A stretch of DNA of 63,760 nucleotides, the filler included, from Syncephalis fuscata S228 (Eukaryota > Fungi > Zoopagomycota): assembly GCA_025786725.1 (NCBI GenBank). It is 5 parts of 5 records of this genome, joined end to end, with 100 filler letters (N's around TTAATTAATTAA, not from the genome) between each part and the next. Parts side by side here need not be neighbours in the genome. Positions count along the whole stretch, not along the records: positions 1 to 26,601 come from JAHLTZ010000110.1; positions 26,702 to 36,057 come from JAHLTZ010000312.1; positions 36,158 to 52,020 come from JAHLTZ010000208.1; 2 more parts are not named here. The stretch is one strand, 5' to 3'. Both the position numbers and the translations under genes were made by a program. This document shows positions 1 through 63,760 of this stretch, piece after piece. Below the pieces are notes generated by a model. The model was not told the DNA's origin and ran no database searches. It saw only the letters and a program-made list of their open reading frames with translations. How positions within the stretch are numbered: the first letter of the stretch is position 1; every line of letters begins with the position of its first letter.

Positions 1-1818
1 TAATTAATAAATATTTTTAAATTTTAACCAACAAATAAAATTATACTGATTTATCTAAAGTATTTCAGATATTAAATTTAGCAATTAAACAATTCTGAAT
101 TACATGAAAATACTATTACTGTTTTGATATTCCTGACAGGGTCTTGCAAAAGTGTGACCAAGAGATATACCATGCGATTGTATAGCCAGTTAAAGTCGCA
201 TGTGATTAATCACAAGAATAATATACCTGTCCGATATTAGTACCGATTACTAGTAACAAACGTTTATTACGACAATATGACGAGTAGCTACTTGTTAGTT
301 GCAGGCATGTGAGCAGTTACCTGAACTAATATGCTGCACTAATGATGAAATACTACAAGGCATTCCAGTTCTATTATTAGTTATGTTTACTATATAATGA
401 TAGCTTTATTCAATATCAATAAAGAAATAATCAAGTTTCTAGTCCAATATTATTTCTACTTAGTGTCATACAAGTTATTCAGTTTATTATAGTTAAACTG
501 TGGTAATTAATGACCAATAAGGAATAATTTTATTATAAAAGCAATACAACCAAACAACACACTGTATTCTGAGCGTTAATGTAAGCGTTAATAAGCATCA
601 GAAATTAACGTTACAGAATAGCAACAGGATAAGATGTTGTTTGGTCATCTAAGTTGCGATTTCTAAAACTAGAAGCATAACAGCATTATTACTTTAATCA
701 ACTCAAGTTAACTAGCTGGTGTATCAAGAAAGAGTAAAGATATGCAAAATAAAGCCGCCAACATGGCATTTTCCATTGATAAACTAAAACAATCTACTCG
801 TAATATTCATTTCTAAATTCCACATTAGCCGCGCCAATGTTCTAATTTAAAAAATTTGTGGAACATGGCGAAAGAAGCTTAAAATGGTGTTGTGACAGAT
901 CATTTCATCCACTTGATTTGTACTAAATATTATAATACTTTTATTAGCTAAATAAAAACAACTCTTACACAATATTAAGTACACTATTGGTTATTTAATG
1001 TGATTTGGCAGTTAAATAGCTATAATAGCCATATATTTAAACAAAATATTTGCTTTATTAAAAATGAAGCTGAGTGGTGAGTATTATTGGTTATTAAAAT
1101 ATTTATTTATCATTACTATTGCACTGTACATATTTGCACTGTATACATATACTATGTGTCCGTCTATATCATTAATATTGTATATTGCAAAAACTATATT
1201 AACAAAAACTAAAAGTTTATTGCTAACTGTATTCTTTTAGTAGATTTTAATTCATTTTGTTCATTACTCTTGGTTAATTGCATACAGTATAGTCTCACTA
1301 TCACTATTCACGTATTTGATTTGTTTATTTATTCTATAATATTTTATGCTTTATTGTCATGTTTTATTAAAAAAACGTTTTTATTCTAATTTAGTATAAT
1401 ATTATTTGGCTATATGGTAATAATAGTTTTTTCACTATCTATACCAATCTATGCTTATAGCTAATACGATATAATTGTACATGTCTTTTGTCAATTTAAC
1501 TATTTAATTAATGATTATCGGTTTTTAGATATCAATAAAACATGATTATAAATATAGCTATTTGATTGTATATAGTTAGGATGGAACCATAGGTTTATTA
1601 CAATAAACTTGCACAGTTGAATAGAAACAACTAGATGCAAATATGTTGATAAAATAATGATTCCATTGATTAAAGAATGGATAAACCGGAGCATTGGCCA
1701 AAACTTGATATATAAATAGACTGGACGGCGTAGTTGTCAAATGGTCTTGCTTTTCACTGAGTATATACCTAAAGTGTATTGGAATAGTGGTTTGATTTCA
1801 CCACCAATGCTGATGCTC

Positions 1819-3551
1819 TTATGGTTGTGGGTTATCTGCATTTATAAAGAAAGATATTACATGTCATATAATTAATGTATAATCTATCAATATACAGTAC
1901 TACTTACTGCCTATTATATTAAGTTATTGATACACACAGTATATAGCATTTGGTCAGTACATAGTCAATTAATATACAATGCTACTTACATTCTATTAAT
2001 ATTAAATTGTTGATGAATACAGTAAATAACATTTAGTTAGTGAGTAGCCAGTTAGTATACAATACAACTTACGCTCTATTGATATTAAGTTGTTGATGGA
2101 TACAGTAAATAGCATGTAATTAGTGAGTAGCCAGTTAGTATACAATACAACTTACTATCTATTAGTAGCAAGTTATTGATACACAAAATACACAATATAT
2201 AATTAATAAATAGTCAAGTAATATACAATACTACTTGCCGCCTATTATATTAAGTTGTTGATGCGCACATTATATAGCATGTGGTCAGTACATAGTCAAT
2301 TAATATAAAATTATACTTACAATCTATCAATAATGTTGTTGATTTATAGAGTACATAATATATAATTAGTAAACGGTACATAATATACAATACACTTACA
2401 GGCTATTAATATTAAATAATTAATACAATTAGTAAATAGTATAGTTAATGTATAGTCAGTTGATATACAATATCACTTACTCACTATTAATATTAAATAA
2501 TTAATACAATTAGTAAATAGTATAGTTAATGTATAGTCAATTAATATACAATATCACTTACCGCCTATTAATATTAAATAATTAATACCATTAGTAAACA
2601 AATAGTTAATGTATAATTAGCTAATATACAATATCACTTACATTCTATTAATATTAAATAATTAATACCATTAGTAAATAGCATAGTTAATATATAGTCA
2701 GTTGATATATACTACTACTTACTGCCTATTAATAAGGTTGTTGATGCATACAATACATAACACGTAATTAGTGAATAGTTAGCTAATATACAATAGCACT
2801 TACATCCTATTAATATCAAGTTATTGATACACACAGCATATAGTATATAATTAATCAATGCTCACTTAATATACAATACAACTTACTTTCTATTAGTGCC
2901 AAGTTATTGATACATATAATACACAATATATAATTAGTGCATAGTCAGTTAATATACAATACAACTTACTTTCTATTATAGTAAATTGTAATACACACAA
3001 TACATGGTATACAATTAATTTATAAGTCAGTAACATACAATGCTACTTACTGCCTATTAATATTAAATCATTAATACACACAACACATAATATACAATTA
3101 GCCAATGCTCAATTAATGTACAATATGACTTACAATCTATTATATTAAGTTGTTGATACACACAATGTATCACATAAAATTAGCACATAGTCGGTTAATA
3201 CACAATACATCTTACCATCTATGGTATTAAGTTATGTATACACGTAATACATGTTATTAATTAATTTATAAGCCAGTAATATATAATATCACTTACCGCC
3301 TATTAGCATTAAGTTAATAATACACATAGTATATAACATGCAATTAATGAGTAATTACAGTTAATAAGCAATACAACTTACAATCTAATAGCATCATTAG
3401 TTAGAAATATTATTGGTAAGCAAATGCTATGGCATATTTATTGTTATTGCAACATACCACGACGAACTAAAGCTGGATCAGCATCCACAATGGCTGTAGC
3501 GGCTATCAAAGCCACAAAGATGGTGCAAACGACGGCAATGGAAAGCTTCAT
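1819..3551 (-). CDS. Micro-exon gene 1 (MEG1): secreted 6-Cys prepropeptide, 55 aa, 21 exons
   Basis: Exon 1 (3551-3458, 94 nt) = MKLSIAVVCTIFVALIAATAIVDADPALVRR+G, then GTATGT donor. Nineteen 3-nt exons follow, each between TAG and GTAAG (one GCAAG), lowest coordinates 3382, 3297, 3216, 3134, 3051, 2970, 2887, 2804, 2723, 2642, 2562, 2481, 2400, 2321, 2239, 2156, 2073, 1990, 1908. Introns are 72-82 nt. Last exon 1835-1819 after CAG. Spliced mature part: DCDDCKKRCKCVTYCDKQCNNPQP*. Confidence 0.88.
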
Positions 3552-3687
3552 GGTGATATTGATTTGTTAAGACAAACAAATAAAAGAAATAGTAGAGTGT
3601 GGTTGGTGTAAAGTGGAGAGTAGTGTGTGTTTAGTAAGAAGTAGAGTGGGATGATGATATCGCAGTTATTTGTGTATATTTTGTGGG

Positions 3688-3770
3688 CTATTTAAACTTA
3701 TGATTATGCTGAGTACTAGTATACTGTAGTATACGATATATACCATTGATGTGTGATATGAACCAATAAA
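3688..3770 (-). promoter_or_regulatory. Putative core promoter shared by the micro-exon genes
   Basis: TATA-like TTTAAATAG on the minus strand about 140 nt upstream of the ATG, with plus-strand CCAAT further up. Same block at 17382, 35264 (TATAAATAG) and 40175 (TATAAATAG). Confidence 0.5.
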
Positions 3771-5665
3771 GCAATCCAAACAATGAATTGAGGTGCGCGT
3801 GTACCAATAGACTCATGCCGTAATAGGATGTATCTCAGCCTTGCTTTTAATCTGCTCGGTCTTGATTTTAACCTGCCCGGCCTTTACTTCAATCTGCTAG
3901 TCATTTACACAAATGATGTAAGGGTGTTCGTAATTCAGTACTATGGGATAAAAATTGGCATATTAGCCTGAATTTTTTGTTACACGATTTAACTATTTGG
4001 TAAAAACGATAATGAAGTCTTTGCTGCCATCTCTACTGATTTGATTCTCAATATCTGTTGCATACAGAATAGCACACAACAACACTGATGCAAAAACAAG
4101 TTTGATATGTTAAACTGGTATTTTATACAGGTTTTACTGCCATACATAGGTCAGCTGTAGTTTTAGATTATAAAGTGTGCTGATTGGTACATGAGTGCAT
4201 TTCATTCAACACTATGCCCATTGTTATGGGGCAATCATTGCTTTGAATTCACAAACGCATTACATCCAGGCATATCATGCCACATGTTGTGCAACTACCA
4301 TCATTCAAATGGCGGCTAATCTAAACCACATGAAATTAAATATACAATAAGTATTGTTTGTAGCATAATGCATCACAGCATTTTGAGCAATGGAACATTC
4401 CAACAAGTCATTTTCGTCATCAGTTTTCAGCTGTAAACTAGATTGCATTGGCTAAATTACACGCAATACAATATGCAGACACCAGAATAAACACAATAGA
4501 AAGTTCTGCTCAAATATTACCAATTTCAGTGCATAGTGTCGATGGATTGCATATCGATGAGTAATCATCCAAGGCCTAGGTACTACTTACATTTTCGAAA
4601 CCAATCCTAGCAAGTTAAGCAAGATAGAATATAAACGAACAAGTCAAAGCAGAAACCAATGGAAAAACAATTGGCAGCTCAAAGGATTAATGTTTTGACC
4701 TATAACAAATCATTATAACTATGCTAAACTGGACTGCGTTTATCAAAAGTTGGCTGTTGCTAATGTGACCAAAACAGCAGCAACGTTAAACCGAGATAAT
4801 GCACAAAAAACAAAGAAATGTAAATAAAATTGAATTAACAATTTTAGTAATTAAATCATTTATTATTGTCATTATAATTTATAATTATGGTTGTTTGTGA
4901 GTATAAATATTTACAATCACACTGTAACTTCTTATATACTTACATTTATACGACTACCAACTAAGTCAACTATTATAAGGCTTAGTTTAATTACTTATTA
5001 GAGTAAGCAGTTAATATTATACATTATTGCAATAATAGGAAGACAGATTAATTTTATTATTGATCATTAACGAAAGTTGTATAACTATGTATCAAAATAA
5101 ACATTGAATTAAGCGCGTAGTATTTACATGATCAAGTCATTTTTACTTTAACTCTCACATTTTTATTTACTCATTTCACTCCCTTTTTCTATTGCTATCT
5201 TATTATTCTATTCAGTAATATAGTATACAATAATACCGAATATAACAATATAAATAGCATGTGTATTTGAACATCAATAAAAAACACTATTCAATTCTTA
5301 GTCTTTATTTCCCTTATTTTACATCAACACCTGTTTAAGTAACCTCAACGGTATGCCGTATATTCTGGTTACAACTGTTGCCACAAGATCTTCCTGGTGA
5401 AGACGCTCAACTTATCATTATTGCATATGGTGGAGACCATTTGTTTTATCAATGGTTGGCAAATAATCTGCATTTACCAAGTTGATATCAAGAATGCTCA
5501 AGACAATGGTGAACATTAGGGATGCTAGTCGTCCTACCTTTTTGTCACCATAGACAAATATTTTACATCGCAAATATGCCCAAAATGCAACAGCAGAAGA
5601 TTGGGGAATAGAAGGGACCATTCAGACGCAAGAAACCACACGGTACATAGTAACAACAATAACAA

Positions 5666-5995
5666 CTGCAGAATGGCGTGGAATCGCAATCACATGGCTT
5701 TTATTAATATTTAATCAATTTTTCTACGCATGACCAACAACAATAATGATAGGCCTCGTGAATTTCAAAGTAGTCAAATAGCATGTTACAGTATTTATTT
5801 AAATGTTTAAAATAGAAGTTATTAATATAATGTTCTGTTACATTTAATTTTATTTTATGAAAATAATAATGTTATTATATTAATATTAATATTTATTGTG
5901 AATGATCATTTAAACACAAATTAATCCAATCAATTCGTTAACTATTTAAATCACTACAATTGATTGCGTAAAATGATTTGCTGCTTTAGGGGATT
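5666..5995 (+). repeat. Dispersed non-coding repeat
   Basis: 5666-5800 resembles parts of 30219-30480 and 52993-53245 (GCTTTTATTAATATT...ATCAAT...CCAACAACAA). 5852-5995 resembles 50972-51095 (TTTATTGTGAATGAT..TTTAAACACAAA...GATTGCGTAAAA). Confidence 0.75.
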
Positions 5996-6072
5996 AGAGT
6001 AGATATTAGCCATGTAGTTTTATTTAATTGTTAGAATCAAGAAATAAACCACATTTGTATAAAACCATTCAT

Positions 6073-7508
6073 TTAAAGATTAGCAGCACCAGAAATAAAG
6101 AACCACTTGTCAACTATGATATTATAATTATAATCATTAATATTTACTAATCTACTCTATCGAGTAGTGCTTACCAGATGAATCAATAGGATGTGGTACC
6201 AAATTCTCGCCCTAATTAATAATAGATTATATTAGACATATTATACTTGATCAATTCATTATAGATCAATACTTGCCTGTGGAATGCTCTTAGCCACTGG
6301 ATCATCGTGTGTAATCTTGGCTGGACTGCCTTCAACCGTAAGATTGGTGCTAAAGTAAAGGATTAGTATAGATTATAATTACTTTAATAACTTACATGTT
6401 CAAATCGTATTTATCAGTCTTGGCCGGTACTTTGCCACCAATCAAACGCTTCCAGGCTTCGTGGGTCTCAGCAACAATTTCTGTGGCATATTTCTATAAT
6501 GATGGCTATGGTTAATTAACGTAGTAGCAACCATTTATAGCAACTTACCTTATTCTTGGCTTCACCACTGAATGCAAATTGATTTTCAGGCTTGCCATCA
6601 GGGATCTTATAAATACGGAACCATTCGTTGGTGGCACGGATAAGACCGGGTAAATGGCGTTCAACATCCTCAATATCTAATAACGTTAATTCATACATAT
6701 TATATAAGACATAAATACACTTTATTTAGTATTACTACTTACCATTAAGCTTGTTGGCCAATGGATCATTGACATCAATAGCCAATAATTTCCAATCAGT
6801 TTCACCTAATGGGTTGGTATACATATTTATTATTATTATTATTATTATATTATATATAAAACTACCTTCATCGAGCAAAGCCATGACACCAAGAATCTTT
6901 ACTTGTTTAACTTGACCGACATAACCGACTTGCTCACCAATTTCACAAACATCAATAGGATCGTTGTCTCCGCGTGCCTTTGTCTCTTCATGTGTATGGG
7001 TTGGATCCTCCCAAGTCTAGTAATATCAATAGAATGGTTATATAACTATTAAATTTATTTATTAATCCATTTATTTACCTGAGGCAATGCGCCATAGTTC
7101 CAAATATAGCCATGGTGTGGGAAGCAGTTGCGCACATAGCGAAGTTTACCCTTTTTAACATCTTGTTTAATAGGTGTTAATGGTTCACCTGTAGCAATCT
7201 AAATATCAACATAATATAATAAAATATTATATAATGTTAATAGTAACATAATAATTAATTACCTCTAATTTGGCATTGGTCCATCGTGGAATTTCAACAA
7301 CCATATTGACAATGGTTTTACGGTCATTGGCGTACAAAGGAATATCATGGAATGGTGATATGACAACACCGTCCTTTTCTATTATATATATAAATATAGA
7401 TATTATTAATATTATTAATATAAAAAATTAACTATTAAACTAACCGAAATAGACGCGGTGGTCTAGAGTGTTGGGAGCACCAACAACACGGGTTTTGTAT
7501 TCAGACAT
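6073..7508 (-). CDS. IPP1: Inorganic pyrophosphatase, family I, multi-exon
   Basis: [83 protein letters not shown], ending [12 protein letters not shown]. Confidence 0.96.
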
Positions 7509-7971
7509 GGCTGTAGTAGTAAGAACGCGACGGTAAATAAGCGAGTAGGTAGTAGATAGAGAGGCAAGTGGTGTGGTTGGAACGAGACAATGACGCGTTC
7601 GAGTGATCAATGGAAAAGAAAGAGAAAGAAGAGGCGGCGTTCTCAGTCTCATGTTTGAAGATAAGCAGCCTCGAAGTGGCAGGTGCGGTATTTTGATAAC
7701 AGTTGCCATTCTCAACTATCTCTGTGTGTGTGTGTATCTCTAAGATGCAGGTAAAAAAATGTACAACCTTTCTTTTACGTTGATTTCGCTAATTGGTTTC
7801 ATAGTCTATCTTGATTGATTCAAGTCTATTTGAAATAAGATTCAGATGGATACGTGTCATATCAATAGAAACACAAGTAGTTTGATATTGAGCAACGACA
7901 CTATTGCTATTGCTACGGTTAGAAGACTATTATTATTACTGCTATTACTGCTATCTCATCAACTGGTCAGC

Positions 7972-10783
7972 ATGTCTCAACATATTAACACGGTTGCTTT
8001 AACCTCGAATGCGACAGCTGAGGTAAAGCTAGATGGTGTACACTGAAAGGACAGTGCTCTAATACTAGTGTATAGGATATTCGACTAGCTAAAGATGTAC
8101 GGAAACATGCAGTTGAAGTAGCCGATGAATTAAAGGGCCTTGAGCTGATTTATGCAGCAAAGTGTAAATATTAACTAACAACTAGTAGAATAGACATGCT
8201 AATTATCACGCTAGATAGCAAACAGATGCCGCGTGCATTAGCAATACAAGAAGAAATTGAGGTAGGCACAAACGAACATTAATCCATTAGAAACCAATAA
8301 TTAATAGTGAAGGATAGCAATGTCAACATCTAGTAGATAGTATGGAAGAGACACTATTGGGATTTCAAACATCGTTGGCTGAAGTAAGTCGCGGTATTAT
8401 GCATATTCAACAAAGTTCTGCCACCATGACACAACATTTACATAATCGCAAAGTAAGTGATCATCAATACACGTAATTATTTGTTGATTTATCATTAGAT
8501 TGGACAACAAGCATTGGATAGAAATTTAACTAAATTAGTGGTGCCGCCCTCATTGATTGTGTAAGTGGATAATGTTAGTATTAGTGTATTTAATAGCTCA
8601 ATATATTTGCTAGAACCATTCTACAACAGCCTATTGATGATCCATATATGGATGCATTAGCGATTCTTCATGCCAAATTACAATATGCACGACGATTAGA
8701 AATGGACAAAACACAGCTCCCGTCCGATTTACGTGATGCACTTGAACGGCTAAGATTAGCGGTAATTACTCGTTATGTATCTGTTCATCAAGTAGTAATT
8801 AATCTTAAATACATATAGGCAACAGCTCGTGTACGAAAGTTTTTATTAGAAAAGGTTGAATCCCTACGAGTACCCAATACTAATGTTCAAATTATTCAAC
8901 AAGCCGTACTATTACGGCATCAACCAGCATTCCGATTCCTTAGAAAATGGCATGTAGAGGCCGCTTCCGAGATACTACAGTCTTATATCAATGCCATGAT
9001 GCTATACTATTTAGATAACTTTGAACAATATAGTCGTGGGCTATGGCGGTTACTTGTATGTAATTCTGGCTTGTATAATAAACAAAGCGGCTATAATAAT
9101 AATAACTGTTCTATTTATTAGGCACCTGTAGTAGAAAAGAACGATTTAACTATCTGGGATGATACAAGTAAATCGTGTAAGTAAATTACGGTATTCAAGT
9201 TATATATTCACTGTATATACATAGTGTTTGCAACTTATAAAGCAGCCGCTTCACCCGAGACGTTTAAAGTCGCAGAACGGATAAAAATACTCGGCTCTAC
9301 CGATGGTGAAGTTATTTTAGCCCATATGGCCGAAGGATCTATGGTAAGTCGTCAGTCTATCGAATATAGATAAGCGACAGGAATGAGGCATTTTACTAAT
9401 AGTTGGATCATGAATAGACATTTCCATTAGAAAAGATTATACGCAGTATTCACGCGGCTCTTCGTGATAATGCCTGTGCAGAGTTTGTATTTATTTTACA
9501 GTTTTTTATTCATCGTTCCGAGTCAGAAGGGGCCGACATATTTACCAAAGTATTTCGGCCTACATTAAATGCACTATTGGTGGGTTATTTAAACAATTGC
9601 CATTATCGACGTATGACTTGTAATACTGATCTATCAATGATTACTAGGCCGATATACGACATGCAGTAGAAAATTCGTTTGATATACTGGGCTTAATTAT
9701 GTCGGTACGTGTACTTGAGCAGATTGGCATTGAAATGGAACGACGCCAAATGTCCATTCTCGACCATTACCTACAAGAGGCCATTATGACTATTTGGCCC
9801 AAGTATCAATTGTTGATTGATCGTATTGTTCGTAATATCCGCGAATTACCAGTTAAAAAACTTACGAATAATATTCAAGTTGGACCACACACGGTAGTAA
9901 TCAATACTATCTGTTATAACCATCTGCTCATCGCTATTTACATATAATTAGACCACAGTAAAATTTGCCGAATTAATTGCCGCCATTCTTGAACTATCTT
10001 TGGGTCCAAATGATGGTGTCGTGCAAAATAGGTGGGCAAATTATTGGTAACATTTATTTATCACTTAATTTTTAACGTATCTATGATCAGTCTTTTGAAA
10101 TTAAGATCTGAATTTAATACGCTATTTGATAAAATGGCCGCTTCATTTCCGGCCATGGTAGATCGACATGCATTTTTTATTAATAACCTTGCCTCCATTC
10201 TTTCCAAATTAGTAGGTATTTATGGGTGGTTATACTATTGAATACACGGCTCTACTTGGTTCGCTTTTTCTTACACTGACATATACTGGACAATTAGTCA
10301 CGATCTAGCGGAGAGGAACCAGTATTATTACATTATCAACAAGCATATGAAACTCATGTAACCGAACTCGTAGAACAGTTGCTCGATCAGCATTTTCCAG
10401 AGCTGGCCCATTTGGCACGAGCAGCAGAAGCCGCTGCACCCACCCTTCCCAATTGCGATCAAGGTAGGCTGATAGACATTATTGCCAGAATAGTTTATAT
10501 GCTGACACGATGCGTGTTTATAGATCAATTGGCGCATATTTCTCAAAATTTCAACGAACGATGGATGAATGAAATCGATGAGCTTAACCATAAGGTTCAA
10601 CAGCGTATCAGCAGTCATCAGGCTCAGGTTGAACTGATGCAGGCCATTCTCTCCCGTCTTATGGCCTACTATACGCATTTCTATCTTTTACTCGAACAAG
10701 TACTTGATGTCCATGCACTCGACTGGACACCGCTAGGTGTGCAGACATTGATGGTAGATATTAAACGATTTGCATTTCAATAG
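7972..10783 (+). CDS. VPS52: GARP complex subunit Vps52/Sac2-like, many exons
   Basis: Exon translations such as LLGFQTSLAEVSRGIMHIQQSSATMTQHLHNRK, LERLRLA/ATARVRKFLLEKVESLRVPNTNVQIIQQAVLL, LRDNACAEFVF and FFINNLASIL resemble Vps52. Start codon is tentative. Confidence 0.8.
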
Positions 10784-10811
10784 CGCCTTGCCGATCGGCC
10801 GATTTGATTTA

Positions 10812-11211
10812 CTAGAGAGAAGTCGTTGTAGCTGCTAATAACCAGCGGCGTCCTACACCTAGCCAGGCCTCCCAGTAGTTGGTCCACACTGTATACAATC
10901 ACAGACAGACGAATATATGAATAAATACATGCATAAATACATAAATACGCGTCAGTGCTTAATAACTTGCCCCAAAATGCAAACCGTCGTCCAAACCAGC
11001 GACCAATAAACGGAATAGCAATACCCGTTACTAGAAACTTCAATTCGCGTATATTCTCCTCCCACTCGGCTTCCCAGTCGGAATCATCGTCGTCATCACT
11101 GTACTTTGCTATACTATCCTCGTCTGTGTCTGACCATATAGAGTCAGATAGCAATGAATCATTAGCTATGGACGCATCGACGTCCAACCCAGTTGTGTCC
11201 GTGTCTGACAT
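10812..11211 (-). CDS. MIM2: Mitochondrial import protein Mim2-like
   Basis: Acidic N-terminus, then EAEWEENIRELKFLVTGIAIPFIGRWFGRRFAFW. A probable GC-AG intron leads to the last exon VWTNYWEAWLG...TTSL*. Confidence 0.72.
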
Positions 11212-11935
11212 GACGAAGCAAAAATAAAAAACTAAAAGGGAAGAAGAAAGAGAAAGACAAGTGGATGTTTGGCTAGGTGGAACTAAGCATAGTTGTATAT
11301 TATTAATAATTTATAATGATATGTTATTTGCTGCTGTTTGGCGTTCTTCAATGGTCGATGCCATGGCTGGTGCACGACGAAGTTGGGCCACGCTGTCGCA
11401 AATGAGCTTTTAAAACAAGCAAGCGATAAGTAACAGATGTGTACATTTGTATACACTGATAGTCCACTGTTTATGTATCGTTTACTTTGCTACACTATGC
11501 GCTAGTGTCTTTTATTTCCAATATATAGTAATTTTACTCCTTCGTCATATACTTTATCTTCTTATTCATGCTTAGCCCATTGCTAATTCCATTTTGTCTA
11601 TTTTACAATGAATTGTGCGCAGATGATACTATATACTATTACTAGCTACTGTCATATGAATAAACTTATTAGCATTTCTATGATAATTAAATTAATGGAC
11701 AGTTCGTTTAAATTGACGCTTATTGACTATTAAAAGCATTAATAAAATAATACTTGAACAATAATGATTTAGAATAAATTCGAATTTATTGCTTATGACA
11801 TTTAGTTTTGCAATTTAAGATACTATGGCTGGTAATATAACTAAGTATTATACTCATAAACAACGGGAAGTGAATTGGGTATACGATAGTTATGTTTATA
11901 TGCCGAAAATATTATCTGTAAACTCGGTTTTATTG

Positions 11936-13092
11936 CTAAAATACTATTTTGTATTGTATGTATCTCTTCTTGACCTCTTCTTTTGATAATTCGTAGTCTT
12001 TGGTTTTAAGAATTATCTTGTACAATTTTCCAAGTACTCCCCAAAGGGTCTCGTTATAGTCATTGATTAGTGCTTTTTTCACACCTAAACTCAAATCTTT
12101 GGAGTTCAAATCAACACTGTCAGCATGAGACCTGTAGAATAGATATCCATTTTTATCTCCAACAAAGTCTAAATCAAATATCAGTGCCATTGTAATGCAG
12201 ACTAAAGTTCAATCAAACTTACTATGATCCATTTTGCTAGGCATCCAGCCTATTGTGCGCATGTATTGCAGACCTAATTGATACTATGTTATAATGCTTA
12301 TACTATTTGTGTGCCTGTTTACCTTTTGAAATTCGTTCAACATATTTCGTTGCAACTTCAATTGATATGTTTCCTCCTGCAAAGATATCTTCTAAGGCTG
12401 TGCCGCCATCGCTTTGGGTGCCCAAAAAGCATTCAAGCTTGAACTTGGGCTCAAATACTCGCTGTTTAGGTCCAGATACATATTCAGTACCTTCATAAAG
12501 CCCTGGATGCGTTTGTGAAAGCTCATAAGCATCCTGTTGTTATTCAAGCACGTTAGCAATAGTCCAATATTAAATGTGAACATACCTTAAAGAATCGGAA
12601 ACTTGGTGCTTTTACTTCGTCATCTCCGCAAATAAATTGAACTTTGCTGTTGCCTAGTCTTGATCTAGTTACAATATAACCACTTTCGTGATAGGATGCT
12701 TTTTCAATAAAAAGACCTGATATGCCGAATGCATCGTATACTCTTAGTTTTCCTTTAAATATTTCATTAACTAATGTGATTTTGAAATTTTAAAATAAAA
12801 ATACAGATTTAGGTTAGAATACAAGTTTAGTATTGTCTTTCAATCTCATTGAGATTGATTTGACGGCATAGCCGACTTGATATTGTATCATACCGTCAAA
12901 CCTTCGGATGGTTGATTCTTTCTGTCCTAAATGTTCCTTGCGCTTGTTTATTACATCCTGAATCTCTTGAGGTACTACGACAGATGATGCAACAGATGCT
13001 GAATCAGGTGGTGGGGTAGCATTTATGGCGGATACTAGTGTCGATGCAGCAACCACGAGAGCAATGAGAGGCTTGGGATTGGAAATTATCAT
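11936..13092 (-). pseudogene. Disrupted secreted protein with weak protein-kinase-like C-lobe similarity
   Basis: Signal-like LIALVVAASTLVSAINA and an early stop at 12814. Downstream fragments YVERISKG/LQYMRTIGW and ALIFDLD recall kinase helix E and the DFG region, but no HxD motif is present. Confidence 0.35.
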
Positions 13093-14374
13093 GGCAATTT
13101 TTAATCGTTTGACAAGGATAGCAAGTTATATATTTTATGTAAAAGTGGAATTTGTAAAATGCCTCTAGAGATAGCAGTATAAGCGAAGTGTGTATAGGAA
13201 ATACACGGCAACAGATGGTCAAACTATGGACATTTTATAGCAAATTTGAAAAACTGTAGCTGATTAATTATCCAGCATAGAAGATAATGCGGATGTGCCA
13301 CATATAAAAATAGCTGAATTCAAAACGGCTGCAACATCGACTGCAGCTCAAAAAGGCAATCTACATAATGATAGGAAAAATAAATGAGCTGAGACTGCTA
13401 GCACATCAATCGTAGACCAAAAAGGTAAATTTGTGTACGATTATGTATGGGTGTACCAGACTTGGAACTACTACAAGTAAATATAGGTTTCAACTCTACA
13501 TGGTTTGATTGTCAAGCGATTTGCATATAGCTTTTAGAAACATTCATTCCGGTTTAAAAATAGAAAACAAGCATTCAAAACAATGATAGTTATTGTGGGA
13601 TCCCATGTTCAATGGTTATAGAAATACCACAATTATGTACGTATGTTTTGAACAACTATTGCTTACAGCTTCATTTAGATATAGCCTTCATTGCCGTTGT
13701 ATGTAGATTGTGATGGCTCTCGGCGCATATTGAACATATTCACGACTAAGATAATGTTTACAGCAAGGTACTATTTACTAATGTAATATTTTTGCATAGC
13801 TATTTTACGAGTGATTGTATCAACTATAGCATTATTAATGCATTGCCATGTCCGCAGTTATAGTCTAGCAGATTATAAATCAATAAATTATATAAGTAAT
13901 CGCATATTGCAATTATTTTTATAAAATTATATACATGACTATTGCCATATCATCACTGAATTATAATCATAGTATCTCATTTGATATCAGTAAATTCGTA
14001 ATGTGAAATTTAAAAAAGGGATTTAGAGTGCTGGCCCAAGCCAATTATTTAGTATTAATCGCAAATAAAACTAGCCATTATCAATTCAGGCGCACAATAT
14101 CCACAGTAAAATAATGTTTAGCTACAATAAAAAGATTAACTACGATACTTTGATCAGCAAATGTCTGCTAATTTCATATAGTCAATTAACTTTAATAATA
14201 TAATAAATCTACTGATTGAAAGCTGAATAAACCAGAGCATTGGCTGGAACTTGATATACGTACATAGACTAAAAGACAGATATTGAATAACCTTGAGTTT
14301 TTTGAATATATACCTAAACATGGTAAACTAAATGCTCAATTACTCTGGCAGCTTTAATGTTTTGGAATCATAGA

Positions 14375-17248
14375 TTATTCTAATATATAATTAAATACAA
14401 TGTTTTGCACAAAATTAGTGTATAAGCAATTATACATAATGCCACCTACTGCCTATTAGTATCAAGTTGTTTATACGCACAGTACATAGTATATGATTAG
14501 CGTATATTTAGTTGCTACGTTATGCCACTTACAGTCTATTAATATTAGATTGTTAATACGCACAATTCGTAGTATTTGATTAGCGTATATTCAATTAATA
14601 TATAGCATCACTTACTTCCTATTGGTATCAATTTGTTGTTAGATATAATATATAGTATGTATTATTAGTGAGTAATCAACTAATACAAAATAACACTTAC
14701 CGCCTGTTAATATTGAATAGTTAATATAAATGGTACATAAAACACAATTAGTAATTAGTTAATTAATGCAAAATGTAATTTACCGCCTATTAATATGATA
14801 TTGTTGATACGCGTAGCACACGGTGTGTAATTAGTGCATAATCAATTAATATAAACTATTACTTACATTCTATTAGTGTCAGGCCATTGGTATACATATG
14901 GTATATAAAGTGTAATGAGTGCATATCCTACTAGTATACAATGTCACTTACTTCCTATTAATATTAAAATATTAAATATGTATAGCTAATTAATATATGT
15001 TATCACTTACCAACTATTATAGCAAGTTGTTTGTAATATAATACATAGTATATAATTAATGTATAGTTAATTGATATACAATAACACTTACCACCTATTA
15101 CATTAAATTTTCAATACGCATATAATACATTATATAGTTGGTACATAATGAAACAGTATAAAAATCCTTACAAACTATTAATATTGAGTTGTCAGATATG
15201 CGCATTGCATAGCATGCAATTAGTGTATGAACTGTTGATATACAATGGCACTTACTGCCTATTGATATTAAATTATTTATGCCCACAGTATACAATATAC
15301 GATTAGTGCCCACTCAATTTATTTATAATAACACTTACCAACTATTAATATTGAGTTGTCAAATACGCGCATTATATAGCATGCAATTAGTGTATGTTTA
15401 GTTAATATACAGCACTGCTTACAAACTATTAATATTATGTTATTAAAGGCAATTGTATTTGATTAGCGCATAGTTAAAGCGTATAAAATAGCACTCACCG
15501 CCTATAAATATTAAATTTTTGGCAAAAGCATTGTATAAAATTTAATTAGTATAGAACTGATCAATATACAATGGCACCTACAATCTATTATATTAGATTT
15601 TGATACACCCATATAGTATATAATTAGTTTGTGCATAATCAATACATAGTTCCACTTACACCCTATGGATATTGAGTTGTTGGCAAAATTAGTAAACAAA
15701 GTATAGTTAGTACAAAGCTAGCTAGCTTGAAATGTCACTTACAGGCTATTATATTAAATTTAAATAAATAAAATACAGTTAGTACATAGCTAATTAGTAT
15801 GCAGCCTCACTTACGTCCTATTAATATTATTTTGTTGATAGATATAGCAGGCAACATGCAGTTAGTGTTTAGTTGATTATTATGAAATATTACTTACCAA
15901 CTATTAACATTATAATATCGATATTCACAGTACATAGCATTTAATTAGTGCATAGACAATTAGTATACAATTTCACTTACCGGCTATTAGTATCGATTTG
16001 TTGATGCACATAGTACATAGCATGCAATTAGTAATTAGTTAGTTAATATACAATTTCACTTACGGGCTAATAGTATTAAGTTATTGATACAGATGGCACA
16101 TAGTATACATTTAGTATGTAATCAATCAATGCACAATGTCAATTACCTCCTATTAATATTGATTTTTGGTACAAAAAGTACATTGCTTAACTCATGATTA
16201 GGTAGTGTAAAATTCCACTTACTAACTATTAATATTAAGTTATTAATATATAAGATGTGTAAGATTTGGTTAGTTTATAACTAATTGAGCTAAACTATTA
16301 CTCACGAGCTATTAATATTAAGTTAAGTACAGTGAATATATTTTAAGCAATTATAAACAAACTAATATGCAACTTCACTTACGACCTATTATTATTATTA
16401 TGTTTTATATATATATAGTAAACGACATGCAATTAGTGAGCTGTCAGTTAATATAAAATAATACTTACCGGCTATTAGTATTGATTTGTTGATACACATA
16501 GTACATAGCATGCAATTAGCGTATGATCAATTGATACACAATATCACTTACGAGCTATTAATGTTAATTTGCCATATAAAAAATTGTAAATTAAATTGCT
16601 AATTAGCATACAATTCCACTTACTTTCTATCCATGTTAATTTAAGAAATAACATTAATGAGCAACTAGATTGTTAATCAACATACAACACCACTTACTCA
16701 CTATTAATGTTAATTTGACAAATAAGACAATAATCAATTAAAATCTTAATTAACATAAGATATCACTTACACCCTATTTGCATCAATTTAGGAAATAACA
16801 CTAGCGATCAATTAAATTGTTGATCAACATATAATACCACTTACATTCTAGTAAAGTTAATCCAGTGTATTATTATTATAAACATAGTATTTTATCCACT
16901 AGTTTATAGCAAACTTACTTTTGTCCAATGATGTTGCTTGAACTATTTTACATTAACAAATAATACCTAATTAATCTACAAATAGCTATTTATAACCAAA
17001 CCTACCGGCTGTTTACATGTGTTTATCATGTTTATTACGTAGATGGCAGCCTGCTGTAAGTATCAAAATAATGGTTCATGGTAATGGCTTACCCTCTAAT
17101 ACTGCCATTAGCCAAACATAATCCTATTGCATATTTATTGTAATTTTGACATACTACGACGAATTATAGATGGTTTAGCATCCGCTATATTTATATTGGC
17201 TACAAAAGCCACAAAGATAGTAAAGACGACGACAATAAAAAACTTCAT
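14375..17248 (-). CDS. Micro-exon gene 2 (MEG2): secreted Pro/Gly-rich 4-Cys prepropeptide, 73 aa, 36 exons
   Basis: Exon 1 (17248-17155) = MKFFIVVVFTIFVAFVANINIADAKPSIIRR+A. Then 3-nt exons at 17093 and 17006, a 24-nt exon at 16942-16919, 31 more 3-nt exons from 16845 to 14450, and a last exon at 14379-14375. Introns are 56-84 nt, all GT..AG. Spliced: KAVQATSLDKKWLKTPGPLRAPVGPWYCVFGICVGKCGGNCK*. Confidence 0.88.
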
Positions 17249-18627
17249 GGTGATTTTACTTTGATGAAAAACAAGCAAAGCTAGTACTAATGTATATTTA
17301 GTATAAATTGGGTAGTAGTTAATGCTTAGCAAAATTGGAGTGTAGTGATAATATCACATACTATTACTTGTATTTTGTGAGCTATTTAAGTCTTTGATTA
17401 TGATGAGATAAGTTCAATATGGATTGTATGGAATATGCCATTAAGACGCAATGTGGGCCAATAATACACGTCTACACAATGTTTTGAAATATGTGTATGC
17501 TTATAAATTAATGACGTGTTAGTATACAGACTAACTCTTTGTCTTAACTTGTTCTGCATTTAGACAATCAATAAGACAATACCAACTACACAATACATAT
17601 GTGATATAAATAAACAAGCCAATCTGCATTGTGCTTTGCATAGTACGACAATGCCACAACAAAGGTCGGATGGGTTTTATAGGAACAATGACGACAGTGT
17701 TACTGTTTTCTGTTCTCAATTTTTTCAAAAAAACCCAACAGTAAATATTTGCATACAATTTAAACAAAGAACGCTAGATCGCAGCGAATCTAAAACATTG
17801 TAACTGTTTACAAATTTATACTATTATATATAATTTATCTTTAACCTATTCAATTATAAAAATGTTTGGATTATTTCACGTACAAATCAAATTTGATGCT
17901 ATGGCTGTTACTATAAAATAAATATTTATTAAATTTATAAATGTATTACATTTGAGCACATCGTTGCACATATCGTGCCATTTCCGCCGTCTTAAACAAT
18001 ATATCTTTAAAATTATCTAGAGTTTGTTTCACGGTAAGCATTATTTGTAGTGTGGTATACACGATATTTTAACAATAAAGCAATTTGCACAATCACGAGT
18101 GTCAGTGATTGTTTATACGTGAGACAGCCTATATTTATCCAATTGCAGACAACATAATTTGCAGATACTAGGTTACAAACACTGTATAGTTTCAAACAAA
18201 TACTAACAGTTTGAGTACACAATAATAGTGAACCATATATAGAACAGTGATCATACAGGGCCTGGCTAATTTTCAACGCTTCTATAAAGTGATTATGACA
18301 ACAAAGGAACAACAAGCAATAGAAAAAAATAAAGATTTGTGGAATTCAATCTGCAGTCACATATCCAATATAATAGAAAAGTAGACTGAAGGAATATAGC
18401 ATTGAGTGTGCAATCCATATTGGATCGAATCTTTAGCAATAGTCATCGAAAACTATAAAATTCTAAAAGGTAACACGAGTCGATTGGCCTGTGCCCATCA
18501 TTCCTCTATTAATCGAGACATCGGATGTTACCGCTAATGCCTAAAAAGATGGATTGTGTTTTATAGCTGGACTAGCCTTGTCCACATCTTTTTTTACCTT
18601 TAACACAGCGAGTTTTTTACTGTCTCA

Positions 18628-20055
18628 ATGAACGCGCGTCTGCACTGTCCTGTTCACGGTTTCCACACTATTCTATGCGACGCAGATGGACAACGCCGTG
18701 TAGCTGCATCTCCGCCCAGAGCAGTGCCCTATCCCGTTCTCATTCCTGATGCGTCACCGCGACGTGCATCATCCCATGTTCAGGCCAATGACGAACCATT
18801 ATCTTCGTCCTATTCACCTTCTCGTTCAAGGTACAAGGGACAACTTATGGCGGGTATTGGCCGTGCAACATCACTATCATTTCATAGTAGTGGTATGAGT
18901 AGCGAGGACCGTGTCCAAAAGGCTATACAGTATGCAGTTGATAACGGCGAAAACACGGTCGATTTGAGGTAACTAGTCCTTATAATATACTATATGTGGT
19001 TTATTGACCAGCAATATCTATACCATCAACGCATAACAATGACAGTGGTTCGTTTTCTTTACAAGATACTGATCGTATTCGTGTGTTGCCATCGGATATT
19101 GGCGAATTACGTCATCTGACAGTGTTGCCGCCGATGCATTGCGAATCAGACCACAAATCATCAAATGGATTACAATTATTTTTAGGATTCAATCTACTTA
19201 AAGATCTGCCTATTGAATTATATGATCTTCGCAATTTAACGGTGCTTGGATTGCGTAGGTCAAGCATGATTTGGCTGTTAATTGTTATTAATTGTATGTA
19301 TTTATTTAGAAAATAACCAATTGGCAGAACTTTCGTTTCGTATTCGACAATTGACTAAACTAGAACGTTTGAATCTAGGCGGAAATCAATTGGTGAGTTA
19401 CAGCCTATTAATGTAATAATATCATGGTCCAATATTAAGCGTTAAATAATAGGAAACACTGCCAGGAGAACTATTATGGCTACCCAGTTTACGTAGTCTT
19501 ACCGTACTCCCCAATCCACTACGCTCTTATTCCGCACTCAATAAGCGACAGCAAGAATTACAGGTACATTGGCCATCATGGCCCTGTCTTCTTCCAGCGT
19601 GGATTGTGCAGCTAAACGTCCAATGGGTATGCTTACGTTGGGAACCGCTACCAACTTTAACGGAACTATGTGCGCGTCAAGCGCTTATTTATCCCGATGA
19701 TTTAAACGCTATACGGCACTGTATGCCAGGACGTATTCGAGATATGCTCGATGAGGGAATGCATCGACGCTGTATTGCCTGTGGTCTATTTTTTCTACGT
19801 GCTGGTGTCAAGATGATACTTTGGCTTGATTATCTCGGTGCTCGTGAATTGCCGTTTCTTTTCCGCTTCTGTTCTGTGGCATGTTTGGAGAAACCAGGTG
19901 AATTACAAACTCGTCTAGAACGAGACTTTTCCCGTCAAATTACAGCATCGTCGTCGTCGACATCATCAGTATCTAATAATGGTTATAATCGCCATAACAA
20001 TAATGAGCCACATCATCATCATCATAATCATCATCATAATCCAATGGAGCTTTAA
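18628..20055 (+). CDS. Leucine-rich-repeat protein
   Basis: LRR units LPSDIGELRHL, LKDLPIELYDLRNLTVLGLR, LTKLERLNLGGNQL, then LPTLTELCARQ, a CxxC...CxxxC segment and a His-rich tail. Confidence 0.8.
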
Positions 20056-20117
20056 TTGCCTTAGTCGATGTATTAATAAACTTTAGTGTATTTTTCATTT
20101 ATTTTTTATTTGCTACT

Positions 20118-21366
20118 ATGAATGACACAGAATTGCCCGTTCAAGATAATAACGACTTCACACTTGTGACGAAACGTGGTCGACGTAATCGTAATAAGAA
20201 AATGAGCGCAGGTCAAGCTAATGACGACGAGGCAACAAGAAAAGCCAAAGCTTTTGGGCGGGCTAGTCAACGGATCGCTGAATTCTGGTAAGTGTACTGC
20301 GTGCAGATAGGCCAAAACTTATACGTCTATGGTTCTATTGTCACTCGATGGCATTTGAACTATCTAGCGATGAATTACGCCAAAGTGCTGTCTATGCTCA
20401 TTTACAAAGTAAGCCATCAACTGTAATAAGAGATCAGAACAAACGTTTAATGCAGTCTATTCAGCACTCTTTAAAAATGAACTAAATCATACATTACCAC
20501 GATATCTACTTGTCTATGGACTTGGTTCGATGATGACATCGAGAGAAGCATGCCGCCAGCTAGCATTATGTCAATTATTGGCTGAGCACCTCAAGGTAGC
20601 ATACTATACACTTGATTAAAGCCATTTCATCAACTACTGATTGTATCTATCTACTAGTTGCCCGCCAACAGTGTCCGAGGATATGATCCTATTTGGACAG
20701 TAGAAGATTGTACACTATTTAAGAATTGTGGATTCGGATGTATTGAACAGAATGAAGCAAGTCAATTTATTCATATCCATTGGATGGACTAACTAATATA
20801 TGCTATGATGTATACAGCGTGGCTATTGTTCACTAGCCGACTGTACTCTCGTTTATATGCCGCACTGTCCCAAAGGTCTATACGAGAATGTATTGGCTGC
20901 AAATTGGCACCCCGATCGATTTACGCATTTAATTCTACTTGGTAATTGTCTTGAAACCTATATTGCACGGTAAATATACGTTTACATTTATAACATTATT
21001 TATTAATATTAATACGTATAGATTAACTAAAACACAGTTACATAAAGAACTGCCACATGCTGAACAAATATCCTTTTTGTATGCAACTTGCATCAATTAA
21101 TAGATATTCTCTGTATTTCTTAACAATAACACGCCTGTAACTTATTAGTTATGCGATATATTCAGTTAAAGCGGACACGCCAAGACTCTAATGACTATAC
21201 ATCAGACATGTTGGAAGAGGATAAACGACAATTTGATGATAACCATCGTGCATTTAGTGAATTATGTCTACAATGGCCTGATCCACAACGATTATCAGAT
21301 AAAGAACAAGAGATCGACTGGAATCTACCAGTCAATGCTATCGATGATCCAGAGTTAATTAATTAA
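20118..21366 (+). CDS. SRR1/Ber1-like protein
   Basis: DFTLVTKRGRRNRNKK N-terminus, LLVYGLGS, RQLAL, GYDPIWTVED, LVYMPHCPKGLYENVLAANW, ILLGN, RAFSELCLQW. Confidence 0.8.
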
Positions 21367-21495
21367 TCTGCATTATTATTAATAAATAGACATTTGTATA
21401 AACCATTCAATCAGCTATTTATGAATTAATTGCAATGATGTTAAATCTTCTTTACTAAATTGTAAGAATCAATCATTTGCATAATGAATACGCCA

Positions 21496-21938
21496 TTATT
21501 TCTTGTTCCTATTTAATAAATACGCGTGTAAATAAATACATATATATATAGAATACGTGTAGTAATAGTGTTACTTACAAGGTCCAGACGCTAGCTATTA
21601 ACGAGAATAAATCGATCGACATAAAGGGTCAGCACGCTGTATTACAATCAATAGTAAGACTTACCAAAGAATGGAAGGCCAAAGCCAACTGCGCAATAAG
21701 TAGTGAATTTCACGGCTAGACCAAACTTGTTCTTGGTAGAGAAGGGCAGATTCTACGCGTAGATGATCAATAGCACGCGATAAATAGATCAGATCACGTA
21801 TAGTCTAATTGAAGTATCACTTACTTGTCCGTGGGTGTTCTCAGCGTGGAACATACGGCGCTGCACTTGTCCACGAGTAACGGGAGAAGTCGCCATAACG
21901 GCGCGACGCATAACTGGACGAGCAGCAAGAGCAAGCAT
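21496..21938 (-). CDS. COX8: Cytochrome c oxidase subunit VIIc (yeast Cox8 family), 4 exons, absent from ORF track
   Basis: MLALAARPVMRRAVMATSPVTRGQVQRRMFHAENTHGQ/NLPFSTKNKFGLAVKFTTYCAVGFGLPFF/ASVWT/LNKK*, with GT-AG junctions. Confidence 0.85.
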
Positions 21939-22202
21939 AGTGGAGTGATGTGGTGCAGTTGCACGAGTGTTGTTAATAGACGACTGGAGTATTGAAAAAG
22001 AGAATCCGGCAAATAACGGAAAGGAGAAAGAAAGATGATCAATTTAGAAGCATGAATTTTAATTAGTTAATTAACATTAACAACATTTATATAGATAGTA
22101 TTGCATAACCACTTTAATTTATTTCCCCTTTCTTAATTAAAAGCAAAGGCGCCTTTATTCAATAATGGTGGCGATTATGTTGTGGAAATTGTTTGTTTAT
22201 AT

Positions 22203-24737
22203 TTATGGTTCCAAACGCTTTGGGTCACGCGGGAATAGAGATGCCTTACGGATATTGCCCAATGAAAGGAAAAGCATTAAAACACGCTCAAGACCTGGTC
22301 AATTCATTATATAGCATTATTAATTACAATTCATGATTAAACTCGTTCAAGGCACTACTTACCAATACCACCACCAGCATGAGGAGGTGTGCCATACTTG
22401 AATGCATTAATATACGGTTCAATTGAGACTGGATCAACACCGTGTTCATCGGCACGCTTTCTCAAGAATTCCGAGTCGTGAATACGCTGGGCACCTGACA
22501 TAATTTCCTCACCACGAATGAAGAAGTCATAAGAGTTTGAATATCCCTATAATAATAATAAAGTAATTAGTAGTTGGTAATGTTAATAAATAGGTTATTA
22601 TCCTGTTGTAACATAGTTTGGATACATGATAGATACGTACAGGCATATTTGGGTCGGGCATGGTGTAGAAGGGTCGTACAGACAATGGGAATTTGTCAAG
22701 CATGTAGAAATCGGTCTTGTATTTCTCTTTGACAAGCTGGCCAAGACGACGCTCTGCTTCAGTTGACAAATCATCAAAATCGCCAATCTCGTAGCCTGAT
22801 TCACGTAGCATTGCTACACCTTCCGGATAAGTAAGACATAGAGTCTTTGGTAGATATTGTAGTGGCTCAAATGGATGCTGACGATTAACAACACCAATCT
22901 CTCGCGCATAGCGTTGATTCAAACCATCAAAGATAAATACGAATAGCTCGCCAAGTAGATCAAGCACCTTGATAGATAGACAGATTAGAATGGGTATATA
23001 GTTTAATAATTGATTCTAATATATAAATAATATTAGCTTACTTCATGATAATGTTCCTGGAAGGCCATTTCCAAATCGACACCAACAAATTCGGTCATAT
23101 GACGATGCGTGTTGGAATCTTCAGCACGGAATACTAAATAGATTACGTAGAATAAGCAGTATTAGTAGCTGTATTGGATCAACAATTTATAGTATATCTA
23201 TAACTTACCAGGAGCAATCTCAAACACTCGGTCAAAATCGGCACAGATGGCCATTTGTTTGTAGAACTGTGGTGATTGAGCAAGATAGGCAAAGGCTAAT
23301 TTGTATAGACAATAAATAGCAACTCAATAGCTTAAACTGGCTGCTTACTCTTAAAATAGCTAATCTTAAATACACTGGCACCACTTTCACTGGCAGCACC
23401 AAGAATCTTTGGCGAGTGGATTTCTACAAACTTGTTTGTAGCAAGAACTCGCGGAAAGCTCACAAATACCCGATTGGATACGGAAGATGGCTTGACCTGT
23501 AATGGTCTATCAATATAGTCATAATGGTATAATTAATAGATTAGAATGTCATTCCGTAATAATAGATTTATATGTAAAAGCAATGTACTTACGCGAAGAT
23601 CAATAACACGATTGTTAAGACGTGTATCAAGATTAACACGGCTAAACTGGCTATCTTCCTACTCATAATAGTATACATGCTGAATATAGTGGACTATTAA
23701 TAGATTTAATAGCTTATTTACCTTTTCATATTCTGCATCTGGTCGGGAAGCATCTTCAATCGAGAATGGTAGTTGAGGTACAGCTTCGCTTTCTACAAAC
23801 AACTATATCATAACAAACCTATTAATTATAACAATATAGTATAGTATAATATAGTGACTTACGGAAAGAATATGTAATTCTACATCTTGTACCGTACAGC
23901 TACGAATAGGCTCCGGTGCTTTATTGACTTGAGCCTCAACTAGAACAATCGATTCATTGGAATGCTAATATAAAATATCATAATACAAGTAATTGATCAA
24001 CCAATTAATTAATAAGTATATTTGACCAATAGTAATTTATATAATTAAATAAATTACCTTACAGCAAATTTCAACATTTTTTTGCTTACACGCTCCTTAT
24101 CGGCCACCAACAAGGCTTGTACCGTTGAATACTGGTGGCGTAGCAAGAAGAAGCACATTTTAGCACCTAAAGATCATTTAATAAATGTATCCAACTGTAG
24201 TGATTATCCACTTACCTGTTGGACGTGAATGCTGTACACGGGCCCGTAAAGAATAGTTTGACCGGCCAGATCGGCAGTAATATCCTTAATAGCAGTACGT
24301 ACTCGACTAATATAAACAAGTAGCGTTATATTAGTATATTTAGTTGTTTGTTTGTTATCATTTATTTATACATCGACATCTCTATAGATCAATGGATCAC
24401 CTACCAGTACGCTCCTGAGATTGATTCATAGGCTTTTTGCCATAGTATTCAGTAGAATAATCAACCTCGTTGGCTTCACGGGCTGCTTTGTCGGCAGCTT
24501 CTTTTGCCGCACGTTCTTGCTTCTTTGCCTCCTTTTTCCTTCTTGGCTTGAAGCTTCTTGAAGGCCTTTTGAGATCTTGTTTCCTTCGTCACTGTATATA
24601 CGTAATATTAATACCATGTAACAGTATTAATTACAACAGTTATAGTAATACGCACTCATAGAAGACTTCTTCTGACTCGTCTGGATTGCGACAACGTCTA
24701 CCGTTACAGGTGCTGCCTGTGGTTGAGATTCTGACAT
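22203..24737 (-). CDS. DPS1: Cytosolic aspartyl-tRNA synthetase
   Basis: [83 protein letters not shown], ending [11 protein letters not shown]. Small frameshifts are present, probably assembly errors. Confidence 0.96.
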
Positions 24738-25009
24738 TTTAGCGAATTAACAATCAATAGCCAACGTGTTAACCAGTAGAAGGTGAAAAAGAGCTGAAAT
24801 GATAAAAGAAAAACTTCAATTTTCAATATGAATAATGATGATGTAATGATGATGATGATGTTTTACAGATAGATGACGATTAAAACTGTCATTATGAATC
24901 AGGACGTCGTTTTTCCTCTTCTTTAAAACACTTTATATTTTGAAAGTGTACACTGTAGCCAATTTATTACAATTCATTGATAGCTTAGTCTTGTGTTTTT
25001 ATTATTACT

Positions 25010-26263
25010 ATGGAAGAGGTGCAACAGCCAAATCCATGTAACATATCGCTTGTGGAGGATATTCCATACGAATTACAAATAAGAATTGTTACATTCTTGA
25101 ACCTTAAAACAGTTACTGCTATAGCTCGAGTACGTAATAAAGTAGTCGATAGAACTTGTCAATAATATTATGTAGACATGCAAGGCTTTGTATAAAGTTG
25201 TCAAGGATGATTGGGCGTGGAAGGATTATTAGTGTAAGTATCTACACGGCACAATAGTCAATTTAAATAGCTTAATGGTTTATATATTCAGACATCGATA
25301 TGGTTCAAAAGTACTACCGGCATCTAATGAAGATATATCCTACTTGGATATTTATAAACGTATATGTTAGTACATAATTGAATATGGGAACGATATAATT
25401 GGCAGCTTACATTGATATATAATAGCATATCCTGAATTATTAATCGCGGATAACTTTGACATTATCCATAATAATGACCCTTATTGGAAAACTATCACTT
25501 AAGGGGTAAGCTATATTTAGACTAAATAGAATATAAACACTAACTGCGCTATAGCAATGATAAAAGTATCAATGTTGCCTGGTTAAATCATGTTTGTTGG
25601 TTGCATGTAAGTGAACTTTGTAATTAATGGTTAAGTATTAACGATCTGGATAGCTGGAGGGAACTATGAATCGTATCGAACATGGCGCTTATAAAGTGGT
25701 TTGGCTTTTGTATACTAGTCACACTCCATACAATCTAGACGATATAACCTTTCACGCAGATGTTGTAGGACAAGTAAGTTGATATAAAGCTATGTACTTG
25801 TAATTAACCATGGACGGTAGCAAGTTAATGATCAACTGGAATCCAAGTTTGCATCAACTATTCTATACAATCAGAGCCGTAATGGATTGAAGGAATATGT
25901 CATGCCTGGCACGCTGAATGTAAAGCCTGATGATAACTATGCTGATGTGAAACTTTATGTACAGGACCATAGTAATCAGTGGAAAGTAAATATAGTAAGT
26001 AATTATTGGCTGATGTATTATAAATTAATATTTTATTAGGGATTTGTGGCGGTCAAACTGGTTCCTGCTTATAAAACTCGCAATGATAAGGAAAATTCGG
26101 AGACTGAAGAGAATTTAGACGCAAATGATAGCTCTGATTTGGCATTTTTTCCAATATGGATATTGGAAGCACTATTGATGAACAAGATGAGCATGATGAG
26201 CATAATGAACGAAATGGACAAGATGAATCTGAAGTATTTGTTCAATGTGTATATCATAAATAA
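25010..26263 (+). CDS. F-box protein with PP2-like (phloem protein 2) C-terminal domain, frame disrupted as assembled
   Basis: F-box-like DIPYELQIRIVTFLEPKTVTAIAR/TCKALYKVVKDDWAWK, then IIHNNDPYWK, VAWLNHVCWLH/LEG, GAYKVVW, VQDHSNQWK and an acidic tail. Apparent stops near 25229 and 25500. Confidence 0.6.
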
Positions 26264-26601
26264 ACTGTTTAATTTTAATAATAATGATTTGTTATTGAAT
26301 AGTAATTATTGTGACATAGCATCAATTATTGTATGTTTTGTATTTGCTCAATTAAATATAATAACGATAAATAGTTAATAGATTAGTAGATACTGTTTGA
26401 TAATTTAAAATACTTTTACTATTGACAACTAATGTTTGTTATTTCAATTGTAATACAGCAACTCCATTTATAATAATAATCATTAATTATTATTATTTAT
26501 CATGTCTAAATGTTAAACAACAGCGCGACAACAACTACAACTACTAATGACCATAGAGTTGGCACTTGATGGATGAGAATTTGGTAAAAGAAAATTGAGC
26601 T

Positions 26602-26701
26602 NNNNNNNNNNNNNNNNNNNNNNNNNNNNNNNNNNNNNNNNNNNNTTAATTAATTAANNNNNNNNNNNNNNNNNNNNNNNNNNNNNNNNNNNNNNNNNNN
26701 N
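26602..26701. other. Artificial contig-join linker
   Basis: N44-TTAATTAATTAA-N44, with stops in all six frames. Confidence 0.97.
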
Positions 26702-26707
26702 GTATTT

Positions 26708-27020
26708 GGGGAGGCGTGGTGGCCTAAACGGTCAACGCGTCTTCCCTAAAGTAGGAAAATGTTGGTTCGCCTAGTTCGAATCTTGTTTTCAGGAAATGCG
26801 TGATGGGATCCTTCCGTAGAAGAAATGGTCGATATTCCAACACGTGAGGAGAGCCACCAACGGTTTCAGTTGTAGATGGCAGGTTCTGCGTTGCGCGCGG
26901 ATAGGTTCGAAATGAACCGTCTATTCTCCTAGGGGTGGCAGACAAATGCTGCAAATGCGCGGTTAGGTCCTACGGACCGTTGTCTCACTTAAGCTAATAA
27001 ATTCAAATTCAAATTCAAAT
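26708..27020 (+). mobile_element. tRNA-derived SINE, family B
   Basis: GGGG start, A box TGGCCTAAACGG (26720), B box AGTTCGAATC (26773), unrelated GC-richer body and (ATTCAA)3 tail. GTATTT before the element recurs at the end of ACGATTAAGTATTT after it, consistent with a TSD cut by the gap. Confidence 0.75.
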
Positions 27021-27318
27021 ACGATTAAGTATTTAATTAACAGATGCTATTCTAAAATAAATACAAAGCAGTAATAATGGCAGTAATAGTGGCAAAAATA
27101 ATAAGCTAGTAGGCTAACAACAAATATGCTTATTGAAGAATAAAATGCAGCGATTTAACTAAAAGATAATAGTGCAATTAAAGACAAATAAATAAGAATA
27201 AATAAAAATATTGATATTTAAAGTATGGGTATTGTTTTATAATTATTATTTAACAGTCTCATTAAATATCAAGTAATAAATGCTTTATTTGTTCATTTGT
27301 TCCGTTATTGACCAAAAG

Positions 27319-28880
27319 TTAACGCATTGTCACTAGTTCTTCCGAACTGGTTGGATGAATGGCAACGCAGGCGTCCAAATCACTCTTACGAGCGCCCATC
27401 TTTACTGCAACTGCAAAGCCTTGAAGGATTTCATCGCAGCCACGTCCTACCATATGAATGCCTACTACACGCTCATCATCGCCAACCGTTACCAGTTTAA
27501 ATACTGTTGGTGGCTTGTGATCAGTCATAGCGTTATACATGTTGGTGAAGCGAGTGTTGTAAACTCGTACACTAACATCGCCATACTTCTGACGTGCCTC
27601 AGTTTCGCTCAAGCCTACCGAACCAGACGGTGGATGGGAGAAAATGACACTTGGAATGTTCTCGTAGTCCAGACGAGCCGTTTTGAATTCCGGTGGTCCA
27701 AATAGACGATCAGATAGTTTACGACCAGCTGCGATAGCCACTATAATCAGCACGGTCAGCCTATTGTCGTGGTGTATGGATATCTTTGCACGCATGCTTT
27801 CATATCTACTTACCTGGTGTTAACTGGGCTACACCACATACATCGCCTAAAGCATAGATACCGTCAACTTGTGTATTTTGATATTCATCGCTTTTGATAT
27901 AGCCATGGCTGTCCGTATTAATGCCTACAGTGTCCAATCCAATAGTGTCGGAATTGGGTGCACGGCCAATGGCCCAGACAAGTACATCAAAGGTGGCTTT
28001 TCCTTCTTTGCTATCGGATCCATCGCCTTGATCCACAGTATACTGCACCTCAAGACCGTCATCGGTCCGAACTACTTGCTTCAAATGCGAATGGGCAACA
28101 TGTTTTATGCCGGTACGTGTCATTTCGCTTAGTACAGTTTCGCCAATGACCGAATCAAAGGCACGTAGAATATGGTCATAGCGAGTAAATAGGGAGACAT
28201 CAGAACCTAACTCGTGGAAAATGCCGGCCAATTCAATGGCAATGTAGCCAGCACCAACAACTGCCACACGTTTTGGCTGTGACTCCAATTCAAAAAATCC
28301 ATCACTACTGATGCCCAATTCCGAGCCAGGAATGTCTGAAGGAATAATTGGACGGCCACCTATGTTAATGCAAGTTAATTTATGTAGATTCATACTATTA
28401 GCTGATCAATTTACCAGTGGCAATAAGAATCTTGCTTGCTTCGAGATGAACAGCCTCGCTACCCTCGCCTACTTGCACGGTGGTTTTATTGATAAAACGA
28501 GCGTGGCCACTTACATACTCGACAGATTCTCGCTGCAAATTGTTGCTGTAGATGCCGTTCAAACGATGAATATAGGCATCTCGCTTGGTTTTGAGTGTAT
28601 TCCACTCAATCTGCGGCACCGGAAGCTTTGAATTGCTATCGGCACCTGGAAGATGGAAACCATAGTCGGCAGCATCACGAAGTGCTTCTTGAACGGACGA
28701 GGCATTCCACATAACTTTCTTTGGCACACAACCAACGTTAACACAAGTGCCGCCTAAACGGCCACTTCCTTCGACGAGCGCAACGTTAGCACCATACTGG
28801 GCTGCACGTCGTGCGCAAGCTAAACCGCCAGAGCCACCACCAATAACAATAAAATCGTAGAGCTTTTTAATGGGCGACAT
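27319..28880 (-). CDS. GLR1: Glutathione reductase, 3 exons
   Basis: [38 protein letters not shown], ending [15 protein letters not shown]. Confidence 0.97.
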
Positions 28881-29192
28881 GGTGAAATAAGTGAAGCAGA
28901 ACACTGAATGAGAAAAACAGGGCACGATATTGTTAAGATGACACCATTGACGACGTAGACACTATTTAATGACACAGATGCGTTGCTGAGGTATTACTAA
29001 TCCAAAAACGATCTATCATAACGATTTGAATAGTTGACGAGTTGATTGGATTAATTTGTGTTGAAATGATAATTTACAATAAACATTAGTATAATGTAAC
29101 AACATTATCATTTTCATAAAATATAATCAAATGTAATAGGACATTGTATTAATAATAATTTAAATATTTAAATAAACAATGTAACATACTAT

Positions 29193-30116
29193 TTTAACAA
29201 CATCCAATCTATTGAACATGCTGATGGGTGGTGAGTGACATTAGTCATCAAATACTCATCATTGTAGATTTATTATCTAGCACGCATATAGCATCATAGT
29301 ATGTGTTATTACTATATATGCCCGTCATTTTGCTTGATTAACATTAAAACCATAGCTAATTTCATATTCATATTATTGTTCTATCAATATAACTCAGTAA
29401 ACAAACTAAGTGCAATAAGTCAATTTTTATTAATGAAAAAGCTGGAACCATACCGACAACGGTTATAGACAGCGTATGGCCAATATATAATAAAATAATA
29501 AATATTGTAATGAATATGCAATATTAAACGAGAATAGCAACGTTAAAGTTATTGAACATATATGCATGAGCAGATGACCAACATTAGTCGAACCTTATTA
29601 ATAACAGTGCTATAACAAAAAAAACAAGTGCAATAGATAGTACGTATTTATTATACAATAAAACAATATACAATATAAAAAATACGGTATGAAATGACGA
29701 TTAACTATGTTGAAGTCATTGAGTATATATGCATGCTTAAAGAGTGGAATTAGTCGACATTTGTTGATAATAGTGCTAGAACAAAAATAAAAATAGCTTT
29801 GGATAGAGGAAGGCAAAGTGAGTATAGAATGCTATATAGAATGATAAATATACGGTAAGAAAGTATAAAATGGTGCTAAAGCTATAGCGTATATAACGCA
29901 ATGAGGAGAATGAGTAAAGTATATTGGAGCATATAAACAATAGAACGTGTCTAATATAGCATAGCATGATATATAATAGTATGTGCTAGAATGGGAATGA
30001 TATAGGTGAATATAGAATATATGCATACTGGATAATAAATCTACAATGACCAGTGTTTTGATGACTAATGTCATTCACCACTCATCATCATATTCAATAG
30101 ATTGAATGGTGTTAAA
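29193..30116. mobile_element. Non-autonomous inverted-repeat (MITE/foldback-like) element, copy 1
   Basis: About 100-bp imperfect TIRs: CAATCTATTGAACATGCTGATGGGTGGTGAGTGACATTAGTCATCAAA at the left and TTTGATGACTAATGTCATTCACCACTCATCATCATATTCAATAGATTG at the right. No coding capacity. Related copy at 62815-63760. Confidence 0.8.
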
Positions 30117-32345
30117 TTTAGTCAGTTTAAGCATAAATCATAATAAATGGCTAATAAATTTAAAGTTAAAAATGAAATAGTATATAGTATGTATATATTA
30201 ATGCAACAACAACAACAACTGTGGAACGACGTGAAATCACAATTGTATGGCTTCTATTAATATTCGATCAATCTTTCTATACATGACCAACAGCAACAAT
30301 GATTGGCCTCAAATGTCTCAACAAAATCAATAGTATGTCCCATTATTTGTTTAAATCAATTTATTAACAATATTTCAATAGGAAGTAATATAACTATATT
30401 GCATATGATAACGACATGACTCTGATTGGAGTGAATTTGCTTTGAGGACTCAAAAACTGGGAGTCAGAATGAAATGCGGAATTTTGAAGCATTATTTACC
30501 ATAGTAAATTACGATTTTAAATAAGCATAAATAAAACTATCAAGTCATCAATTCCTTTTATTATAATTAGTACAAAATAAACATATTACAAATGATGTTG
30601 CTACATTCTCAAATGTAAAACAAAAGATGTACAAATAAAATTATTAAGTAGATATTTAATTATTTAACATACACTAACAATTGTAATGGCTTAATAGATG
30701 CTATTATTTTTTATTAAAAGCTTGGTTTGCCTTTAATTTGCTAAAAAACGGCAATGTTACAACAACAGTAATAAAATGATGTAGCATTGACCAAGTAATC
30801 AAAAAAGAAAAATAAATAGTAGTTTAATTAAATATTTTGATATCAATTTAATAATAATACTATTAGTATCAAATGACTTTAACTTATCACAATAACAAGT
30901 TAGCAGATTTATAACAAAAGTTGTAACTGTATAGATTTTATAATAAGCCAAAATAGATTGAATTATAAAAAGGCATTTTATTATTATTTGATTAATAGTA
31001 TTGTGTATTTATAATATTATTGAATAAATACAAACTACTAATGAAGCAACTATCAAAATAAATAAAGTGTAATGCAAACAAAAACTGTTTAATTAATAAA
31101 TATTTTAGATTTAAATCTAACCAACAAATAAGATTAGATTGGTTTAGAGTATTTTGAATATCAGATATAGCAATTAAATAATTCCAAATTACATAAAAGT
31201 ATTATTGCTTTGATCAACTTAAATTAATTAGTTGGTGTATCAAGCAAGAGTGAAGATGTGCAAAATAAAACCGTCAACATGGCATTTGTCATTGATAAAC
31301 TAGAACAATCTACTCGTAACGTTCATTTTAAATGTCGCAGTAGTCGCTCCAATGTTCCAATTTAAAAGAGTTGTGGAACATGGCGAAAGAAGCTTAAGAG
31401 GGTGCTGTGACGGATCATTTAAACCACTTGATTTGTATCAAATCTTGTGATATTTTTATTAAATAAATAAAGATCACTTTTTCCACAATATTGAGCATGC
31501 TATTGGTTGTTTAGTGTGATTTGGCAGTTAAATAGCTATAATAATCACGTATTTAAACTAAATATCCGCTTTATTGAAGATGAAACCGGCTGTTGAGTGT
31601 CATTGGTTATTAAGCTATTTATTTATCATTATTGTTGTACTGTACATATCTGTCTTGTATACACATACTATATGTCTGTCTATATCATTAATATTGTAAA
31701 TTGTAGAAATTATATTAATAGAAGCTAAAAGTTTATTGCTAGCTGTATTCTTTTAGCAAATCTTGATTCATTTCGTTCATTGCTATTGGCTAATTGCATA
31801 CAGTATAGTTTTGTTATTACTATTCACGTATTCGTTTTGTCTATTTATTTTGTTTTATAATATTGTATGCTTTATTGTCGTGTTTTATTAAAAAGCGTAT
31901 TTATTCTAATTTCAGCATAATATTGTTTGGCTATATGATAATGATAGCTTTGCTACTATCCATACCAATCTATGCCTATAGCTTAGGCGATATAATTATA
32001 CACATTTTGTTATTAATTTAACTATTTGATTGATAATTGTCATTATTGAATGCAAATAAAACATGGTTATAGATATAGCAATTTGATTGTATATAGCTAA
32101 GATGAAACCATAGATTTATTACTATAAGCTTGCACAGTTGAATAGGGGCAACTAGATGCAAACATGTTGGTAACATAATGATTCAATTGATTAAAGACTG
32201 GATAAACCGGAGCATTGGCCAAAACTTGATATATAAATAGACTGGGCGGCGTAATTGTCAAATGGTCTTGCTTTTCGCCGAATATATACCTAAATTGTAT
32301 TGGAATAGTGGTTTGATTGCACCACCAATGCTAATGTCCTTATGC

Positions 32346-35128
32346 TTATGGGTTATCTGCATTTATAAATAAAGATATTACATGTTATATAATTAGTGTA
32401 TAAGCCATCAATATAAAATTTTACTTACGGTCTATTGGTATTATGTTATTGATACACATGGTGCATAACATGTAATTAGTGAGTAATTAATCAATATGAA
32501 ATGCTACTTACGGCCTATTAGTATTAAGTTATTGATACCCATAGTGCATAACATGCAATTAGTAAATAAATAAATAATATACAATGCTAATTACATCCTA
32601 TTAATATTGATTTGTTGATAAATACAATACATGGTATATAATTAGTATGTGTTCTATTGGTATGCAATATAACCTACTGGCTATTGATGTTAAGTCATTG
32701 ATAAGCACAATATATGCTATATAATTAGCGAATAGTTAGTTGATATATGATATAACTTACTCCCTATTAATATTAAATTATTGATGAGCACAATACATAA
32801 TATACAGTTAATGTATAGTTAGTTAATATACAATATCACTTACTGCCTATTAATATTAAACAATTGGTACAATCAATAAATAGCATAGTTAATGTATAGT
32901 TAGTTAATATACAATACAACTTACAGACTATCAATATTAAATAATTGGTATTATCAGTAAATAGCATAGTTAATGTATAGTCAGTTAATATACAACATCA
33001 CTTACGGTCTATTAGTATTAAATAATTGGTACAATCAGTAAATAACATAGTTAATGTATAATCAGTTAATATACAATATCACTTACAGTCTATTAATATT
33101 AAATTATTGATGAGCACAATACATGGTATATAATTAATGTATAGTTAGTTAATATACAATATCACGGGGACGTTGCTAGCCCAGTTAGTAAGGCAGCGTC
33201 TCCCGAGCTGAAGGCTCCGGGTTCAAACCTCAGTTTGAATCAATCCTTAAGTGGAAAATCCCCCAGTTTTTTCTAGTTAACAAATTGCAAACCAGAACCC
33301 AATAAGTAAGTCCGAAAACAAGACCTTGGCCAGAATAGCCGAGGAAAACCCAATTGGGACCAACTTCAAGAGAATAGTGCTGTGTAGCACCATTTAAAGG
33401 AAGATGGCCCCTGTGTGAAATCTATATGGGCCAGATTGCGAAACAACATGGCAGTCCACCCGTTAATTTGGGAAAGTCCAAATATAGTGGAAAGCAGCGC
33501 AAATTCTTTAATTATGCGCAGCAGGGGCTCACAAGCTCTTCAAAATAAAATAAAATAATATACAATATCACTTACAGTCTATTAATATTAAATAATTAGT
33601 ATTATCAGTAAATAGCATAGTTAATGTAGTTAGTTAATATACAATATCGCTTACCCACTATTAATATTAAATAATTAATATTATCAGTAAATAGCATGGT
33701 TAATATATAGTCAGTTAATACACAGTATCACTTACTGTCTATTAATATTAAATAATTGGTACAATCAGTAAATAGCAGTTAATATATAGTTAGTTAATAT
33801 ACAATACAACTTACTGTCTATTAATATCAAATAATTGGTATCATCAGTAAATAGCATAGTTAATATATAGTTAGTTAATACACAATATCACTTACTGTCT
33901 ATTAATATTAAATAATTGGTATTATTAGTAAATAGCATAGTTAATGTATAGTCAGCTAATATACAATATCACTTACTGTCTATTAATATCAAATAATTGG
34001 TATCATCAGTAAATAGCATAGTTAATGTATAGTTAGTTAATATACAATACAACTTACAGACTATCAATATTAAATAATTGGCATTATCAGTAAATAGCAT
34101 AGTTAATGTATAGTTAGTTAATATACAATATCACTTACAGTCTATTAATATTAAATAATTGATACAAGCAGTAAATAGCAGTTAATATATAGTTAGTTAA
34201 TATACAATATCACTTACATTCTATTAATATTAAATAATTGATACAATCAGTAAATAGTATAGTTAATGTATAGTTAGTTAATATACGATATCACTTACTG
34301 TCTATTATATCAAGTTGTTGATACGCACAATACATGGTATACAATTAATTTATAAGTCAGCAATATACAATATTACTTACTATCTATTAGTATTAGGTTG
34401 TTGATATATATTATGCATAACACGTGGTTAGTACATAGTCCGCCAATATACAATGCTACTTACAGCCTATTATTGTTAAGTTATTGATACACACAACGCA
34501 TAATATATAATTAGTCAGTGTGCAATCAGTGTACAATATAACTTACATTGGTCTAATATCAAGCCATTGATACATACAACACATAATATATAATTAGTTA
34601 ATACTCAACTAATATACAATACAACTTACCCACTATGCATCAAATTGTTGATGCACATAATACATGATATATGATTAATTTATAAGTTAGCATATACAAT
34701 ATCACTTACAGCCTATTGTTATTAAGTGTTGATACACATTAGTCCATAGCATGCAATTAGTGATAATCAACCAAATATACAATATAACTTACAGCCATCT
34801 AATATTAAGTTGTCAATGGATACAGTACATGACGTATAATTAGTGTATGCTTTATTGGTATATAATAGAACTTACAAACTATTGGTATTAAGTTGTTGAT
34901 GAACACAGCGAATGACATGCAATTATGAGTCATTAGTTAATATACGATACAACTTACTATCTAATAGTATCATTAGTTAGCAATACTATTAATAAGCAGA
35001 TTACTATGGCATATTTATTGTTATTGCAACATACCACGACGAACTAAGGCTGGTTTAGCATCCACGATGGCTGTACTGGCCACAAGAGCCACGACAATGG
35101 TGCAAACGGCGGCAATGGAAAGCTTCAT
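32346..35128 (-). CDS. Micro-exon gene 3 (MEG3): secreted CxxxC-loop-CxxxC prepropeptide, 63 aa, 29 exons
   Basis: Exon 1 (35128-35035) = MKLSIAAVCTIVVALVASTAIVDAKPALVRR+G. Twenty-five 3-nt exons and two 6-nt exons (34793-34798, 34547-34552) lie between 34960 and 32429. Last exon 32356-32346. Spliced: DIYGCLDQCYNKYFYNNNMDYYLCRTRCHHNP*. Confidence 0.87.
33166..33555 (+). mobile_element. tRNA-derived SINE, family A, copy 1, inside an MEG3 intron
   Basis: A box TAGCCCAGTTAG (33177), B box GGTTCAAACC (33220), (AAAAT)n tail, and a perfect 16-bp TSD TAATATACAATATCAC (33150-33165 and 33556-33571). Confidence 0.92.
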
Positions 35129-36057
35129 GATGATATTGAATTGTTAAGACAAACAAAAAAAGAGATAGTAGAGTTTAGTTGGTATAAAGTGAAGAGCAGT
35201 GCGTGTATAGCAAGAAGTAGAGTGTGATAATGATATCGTAGTTGGTTGTGTATATTTTGTGGGCTATTTATACTTATGATTATGCTGAGATAATAGTATA
35301 CTGTAGTATACGAGATATACCATTGATGTGTAATATGAACCAATAAAACAATCCAAATAATGGTTTGAGGTGCACATGCACCAATAGATTCATGGCGTGA
35401 TATTATGCTTTCAAACTTAATTTCAACCTGCTCGGCATTTACACAAATGACACGGCAATTCCAATGAGCATTACATGTGCGATAGAGACATGTACATCAC
35501 TTTGCTTTTTTATTACACGGTTAACTATTTGGTAAAAGCAAGGTATTGTTTAACTTTGTAAAAGCAATAGTGATATTTTTGCCGCCATTTCTACCGATTC
35601 AGTCCTCAATATCTGCATGCATACTAAACAGCACACAACCTGCCCGGTCTTTACTTCAATCTGTTAGTCATTTGCATGAGTACTGTAACGGTGTTCATAA
35701 CCCAGTACATATGGTAAAAATAGACACATTAACCTGTTTTTTTATTACACGGTCTAACTATTTGGTAAAAGCAAGTATATTGTTTGGTTTTGTAAAAAAG
35801 ATAATGATGTCTGCTGCCATTTCTACCGATTCAGTTCTCAATGTCTGTATGCATACAGAATAGCACACAAAACTGCTGCAAAAACAAGTTTATCAAACTG
35901 GTATTTATACAGGTTTTTACTGCTATACATAGGTCAGTTGTAATTTTAAATTATAAAGTATATTGATTGGTACATGCGCGTATTTCATTCCACTATGCCC
36001 ATTGTTATGGGGTAGCAATTATTCTGAATTCACAAATGCATCACATCAAGGTATATC

Positions 36058-36157
36058 NNNNNNNNNNNNNNNNNNNNNNNNNNNNNNNNNNNNNNNNNNN
36101 NTTAATTAATTAANNNNNNNNNNNNNNNNNNNNNNNNNNNNNNNNNNNNNNNNNNNN
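36058..36157. other. Artificial contig-join linker
   Basis: N44-TTAATTAATTAA-N44. Confidence 0.97.
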
Positions 36158-36469
36158 GTGCCGACCAGCCAGATCCATCTGGCAAACGAGCAATGACAAT
36201 GCCAGAACCTGCACGTCCAGAAAATAGAAAGCCTGCTTTAACGACTGTAAAGATTGCTAATCCCTGGGCGCGCGCTAAAATGTCTGGTGGGATAACTGAA
36301 TCAGGTCCGTTATCGCCTTGGCCCGTTTCTAAAAGAAAGTGGCAATAAAGCAAACGTTATAGACGTTAAAATAAACTAAATAGCTATACTTACGAACAAA
36401 GCTGTTGAGTATCTTTGTTGCTTTGCGGCATTCGCCAGCAAGATTAGTAGGAAGTGGAGAGTTAACCAT
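36158..36469 (-). CDS. Ysc84/Lsb3 (SYLF domain) protein, 5' part only
   Basis: MVNSPLPTNLAGECRKATKILNSFV / DSVIPPDILARAQGLAIFTVVKAGFLFSGRAGSGIVIARLPDGSGWSA, cut by the gap. Confidence 0.9.
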
Positions 36470-37431
36470 GTTGATAAAACTTATGAATAATATTCAAAAA
36501 ATAATGCTTTGAAGAAGTCAAGAAAAACGGAGGAACAAGTGCAACAAGTACAGTTGCTATTGTTGCTGCAGTAGAACTTATTGTACTCAAAGCGCCAAGA
36601 TTCATCCAAGGAGGTACACCATACAAACCTAATCAGGCTATTTTTAGATCATTTTTACAATTATGACGATATCGCAAGTTGGCTCAATTAAACTAATCTC
36701 AATTATCCAATAAGCAAAGGCCTATCCAGCGTAGTTATAGCAATATCTTGGCTTTTGGTTTATACACAACATTTCGTGTGTTTTTATATAATCCAACCAT
36801 TAAAAATTAAAATAAAAGTTTGATTTCTTAACAATCAAAAAACAATTAAAATAAACAATAAACAATGATTTGTTTCATGATATTTACATAAAAAAATAGC
36901 CAATTTCGATCGTTATGTCTAACGACATAAATATATTAAATCGCAACATTTAATAAATATTATTCTGTTAAATACTTCAATGTCTGTTTCATAGGAGTGC
37001 GTACAGCCAAAGTAAATAAAAATAGTATTAACATTTCATTTTAATTGCAATATACATCTTCTATATCATTTGTAAATGAGTAACAATATAATGACACAAC
37101 TTGTGTTAATCAAATCTGTTGATTATTGAATGCAAATAGAACCTGATTATAGATATAGCAATTTGATTGTATATAGTTAAGATGGAACCATAAGTTTATT
37201 ACTATAAGCTTGCACAGTTGAATAAGGACAACTGATTGCAAGCTTGTTGATAAAATAATGATTCCATTGATTAGAGACTGGATAAACCGGAGCATTGGCT
37301 AAAACTTGATATATAGGTGGGCTGGACGGCTTAGTTGTCAAATGGTCTTGCTTTTCACCGAATATATACCTAAAGTGTATTGGAATAGTGGTTCAATTGC
37401 ACTATCAATGCTGATGTCTCGAAACCATCGA

Positions 37432-40038
37432 TTATGCTGTATTTACAAATAAAAATATTATGTGTCATATAATTAATATATGAGCCATCAATATATAATG
37501 CTACTTACCGTCTGTTAATATTAAATTGTTGATGCGCACAATACATAGATATAATCAGTGAGTAATTAGTTAATACAGAATATTACTTACTGTCTATTAG
37601 TATTAAGTTGTTGATGAATACAGTGTATAACATATAATTAGTGTATAGTCAGCTAACATATAATACAACTTACTTTCTATTATATTAAGTTTTTGATATA
37701 CACAACACATGGTATATAATTAGTGCATATTCAGTTAATACATAATGTTTCATACCGCCTATTAGTATTAGGTTATTGCCACACATAGTGCACAACATGC
37801 AATTAGTGAGTAATCAGCTAATATATAATACCATTTACAATACTCTAATGTTGATTGTTAATAAATACAGTACATGATATAAAATTAGTATATGCTCTAT
37901 TGATATACACTATTACTTGCTATCTATTAATATTAAACAACTAATACCATCAATAAATAGTATAGTTAATGTATAGTCAGTTAATATGCACTGCCACTTA
38001 CCACCTATTAACATTAAATAATTAATGTCATCAGTAAATAGTATAGTTAATATGCACTACCACTTACCACCTATTAACATTAAATAATTAATGCCATCAG
38101 TAAATAGTATAGTTAATGTATAATTAGCTAATATACACTACCACTTACTATCTATTAATATTAATTTTGATGCATACAATGCATAGCAGATAATTGGTCG
38201 GATAGTCAGCTAATATATAATACAAGGGGGGACGTTGCTAGTCCAGTAGGTAAGGCAGCGTCTCCCAAGCTGAAGGCTTCGGGTTTAAACCTCAGTTTGA
38301 AGCAATCCTTAAGTGGAAAATCCCCCCTCCAGTTTTCTCTAGTTAACAAATTGCAAACCAGAACCCAATAAGTAGGCCCAAAAACAAAACCTTGGCTAGA
38401 GTAGTCGAGGAAAAAAACAATTGGGATCAAATTCAAGGGAATAGTGCTGCGTAGCACCATTTAAAAGAAGATGACCCCGCGTGAAATCTATATGGACCAG
38501 ATTTGCGCAAAAACGTGGCAGTCCACCCGTTAAAAGTTTGGAAAAGCCCAAATATAGTGGGAAGCAGCGCAAATTATTTAATTATGTGCAGCGTGGCTCA
38601 CAAGCTCTTCAAAAATAGAAATAAAAATAATATACAATACAACTTACGTCCTGTATTATTTAGTTATTAATGAACACAATACATATTATATAATTAGTGA
38701 ATAGTCAGTTAATATGCAACACAACTTACTGCCTATTAATAAGGTTGTTGATGCATATAATGCATAACATGTAATTAGTGCTAGTCAGTTAATATATAAT
38801 GCAACCTACACCCTATTAATATTAATTAGTCAATGCATATAATACACAGTATATAATTAGTAAGTAATCAGTTAATATACAATACCACTTACCGCCTATT
38901 AAGATTAAATAATTGATACAATTAGTAAATAGCATATTTAATGTATAGCCAAGTGATATACAATACAACTTACTCACTATTAATATCAAACAATTGGTAC
39001 AACCAGTAAATAGCACAGTTAATGTATAGCCAGTTAATATACAATATTACTTACTGCCTATTAATATTAAGCAATCGGTACAATAATTAATTATTATTAT
39101 TAACGTATAGTCAATTAATATACCATGCTACTTACATTCTATTAATGTTTGTTAATACACACAGTACATGGATATAATTAGAGAGTAATTAATAAATATA
39201 TAGCACAACTTACTAGCTATTAATATTAAATTGTTGATACACGCACAGTACATAATATATAATTAGTGAATAGTCAGTGAATATGCAGTGTTACTTACTA
39301 ACTATTCCAGCAGTTATTGATGCACAATGCATGACACAATTAATTTATAAGCCAGCACATACAATGCTACTTACCGCCTATTAATATCAAGTTATTGATA
39401 CACACAGCACATAATATACAATTAGTCAATACTCAGTCAATATATAATATCACTTACATGCTATTAGTATTGATTTGTTGATATACACGGCGCATGATAT
39501 ATAATTAGCGCATAATTAATTAATACGCAATACACCTTACCCTCTATGGCATTAAGTCGTGATATACACAATACATGGTATATAATTAATTTATAATCAA
39601 CTAATATACAATATCGCTTACCGCCTATTAGTATTGAGTTGTTGATACACATGGTGCATAGCATGTAATTAGTGAGTAACCAATAATATACAATACAACT
39701 TACAGTTGCCTAATATTGATTTGTTGATGGATACAATACATGATACATAATTAGTATATGTTTTATTGGTGTGATATGTAATGCAACCTACCAGCTATTG
39801 ATATTTATTTGTTGATGCACACGTTACATGATATATAATTAGTGGGTAATTAATTAACATACAATAACTTACGATCTATTATAATTATTAATTAAAAATA
39901 TTGTTAATAAACAAATGCTATTATGTTTATTGTTATTGTAACATACCACGACGAACTGACTGGATTAGCATCCACCATGGTTGTAGCGGCTATCAAAGCC
40001 ACAACAATGATGCAAACAACGGCAATGGAAAGTTTCAT
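37432..40038 (-). pseudogene. Micro-exon gene 4 (MEG4), 27 exons, 2-nt deletion in exon 1 (pseudogene or assembly error)
   Basis: Exon 1 (40038-39947) is 92 nt rather than 94, giving TG+A stop at the first junction. Twenty-three 3-nt and two 6-nt exons (39704-39709, 37839-37844) read in the paralogue frame give DPGNCEACVTKCMSGCRHSGDKYCENNA*. Confidence 0.75.
38226..38627 (+). mobile_element. tRNA-derived SINE, family A, copy 2, inside an MEG4 intron
   Basis: Colinear with 33166-33555, with an A-rich tail and a 15-bp TSD TAATATA(T/C)AATACAA (38211-38225 and 38628-38642). Confidence 0.92.
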
Positions 40039-43000
40039 GGTGATATTGATTTGTTGAGACAAACAAATAAAAGAGATAGTAGAGTGTGGTTGGTATAGAG
40101 TGGGGAGTAGCGTGTGTTTAGCAAAGAGTAGAGTGTGACGATGATATCGCAGTTGCTTGTGTATATTTTGGAGGCTATTTATACTTACGGCAATGCTGAG
40201 ATGCTAGCATGCTGCAGTATACGAGATATATCATTGATGTGTAATATGAACCAATAAAGCAATCCAAATAATGGTTTAAGGCGCACATGTACCAATAAAT
40301 TCATAATGCGATAACATGCTTCCCAGTCTTGATTTAATCTGCTCGACATTTACACAAATGACAAGGCAATTCCAATAAGCAGTACATATGCAATAGAAAC
40401 ATCTACATTACCCTGTATTTTTTATTACACAATTTAACTATTTGGTGAAAACAAATATATTGTTTGGTTTTGTAAAAACGGTAATGATGTTCTTGCTGTC
40501 ATTTCCACCAAATTACTCGGTCTTCAATATCTGCATGCATACAAAATAGCACACAATATTGACGCAAAAACAAGCTTAATGTATCAGATGGTATTTTATA
40601 CAGGTTTTACTGCCATACATAAGCCAATTATAATTTCTTAAATTATAAAGTGTATTGATTGGTACATGTATGCATTTCATTCGACACTATGCCCATTGTT
40701 ATGAGGTAATCACTGCTTTGAAATCACAAATACATCATATTCAGACATATGATGCTACATGTTGTGCAACTACCATCATTCAAATGGCGGCTAATCCAAA
40801 TCACCTGAAATCGACTATACAATAAGTACTGTTTGTAGCATAATGTATCACAACATTTTGAGCAATGGAACATTCCAACATGTCATTTTCGTTATCATTC
40901 CTACTGTAAACTAGATTGCATCAAATAAATTACACGCAATACAATATTCAGACACTAAACTAGATACAACAGAAAACTCTAGCCAAATATCAGCAATTTC
41001 AAGTGCATAGTGGCTGTGTATTGTACATCAGCCGATAATCATCTAAGGCCTAAGCGCTGTTTACATTTCTGAAACCAATTCTGACAAGTTAAGCAAGATA
41101 GAATATAGAAAAACAAGCCAAAGCAGAAACCAATGGAAAAATAGTTGGCAGTTTAAAGGCTTACTGGTTTAATGATTTGCTATCATTATAACTATGCTAA
41201 GCTAGGCTGCATTTATCAAGAAGTTGGCTGTTGCTAATGCGGCCAAAACAGTAGCAACATTAAACCGAGATAATGCACAGAAAACAGAAAGCATTGTACA
41301 TAGCATTGAATAAAACTGCAAAAGTGTCTATATAATAGTGCAGTTACGTTTATAAAATTAACTTGATAAGCTTTGATAGCTGAATCATAGTTTATTGCCA
41401 CTATATTTTATAATGTTAATTGCTTGTACAAAAAAATATTTGCAAACACGTCTTAAACTTTCTATGTTTATATTTATGTAATTGTTAATTTAATCAAAAT
41501 TCCAAGAATCATCTATTGCTTGCAAGAATAAGTGACTTACATTATGCTGTAAGTTAAAATCAAAATCTTCCTCAACTGGTTGTAGGACTTGGAGGTAGCG
41601 TATACCTCTATATACATAGTATACGGATAGCGTGCACTTAAATTGAGTGCACACATAACTACTCACTTTTTAGAAAACAGTAATTTTTACTATGCTATTA
41701 CTGTATTCACATTCAGATTAATCTTATTGCAATATACATCTTTTACATATCCATCAAAAACGTTTAGTTGATAGAACATTAACTATGGCACCGTTAACAT
41801 TTTTTTAACATATTATTTGCTAAAAAAATAATAGCAAGACTCTCTTCTATACAACCACGCAAGATACTATGTTAGTAAACAATCACTTGACTGTGTTTAT
41901 TGCTGTACATATAGCATTCCTACTCAACCCATAGCTATTGTTTCCGCATTAATTTTGTGATACGCTATTTAATCATATTGTTTAAATATAGTTTCTATTT
42001 CGTAAAAATTACATATTACAACATCACTAACAAAAAATTGTCATTAGCATTTTAGGATACCAGTTTGTTTATGCATACTTCGTGTAACTAAAAGCCTTGA
42101 TAAACTTGAAATTCATTCGCGTCACATTATCTGTACAGGCTGTCTTTTCCCGCGGTCATATGCAGCTGTACACCCTTTGATTTTTTATTTGTTCTAAAGT
42201 GGCATTATTAAATGACGGCATGCATCGGCTATAATAAAGCAAGTGAAAGCAATAGCAGCAGCAGCAGCTTCCATCAGCACGCCATTGCAATCTGATTACC
42301 ATGTGATTCAATTGTATATAATCACGCACGTCATCAAATTCGTGCCAACATCTCCATATTTTATTAATTGTGCGATTTTCCTACTAATTATGCATATCGT
42401 CGTTATTCAGCTCATATGTGGTCTGCAGTTTATCGAAACACATGCTGTACGTAACGGCGGGTATCCATGCCAATGTGCGCGTTCAATGCGTGCTCACATG
42501 CGCGCGCGTGTGATATGTGCGTGCGCGCGTGCGTGGCTGCTTGCGTATGCAGCCAAAAGAAAGAAAGAGAGGAAAGAAAGGGATAAAGGAAGAAAGAGTC
42601 GCTACAATTAATCGAACAGGTGATAGCTATACACGTCGAAATAAATGGTGCAGTGTACATATGAGCGCCCATACGTCAAATTATGTATACGTATATTTGC
42701 ATATACATGTGCTGGTTTGTCTTCGTTGTATGAATTCGAGCATGACACTACACTGCCAACTATCTTCCAATAACTAGTTGTATAAAATTTACTGCTAATC
42801 TAATCATTGGTTCATGTGACAAGATTTATTTGACCAATGTACATCGGAATATTATTCGGCTAATCGCCAATATGTCATGTAAGTGTGTCCTTTGCTCGCC
42901 TTTAGCTACTTGCGTCACAGTATTATTTTAGATATACTCGCCTTTTTCCTCCATTGTTGCATTTGCTGCTACTGCTGCCGTTACTACTTTTGTTCGTCAT

Positions 43001-43243
43001 TATTAAATGTCATTATACATAATTTATTACTAAAGATAATATTCTACGTAAGCACATGCAAACAGTATTTACGTGTATACAACTCCCGAATCAGTTACAT
43101 GTTGCGTTGCATTGCATGTGAACAAACTAGCAATATTCGCATAATTACTATGCTAATGTTTCAACATTTACGTTGTGTTTATGATGTGGCGGCTCTATTG
43201 CTACTGATAATGTACTTCTTGTTGTCCCATGCGTTCTGACCAG

Positions 43244-43350
43244 CACACACACGCACACACACACATACGTCCACTACTTGCCTACAAGCACATACGCACG
43301 CACGCACACACACACACACACTTACAAGCACACACCATACATACGCACGC
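43244..43350. repeat. Imperfect (CA)n/(CACG)n microsatellite
   Basis: Directly visible run of alternating C/A. Confidence 0.9.
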
Positions 43351-44773
43351 TTGTCCCTTTCTTCTTTTTTCACCATTGCCACCTTGTCTGTGTATCCACT
43401 CTTTCATGTTTTACTGGACCACTGACACAGGATTGCGCATGGCTGCATACGTACAACCGCCAATGCATGCGGCCGACCTACTTTGCCCGCACTTTCCAAT
43501 TTGCATCATTTTTACTTTCAAAGGTCGACAAAAATGGCGTGTCCACATTTTCTCAAGCGTTGATTCTTGAATGTCTTCAGCGCAAACTGACCTCATTGTA
43601 CTGATTGTTGTTAGTAGCGGTCACGCTTTGTGGCCATAATACATTTCGGTTGCATTCATCGTTGCTGTCAGCCACTCTTCTGACGTTGTACAACACTCTA
43701 TCATCGGTGTATATCGATACACGGCGATTTTATTCATTACCATGCTTTGTTATTTTGTGCTTATATTGATCATTTGGAGTGGTATACCGGTCGTTTTTAG
43801 TTCATTTCTTCCATTCATCTCTCGTTTTCTTCCTCTCCTGCTTCAATATCCTCTTTTGTTTCGTTCGACTTGTGTCGTTTATACACACATCATCTTTGCC
43901 TAACCGCCAACTACAGCTTCTCGTATCTAATCATTTTGTCATTATATATAAAGTCAACACTTTCCTATTTGTTCAATAAGTTTCAGCTTTATTACAGAGC
44001 GCTCGTACACACAAGCTTGGCGTACGTGCGTTTTCTTTTTTAGAGAAACTTTTTGCCAAAACAGGCCAACTTGTTTTTGCCATTGCTCACCCGCTAGCCG
44101 GTGATATCGCCGCTGCTTGAGCCACACGAATTGGCTAACCAAACCAAATATTTGCCAGTGTAACCGTTTTACACACACACAACACTCCACGCGCACGTCA
44201 TATCCATTTCTGCAATTTGGCAATTATTTACAGACGATTTCTCGTGCGCTAGTTATCACGTGTAGTACAGCACGCGTATTCTCTGTGTAACTACTTTGGT
44301 GGCATTCTTGGGCGCATATGCACTTTTTTGCATGGTTTTGATATTGCACCAAGTAGAAAGATACCATCTGCCGTTGTTGACTCCGTGTGATTGGCTTGTA
44401 AGCATCTAACTGTCCGTGGACCACCTTTTCATCAACCGTTTATTTGCAAGAAATTTACTTTTAAATTCCACCCGATATCGACCATTTAAGAAAATTTATT
44501 AGTTTCAAGTTGTTCTTTATTTGGATAAGCTATTATTGTTTTCTTTAAAATTAGGTAAGCATTGTTTTAATACCGTTCAATAAACAATCTATCATATTGT
44601 TTAATTAAACCGTCATTTAATTAGAAAAAAACTTCAACTAACTGAACTACACCATTATTTATATAATAGATTTTATATCTTTATTGCAACTTGAGTTGAT
44701 AAAGTTATTTCAAGCCTCTTACGTTTGAAACAATTGAGCTTTTCTTTTTTCTTCTTTTTTGATCGGCAAAGGA

Positions 44774-46925
44774 ATGTCCAGTTTTGTTAATCATCAGTCA
44801 CAAATGCGCAAAGTAACAGCACCAACCTATATCGGTTATGTTGATACCGTTCTTGATGCATTGCTGCTTTTTGAAGCATGTAATCTTGGGATACTTGAAC
44901 GGGCCAAGCAACGACCATCGCCGTCAGATCGGGCCCGTTTTATTTGTTCTGGGTCGGTGTTTGTTTGGGATGAAGGCCAAACGGGCATCCGGCGATGGAC
45001 CGACGGGCGAAGATGGTCATCGTCTCGACCAAGAGGCAATTTTATTATCTATCGCGAATTGAGTAATGGGCCATGTCGAGATACGACAAAAGATGTCTCT
45101 GGAGGCAATTCTGCAAGTAGCGGCGAAGAGGAATACATGGCCATGGATGAAACAATGGTGAAAAAGGAACTGCTTGCTGGCTATGCCACTGTTAAACATG
45201 CTAGCAATATTACAAGCAGTATTCGTAATCCAATGTTGATTAAGCCACCATTGGGCGGCAGCCATCCACCCACGGTTGATGCGCCGCTTGGATCGGCACT
45301 TACTTCATCTGGCTGCTTATTGCCGATAAAGCCTGGCGGTTTAACTAAGCGTGCGCTTTCGCTTACCACTCGTGATGGCCGACGTCTTCATTTAATTTCC
45401 TACTATCTCCCTGAAGATGTAGTAGCTGGTAAATTAAGAACGCCAAGCCTAGATCCCGCCCTCTCCAATGTCCGTATTCGTGCTGACATTTATTCACAGT
45501 CTGTGCGTGAGTTGGAGCACTTTTCTGAAAGCAGTATACCGCATAATCCTCTCAGTCCTACTATTCCTACACCTCCCACCACTACACCGCCTACTACATC
45601 TAATACTACTACTACTATTAATACTAGAATTACCTTTCATGATAACCATAGACAATTGCCGGGTAAGTAAATAATACAAAAATAATAATTAATCCATTTA
45701 ATAATCACTAATTCAACAATTTATTATGAATTATATAGCAACCAGTGTGTCTTGTGGATCCTTTGATCGTAACACAGACGTACTTGAAAATAGTCAATTG
45801 AATAGCCATCCTGATTTGTTTATATATACTGATAGGAAGACAAGCTCGCTTCCCTCTAACTCGCCGAGACAATTATCGACAGTTACTAGCTTGCCACCTG
45901 TATCTACTTTGCTACAGCACTCAGTCATGCCAGCTTCTGTTTATCATAACGTACCGAACAGCGATAGATTACAGCCAACGCCGCCACCCAATGCTCATAA
46001 AGTATCTCCTTTGCCATCACCCTATGACCGAACATCTATTCCGCCGATGATAGCGAGGAACCTTCATAGAACAGAAGGATCGGAAACGGCCTCGGTAGCA
46101 TCAACGAGTGCATCACGTTCATATTCACCTTATGAACAGCATTATGGATCGATGGCATCCAATAGCACTTATTTGCCAACAACGCCACCTCATCCTATAA
46201 CAGCAGAATCGGCTAGGCCATCGTTTGTTGACGGCGATACATTGACACATCGCACTGATAATTCCAACTATAACAACACACTGTCTGATTATCAGCATCA
46301 ACATTTATATCACCATCATCAACAACAGCAACAGCAACATAATCGACCATATCAATCCGACTCGACTGCTTTGCCATCTCGTTACCATTTTAATGAAATG
46401 CCTAGCTCATCTGGCTATACACCCGGCACACGTAGACGTGCCTATTCAACCCATTATCCAGGACCTGCGCCTAGAATAGGCAGTGGACATCAGCAGCACG
46501 TTGCAGTTGAACTAGGTATGCCTGAATGTGCCTCGACCATAGCAAGTCAGAGATTACATCTATCGGTCAATATTTCAACTGACCATCCATCCTCTTCACT
46601 TACCGTAACAACAGAGAATGCCGCCTACAGATCATATGCTTCGCCGTCGCTGTCGTCGTCGTCGTCGTCCAACTATCCGTCAAGACCTTCTCCGAAACAT
46701 TCTATGCAGCTGGATAGTCCGCGCTATTTTCCGTCGTCATCCACGCTATCGCCGACGGATCCGCGCTACTATGCATCTGCCACACCCACTACCACCGCCA
46801 CTGGAACTGGTACAACAACGATGCCTATAAGTGAGCCAATGACATTTACTAAATCGTCATCGCCACCAAAAAATCGTTATCATCCTTATGGAAAACCCGA
46901 CGTATTCCAGCCTGCATCGCGATAA
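44774..46925 (+). CDS. Gti1/Pac2 (WOPR) family transcription factor
   Basis: TYIGYVDTVLDALLLFEAC, ICSGSVFVWDEGQTGIRRWTDGRRWSSSRPRGNFIIYRE, GLTKRALS...LHLISYY. One intron at about 45663-45738, then a low-complexity S/P/Q tail. Confidence 0.94.
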
Positions 46926-47696
46926 ATCATCATTCTAAACAACATTATAATGATCGCATAGCATTTTATTACAAGTTTTGCACTTTTTTAGTATTCGCTC
47001 CATCTATACTACTTGGCCTATATCACATCTTGCTTCAATTGTGATGCCATTTTTTACTTTGCATTCTTCTCCTATGTTTGCTCGTTTCTTTCGTTGACTA
47101 TTTAAAATTAGTCATTTATTTTGCTTTTATTTCTTTGCATTTTTATTGATCCGTTGATTATTAACTAGTCCATTTGGCTATCCAGTGGCTTATCATCATA
47201 AATTGAATCGCACCTCACATTTCTGTGTACCGCTTTCGACCCCATTGTGTCGTTGCGTTTCATTCAATGGATATATACATTTAATTTCTCAATACGACTA
47301 TAATGACCATTATTAATTAGTAGCAATTTTAAATGTTTACATTTTATAAAAGACTATCCCAATTGTATTATCTAAACAAATATATATATATTTATTAACT
47401 CCCATCGATTTAAATCGCTACAAACAAAAGGGAAATGAAAGAATACAACTAATGCGTAATTCTTTCATTTAGTATAATATTTGTAGAATCGATAAACACC
47501 ATCGCATAGTAAAGAGAATATGAAAGAATTACCACAATGAAAGATACATTAGCTTAAAAAGCCATATAAATTCCATCGCTGTTGTTGTTGCTATCGTTGT
47601 GATAAAAGAAACAAAAGATAGTAAACGTGCAGGCGTGGATATTTGTATAGTTGATTGGTTAAAATATGCTATATTAAAACCAAGTAATCGCGCGTA

Positions 47697-49392
47697 CTAG
47701 TGCATACCGACCACAACATCGGGCCAGGTTTGACGAATACGTTCAAATAGTTCAGGCTTAGTACGTGCTAGTGCCATTGGATCTTCGGCTAATGCAACAA
47801 ATGTAGATACAACACCGCTATCAATTACACCGCATACCAAGGACATCATCGCAATGCCAATAAGGAAACAAGCAATGACAGCTATAATGACATAGGTCGA
47901 GTTTCTAGCTATAAAGTCGTCCTTCTTGGCTAGCAGATAAAGATAACCAATGGTGCCGGTAATTACACCAATAAGTAGCGAACCAATACCCAATACGTTA
48001 CCGATCAAATTGTCGTTGATAATGGCTTCAACACCACGATTCTTGATCATTGACCAGGTATCTTTGGCAGCTTGGCAGAATGGCTTGCCGTAGATGGCCA
48101 CTTGAGCAAATGCATACCGGTTAAAGTACTCGATCAATGCTTCAATATAGGCAAGAAGGCATGCAAAAAACATGCAACAAAGCCATAATGCCGTCATCAG
48201 ATTCGGCCAGACCACGTACAACAGCTCGTATCGTTTGAACAATCGCAATAATCAATGAACCAAAGCAGATACTGCCAAAGGCTGAAGTAACAGCACGTTT
48301 CAAGCTGCCTAGCGTAATGGAACCAGTTGGCATTTGTGCAGTACCTTCAAGGAAATAGAAGGTACCGAAAACGCCACAAACTGTAACATGGATGATATTA
48401 GACAATACTTGACTTGTCCAGTAGAGAGATAATAAACAAAAGACAAATACAACGTAGGCAACCGCGGGTAGACTACCGCCAGTACATCTTTGTTCTTGAC
48501 GATTACCAACTCTAACCGTGGTACAGTTCTGGCTTTGTTTGTCAAATAAGGCAAACGAGCCGGTGGCCGTAATGATCCATAAGAAAATCCAACCCATTTG
48601 GAGTATTAATCCACCAATAGAAACGCCGATAGTACCGCCGTATTTGCGTGTAACACTGCATACAGTTTCTAGCATAAGAGCTGCAAATGGAATACGTGAT
48701 CTCCATAACCAAAACATAAGCATGTTAAGTAGACCTAGAATGATCATAACGATGGCGCCGATAGTTGATTTCATTATAAACAAGAGAGCTGCTTGAACGA
48801 AATACAAAAGAATAGATAAAGCAAATGTAATCTTGATCATAGGTCCAGCAAATCTATCAGTAATTGATTAGCTATAATAAACAATAATCCATTATTATTA
48901 TTCGACTTACCGTTGCATGGCTAGCAAATAGACCATACTGAGAATAAAAGCGATAACTGCAGCCACAGCCAACATAATAAAGAACTCAACCATATCATTA
49001 CTGCTGTTGCCATTTTGAGTCTTTGGAACAATGCCAGTAGTAGATTTAAATCCTTTAGGCACGGCAAATGCAGCCAGTACAATAAAGCCGGCCAAATGGA
49101 TAATAAACACTATAGCTGCCCACAGATCATTGAATCGTGTTTTGTTAGAGAACTTTTCTCCATCATTGTAGGCAGTCGACGATTGAGGTGGAGGAGCATA
49201 CGATTGGTGTTGCTGCTGATCGTATGATTGATATTGTGGTGGTGGTGGACCTGTTTGATAAGCCTGTTGCTGTTGATACTGTTGTGGTGGCTGTTGGCCA
49301 TAGTAATTCATTTGCTCGGGTGGAGGCGGAGCGGAATAATAGTTATGCTGCGGTGGTGGAGGTGGAGGAGGTTGTTGCCCATAGTAAGCCAT
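47697..49392 (-). CDS. PNS1: Pns1 / choline transporter-like (CTL) membrane protein
   Basis: P/Q-rich N-terminus, FNDLWAAIVF, WRSRIPFA, FGSICFGSLIIA, EYFNRYAFAQVAIYGKPF, AAKDTW. Frameshift at poly-T runs near 48165-48182. Confidence 0.9.
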
Positions 49393-52020
49393 GTTGGTAA
49401 CTTAAAGAGGGTGTTCACCTATTATAGAATAAGGCTATTAGTCAATTGCTTAATAAATGGCACCTAGTCTACTGATTTGCAACGATAGCAACCAAAAAAA
49501 TTGGTGGCAGTGCCAGTGCAACAGCTACTACAACACGTGTACTTACCAGTTCGTGCTATAAGATATATTGTGTTGTTCAAGTTGTGTATAAACTGGCTAC
49601 AAACAGTTATACGTTGATGAGCGGCTGACACCAAATTGTATGGCAAAGGGTCGACGTCAATAAAGCGTAAAAGACAAGTCAAACCAGGTGTAATGAGAGA
49701 AGAGAAAGAGAATAAAGGAATGCACTATGCGTTGCAGTAGATAGCAAAGTGAAGAGATAAAGCCTTGTAAAATGCTTTGGAAACCCAATAAAGATGTAGT
49801 ACCAGAGTGGAGTTGTAAAACTCTCGGAGTGGACAGCTATAGTTTGAGAAATGCAATAAGAAAAAGGAGAATAAACACACAGTAATAAGGCGAGGAAAGG
49901 GGAGAGCTTAACGGAGCTGTACACAGAGAGGCACGTACACAGAGAATGTACACACGCCGTAGACAGGGCAACCAACCAACACTTATACGCTTCGACTCAG
50001 ACAAAGTAAGAAAGAAGTCGAAACGAGGCGAAACTAGAAGGGTAAACGTCGTTGATAACGCACACTGCCACGCACAAAGAGGTGTGATGAAGAGAACGAG
50101 TAAAGTGTTGTTGTTATTAGCAGCAACAACAACAAGTGCAAGCGAAGAAAAAGAAAGAGAACAAAACGTGCTCACTGTCAAGACTGGCAGTAAAATGCAC
50201 GTTGATCCATTATATGTACTATGGCGGTACTGTCTATGGGTATTTGCCCCATCCATAACAGAGCACTGCTGGGTCAAAGGCCGTTCTATTTATGGCGGAG
50301 ATTATATTCACATTGGGATCTATCCTATTTAGATCATGAGTACATGGGCGCCAAGAATTTTAGTCTTTAACTCTAGACCGTTCTCATGGTGAGTCTATGT
50401 CACTCAAAAGCGTGTGTATGTGTGATCTAATAGCTTGTAACAAATATTTATAGAAATGGAGAATTAGCACAATGCTACAGGTGTATGTTTAATAGCTAAT
50501 TGTCATGTCTGAGTGCTGTGTTCACTGGCTTGATAGATGCACAAAGGAAGAAGCAAGTATGCAGCAAAGAAAAGGGCAAAGGATGATTCTTATTCAAGGT
50601 GTTTATTGAAATACGTTGCTTTAATTTGGCTATTAAATATTATATGTTCTGCTATTAGTAATGAAATAAGTATTAGTGCTTACTTGGCTAATAGCTTTTG
50701 AATATCGAAAAACTAAATGGACATCTATAACATACACATCTGTGTTTAATGCTCATAGTATAGGATCTCTTGACACCTGGTTGTTTCCTGATAGTCTACC
50801 GATATCAAGTTAAGTGGTCGACTATGTGTTGCAGCTGGTTACAAAATATGTGCTGGCGAGTGGCATGATTATTGACAGCTCCAATGGCAGCAATGGTGAT
50901 GGCAGTAATGATGACGTACACGACTATCTGTGAGCTTTTATTGATGGCATTGTATTAGTTGAAGTCAATCTTTATTATGAAAATGACAATGGACAATAAT
51001 ATACAATAATGTTTATTGTGAATGATGATTTAAACACAAATCATTATCAAATTATTACAATAGATTGCGTAAAAAGATTTACTGATCTGGGGAATGCAAA
51101 GTAAATGTCAACCACTCTAATAGATACTCATGTTTAGCTATCCACGTGAATCCGCCAAGCATGCAGTCCTTTTCGTGTGTGTCCGTATCATTAAAATGCT
51201 GCACACATATACACAGATTCATACACAAACTATAACTGACTTAAATGGTGATTAGCCGTTTAAATGTTTTTATAGTGCTGGTGAAACAACAGTATATTTA
51301 TACGACACTTGTATGGATTTTATTGTATTAAGTAATGCTAGTATGCATTGGTAATCTTTTTTACTATTAAGACTGTAGTACCAAGTTTCATAATACAGTA
51401 ATATTGTCAAGTTTTACTGCGCCCATCTAATACACTGGCTTCTACACGCCCAGTCTACAAGTAGAGAACCCATGATTTGTTTGAACAGATCACAGTTAAA
51501 AATTCAGTCTATGACGCCTTATTGCTTTGTGTTATTTATTATAATATTGATAAAACAGAAACAAAACAATTACATTAGATGATATTGATTAATTTAGTCA
51601 ATTTTATATCGGAACTTGCGGTCAAGTAATAAAGACAATATAAATACAATTAGTGTCGCAATTCAGTTACTTCTTTGTATTAATCGTTTAGTCGCCAACT
51701 TTGGAGATAAAACACATAACCAACAACGACTAGCGGAACCCGAGTAATAAACTAGGTAGTTGTATTTTCTAAAAATAACATTTGAACTACCGATGGCTAA
51801 AATTAGTTTTTTAGATTTATTGCAATTATTTAAACTTGTACGACTTGTAAGCAAGTAATGTAGCTAAAATCTGTTACATATCGGATAGCTTACCAAACTT
51901 TTACTATTTGGAATAGACAATGCACGATAAAAATGAACTCATCAGACGATGCTATGCGTATGAGGAGCCGGCGTGAAACGAAGTGTCAGAAGGTCAGACA
52001 ACAATTATTACTTGTTGCCT

Positions 52021-52120
52021 NNNNNNNNNNNNNNNNNNNNNNNNNNNNNNNNNNNNNNNNNNNNTTAATTAATTAANNNNNNNNNNNNNNNNNNNNNNNN
52101 NNNNNNNNNNNNNNNNNNNN
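52021..52120. other. Artificial contig-join linker
   Basis: N44-TTAATTAATTAA-N44. Confidence 0.97.
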
Positions 52121-52528
52121 ATCTACCATCGCCTGCAGTGGCAATTAATTCATCTAATAATGCAATAAACACATTGTTAATACTATACTTGTTAAACAGC
52201 TGAATAACTTGCCGACTGGTGAAAAACGAACTACATTCACGGCACCGGTATGTCGACTCAGTGTACACAAATAGTCGACCTGTGGAGGCCCCTCGTTGGA
52301 CTCTGACGCGACACGCCATAGCTAAAAATATTAATATCAATAATTGTGTTAGTTTAGCAAAGCGATTTAAATGACACGTACGCGAACATTGCCATCACCA
52401 CCCGACGTGGCTACGCGATGGCCAGTGTGTGGTGTGTTCTGTGCACTATTTGGCCGTTGTGGCTCGAAATGACATGAATAGATAGGCTGCCGGTCATGCC
52501 AAAGAATCTGCAGTGTTTTTGCTCGCAT
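52121..52528 (-). CDS. CAC2: Chromatin assembly factor 1 subunit B (WD40), 5' part only
   Basis: MRAKTLQILWHDRQPIYSCHFEP...RVATSGGDGNVR/LWRV...VDYLCTLSRHTGAVNVVRFSP/ELIATAGD, cut by the gap. Confidence 0.85.
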
Positions 52529-53441
52529 GTCTTCGTGAATTAGCGCTGTAATTCTTATTGGAAAGAAACACCGCCACTAAAAAAATAAAAGAAAGGTGCT
52601 GCTGTATTTTGACTTTTACATTTTATTTACTCATTTCACACCTTCACTTTTAAATACAATTAAACATCTATTCATCACTATAACATCTATAATATTACAC
52701 CCAACATTAATTAATTAATGTGTAGTTATTAGTACAAAAATGTAATTAATTAGTTGCCTTTATTATTGCTTTAATATATGTATGCATTTTCATTATGATA
52801 TTAATCGTTCAAAATGTCATTTATTTAGTCAGATTGGCTATAGAAAAAGTGGCTGTTTAATAAACGACATTTACAATAATTATATTAATCTTGTTTTACA
52901 GCACAAATATACTTAAAATACAATAGTAGAATATTAGAAAATAGAAAAGACTATTCAAACGCAATAATCAATATTGTAAATAGATGCAGTAAATGCAGAA
53001 TGACATGGAATTGCAATCATATAGCTTTTATTAATATTCAATCAATCTTTCTACATATAGCCAACAACAACAATAATTGATCTCAAATGTTTCAAAGAAA
53101 TCAAATAGTATGTCACATTCATTATTTAAATCAATTTATTAACAATATTTTAGTAGAAAGTAATATATGTTGTGCATCATAATGACATGACTTTGACTAG
53201 AGCAAATTTGCTTTGGGGACTCAGAAGTGGGAATTAAAGTGAAATCTAGCCATCCTTGATTTAATCAGTTAAATATCTCGGACTTTAATGTTTATTAATG
53301 CTTTTTTTTGCGGACTATACTAAATAAAAGATAACATCTTGTCTCATTCTCACGATATAAAACAATAAAAATGTATTAAATAGATGCTATTGCCACACGA
53401 ATATGATTTACGCACACACATTTCCTATTGAGCTTGTAAAC

Positions 53442-54299
53442 ATGCGATCCTCTTCTATTCTATTCCAGTTGGTTCATGTGGTGATGGTTGGCGCCTCTAT
53501 TGCTGCCGCATCGACTGTAGCTAACCGCTGTCCAAAGAATGCTACAGCTGAGTCATTGCCACCTGCTAGCGGCACCGTTATTTGGGAGGATGATTTTACT
53601 GATGGTCAGCTAAATGAGAACCAATGGAATTATGATGTTGGTGATGGCTGTGACATCGGTCTATGTCAATGGGGCAATTGGGAGCATGAAGTATATTCGC
53701 GTGATGGTGTACAAACAGGTGTTGATGGATCATTATTGCGAATAACGGCACGACGTACCGGTGATCAGTCATGGACATCGGGACGGATAAATACACGCGG
53801 AAAGTTTTCGTTAACTTACGGTCGAGTTGATACGCGTGTTCGTATGCCGACAATCGATGGACCATTCTCAGCTGTCTGGCTTGCTTCATTGGAGAGTCCC
53901 TATGGTGCATGGCCTAGCAGTGGTGAAATTGATTTAATCGAGTACCAATCGGCATGGAAGACTTTGTTCCAACCTGAGCAAGTCAGAACACCGGGCACGG
54001 TTCATACCAAGAATCACTACAATGGCAACTCGGCGTCGTATTGGGCTGAAGGCAACAATCCTTCGCAATGGCATACTTATTCAATGATCTGGCGTCCGGA
54101 TAGTATTGAATTTTTAGTGGATGACCAATTCCTTGGTCGTTACACGCCACCAACCATGGAGAAAGACGACTGGCCATTTGATCGTCCATTCTACTTGGTT
54201 ATTAATCTGGCTATTGAACCATATTGGGGTACCAAGGTATCTGCTGATGTTCAGGAAATTAGCATGGATGTTGATTGGGTTCGCGTTACACAGCTTTAA
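53442..54299 (+). CDS. Secreted GH16 beta-1,3-glucanase (laminarinase-like), intronless
   Basis: Signal peptide from MRSSS (the ORF also has an ATG at 53403), WEDDF, WGNWEHEVY, SGRINTRGKF, catalytic WPSSGEIDLIE, PFDRPFYLVINLA, MDVDWVRV. Confidence 0.93.
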   Translation: MRSSSILFQLVHVVMVGASIAAASTVANRCPKNATAESLPPASGTVIWEDDFTDGQLNENQWNYDVGDGCDIGLCQWGNWEHEVYSRDGVQTGVDGSLLRITARRTGDQSWTSGRINTRGKFSLTYGRVDTRVRMPTIDGPFSAVWLASLESPYGAWPSSGEIDLIEYQSAWKTLFQPEQVRTPGTVHTKNHYNGNSASYWAEGNNPSQWHTYSMIWRPDSIEFLVDDQFLGRYTPPTMEKDDWPFDRPFYLVINLAIEPYWGTKVSADVQEISMDVDWVRVTQL

Positions 54300-55218
54300 T
54301 TTCATAAAGATCTAAGCAAATAAAAGCTCAATGATTTAATTATAGTGTTACTATTTCACCAGCCTAATTGTGGTGTAAGTTGCGTTATTTACCATATTTG
54401 GTAGAAAACTTAATTAGCAATAACTTCATCACGTGACTATTCCCATTTTCGGTAATAGTCAGGGTCCTAGTAAAAGATGGTCATTCTTTCGGTTAAGACA
54501 CGGCGATCCCAACACTACAATTGTTTCTAACTTTTGACAAGAAACACAGCGCCTATAAATACCTGCAATTCACGGCCCCATATTACTTATTAAAATAACA
54601 CTGGCCCCATATCGCTTGAAGAAGAAATTGAACAGACAAGCCGTTCAAGTTCTTCCTTCGCAGTATTCAAGACCATTTGTTATAGAATGGCAGCCATATT
54701 TTTAATCTTAATAAAATTATCTTATCTTGGTTTTAAATTCTTTTTTATTTTATTTGAATTTTGAACCTTTTTGATCATTTCAGTCTTGCAGTGATTGCTA
54801 GACTGAACTGATCTTTTTATCTAAGTTAACACTATTTTAGTCATTTACTCTACTTTTGTGGAAATTATTAATTAAAGGTAGATAATCTTTATTTATAAAA
54901 ACAATTAAGTAAGTATTAGATAACTCTAATTACTAACATTATAGGTCACTCAAGATCAAGCATAATATTAGTAACCTGTTTATTATTCTACTCTTAGTGG
55001 AATAGTAACAATAGTTATACATTATTATTTAAAATGTTGATTTAATGATTTACAATATAGTAATTCAAAATTGTAAAGAAGCAAATGCTAGATATGTAAA
55101 TAATGGAGAAATATGAAGCGTTAATAATACTAATGTGATTCGCTTATAATACTTTATTTAGCTATACTTGATTGCACATTTCATAAATTGAATAGATACG
55201 TTGAGAAATTAGACAATT

Positions 55219-56417
55219 TTAATTTACTTGCTGTTGTTGATGTTGCTGCTGCCTCGCTGCCTCTCTTTCGGCGGTAAGTCGAAGGATACGCTCGTAAACA
55301 GGCCGTGTCATTTTATGTGGCCAAATATTCATAGCCCATTTCTCGCCTCCTTGTACCGGTTCACCAGCATGTTCCGTTCTAATAATAAATTAAAGTTAAT
55401 AAAAAAGATTAAATACAATCTATAGTGTCATTGTTAGCTAAATATACCTCCAATCCTCTAGACCATCGCGGCCAAGATTTAACCAGAAAATAGCCGAGTT
55501 TTTTACCGGCGGGAATGCTAGATTTAATTTGGGGAAGCTAGTAGCACCGCCAGCTTGTGGCGCATTCAAATAAACGATCATAGTGGCCCATCGCTGTCCC
55601 TTGATTCTACTCCAATCGTCAAACATTAACATGTCATCTTCGCGCATAAAATCATAATGCGGCTTATACTGTTGTCCTGGCTGATAGCGAATCACTTGTA
55701 ATGCCTCAATGTCTTCAGCGGGAATACTAGTAAATTGTTGAACGCGTTCTTGAATACAGTGTGTCACGGCGTCTGTATCGTAGGTGATCCATGATGTTGT
55801 TGAAGTGCGTACATCATCCTGGAAGCGAACACCATCGCTAAACTGAAGTCCAGAACGAGTCATGCTACTAGCACTAAATATTATACGTATTAGGTAATGG
55901 TAATTGCTTGGATTATAAAATTAGCTTACCTAATATTCATCATATGATTTGCTTCTCCTGGCTGAAGAAAGTCTTCAATCACCATAATAAGTGGATCACT
56001 ACGTACGATTTTAATTTTGTAGTCATGTTTACAGACATAATTACTACCAATTCTTCTTCCTACACCATTTGGCGAATCAAACCAAACTGCATTATCGGAA
56101 ATAGCCTCTTGAATTTGTGGCTGTTCGACTGCTATATTTGATTCACTAGGCGGTAGCTGGCTAATATTTTTCTTCAGAACTGCAAATAATATAGGCCCAA
56201 ACACGGCTGCCACTAATGTAATTGAGACACCTAGCATTGCTAGTTGGCCAATCGAGTAGCCGCTCTTGCGGTATTGATCATAGACTCGTGTAGGCTGTGC
56301 CTTTACATTCGATGGTACTTTCCCGTCTAACATATCTTGAGATAGACCGTCATCACTGCTGCTCGAATGCTTCGGGCTTTGGTTTCCGTTAGACGCCTTT
56401 GATTTCCGTTTAGTCAT
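55219..56417 (-). CDS. Prolyl 4-hydroxylase-like 2OG-Fe(II) dioxygenase, copy 1
   Basis: N-terminal TM, DPLIMVIEDFL, VRTSTT, EALQVIRYQPGQQYKPHYD, QRWATMIVYLN, GGATSFP, TEHAGEPVQGGEKWAMNIW. Confidence 0.9.
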
Positions 56418-56736
56418 AGGGGGTATGCCAAGGCAATTGATTCCGATATATAGTTTGAATAAAATAACGGCACTTGATATTCTGTCGTAGTAGTGGCACA
56501 TACGCCCAACAATGCGGTTTATATAACTGCTTATTAACACACAAATATATTATGCCATTTTTACAAATAAAAGGAGCATGTTAAAAGACCGACTCCCCTG
56601 CGCGTCTCCTGAACATGTCTTAGCTTGAAAGCCATGCACTCCTTTTGCCAATTTATTCTACGTAAAAACATACGTAACATTGCATTTATTATAACAAAAA
56701 TAGCATGTTTGTGCACTAGCTCATTAGGTGAGCTGC

Positions 56737-57756
56737 TCATGGATCCCAAACGTACTGCTCTTGAACTTCATCGGTCCACATGTGAGGCCAGAGATTAATG
56801 GCCCACTTTTCGCCCTCTTCTACAGGTTCTCCCGCGTGTGTTGTTCTATGCAATAGCAAATATGTTAAAAAGCAGTAGTTTGCAGTTAGTGTCTTGCAAA
56901 TACCTAGTATCTTCGGTGGCATTCGGATGCATATTAATCCAAAATACTAATTGTAAAAATGTTAGTTTTGCCATGTAATATTATTAGCAGCAACAATTTA
57001 CCGGCATCATTTTTCTTTACGGGAACACTGTATCCAAGCTCATAAAAAGCAGTATTACCGCCTTTAATAGGTTCATGTAGATACGCCAAAATAGTGGCAA
57101 ATCTCTGGCCAAACTGGCCCCAGTAATTTTTCTTTAAATACTCAATATCCAAAAAATCGGTATGTTTTTTGTATTCCTGCCCAGGGTGATAGCGCACCAC
57201 TTGTAGGTATTCAAGACTTTCTCTATCTGCGCCAGTTAGTTGCGTTGCTCTCTCTTCAATACACTCAACGACGTTTGTTAGTGACCGTTCGAGTATGGCA
57301 CTATTCGACGTTCTATATTTTTCTGTTTCTGTTCTATTTAAGGTTTCTGAGGGAACAAATTTGGTCTTTCTAAAATTAATGATAGAATCAGCAAGTAATT
57401 CTGCTTTACACGTAGATTACTTACGCTAGCTCCATAATATGTTCTGCTTCAGTATCTTGCAAAAATCCATGGATATAAGCAACAAATGGTGAATGGCTTA
57501 TTATTTTTAATGAATAGTTGTGGCGACATACATATTCAGTGTTTTTTATTGGTGCTTTTAAAACAGCATTGGTTGAAGATAATAAAATTTCAAGTTGCGG
57601 TGCTAGGACAAGCGCAAATACGATAGAAAAAAACAACATTAACGATAGAGTTAGTTCAGAAACATTGCCACTAGGAACAGCTGGCGATGTAGTCTCTTTC
57701 AACTCTTTCAACTCTTTTGCTGACTGCTCAATCAAATCAGATGACTCTTGATCCAT
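56737..57756 (-). CDS. Prolyl 4-hydroxylase-like 2OG-Fe(II) dioxygenase, copy 2
   Basis: N-terminal TM, SPFVAYIHGFL, YRTSNS, LQVVRYHPGQEYKKHTD, QRFATILAYL, GGNTAF, THAGEPVEEGEKWAINLW. Confidence 0.9.
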
Positions 57757-58097
57757 AATCGCTTATACTATTGGTAAAAAGTTGGTTAAAATTAATACAA
57801 ATTATCAATTGAAGTAGTAAAATAAGTGGCAAATAGATGTTATCGCACTGTTTATAAATGTTGTTGTCTAAAAGGAGGCAACATGGTGTATATGAAAGGG
57901 GCTATTACGATTGCAATACATGTTTGCCAATAAAACAGCCACAATTTGGGATGTGTGTTAAAAGTACAATTTAGCCAAAGCAACATTAAGACACATTAGG
58001 CATTACTGAATAACTAGGGCAAGTCACTGATGTCGCCCATCGTCAAATCAAGTGCTATTGTTAGTTTACTTTTCTCCATTGCGTTTATTCAACGACT

Positions 58098-59134
58098 ATG
58101 AACACTACTTTGGTTAATAGCGACGCAGTCCATCGGATAGCATTATTTATAAAAAAGCAGATAAATGAACGGGTACATTCTACAGAAGCATCTACCAATA
58201 TAATTGTCGGTTTAAATGGTCCACAAGGCATTGGTACATTATAATGAATTAACTATCTAGCTTTACATTAATCTTTAACATTAGGAAAGACTACAATAAC
58301 TCGTGCTGTAGCCGCACAGCTTGCCACAGCTGGCCATGAAGTACATATTTTATCGATTGATGATCTTTATTTGACACATACAGATCAGCATGAATTGGCC
58401 ACAACCACGGCAAATCCACTGTTAGCTCATCGTGGCCTACCCGGTACACACGACATTGATTTAGGCAAATCCATTCTTAGCGCTTTTCGAACGGGTGAGC
58501 AAGATATTCACGTACCAGTTTATGACAAATCACTTTATAATGGTGAAGGCGATCGCTCTTTCGAATCAATCATTTGGTCTAAGGCATTATTAGCAACAGC
58601 AACAGCAGCAACAGCAGCTCCACGAATACTATTATTTGAAGGTTGGTGTCTAGGATTCAGTCCTATTGATCAGTCGACGCTTGAATTACAATTGGCCTCA
58701 CCTACAAAATCGATTCTTCATCAGTAAGCAATACACTTGGATATATCAAAAACATAAATAAATAAAAATAACTAAATGTAAATACTATCAATAGGTATTC
58801 ATTAGCTCATTTAGAGGCAATCAATGCCAATTTGGCTTGCTACGTCGATGCATGGTATCCATTCATTGATTTATTTGTTATACTGGAAGCTGAAAAGCTC
58901 AGTAGTGTATACGAGTGGCGTGAACAACAAGAAGAAGCACTTCGACAAAAAAACAACGGCAGTGGCATGTCGGCCGCGGCCATTCGATCCTTTGTCGATG
59001 TATTCATGGTGGGCTATTTACTATGGCTATCTCAGCTCTTGCAAGCTGGCATCCGTAGCACTGATACACAACGGAATACACCCACGTTAACGCTCACTTT
59101 CAATCATCAACGCGAAATCATTCGTACAAAATAA
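58098..59134 (+). CDS. D-glycerate 3-kinase / Tda10-like P-loop kinase
   Basis: VGLNGPQGI/GKTT, LSIDDLYLT, NPLLAHRGLPGTHD, VPVYDKSLYNGEGDR, LLFEGWCLGF, VYEWREQQE, GMS. Confidence 0.88.
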
Positions 59135-59155
59135 AGCAAATAAGATTTATTAAAA

Positions 59156-61475
59156 TTAAAATTTAAAGTCTTTATATTTCTTGTCTTTTGATTTGGCATC
59201 TGTCACTTTTTGTCGCTTCTTTGCTTGTTTATTCGCATGATCTGCCACCATATCACTAAAGTCTTGTTGGTCACTTCGTTTTGCCTATAAGCGATGGACC
59301 AATTAGTAAATAGCTATTGTAGGTTTATTAGTCTATTCATCAAATACTTACGCCCATTTCTGCTTCATAGCGTGCTTTAATGGCATCTTCATCCAAACCT
59401 TCGACTTCTGATGGATCTAAAGCCACTTCAACACCTGGTCCAGTTGGTTTTCGCTATCGTTTTGATGTTAATGCATTAATACCTTGTTGTATCTACAATT
59501 TACCTTGTTTCCTTTTCCAGAGCCGGCCAAATCATATACATGTTGTGATCCCATAAATCCCTTAATAGTGCTTTCTTTTTCTTTAAGTACTTGGTACAGT
59601 TCACGAGGCCCCTCATCCGTTCTATACAAATCATACAAAAGTTACATGTTACAATTACGCTAAAATAAAGCATGATGCTTACCGTCGTGGCTCTTTACGT
59701 AATTCAATATGTTCTGGAGTTGTTAAACCAGTAGCAACACTGCTAATGCCACTGGGTGTTACAAGACCACCTTGAAGTGCTCCTATCTCCATCGATAAGT
59801 ATTGCTTTTACATATAATCATTATCACTTACCAGTATCCTCGTCTACTTCCTCTTCATCTTCATATCGACGAGTATCCTCCTCCGCCTCAGACTCTTCTT
59901 CCTCCTCCTCTTCAGTCTCCTCTTCTTCCTCCTCTTCCGATTCTAACTCGCCCCATAATGCTTTATCTATTGGCATCATATCCTATCAAATATCTAGTTA
60001 ATTGTTAATCCAAACATTTATGTCCGCCATTCTCACCTCTTGAGGAATGACGGGCCTTGATACGCCAAATACATCGCCATACAATGGACGATTAAACTAA
60101 ATACATCTATTATTAGATATTAGAATAAATAATATCTACATTACTTGCCTCATCTACTGGAGGTTTACCCCAGCCACCTGGATGATATCCCCATTGAGCA
60201 CTAATCAATAGATAAATAGATAGATAAACAATATTAGATAAACTCAATAGTATCAGCCATTATAAATACCCTTCAGGAATAGGTGCACTTAATCCAGGTA
60301 TTTTAAGTGTAGGATAACTTGGTGGCGGTCCATATCGCTGCATATTAATCAACCAAGGTGGTGGGGCTAATGGTGGAATACCAAGTGCATTAATCAGTTC
60401 ATCGGACAGTTCACCGGGCCGTTTTTGCTTTAAATGTGTCTCGAATTCTTTGCCTTCATAATAGCTATAATTTATCCATTCAGTTATACATATATTAATA
60501 CTACACAATAACTTACACGTCACCATGAATTGTCATACGAGGCTTTGTTTGATATCGGAAAAATGCATCATGTAGTTTTTGATAGTCAATTTCTAGTTTG
60601 CCCATCTTTGGCTGTACTCGTTCGCGTGTCTTCGACTTGAGTGTCTGCTGGTCCTCTTTATCTTGAATTGCCTGTCTCATCTCCATAATGCCGGTTTCTT
60701 TAATAAAATCTATTATATACAAATGGACATATTATCATTAGTGCTTTGTCTAATTAGTCAGTTTAATAACTTACCTGGTAGTTCAAAGGGCGGCTTTTCA
60801 ATACCACGTTTATTTTGTAAATATTTTCTTTTTTGGCTCCAATGGATAGGCACAGGGACGGTATTACGATATGATTTAAGGCTTACTAATAATTTAGGAT
60901 CAGCTGCAGTAGCATCAACCCACTAGTCATCATACTCAATTGTAAATGCATAATAAATAGCGAGTTTTAATTAAACTTACCTCTACAACTTCTGGTTTAG
61001 TTACAAGTTGCTTAAGTTCAGCAACAGTTAATCGATTGATTTTTTTTAATTTCTTTTTAGATAATGGCTCATCTTCATCTTCTTCATCCTCTTCTGCATC
61101 TGATCCAGATGCTTTGGCTTTAGCCGTACCATCATCCTCGGCTGTCTCATCATCAGCGTTTTTGTTAGTTGACGTTACAGGTAGCTCTTCGTCTTCGTCT
61201 TCGTCAGCTCCACTGCTTAGTTTTTGGAATTTGGCAAATACATCGGCAAATACTTCAAATTCCGGCTCATTCAATTCTACGTCTGGTGTAATATATTCTA
61301 CTTCTACATTCTCTAGTGCAGATGCCTTGGACGCGCCATCACTACCTGGGGCTGTGCTTAATAGGGCGCGACGCTCTTCCGCCTCTCGTTGCTGTTGCTC
61401 TTGCTTTTCCTTCTTACTGCGACGCTTACGCTGTCGCTGTTTGGCCTGTGTCGGATTGGTCGTTTCACTAGGCAT
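59156..61475 (-). CDS. SF3B2: Splicing factor 3B subunit 2 (SAP145/Cus1)
   Basis: RLTVAELKQLVTKPEVVE, NTVPVPIHWSQKRKYL, QPKMGKLEIDYQKLHDAFF, PPPWLINMQRYGPPPSYP, WGYHPGGWGKPPVDE, ending KYKDFKF*. Confidence 0.96.
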
Positions 61476-62470
61476 GGCTATAGTGATCAAACCTGCAACG
61501 CTTTATTAGATCGTCGATGAAATACTTGCACCGTACCAATAATTTACAGCGTAGAAGATTGTGGCGTGTATCAGTAGCAATGGAATAGTATAGATTCAAC
61601 GTTTGGTGATGAATAAAACGAATTCCGGTGATCGTAGAGAAAAACAATCTATCCTATCCATTAACGTGTGATTTAATCTTTAATTTGGTTTATTTACTAA
61701 TTACGAACTAAACTAACTGTGCTTACATTTAAAGATTTCACTCGTTTTTATTACACATTATTTGAATAGTAATTATTTCACTTTAATAAACCGATTTACT
61801 CATTAAATAAACTATCCATTTATTTGTTCAGCCCTATCTGTTGTAGTAGTAAAAGGTACTAAACCATAGCCGTAGTTTCGTTTGAACGACATTATATTCC
61901 TGTACAACCATGTTTATTTGTTTGCTGTTTGTTTTTATTATTTTTTTCCTCTACTTCTCCGTATTATTGTACTATAATCGTAGAGTTCAACGTAACAAGT
62001 ACCCTACTATCGACACGAGTCCATTCGCTGCTCAAGGGATGTGGGACCAAGCGATATAACCATCGTCATGTGAAACTGCATTGCTATGTACATATTCATA
62101 CAATATATTGATTAGGAAAAATATGTCGCGTGCTGACCATCTATTTTAGTGGTGGAGTTGACTTCTGCTGCCTAGGCGGGGGCAAGAACGTGGGCTGATC
62201 TTTGCGTACTGAGCCAATCAATGGAAGCAGCACCGCTCATTCCAAAGAGGCCCTTCCATTGTTGCATCATCGCCGACAGCACGAATGTTCTTTTAAATAC
62301 AGCGGTGGTGCCATGCTCGTTGCTCTAATTAGTTTCTTTATACAGAGTCGCAAGCCGCCCTTCTTAGCTCTACCTTTTTTCTTTTATCTGTGCTCTTTAG
62401 GACTAGTTGCTGTTGTTTTTTCGACTACACACACCACACCTATCTCCATATTGGGTGCTCGTCAACAAAC

Positions 62471-62562
62471 ATGACATCCGATCTTCGCCAACGCCCCACG
62501 GGCAAGGGCGCTAAAGCCCAGAAATCTGACGAAAAAGTCGTTGATACGCGGACTGACACTTC
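62471..62562 (+). CDS. 5' end of an unidentified gene, cut by the gap
   Basis: ATG in an ACAAACATG context, MTSDLRQRPTGKGAKAQKSDEK..., with upstream GGCGGG, CCAAT and TTTAAATA motifs. Confidence 0.5.
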
Positions 62563-62662
62563 NNNNNNNNNNNNNNNNNNNNNNNNNNNNNNNNNNNNNN
62601 NNNNNNTTAATTAATTAANNNNNNNNNNNNNNNNNNNNNNNNNNNNNNNNNNNNNNNNNNNN
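62563..62662. other. Artificial contig-join linker
   Basis: N44-TTAATTAATTAA-N44. Confidence 0.97.
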
Positions 62663-62814
62663 ATGATTGGTGCCAATTGACTTGTTTGACAGCACTCGCC
62701 AGTCAAACTAAACGTTTATTTTATTGAATAATCATTTTTATTAAATTATCAAATCATTAGATTATATTATGATTTGGGGTGTCAAATGACTATATTGATA
62801 ACATTCGCGCAATT

Positions 62815-63760
62815 GAACTGCACATTCAATCTATTGAACATGGGGACAAGTGGTGAGTTTGATTTAATCGTCACATCATCACACTATTGCTTTTTGGGGA
62901 CAAATGACTAATATTTAATAACGCCCAATCTATTGAACATGATGATGGGTGGTGAGTGACATCAATCACAAAATACTCATCAGCATAGATTCGTTATCCA
63001 GTATCATATATTCAGTACACATATATATTTTATTTACTTATATCATTCCTGTACTATCCCACACCATTGTATCCCATTCTACGATAGACTAGACACACTT
63101 TATTGTTTATATACACCAACAAACTCCATTCAGTCTACTCATTGCACTATATGCACTATAGCTTTAACTTTATTTTATATGCTTTTTCACCGTACATTTA
63201 TTATTCTATATATCATTCTATAATCGCTTAGCCTTCCTCTATCCAAATCTGTTTATACTTTTGTTCTAGCTTTATTATTAATAAATATCGACTAATGTCG
63301 GTCATCTGCTCATGCATATATGCTCAATAACTTTAACATTGCTAATCGTTACTGCGTATTGCATATTCTTTATATTATATGCCGTTTTATTGTCTAATGG
63401 CTGCTGGCTATCTATTGCAGCTGTTCTTTTTGTTTTAGCTCTACTATTAATAAAGTTCGACTAATCTTGCTCAGCTTGCTCATTAGACTATATATATTTA
63501 AAACTCATAGCAAACAGAATGTATTCAATATGTCATAAAATGGTAATGATATAGGTAGATAGTAAGATATATGCATATGGCATAAAGCTACAATATGAGA
63601 GTTTTGATGATTGATGTCACTCACCGCCCATCATCATGTTCAATAGATCGGGCGTTATTAAAAATAGTCATTTAACCACCAAATCACAATAAATGTAATA
63701 ATGCGACGATTAAATAAAACTCCACTTGTCCCCATGTTCAATAGAACGAAAATGTAGTTC
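62815..63760. mobile_element. Foldback/MITE-like element, copy 2, with modular TIRs; may extend past the window end
   Basis: TIRs of about 170 bp or more, each with two copies of the TCTATTGAACATG..GTGG module. The interior matches 29193-30116 in reverse orientation (GGTCATCTGCTCATGCATATATG, GCCTTCCTCTATCCAAA). Confidence 0.8.

What the first reader, a model, noticed from the sequence alone, without database searches (positions are those of the whole stretch)
1..4850. Micro-exon loci spread as multi-kb duplications whose flanks and signal exon stay alignable while the mature peptides do not
Seen: MEG1, MEG3 and MEG4 share readily alignable flanks and exon 1, yet exon counts are 19, 27 and 25 and the mature peptides are barely alignable. 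Known: a conserved prepro region with a hypervariable mature region is the conotoxin/AMP pattern of diversifying selection. Four members on three of five short contigs suggests a large family. Divergent haplotypes cannot be fully excluded.
Basis: partly seen in the sequence, partly recalled or inferred. Interest (0 to 1): 0.7.

Follow-up and report, generated by a model that had tools for sequence, protein, structure and literature searches.

The report
One-codon-exon peptide family in mycoparasite
A fungus whose closest database relatives parasitise other fungi carries four related genes with similar signal regions and flanks, followed by 19–34 tiny exons, nearly all three bases long, and copying and swapping of these units likely reshuffles small secreted cysteine peptides one amino acid at a time.

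Summary
Observation confirmed; interpretation partly supported. Four minus-strand loci in a Syncephalis-like fungus each have a signal+RR exon, an array of ~80-nt spliceosomal introns separated by micro-exons (19, 34, 27, 25; 100 of 105 are 3 nt) and a short last exon. Read in phase 1, they give stop-free Cys-spaced peptides (19 Cys pooled; exon-order shuffles mean 7.5, maximum 16). Among MEG1/3/4, flanks, exon 1 and the end introns are 79–91% identical, but internal units are not collinear. In matched unit pairs, exons agree at 8 of 18 bases and introns at 443 of 476. An RNA run shows relatives spliced at the predicted exon-1 donor into Cys-patterned sequence; MEG1's own mRNA was not seen. 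Thirteen annotated S. fuscata proteins share the prepro region, and one folds as a helical hairpin. The conserved-prepro, variable-mature pattern holds, but the driver is likely unit duplication, loss and exchange filtered for Cys spacing. dN/dS>1 is not shown. MEG4 is frameshifted, and MEG1–MEG3 allelism is not excluded by synteny. Codon-sized exons are known (Tuber nank; schistosome MEGs), and the scan noted a similar gene on other DNA (e1-9501575).

The parts
3458..3551 (-). MEG1 exon 1 coding part: 31 codons plus 1 nt; hydrophobic signal-like N-terminus, short pro-segment ending RR; phase-1 donor
   Evidence: two RNA contigs leave the genomic sequence at this donor; signal and Kex2-type cleavage are inferred, no predictor was run
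1836..3457 (-). MEG1 array: 20 introns of 72-82 nt and 19 three-base exons (first 3384-3382, last 1910-1908)
   Evidence: spliced reading has 6 Cys spaced x2-x3-x1-x3-x3, P=0.00026 in 100,000 exon-order shuffles
1819..1835 (-). MEG1 last coding exon ending in TAA
1..1818 (.). Downstream flank homologous to MEG3 (676-1835 and 1-120) and to MEG4 (1534-1815)
3552..4838 (.). Upstream flank homologous to MEG4 (to 4838) and MEG3 (to 4276)
14375..17248 (-). MEG2, older paralogue on the same contig as MEG1: 33 three-base exons and one 24-nt exon; 42-aa cationic mature peptide with 4 Cys (x4-x3-x3)
32346..35128 (-). MEG3: 25 three-base and 2 six-base exons; 32-aa mature peptide with Cys spacing x3-x14-x3
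33166..33555 (+). SINE-like insertion with a 16-nt target-site duplication inside a MEG3 intron
   Evidence: no credible Rfam match
37432..40038 (-). MEG4: 23 three-base and 2 six-base exons; exon 1 is 2 nt short (frameshift; pseudogene or assembly error); the array still reads as a 5-Cys pattern in the family frame
38226..38627 (+). Second copy of the SINE-like element inside a MEG4 intron (354 of 388 aligned columns identical to the MEG3 copy)

Best explanation
These are four copies of one gene type with about one exon per amino acid of the mature region; they likely encode secreted, disulfide-stapled, probably helical-hairpin peptides that likely diversify by duplication, loss and exchange of intron-plus-3-nt units under selection to keep the frame open and the cysteines spaced. 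Shown: the architecture, the open Cys-rich reading, the non-collinear internal units, the excess exon divergence, and splicing at the exon-1 donor in relatives. Inferred: (1) MEG1-3 are spliced through every micro-exon; (2) the signal peptide is removed and a Kex2-type protease cuts after RR; (3) because all introns are phase 1, each codon is split between two exons, so duplicating one unit adds a residue and creates a new chimeric codon; (4) near-identical introns promote unequal crossing-over or conversion, mostly in the middle of the peptide (the predicted inter-helix loop); (5) the peptides act on the host fungus or competing microbes, most likely as binding inhibitors whose loop sets specificity, as in hairpinin protease inhibitors.
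For: Canonical ends in 109 of 109 introns. Pooled Cys 19 vs shuffle mean 7.54 and maximum 16 in 50,000 shuffles; no stop in all four in 0.018% of shuffles. The other frames have stops in 3 of 4 and 4 of 4 loci. Run X1 behaves as RNA: all 15 listed joints skip GT-AG introns of neighbouring genes. Two X1 contigs match exon 1, leave at the donor (3456/3457) and continue for 240 and 142 letters; by hand their first 30 letters read in frame without a stop, as C-x2-C-x3-C and C-x2-C. End introns and flanks are 79-91% identical, while reciprocal-best internal introns show no order correlation (rho 0.26, 0.07, -0.60). The nearest intron is in the same locus for 11/18, 16/26, 8/24 and 15/33. All 20 introns of the youngest class sit mid-peptide between the Cys groups. 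Exon identity is 8/18 vs intron 443/476, with held-out intron triplets at 79-100%. The first codon base differs in 10 of 11 close intron pairs, as phase-1 duplication predicts. 13 S. fuscata relatives lie on 10 scaffolds, judged by distinct contig lengths. P0132 mature region folds as two helices, pLDDT 89.5.
Against: No RNA contig spelling MEG1-4's own spliced product was seen; 12 of 18 loose-end rows were shown and none lay at the last-exon acceptor. The spliced relatives' gene structure is unknown. Per-locus Cys enrichment is weak for MEG2 (P=0.061) and modest for MEG3 (0.024). The exon-vs-intron test rests on 6 pairs, 5 of them within MEG3, chosen for similar introns. Only 6 of the 13 S. 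fuscata models have 3 or more Cys after the prepro region, and 4 have none; those may be mispredictions (untested). Fold matches are not significant (Foldseek E 5.9 or worse; best Z 5.8). No window peptide was folded. Function is by analogy only.
Confidence: 0.62

Rival explanations
1. Classical conotoxin-like positive selection by point substitution on the micro-exons is the main driver, and unit turnover is secondary.
For: The exon downstream of a matched intron agrees at only 22 of 48 bases when introns are 91% identical. pN is 0.64-0.66 against intron distance 0.07-0.09, and the third codon position changes less often than the first.
Against: Internal units are not collinear. Three of 6 pairs with both flanks matched differ at all three bases while two are identical, which looks more like exchange than gradual substitution (small n). 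Synonymous sites are also elevated (0.36-0.47).
Confidence: 0.2
2. Introns are homogenised by short conversion tracts (concerted evolution) while exons are old and merely constrained, so exon hypervariability is apparent rather than adaptive.
For: The youngest intron class is shared across three loci at 80-97% identity; synonymous divergence in exons also exceeds intron divergence.
Against: It does not by itself explain changes in exon number and Cys spacing, and it still needs selection to spare the exons.
Confidence: 0.1
3. The arrays are not spliced as 3-nt exons (a minisatellite inside one long intron), or the copies are haplotypes or mis-assemblies.
For: MEG1's own spliced form was not seen. 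MEG4 is frameshifted. MEG1-MEG3 homology runs to the contig ends.
Against: Cys enrichment and open frames. MEG1 and MEG2 share a contig. MEG4 homology stops mid-contig, with different neighbours (Gti1/Pac2 vs pyrophosphatase and Vps52). Copies differ by 9-21% in flanks. There are 13 relatives in S. fuscata.
Confidence: 0.08

Closest known systems
[quoted passage not shown] 2012; seen only as cited in passages of PMC4986451)
   Same: Expanded fungal gene family with multiple codon-sized exons proposed as a diversification device.
   Different: Those are large NLR-like proteins diversified by alternative splicing. Here the product is a 24-42 aa secreted Cys peptide made almost wholly of such exons, diversity is visible at the DNA level, and alternative splicing is untested.
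Schistosome micro-exon genes (MEGs) (passages of PMC4350168)
   Same: Signal peptide, most of the coding region in very small symmetrical exons, recent expansion, mature region faster than signal region, parasite context.
   Different: Described as restricted to platyhelminths, with diversity by exon skipping. No homology was tested or is expected. Here exons are 3 nt, introns are near-identical tandem units, and a Cys framework constrains skipping.
Plant alpha-hairpinins, including six-Cys Nigellin-1.1 and vicilin-buried peptides (passages of PMC7191063 and PMC11591084)
   Same: MEG3 and P0132 fit the CX3CX4-20CX3C motif. The P0132 model is helix-loop-helix, and hairpinin-type peptides head the weak fold lists. 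In hairpinin trypsin inhibitors the loop is the reactive site.
   Different: Plant family with modular or vicilin precursors. MEG1, MEG2 and MEG4 do not fit the motif. The resemblance is probably convergent.
Conotoxin and antimicrobial-peptide superfamilies (recalled, not looked up)
   Same: Conserved signal and pro region, dibasic cleavage site, hypervariable mature region with kept cysteines.
   Different: There the mature region is typically a single exon changing by point substitution; here it is split residue by residue and remodelled by unit turnover.
Unnamed Syncephalis fuscata hypothetical proteins (for example KAI9591999.1 and KAI9593080.1)
   Same: Same prepro region (68-87% identity over 31 aa), diverse and often Cys-rich mature regions.
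   Different: Unannotated, no significant Pfam match for the 6 scanned; their exon structure could not be retrieved.

Membership tests
Schistosome-type MEG | Most of the coding region in very small symmetrical exons | tested here: met
   105 of 105 internal exons are multiples of 3 nt and encode nearly all of the mature region
Schistosome-type MEG | N-terminal signal peptide | tested here: inconclusive
   Hydrophobic N-terminus, helical in the P0121 model; no signal predictor available
Schistosome-type MEG | Isoform pool by alternative splicing | not testable with these tools
   Only contigs were available. In silico, single skips keep frame and Cys count in 8/19, 20/27, 15/25 and 26/34 cases
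Schistosome-type MEG | Platyhelminth origin | tested here: not met
   Neighbouring genes are fungal: best hits Syncephalis and Thamnocephalis, Gti1/Pac2
Tuber nank codon-sized microexon genes | Multiple codon-sized exons | tested here: met
   100 three-base exons
Tuber nank codon-sized microexon genes | NACHT and ankyrin domains | tested here: not met
   Products are 55-73 aa and end at a stop just after the array
alpha-hairpinin | CX3CX4-20CX3C core motif | tested here: inconclusive
   Met by MEG3 and P0132; not met by MEG1, MEG2 or MEG4 (motif from PMC11591084)
alpha-hairpinin | Helix-loop-helix fold | tested here: inconclusive
   Predicted for relative P0132 only; fold matches not significant
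alpha-hairpinin | C1-C4 and C2-C3 disulfides; antimicrobial or inhibitor activity | not testable with these tools
   Needs chemistry and assays
Conotoxin-like diversifying selection | Conserved prepro region with hypervariable mature region | tested here: met
Conotoxin-like diversifying selection | dN/dS above 1 in the mature region | tested here: inconclusive
   pN 0.64-0.66 vs pS 0.36-0.47 on 6-8 synonymous sites; the first codon base is not homologous after unit duplication

The most novel reading that the evidence does not exclude
The loci are a germ-line codon-cassette shuffling system. Homogenised ~80-nt introns act as recombination arms that move, add and swap single-codon exons within and between many paralogues, so a mycoparasite evolves a combinatorial library of disulfide-hairpin effector peptides one residue at a time, possibly multiplied further by exon skipping.
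Probability: 0.3. Interest if true: 0.87.

Novelty: new variant of a known kind. Interest (0 to 1): 0.7.

Why it matters
A gene with one intron per residue is an extreme test of how the spliceosome handles runs of 19-34 consecutive exons of almost all three bases. It gives a concrete mutational route (unit duplication and exchange) to the conserved-signal, variable-mature pattern that is usually attributed to point substitution. It points to a candidate effector family in haustorial mycoparasites that gene callers would largely miss or mispredict (inferred from several Cys-free S. fuscata models). The family offers many natural replicates for separating recombination from selection.

Tried and rejected
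No whole genome is held, so a genome-wide exon-1 count was impossible; S. fuscata proteins served as a proxy. The run search listed no holder on record as RNA; X1 was judged RNA from its spliced joints. Contig depth was far higher over exon 1 and the 3' end than over the array, but the tool rules out depth as a measure of expression or copy number, so it is not used. Metagenome scans with an intron-unit motif and with the family alignment (364 pattern matches, 0 confirmed) found nothing. Pfam gave no significant match for 6 of the 13 relatives scanned. The Atlas search with P0124 gave only scores of 0.76, below the lead threshold. Rfam and ARAGORN did not identify the SINE head. Fold searches gave no significant match. 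Literature searches for Syncephalis+microexon, for micro-exon/3-nt exon/secreted/cysteine-rich/fungal and for Syncephalis+small secreted+mycoparasite returned 0 papers. None of the 20 listed of 155 papers mentions Zoopagales, and the 4 listings for S. fuscata are on other topics. Supplements and subscription papers, including Iotti 2012, were not seen. A codon-level pN/pS was computed but rejected as proof of positive selection. Positional orthology of internal units was rejected.
Full report
Setting. The window is five contigs joined by N-linkers; no whole genome is held. A glutathione reductase fragment has its best hits in Syncephalis pseudoplumigaleata, Thamnocephalis and S. plumigaleata (59-66% identity), and a Gti1/Pac2 gene is present. 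The organism is therefore a Syncephalis-like zoopagalean fungus. That these are haustorial parasites of other fungi is recalled, not from a call.

Anatomy. Four minus-strand loci share one plan: exon 1 (94 coding nt; 92 in MEG4) encoding a signal-like segment and a pro-segment ending RR, a phase-1 donor, a tandem array, and a short last exon with TAA. Each array unit is an intron of 56-84 nt followed by a micro-exon; two introns are 486 and 496 nt because of a SINE-like insert. Counts are 19 (MEG1), 34 (MEG2), 27 (MEG3) and 25 (MEG4). Of 105 micro-exons, 100 are 3 nt, four are 6 nt and one is 24 nt. I curated exons by hand from regex candidates (24, 33, 28 and 27) using the repeat register. 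All 109 introns end canonically (107 GT-AG, 2 GC-AG), and 87 of 109 have a CTRAY motif. The unit motif occurs 70 times on the minus strand, none outside the four loci, and never on the plus strand.

Is the reading real? Spliced in phase 1, the mature regions are 24, 42, 32 and 28 aa with Cys spacings x2-x3-x1-x3-x3, x4-x3-x3, x3-x14-x3 and x2-x3-x3-x7. Shuffling exon order 100,000 times gives P(Cys at least observed) of 0.00026, 0.061, 0.024 and 0.0021. Pooled, 19 Cys compare with a mean of 7.54 and a maximum of 16 in 50,000 shuffles, and all four stay open in 0.018%. Run X1 behaves as RNA: its 15 listed joints skip GT-AG introns in the neighbouring genes, and the three DNA runs show none of them. 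On 1745-3512, two X1 contigs follow exon 1 to 3456/3457 and then continue for 240 and 142 letters unlike the intron. By hand, their first 30 letters read in frame as stop-free C-x2-C-x3-C and C-x2-C patterns. They match none of MEG1-4, so they are further family members. MEG1's own spliced product was not seen; 12 of 18 loose-end rows were displayed.

Divergence. For MEG1-MEG3, exon 1 is 80/94 identical, upstream 180/199, downstream 228/250, first intron 66/73 and last intron 63/72. MEG1-MEG4 and MEG3-MEG4 are 79-90%. MEG2 is older, at 65-74% in exon 1 and flanks. Internal introns do not line up: reciprocal-best pairs give rho 0.26, 0.07 and -0.60 (6, 8 and 8 pairs), and nearest neighbours are often in the same locus (11/18, 16/26, 8/24, 15/33). 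A young class of 20 introns (4 in MEG1, 12 in MEG3, 4 in MEG4) maps entirely to the middle of the peptides, between the N- and C-terminal Cys groups. Among the 4,950 pairs of 3-nt exons, 6 non-overlapping pairs had both flanks at least 85% alike; their introns match at 443/476 and exons at 8/18 (Fisher p 2e-7, inflated by selection on introns). Held-out intron triplets match at 79-100% against 42-50% for exons. For 16 intron pairs at 91% identity, the downstream exon matches 22/48 and the upstream exon 16/48, against a baseline of 29%. Exon 1 has pN below or about equal to pS in all three comparisons. In the array, pN is 0.64-0.66 and pS 0.36-0.47, on 6-8 synonymous sites, and the first codon base differs in 10 of 11 close pairs. 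The latter is what duplication of an intron with its downstream exon yields in phase 1 without any substitution, so this is not a proof of dN/dS above 1.

Paralogues or alleles. MEG1 and MEG2 are 13 kb apart on one contig. MEG4's homology to MEG1 and MEG3 stops while the contigs continue, and its upstream neighbour differs. MEG1-MEG3 homology reaches both contig ends, so only their 9-15% divergence in near flanks argues against allelism. A profile search found 13 relatives among 279 candidates of 17-135 aa, all named S. fuscata hypothetical proteins, on 10 scaffolds judged by distinct contig lengths. Six have 3 or more Cys after the prepro region and four have none. P0132 has spacing x2-x3-x13-x3-x3, which is MEG1's framework with a longer loop.

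Product. A single-sequence model of the P0132 mature region is a two-helix hairpin (residues 4-18 and 24-38, pLDDT 89.5). Foldseek ranks Nigellin-1.1, VBP-8 and a Jug r 2 peptide first but at E 5.9-7.6, and the wide search's best Z is 5.8 among generic hairpins; these are leads only. MEG3 fits the published alpha-hairpinin 4C motif; MEG1, MEG2 and MEG4 do not (PMC11591084, passages). In hairpinin trypsin inhibitors the inter-helix loop is the reactive site (PMC7191063, passages), which is where these arrays expand.

Mechanism. Most likely, near-identical introns promote unequal crossing-over and conversion; each event adds, removes or swaps a residue without shifting frame and makes chimeric codons; selection keeps open frames and Cys spacing and probably favours new loops. 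The architecture and splicing I put at about 0.9, unit turnover at about 0.8, and a role against host or competing microbes at about 0.6. The function is inferred from analogy and lifestyle only.

Relation to known systems. Codon-sized microexons are reported for Tuber nank genes (passages of PMC4986451 citing Iotti 2012, which I did not see). Schistosome MEGs pair small symmetrical exons with signal peptides and fast mature-region evolution (passages of PMC4350168). In Coprinopsis, 3-nt exons are rare and scattered: 27 exons in 26 genes (passages of PMC12230235). PMC4974935 on intron gain by tandem duplication was seen as a search listing only. My searches found no description of this family. 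The scan's notes hold a similar single gene in another mycoparasite genome (e1-9501575, unchecked). Verdict: a real feature, a new variant of a known kind; interest 0.7.

Noticed in passing
window 33166-33555 and 38226-38627: The same SINE-like element sits in an intron of MEG3 and of MEG4, each with 9 micro-exons downstream, which suggests one ancestral insertion. But both target-site copies differ between the loci at the same two positions, which suggests independent insertion at one register of the unit, or later conversion. Unresolved.
   Followed up: partly
window 39947-40038: MEG4 exon 1 lacks 2 nt just before the RR codons, giving an early stop, while its array retains a Cys pattern: recent pseudogene or assembly error.
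   Followed up: partly
window about 5300-5990, 29020-30480, 50975-51095, 52890-53245, 62800-63760: Dispersed repeats with 70-87% identity between contigs; the 5.3-5.9 kb copy attracts many variant contigs in all four runs. Probably mobile-element fragments.
   Followed up: no
protein P0132 (S. fuscata): The dibasic RR of the pro-segment is replaced by CC, so processing may differ.
   Followed up: no
window 6735-10783: Pyrophosphatase (minus strand) and a Vps52-like gene (plus strand) are bridged by one RNA contig of run X1 with all listed introns removed; this served as the control that X1 is RNA.
   Followed up: partly
window 55438-57762: Two adjacent minus-strand genes with similar 2-oxoglutarate dioxygenase-like (prolyl 4-hydroxylase-like, label recalled) ORFs, possibly a tandem pair.
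   Followed up: no
window 16919-16942: MEG2 has one 24-nt exon near its start; 6-nt exons occur twice each in MEG3 and MEG4, possibly from acceptor shifts.
   Followed up: no

Follow-up and report, generated by a model that had tools for sequence, protein, structure and literature searches.

The Syncephalis fuscata window analysed here (63,760 nt of DNA, joined from parts of five records of the genome) carries four minus-strand arrays that very probably represent paralogous genes, G1 to G4, coding for predicted secreted cysteine peptides from exons of mostly one codon each, with a role directed at hosts or rivals as the most likely function. Of the one-codon-exon architecture itself we have little doubt. 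An earlier note on this DNA had proposed a spliced, hypervariable family of secreted Cys peptides hidden as repeats, and this proposal is supported by phase statistics, by RNA contigs running from the first-exon donor to the last exon and by annotated paralogues, with the exception that G4 is frameshifted.

Organization of the micro-exon arrays

All on the minus strand, G1 reads from an ATG at 3551 to a stop at 1819 and has 19 micro-exons, while G2 (17248-14375), G3 (35128-32346) and G4 (40038-37432) have 34, 27 and 25. Our recount of their sizes (100 of 3 nt, 4 of 6 nt and 1 of 24 nt; n=105) reproduced the earlier tally exactly; all 105 lengths are divisible by three, and the micro-exons supply nearly all mature residues. 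A search for YAG-N3-GTRAG had been suggested, and an unbiased window scan for YAG-N3-donor gave a strong minus-strand excess (94 matches vs 4 on the plus strand), with 1-10 matches for exon lengths other than 3 nt. The acceptor AG is kept in 105/105 units and the donor is GT in 103 and GC in 2, while conservation at most remaining intron positions reaches only about 35-90%; the splice dinucleotides do stay intact as their neighbours drift. Introns measure 56-84 nt with no period missing, save two that are enlarged by a SINE-like insertion, and 83 of the 105 contain a YTRAY branch candidate, mostly 10 nt upstream of the exon. Strict positional orthology of introns across the genes was found for the first and last introns only.

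Exon 1 of G1 (3458..3551, minus) encodes a predicted signal peptide and a short pro-part, ends in Arg-Arg plus 1 nt and is followed by a GTATGT donor; a TATA-like box lies at 3696. Its array (1908..3384, minus; 19 3-nt exons, introns of 72-82 nt) leads to the coding part of the last exon (1819..1835, minus) and an AATAAA at 1599, and the predicted product has 6 Cys, spaced Cx2Cx3Cx1Cx3Cx3C. In G2, exon 1 (17155..17248, minus) likewise ends in Arg-Arg plus 1 nt but is a divergent member, 70-74% identical to its counterparts in G1, G3 and G4; the array (14450..17095, minus) comprises 33 3-nt exons and the 24-nt exon, the coding part of the last exon (14375..14379, minus) is 2 nt plus the stop, and the predicted product has 4 Cys near the C-terminus (Cx4Cx3Cx3C). 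G3 consists of exon 1 (35035..35128, minus), preceded by a TATA-like box at 35272, an array of 25 3-nt and two 6-nt exons (32429..34960, minus) and a last exon with coding part at 32346..32356 (minus) and an AATAAA at 32120; its predicted product has 4 Cys (Cx3C-x14-Cx3C). The corresponding parts of G4 are a 92-nt exon 1 (39947..40038, minus; TATA-like box at 40183), 23 3-nt and two 6-nt exons (37509..39875, minus) and the coding part of the last exon (37432..37436, minus; AATAAA at 37200), and in phase 1 the array is stop-free with 5 Cys (Cx2Cx3Cx3Cx7C). The region upstream of G1 (3552..4838, minus) is homologous to that of G4 over 1.3 kb (78%) and in part to that of G3, which points to whole-gene duplications.

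Exon 1 is 94 nt long in G1-G3, the predicted spliced CDSs of G1, G2 and G3 measure 168, 222 and 192 nt, the predicted precursors have 55-73 aa, and the N-terminus, as judged by eye, is hydrophobic and ends in Val/Ala-Asp-Ala. The dibasic Arg-Arg follows the pro-part in G1-G3 and most paralogues and is absent from the paralogue P0129. That exon 1 ends in Arg-Arg plus 1 nt, as previously claimed for all four genes, holds for G1-G3 and fails for G4, where exon 1 is 2 nt short and runs out of frame before Arg-Arg, with a stop at the first junction. G4 is therefore broken or mis-assembled, and is likely a pseudogene rather than a working gene, assembly error being the alternative. Two ways of rescuing it were judged by eye to be unlikely: the strong alternative donor would put the array in phase 0, where it meets a stop, and phase 1 is reached only through a weak donor with loss of Arg-Arg.

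Phase and coding signal

Joined in phase 1, the exons of G1-G4 yield 0 stops and 19 Cys in 112 codons, compared with 3 stops and 0 Cys in 116 codons in phase 0 and 8 stops and 1 Cys in 112 codons in phase 2; the absence of stops despite three micro-exons that read TGA had been pointed out before and is upheld. Since a phase-1 exon provides codon positions 2-3 and position 1 of the next residue, the junction codons depend on exon order, and shuffling that order 100,000 times left G1-G4 stop-free in 4.9, 4.3, 34 and 33% of cases, respectively (product about 2e-4). Of the two properties for which shuffled controls had been proposed, freedom from stops was measured in this way in all four genes; for Cys patterning, alignment to an annotated paralogue beat exon-order shuffles in G1 and G3.

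Among the closest unit pairs (17 pairs, chosen on flanks), exons differed at 0.49 and introns at 0.14 per site, which is suggestive only of faster change in the exons. With pairs chosen on one flank the values were 0.53 and 0.33, equal after scaling to the all-pair baselines of 0.71 and 0.43; the excess is then gone and positive selection is not established.

Paralogues and predicted products

Paralogues annotated by NCBI share the first exon of the window genes and a CxxCxxxC...CxxxC(xxxC) spacing. Against P0129, which was annotated independently, G1 scored 45 (2/3,000 exon-order shuffles as good) and G3 scored 46 (0/3,000), with a null mean of about 24 and scores of 15-20 for the other phases of both genes; for P0116, P0123 and P0129 no exon structure was visible. 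Residue-shuffle nulls were weaker (G1 0.015, G3 0.002, G4 0.09, G2 0.66). The G2 product showed no significant likeness to the paralogues (P=0.21), and a Cys pattern is seen in just its 14 C-terminal residues. The ordered Cys spacing ascribed to the products in the earlier note is backed for G1 and G3 by their match to P0129 and confined to this short stretch in G2.

At least 13 other scaffolds carry members of the family, and 16/16 name-checked relatives, of 18 found, are from S. fuscata. Because two NCBI models continue into sequence matching the consensus of the array introns (scores 91 and 72), arrays are present on other scaffolds as well. Pfam searches of 10 paralogues passed only SVWC, in P0132, with no NACHT or ankyrin, and an ESM Atlas search gave no usable match. 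The mature part of P0129 was modelled as two helices (pLDDT 89.5), for which the nearest solved folds in Foldseek include vicilin-buried peptides (TM 0.79 and 0.75, E 7-8). The CX3C-Xn-CX3C motif is present exactly in G3, and G1 and P0129 contain it together with two more hairpin Cys; the hairpin Cys number six in G1, P0116 and P0129. Alpha-hairpinins and vicilin-buried peptides, with a CX3C...CX3C helix-loop-helix, are plant peptides cut from polyproteins. The best Foldseek rows for the two-helix model of P0129 include VBP-8 and a chain of Jug r 2, but these matches are not significant (E 5.9-7.6) and indicate likeness of fold, not family membership.

An effector or antimicrobial role is the most likely one for the predicted products, and we lean slightly towards activity against host fungi or rival microbes. 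The architecture could also be right while the peptides serve the fungus itself, as coat, spore or wall protein, in metal binding or in self-signalling; the very high summed RNA cover would suit a structural protein, and G1 packs 6 Cys into 24 residues. We nevertheless regard self-use as unlikely, if worth keeping in mind, since a conserved signal/pro exon, highly divergent mature parts among paralogues and a species-restricted expansion match what is reported for gene families at parasite-host interfaces.

RNA evidence

None of the listed sequencing runs was on record as RNA; run X4 (one run from one study) was judged to be RNA from spliced joints, and its contigs skip GT..AG introns of neighbouring genes. 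Detailed contig mapping was confined to G3, where summed contig depth, which pools the paralogues and so says little about expression level, was 159,782 at exon 1, 110,222 at the last exon and 0-228 in the array outside the SINE-like insertion. Among the joints listed, five (6 contigs, depth 167-4,108) connect 35032-35036 to 32320-32360 across the array, as mapped by their ends. Family contigs leave the genome at the exon-1 donor (35035), and the loose ends at 35034/35035 carry non-intronic sequence that, in a mixed consensus read by eye, is Cys-rich in phase 1. Eight low-depth contigs have the form acceptor-X-donor with X of 6, 6, 6, 9, 9, 9, 15 and 24 nt, all multiples of three, one 9-nt insert sitting in frame within the 24-nt insert; those of 9-24 nt might correspond to paralogue exons that are longer in the genome instead of splicing intermediates. 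Single contigs of spliced family RNA run from the exon-1 donor to the last exon; this evidence comes from paralogues and not from reading the predicted exon strings of G1-G4. G2 had no cover in X4 and was counted neither for nor against. Runs X1-X3, with cover on repeated parts and little on single-copy DNA, look like shallow DNA; they hint at tens of copies, a hint that we do not rely on because depth is not copy number.

In a second alternative, the window copies are silent or decaying and the RNA comes only from paralogues elsewhere, perhaps with fewer, longer exons. G4 is frameshifted, the G3 and G4 arrays carry insertions, the RNA contigs as read gave no exon string specific to the window, and at 1758 all X4 contigs have a non-G1 base, with joints mostly to a G4-like last exon. 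However, both splice sites are kept in 105/105 units while the introns have diverged to a median identity of 62-72%, G1-G3 are stop-free, and G1 and G3 keep the paralogue Cys spacing. The absence of the G1 allele may reflect strain or contig simplification, as SNPs separate X4 from the window in ordinary genes as well. We consider silence improbable, and any present silence of G1-G4 would have to follow a period of coding selection that ended only recently.

Ordered inclusion of the micro-exons

Every micro-exon in G1-G4 is a multiple of three, and known precedents (Tuber nank genes, schistosome MEGs) use alternative splicing; moreover, some partly spliced-looking contigs keep introns on both sides of joined blocks. 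The array might hence be a combinatorial device yielding many isoforms per gene by exon skipping. Yet adjacent junctions gave 0/105 stops (G4 being counted as if in phase 1), whereas skipping one, two or three exons gave 6/101, 6/97 and 7/93, together 19/291, which is the background rate of all non-adjacent pairs (154/2,766), and most skips would wreck the Cys spacing common to paralogues. Such a device therefore appears very improbable, and constitutive inclusion of the micro-exons, in order, is favoured by these junctions. An AT-rich minisatellite with chance splice-like words inside one long intron is scarcely credible and largely refuted: the units are tandem repeats (66-88% match) and many generic-pattern matches in metagenomes are simple repeats, but the triplets are 47% GC against 23% in the flanks and of 38 different kinds, the coding signal is strong and phase-specific, annotated paralogues are homologous, and what follows the donor in the loose RNA ends differs from the last exon.

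In the one-codon-exon genes, 20-35 short introns between mostly 3-nt exons would be removed, probably by intron definition with use of the YTRAY candidates, and every exon would be included in order. In the secretory pathway, signal-peptidase cleavage is expected after Val-Asp-Ala, followed by Kex2 cleavage after Arg-Arg, which would release a mature peptide of 24-42 residues, likely a disulfide-braced helical hairpin. Evolution may proceed by duplication and loss of intron-plus-codon units, so that single residues of the peptide change while the frame is kept.

Relation to known systems

Precedents are already known in the codon-sized exons of Tuber nank genes, in schistosome MEGs and in aphid KQY genes; the window genes add a secreted Cys-peptide form. 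As cited in two sources, Tuber nank genes are an expanded family with tens of codon-sized exons in one fungal gene, coding for large intracellular NLRs that reportedly diversify by alternative splicing (PMC4986451, PMC13449251). The window genes are similar in having 19-34 tiny exons each, but here a small, predicted secreted Cys peptide has its entire mature region encoded by phase-1 micro-exons, with signs of ordered full inclusion, the precursors have only 55-73 aa, and NACHT and ankyrin are absent from the 10 paralogues searched.

Schistosome MEGs are described as flatworm-restricted and alternatively spliced, with small symmetrical exons of 3-81 bp, introns up to 5 kb, a signal peptide, a variable mature part, species-specific expansion and transposon insertions (PMC4350168, PMC10526429). 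Most coding sequence in symmetrical micro-exons, a conserved predicted signal, a variable mature part, species-restricted expansion and insertions are shared; 100/105 exons of 3 nt, tandem introns of ~80 nt, a dibasic site, fixed Cys spacing and lack of homology set the window genes apart, as does their distribution, all 16 name-checked relatives being from S. fuscata rather than flatworms. Pea aphid KQY/KHI cassette effectors combine a common signal-peptide cassette with divergent mature parts of miniature exons (6-416 bp, in genes of 12-87 kb; PMC7495047). The window genes differ in having 3-nt exons within 1.7-2.9 kb and are alike in that the Syncephalis exon 1 also heads otherwise unrelated proteins, both Cys-free and SVWC-domain ones.

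A literature search, with most subscription papers outside its reach, turned up nothing published on Syncephalis peptide genes built from micro-exons. With arrays that look like satellite DNA and likely encode about one amino acid per 3-nt exon, such genes are mostly missed by gene finders, and a large, mostly unannotated or mis-annotated peptide family is here brought to light in a mycoparasite. Its members are candidates for effectors directed at the host and may offer new scaffolds for antifungal or antibacterial agents, and their runs of 20-30 consecutive 3-nt exons offer a natural, abundant substrate for studying the spliceosome. Similar arrays in other eukaryotes are mostly in phase 0 and Cys-poor. 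A metagenome pattern scan suggested about 2,600 stretches with at least a short exon run (from 4/64 parts, simple repeats included). By this estimate, fungal annotation may overlook one-codon-exon genes systematically, and not in Tuber alone. Tentatively, and at a little under even chances, we propose that S. fuscata has dozens of hidden, very highly expressed one-codon-per-exon genes in which the ~83-bp intron-plus-codon unit is the unit of protein evolution, residues being added, removed or swapped in frame to give disulfide-braced hairpin effectors aimed at host fungi, with 20-35 ordered high-fidelity splices per mRNA, and that many other fungi harbour hidden genes of a similar kind.

Insertions within the arrays

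Two insertions of ~390-400 bp, absent from the earlier note, interrupt the G3 and G4 arrays. The G3 copy (33165..33556, plus) has an A-rich tail, a 16-bp target duplication and a tRNA-like head; Rfam and ARAGORN gave no match for the insertion, so the label of tRNA-derived SINE follows our reading by eye. A second copy, 88% identical, occupies the matching place in a G4 intron unit (38228..38626, plus). The G3 copy is heavily covered by RNA contigs, and the G3 array also holds a block of near-identical units that was recently homogenised.

Gene models and coding signal

Walking the arrays gave four minus-strand gene models, G1 (3551-1819, 19 micro-exons), G2 (17248-14375, 34), G3 (35128-32346, 27) and G4 (40038-37432, 25), each running from a predicted signal-peptide exon 1 through an array to a last exon. 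The pooled micro-exons, recounted, reproduced the figures of an earlier note on this DNA (100 of 3 nt, four of 6 nt and one of 24 nt). When both strands of the window were scanned for YAG-N(1-30)-donor, the N3 pattern singled out in that note gave 94 minus-strand vs 4 plus-strand matches, and each other exon length 1-10. Array introns measure 56-84 nt, except two of 486 and 496 nt that each carry an insertion. AG and GT/GC are kept in 105 of 105 units and no period lacks splice sites, whereas median intron identity inside one gene is merely 62-72%, so that the proposed retention of splice dinucleotides amid drifting introns was borne out. A YTRAY branch candidate is found in 83 of the 105 introns, with A at -10 in 57. 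The exon-1 layout claimed for all four genes failed in G4, where exon 1 has 92 nt instead of 94, the frame shifts before Arg-Arg and the first junction is a stop. G1, G3 and G4 have in common TATA-like boxes ~145 nt upstream, an AATAAA lying ~236 nt inside the last exon, and upstream homology of up to 1.3 kb, which makes them whole-gene duplicates; near-identical units form a recent block in G3. The region upstream of G3 (35131-36046) contains an internal duplication and adjoins the N gap at ~36058-36157.

Joined in phase 1, the exon strings contain no stops, as had been claimed, and 19 Cys in 112 codons, compared with 3 stops and no Cys in phase 0 and 8 stops and one Cys in phase 2. Shuffling, a control that the earlier note had named as a possible refutation, supported this reading: using a Cys criterion picked post hoc, after inspection, stop-free products with at least the same Cys number arose in just 0.014% (G1), 0.7% (G2), 1.1% (G3) and 0.2% (G4) of 100,000 exon-order shuffles. 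Adjacent-exon junctions create 0 stops in 105, while skipping one, two or three exons creates 6 in 101, 6 in 97 and 7 in 93, the same rate as in non-adjacent pairs overall (154 of 2,766). Since stops are avoided at adjacent junctions alone, selection appears to act on the full ordered string and not on skipped forms; the exons being in phase 1, one skip would rewrite the neighbouring codon and shift Cys spacing. Gene duplication together with unit gain, loss and mutation is the more likely source of diversity. Faster change in exons than in introns was suggestive but did not survive a bias control.

Evidence from RNA contigs

Four sequencing runs (X1-X4) were examined, each lacking an RNA label. 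Because contigs of X4 leave out GT..AG introns of ordinary genes nearby, that run is judged to hold spliced RNA. Summed X4 contig depth, which pools paralogues and is a poor gauge of expression, is 78,352 in the exon-1 bin of G1, 38,255 in its last-exon bin and 1.8-72 in its array bins; the G3 values are 159,782, 110,222 and, save at the insertion, 0-228, and ordinary genes lie at ~400-2,500. At least five joints, among 15 listed, connect 35032-35036, the predicted G3 exon-1 donor, with 32320-32360 inside the last exon; the reading covers the two ends of each joint. The sequence of loose ends at 35034 (two contigs, agreement 0.55) and 35035 (three contigs, 0.69) comes from neither an intron nor the last exon; inspected visually in phase 1, it is rich in Cys, with one in-frame stop triplet in the mixed part of the 35035 consensus.

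By script, five of the 17 checked rows with inter-joint letters span an exon (6, 6, 9, 15 and 24 nt). Two further rows give 9 nt with the acceptor placed by eye in the printed letters (script: 8, 'not spanning'), and one 3-letter contig insertion gives a 6-nt exon. All eight intron-bounded inserts are multiples of three (contig depth 2-28); none of their strings is a window gene's own, and 9- or 15-nt exons are absent from the window genes. One 9-nt block, intron-flanked in its contig, sits in frame within another contig's 24-nt block. These inserts and the nested block fit splicing intermediates; fused exons of paralogues would look the same. A non-G1 base stands at 1758 in all X4 contigs, and X4 differs from the window by SNPs in ordinary genes too. 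The contigs thus show the family's splicing at the ends and imply it in the middle: what was seen of the spliced transcripts anticipated earlier is donor-to-last-exon joints and inserts in multiples of three, not strings of the window genes.

Annotated paralogues and predicted product

Exon 1 is common to 18 annotated proteins (P0116-P0133); the 16 that were name-checked are all S. fuscata 'hypothetical proteins', spread over 13 scaffolds. In P0116, P0123 and P0129 the Cys are spaced in an orderly way that resembles the window products. Alignment with P0129 scores 45 for G1 and 46 for G3, reached in 2 and 0 of 3,000 exon-order shuffles; P against a paralogue is 0.011 for G4 and 0.21 for G2, and residue shuffling gives 0.015 (G1), 0.002 (G3), 0.09 (G4) and 0.66 (G2). 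The postulated ordered Cys family is accordingly backed for G1 and G3 and falls short of significance for G2, and public annotation provides an independent check on the G1/G3 coding reading. The P0119 and P0122 models translate array intron (scores 91 and 72), showing that arrays occur on further scaffolds and are mis-annotated.

Cys-free or SVWC-domain tails follow the same exon 1 in other members, and because these tails are unrelated, exon 1 seems to act as a common, reusable secretion cassette. Among such longer proteins (P0120, P0130, P0131 and P0132), two have a second dibasic site.

Single-sequence folding, done on the mature part of the paralogue P0129, predicted two helices (4-18, 24-38; pLDDT 89.5, pTM 0.58). 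Foldseek with this model found zero matches at E<=0.001; the top rows, all non-significant, were nigellin-1.1, vicilin-buried peptide 8 and a Jug r 2 chain. Along the usual secretory route, the precursor would be cut by signal peptidase and then Kex2. Syncephalis parasitises Mucorales by means of haustoria. The conserved leader, variable tail and species-restricted pattern suggest that the peptides may act on hosts or rivals.

Relation to known micro-exon systems

Codon-sized exons of the Tuber nank genes trace to Iotti et al., as cited in PMC4986451 and PMC13449251. Schistosome micro-exon genes (MEGs) are defined by exons that are both small and symmetrical, by a signal peptide and by alternatively spliced transcripts, and are described as flatworm-restricted (PMC4350168), with exons of 3-81 bp (PMC10526429); aphid KQY genes have miniature exons behind a common signal cassette (PMC7495047). 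For Coprinopsis just 27 exons of 3 nt are reported, across 26 genes, which makes runs of 19-33 such exons extreme. The literature searched yielded no description of the S. fuscata family, in agreement with the earlier note. The family is real and works like MEG or nank genes, alike in micro-exon architecture but a member of neither family.

A generic pattern (two consecutive 3-nt exons plus three donors) matched 113 loci in 4 of 64 parts of a metagenome collection, or an estimated ~2,600 stretches in the whole. Runs of at least 10 occurred in 32, of which 10 were removed (microsatellite-like or <5 different triplets); the remaining 22, mostly Cys-poor, were stop-free in phase 0 in 20 cases and in phase 1 in just 3. 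Locus L031 (+), from another fungus, has the same layout as nank: an array (1334-4471, ~35 3-nt exons) directly after a NACHT-type, winged-helix, ankyrin frame (2-1522). At L081 (1398-3235, +) a signal-peptide-like first exon precedes ~18 3-nt exons, among which TGT is repeated, and the introns between them diverge; this may be a secreted Cys peptide built from one-codon exons that arose independently. L052, L050, L034, L089, L018, L051 and L030 hold 18-35 successive 3-nt exons with canonical short introns, phase 0 mostly open; introns only 54-62% alike mark some as old arrays. On these sequences, the one-codon-exon architecture recurs, its phase-1 secreted Cys-braced form being met here in S. 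fuscata only.

Other elements in the window

Two SINE-like elements, 88% identical and each with a target duplication, lie on the plus strand at 33165-33556 and 38228-38626, at the same offset (~18 nt past the donor) in different G3 and G4 intron units. They had zero Rfam or ARAGORN matches. Summed X4 depth over the G3 copy reaches 207,317, and the SINE-like family is therefore heavily transcribed. An intronless GH16-like gene occupies 53361-54299 (+); its protein (53403-54296) is 100% identical to an S. fuscata protein, followed by S. plumigaleata (72%) and Thamnocephalis (60%), and beyond three zoopagalean fungi most of the next relatives come from metagenomes or bacteria. An old horizontal transfer is possible. 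A further multi-copy stretch, 5100-6000, is covered by X1-X3 and X4 contigs and has partial copies at 29023-29194, 30205-30356, 50975-51095 and 52894-53131. Either a small gene family or a non-autonomous element could account for it.
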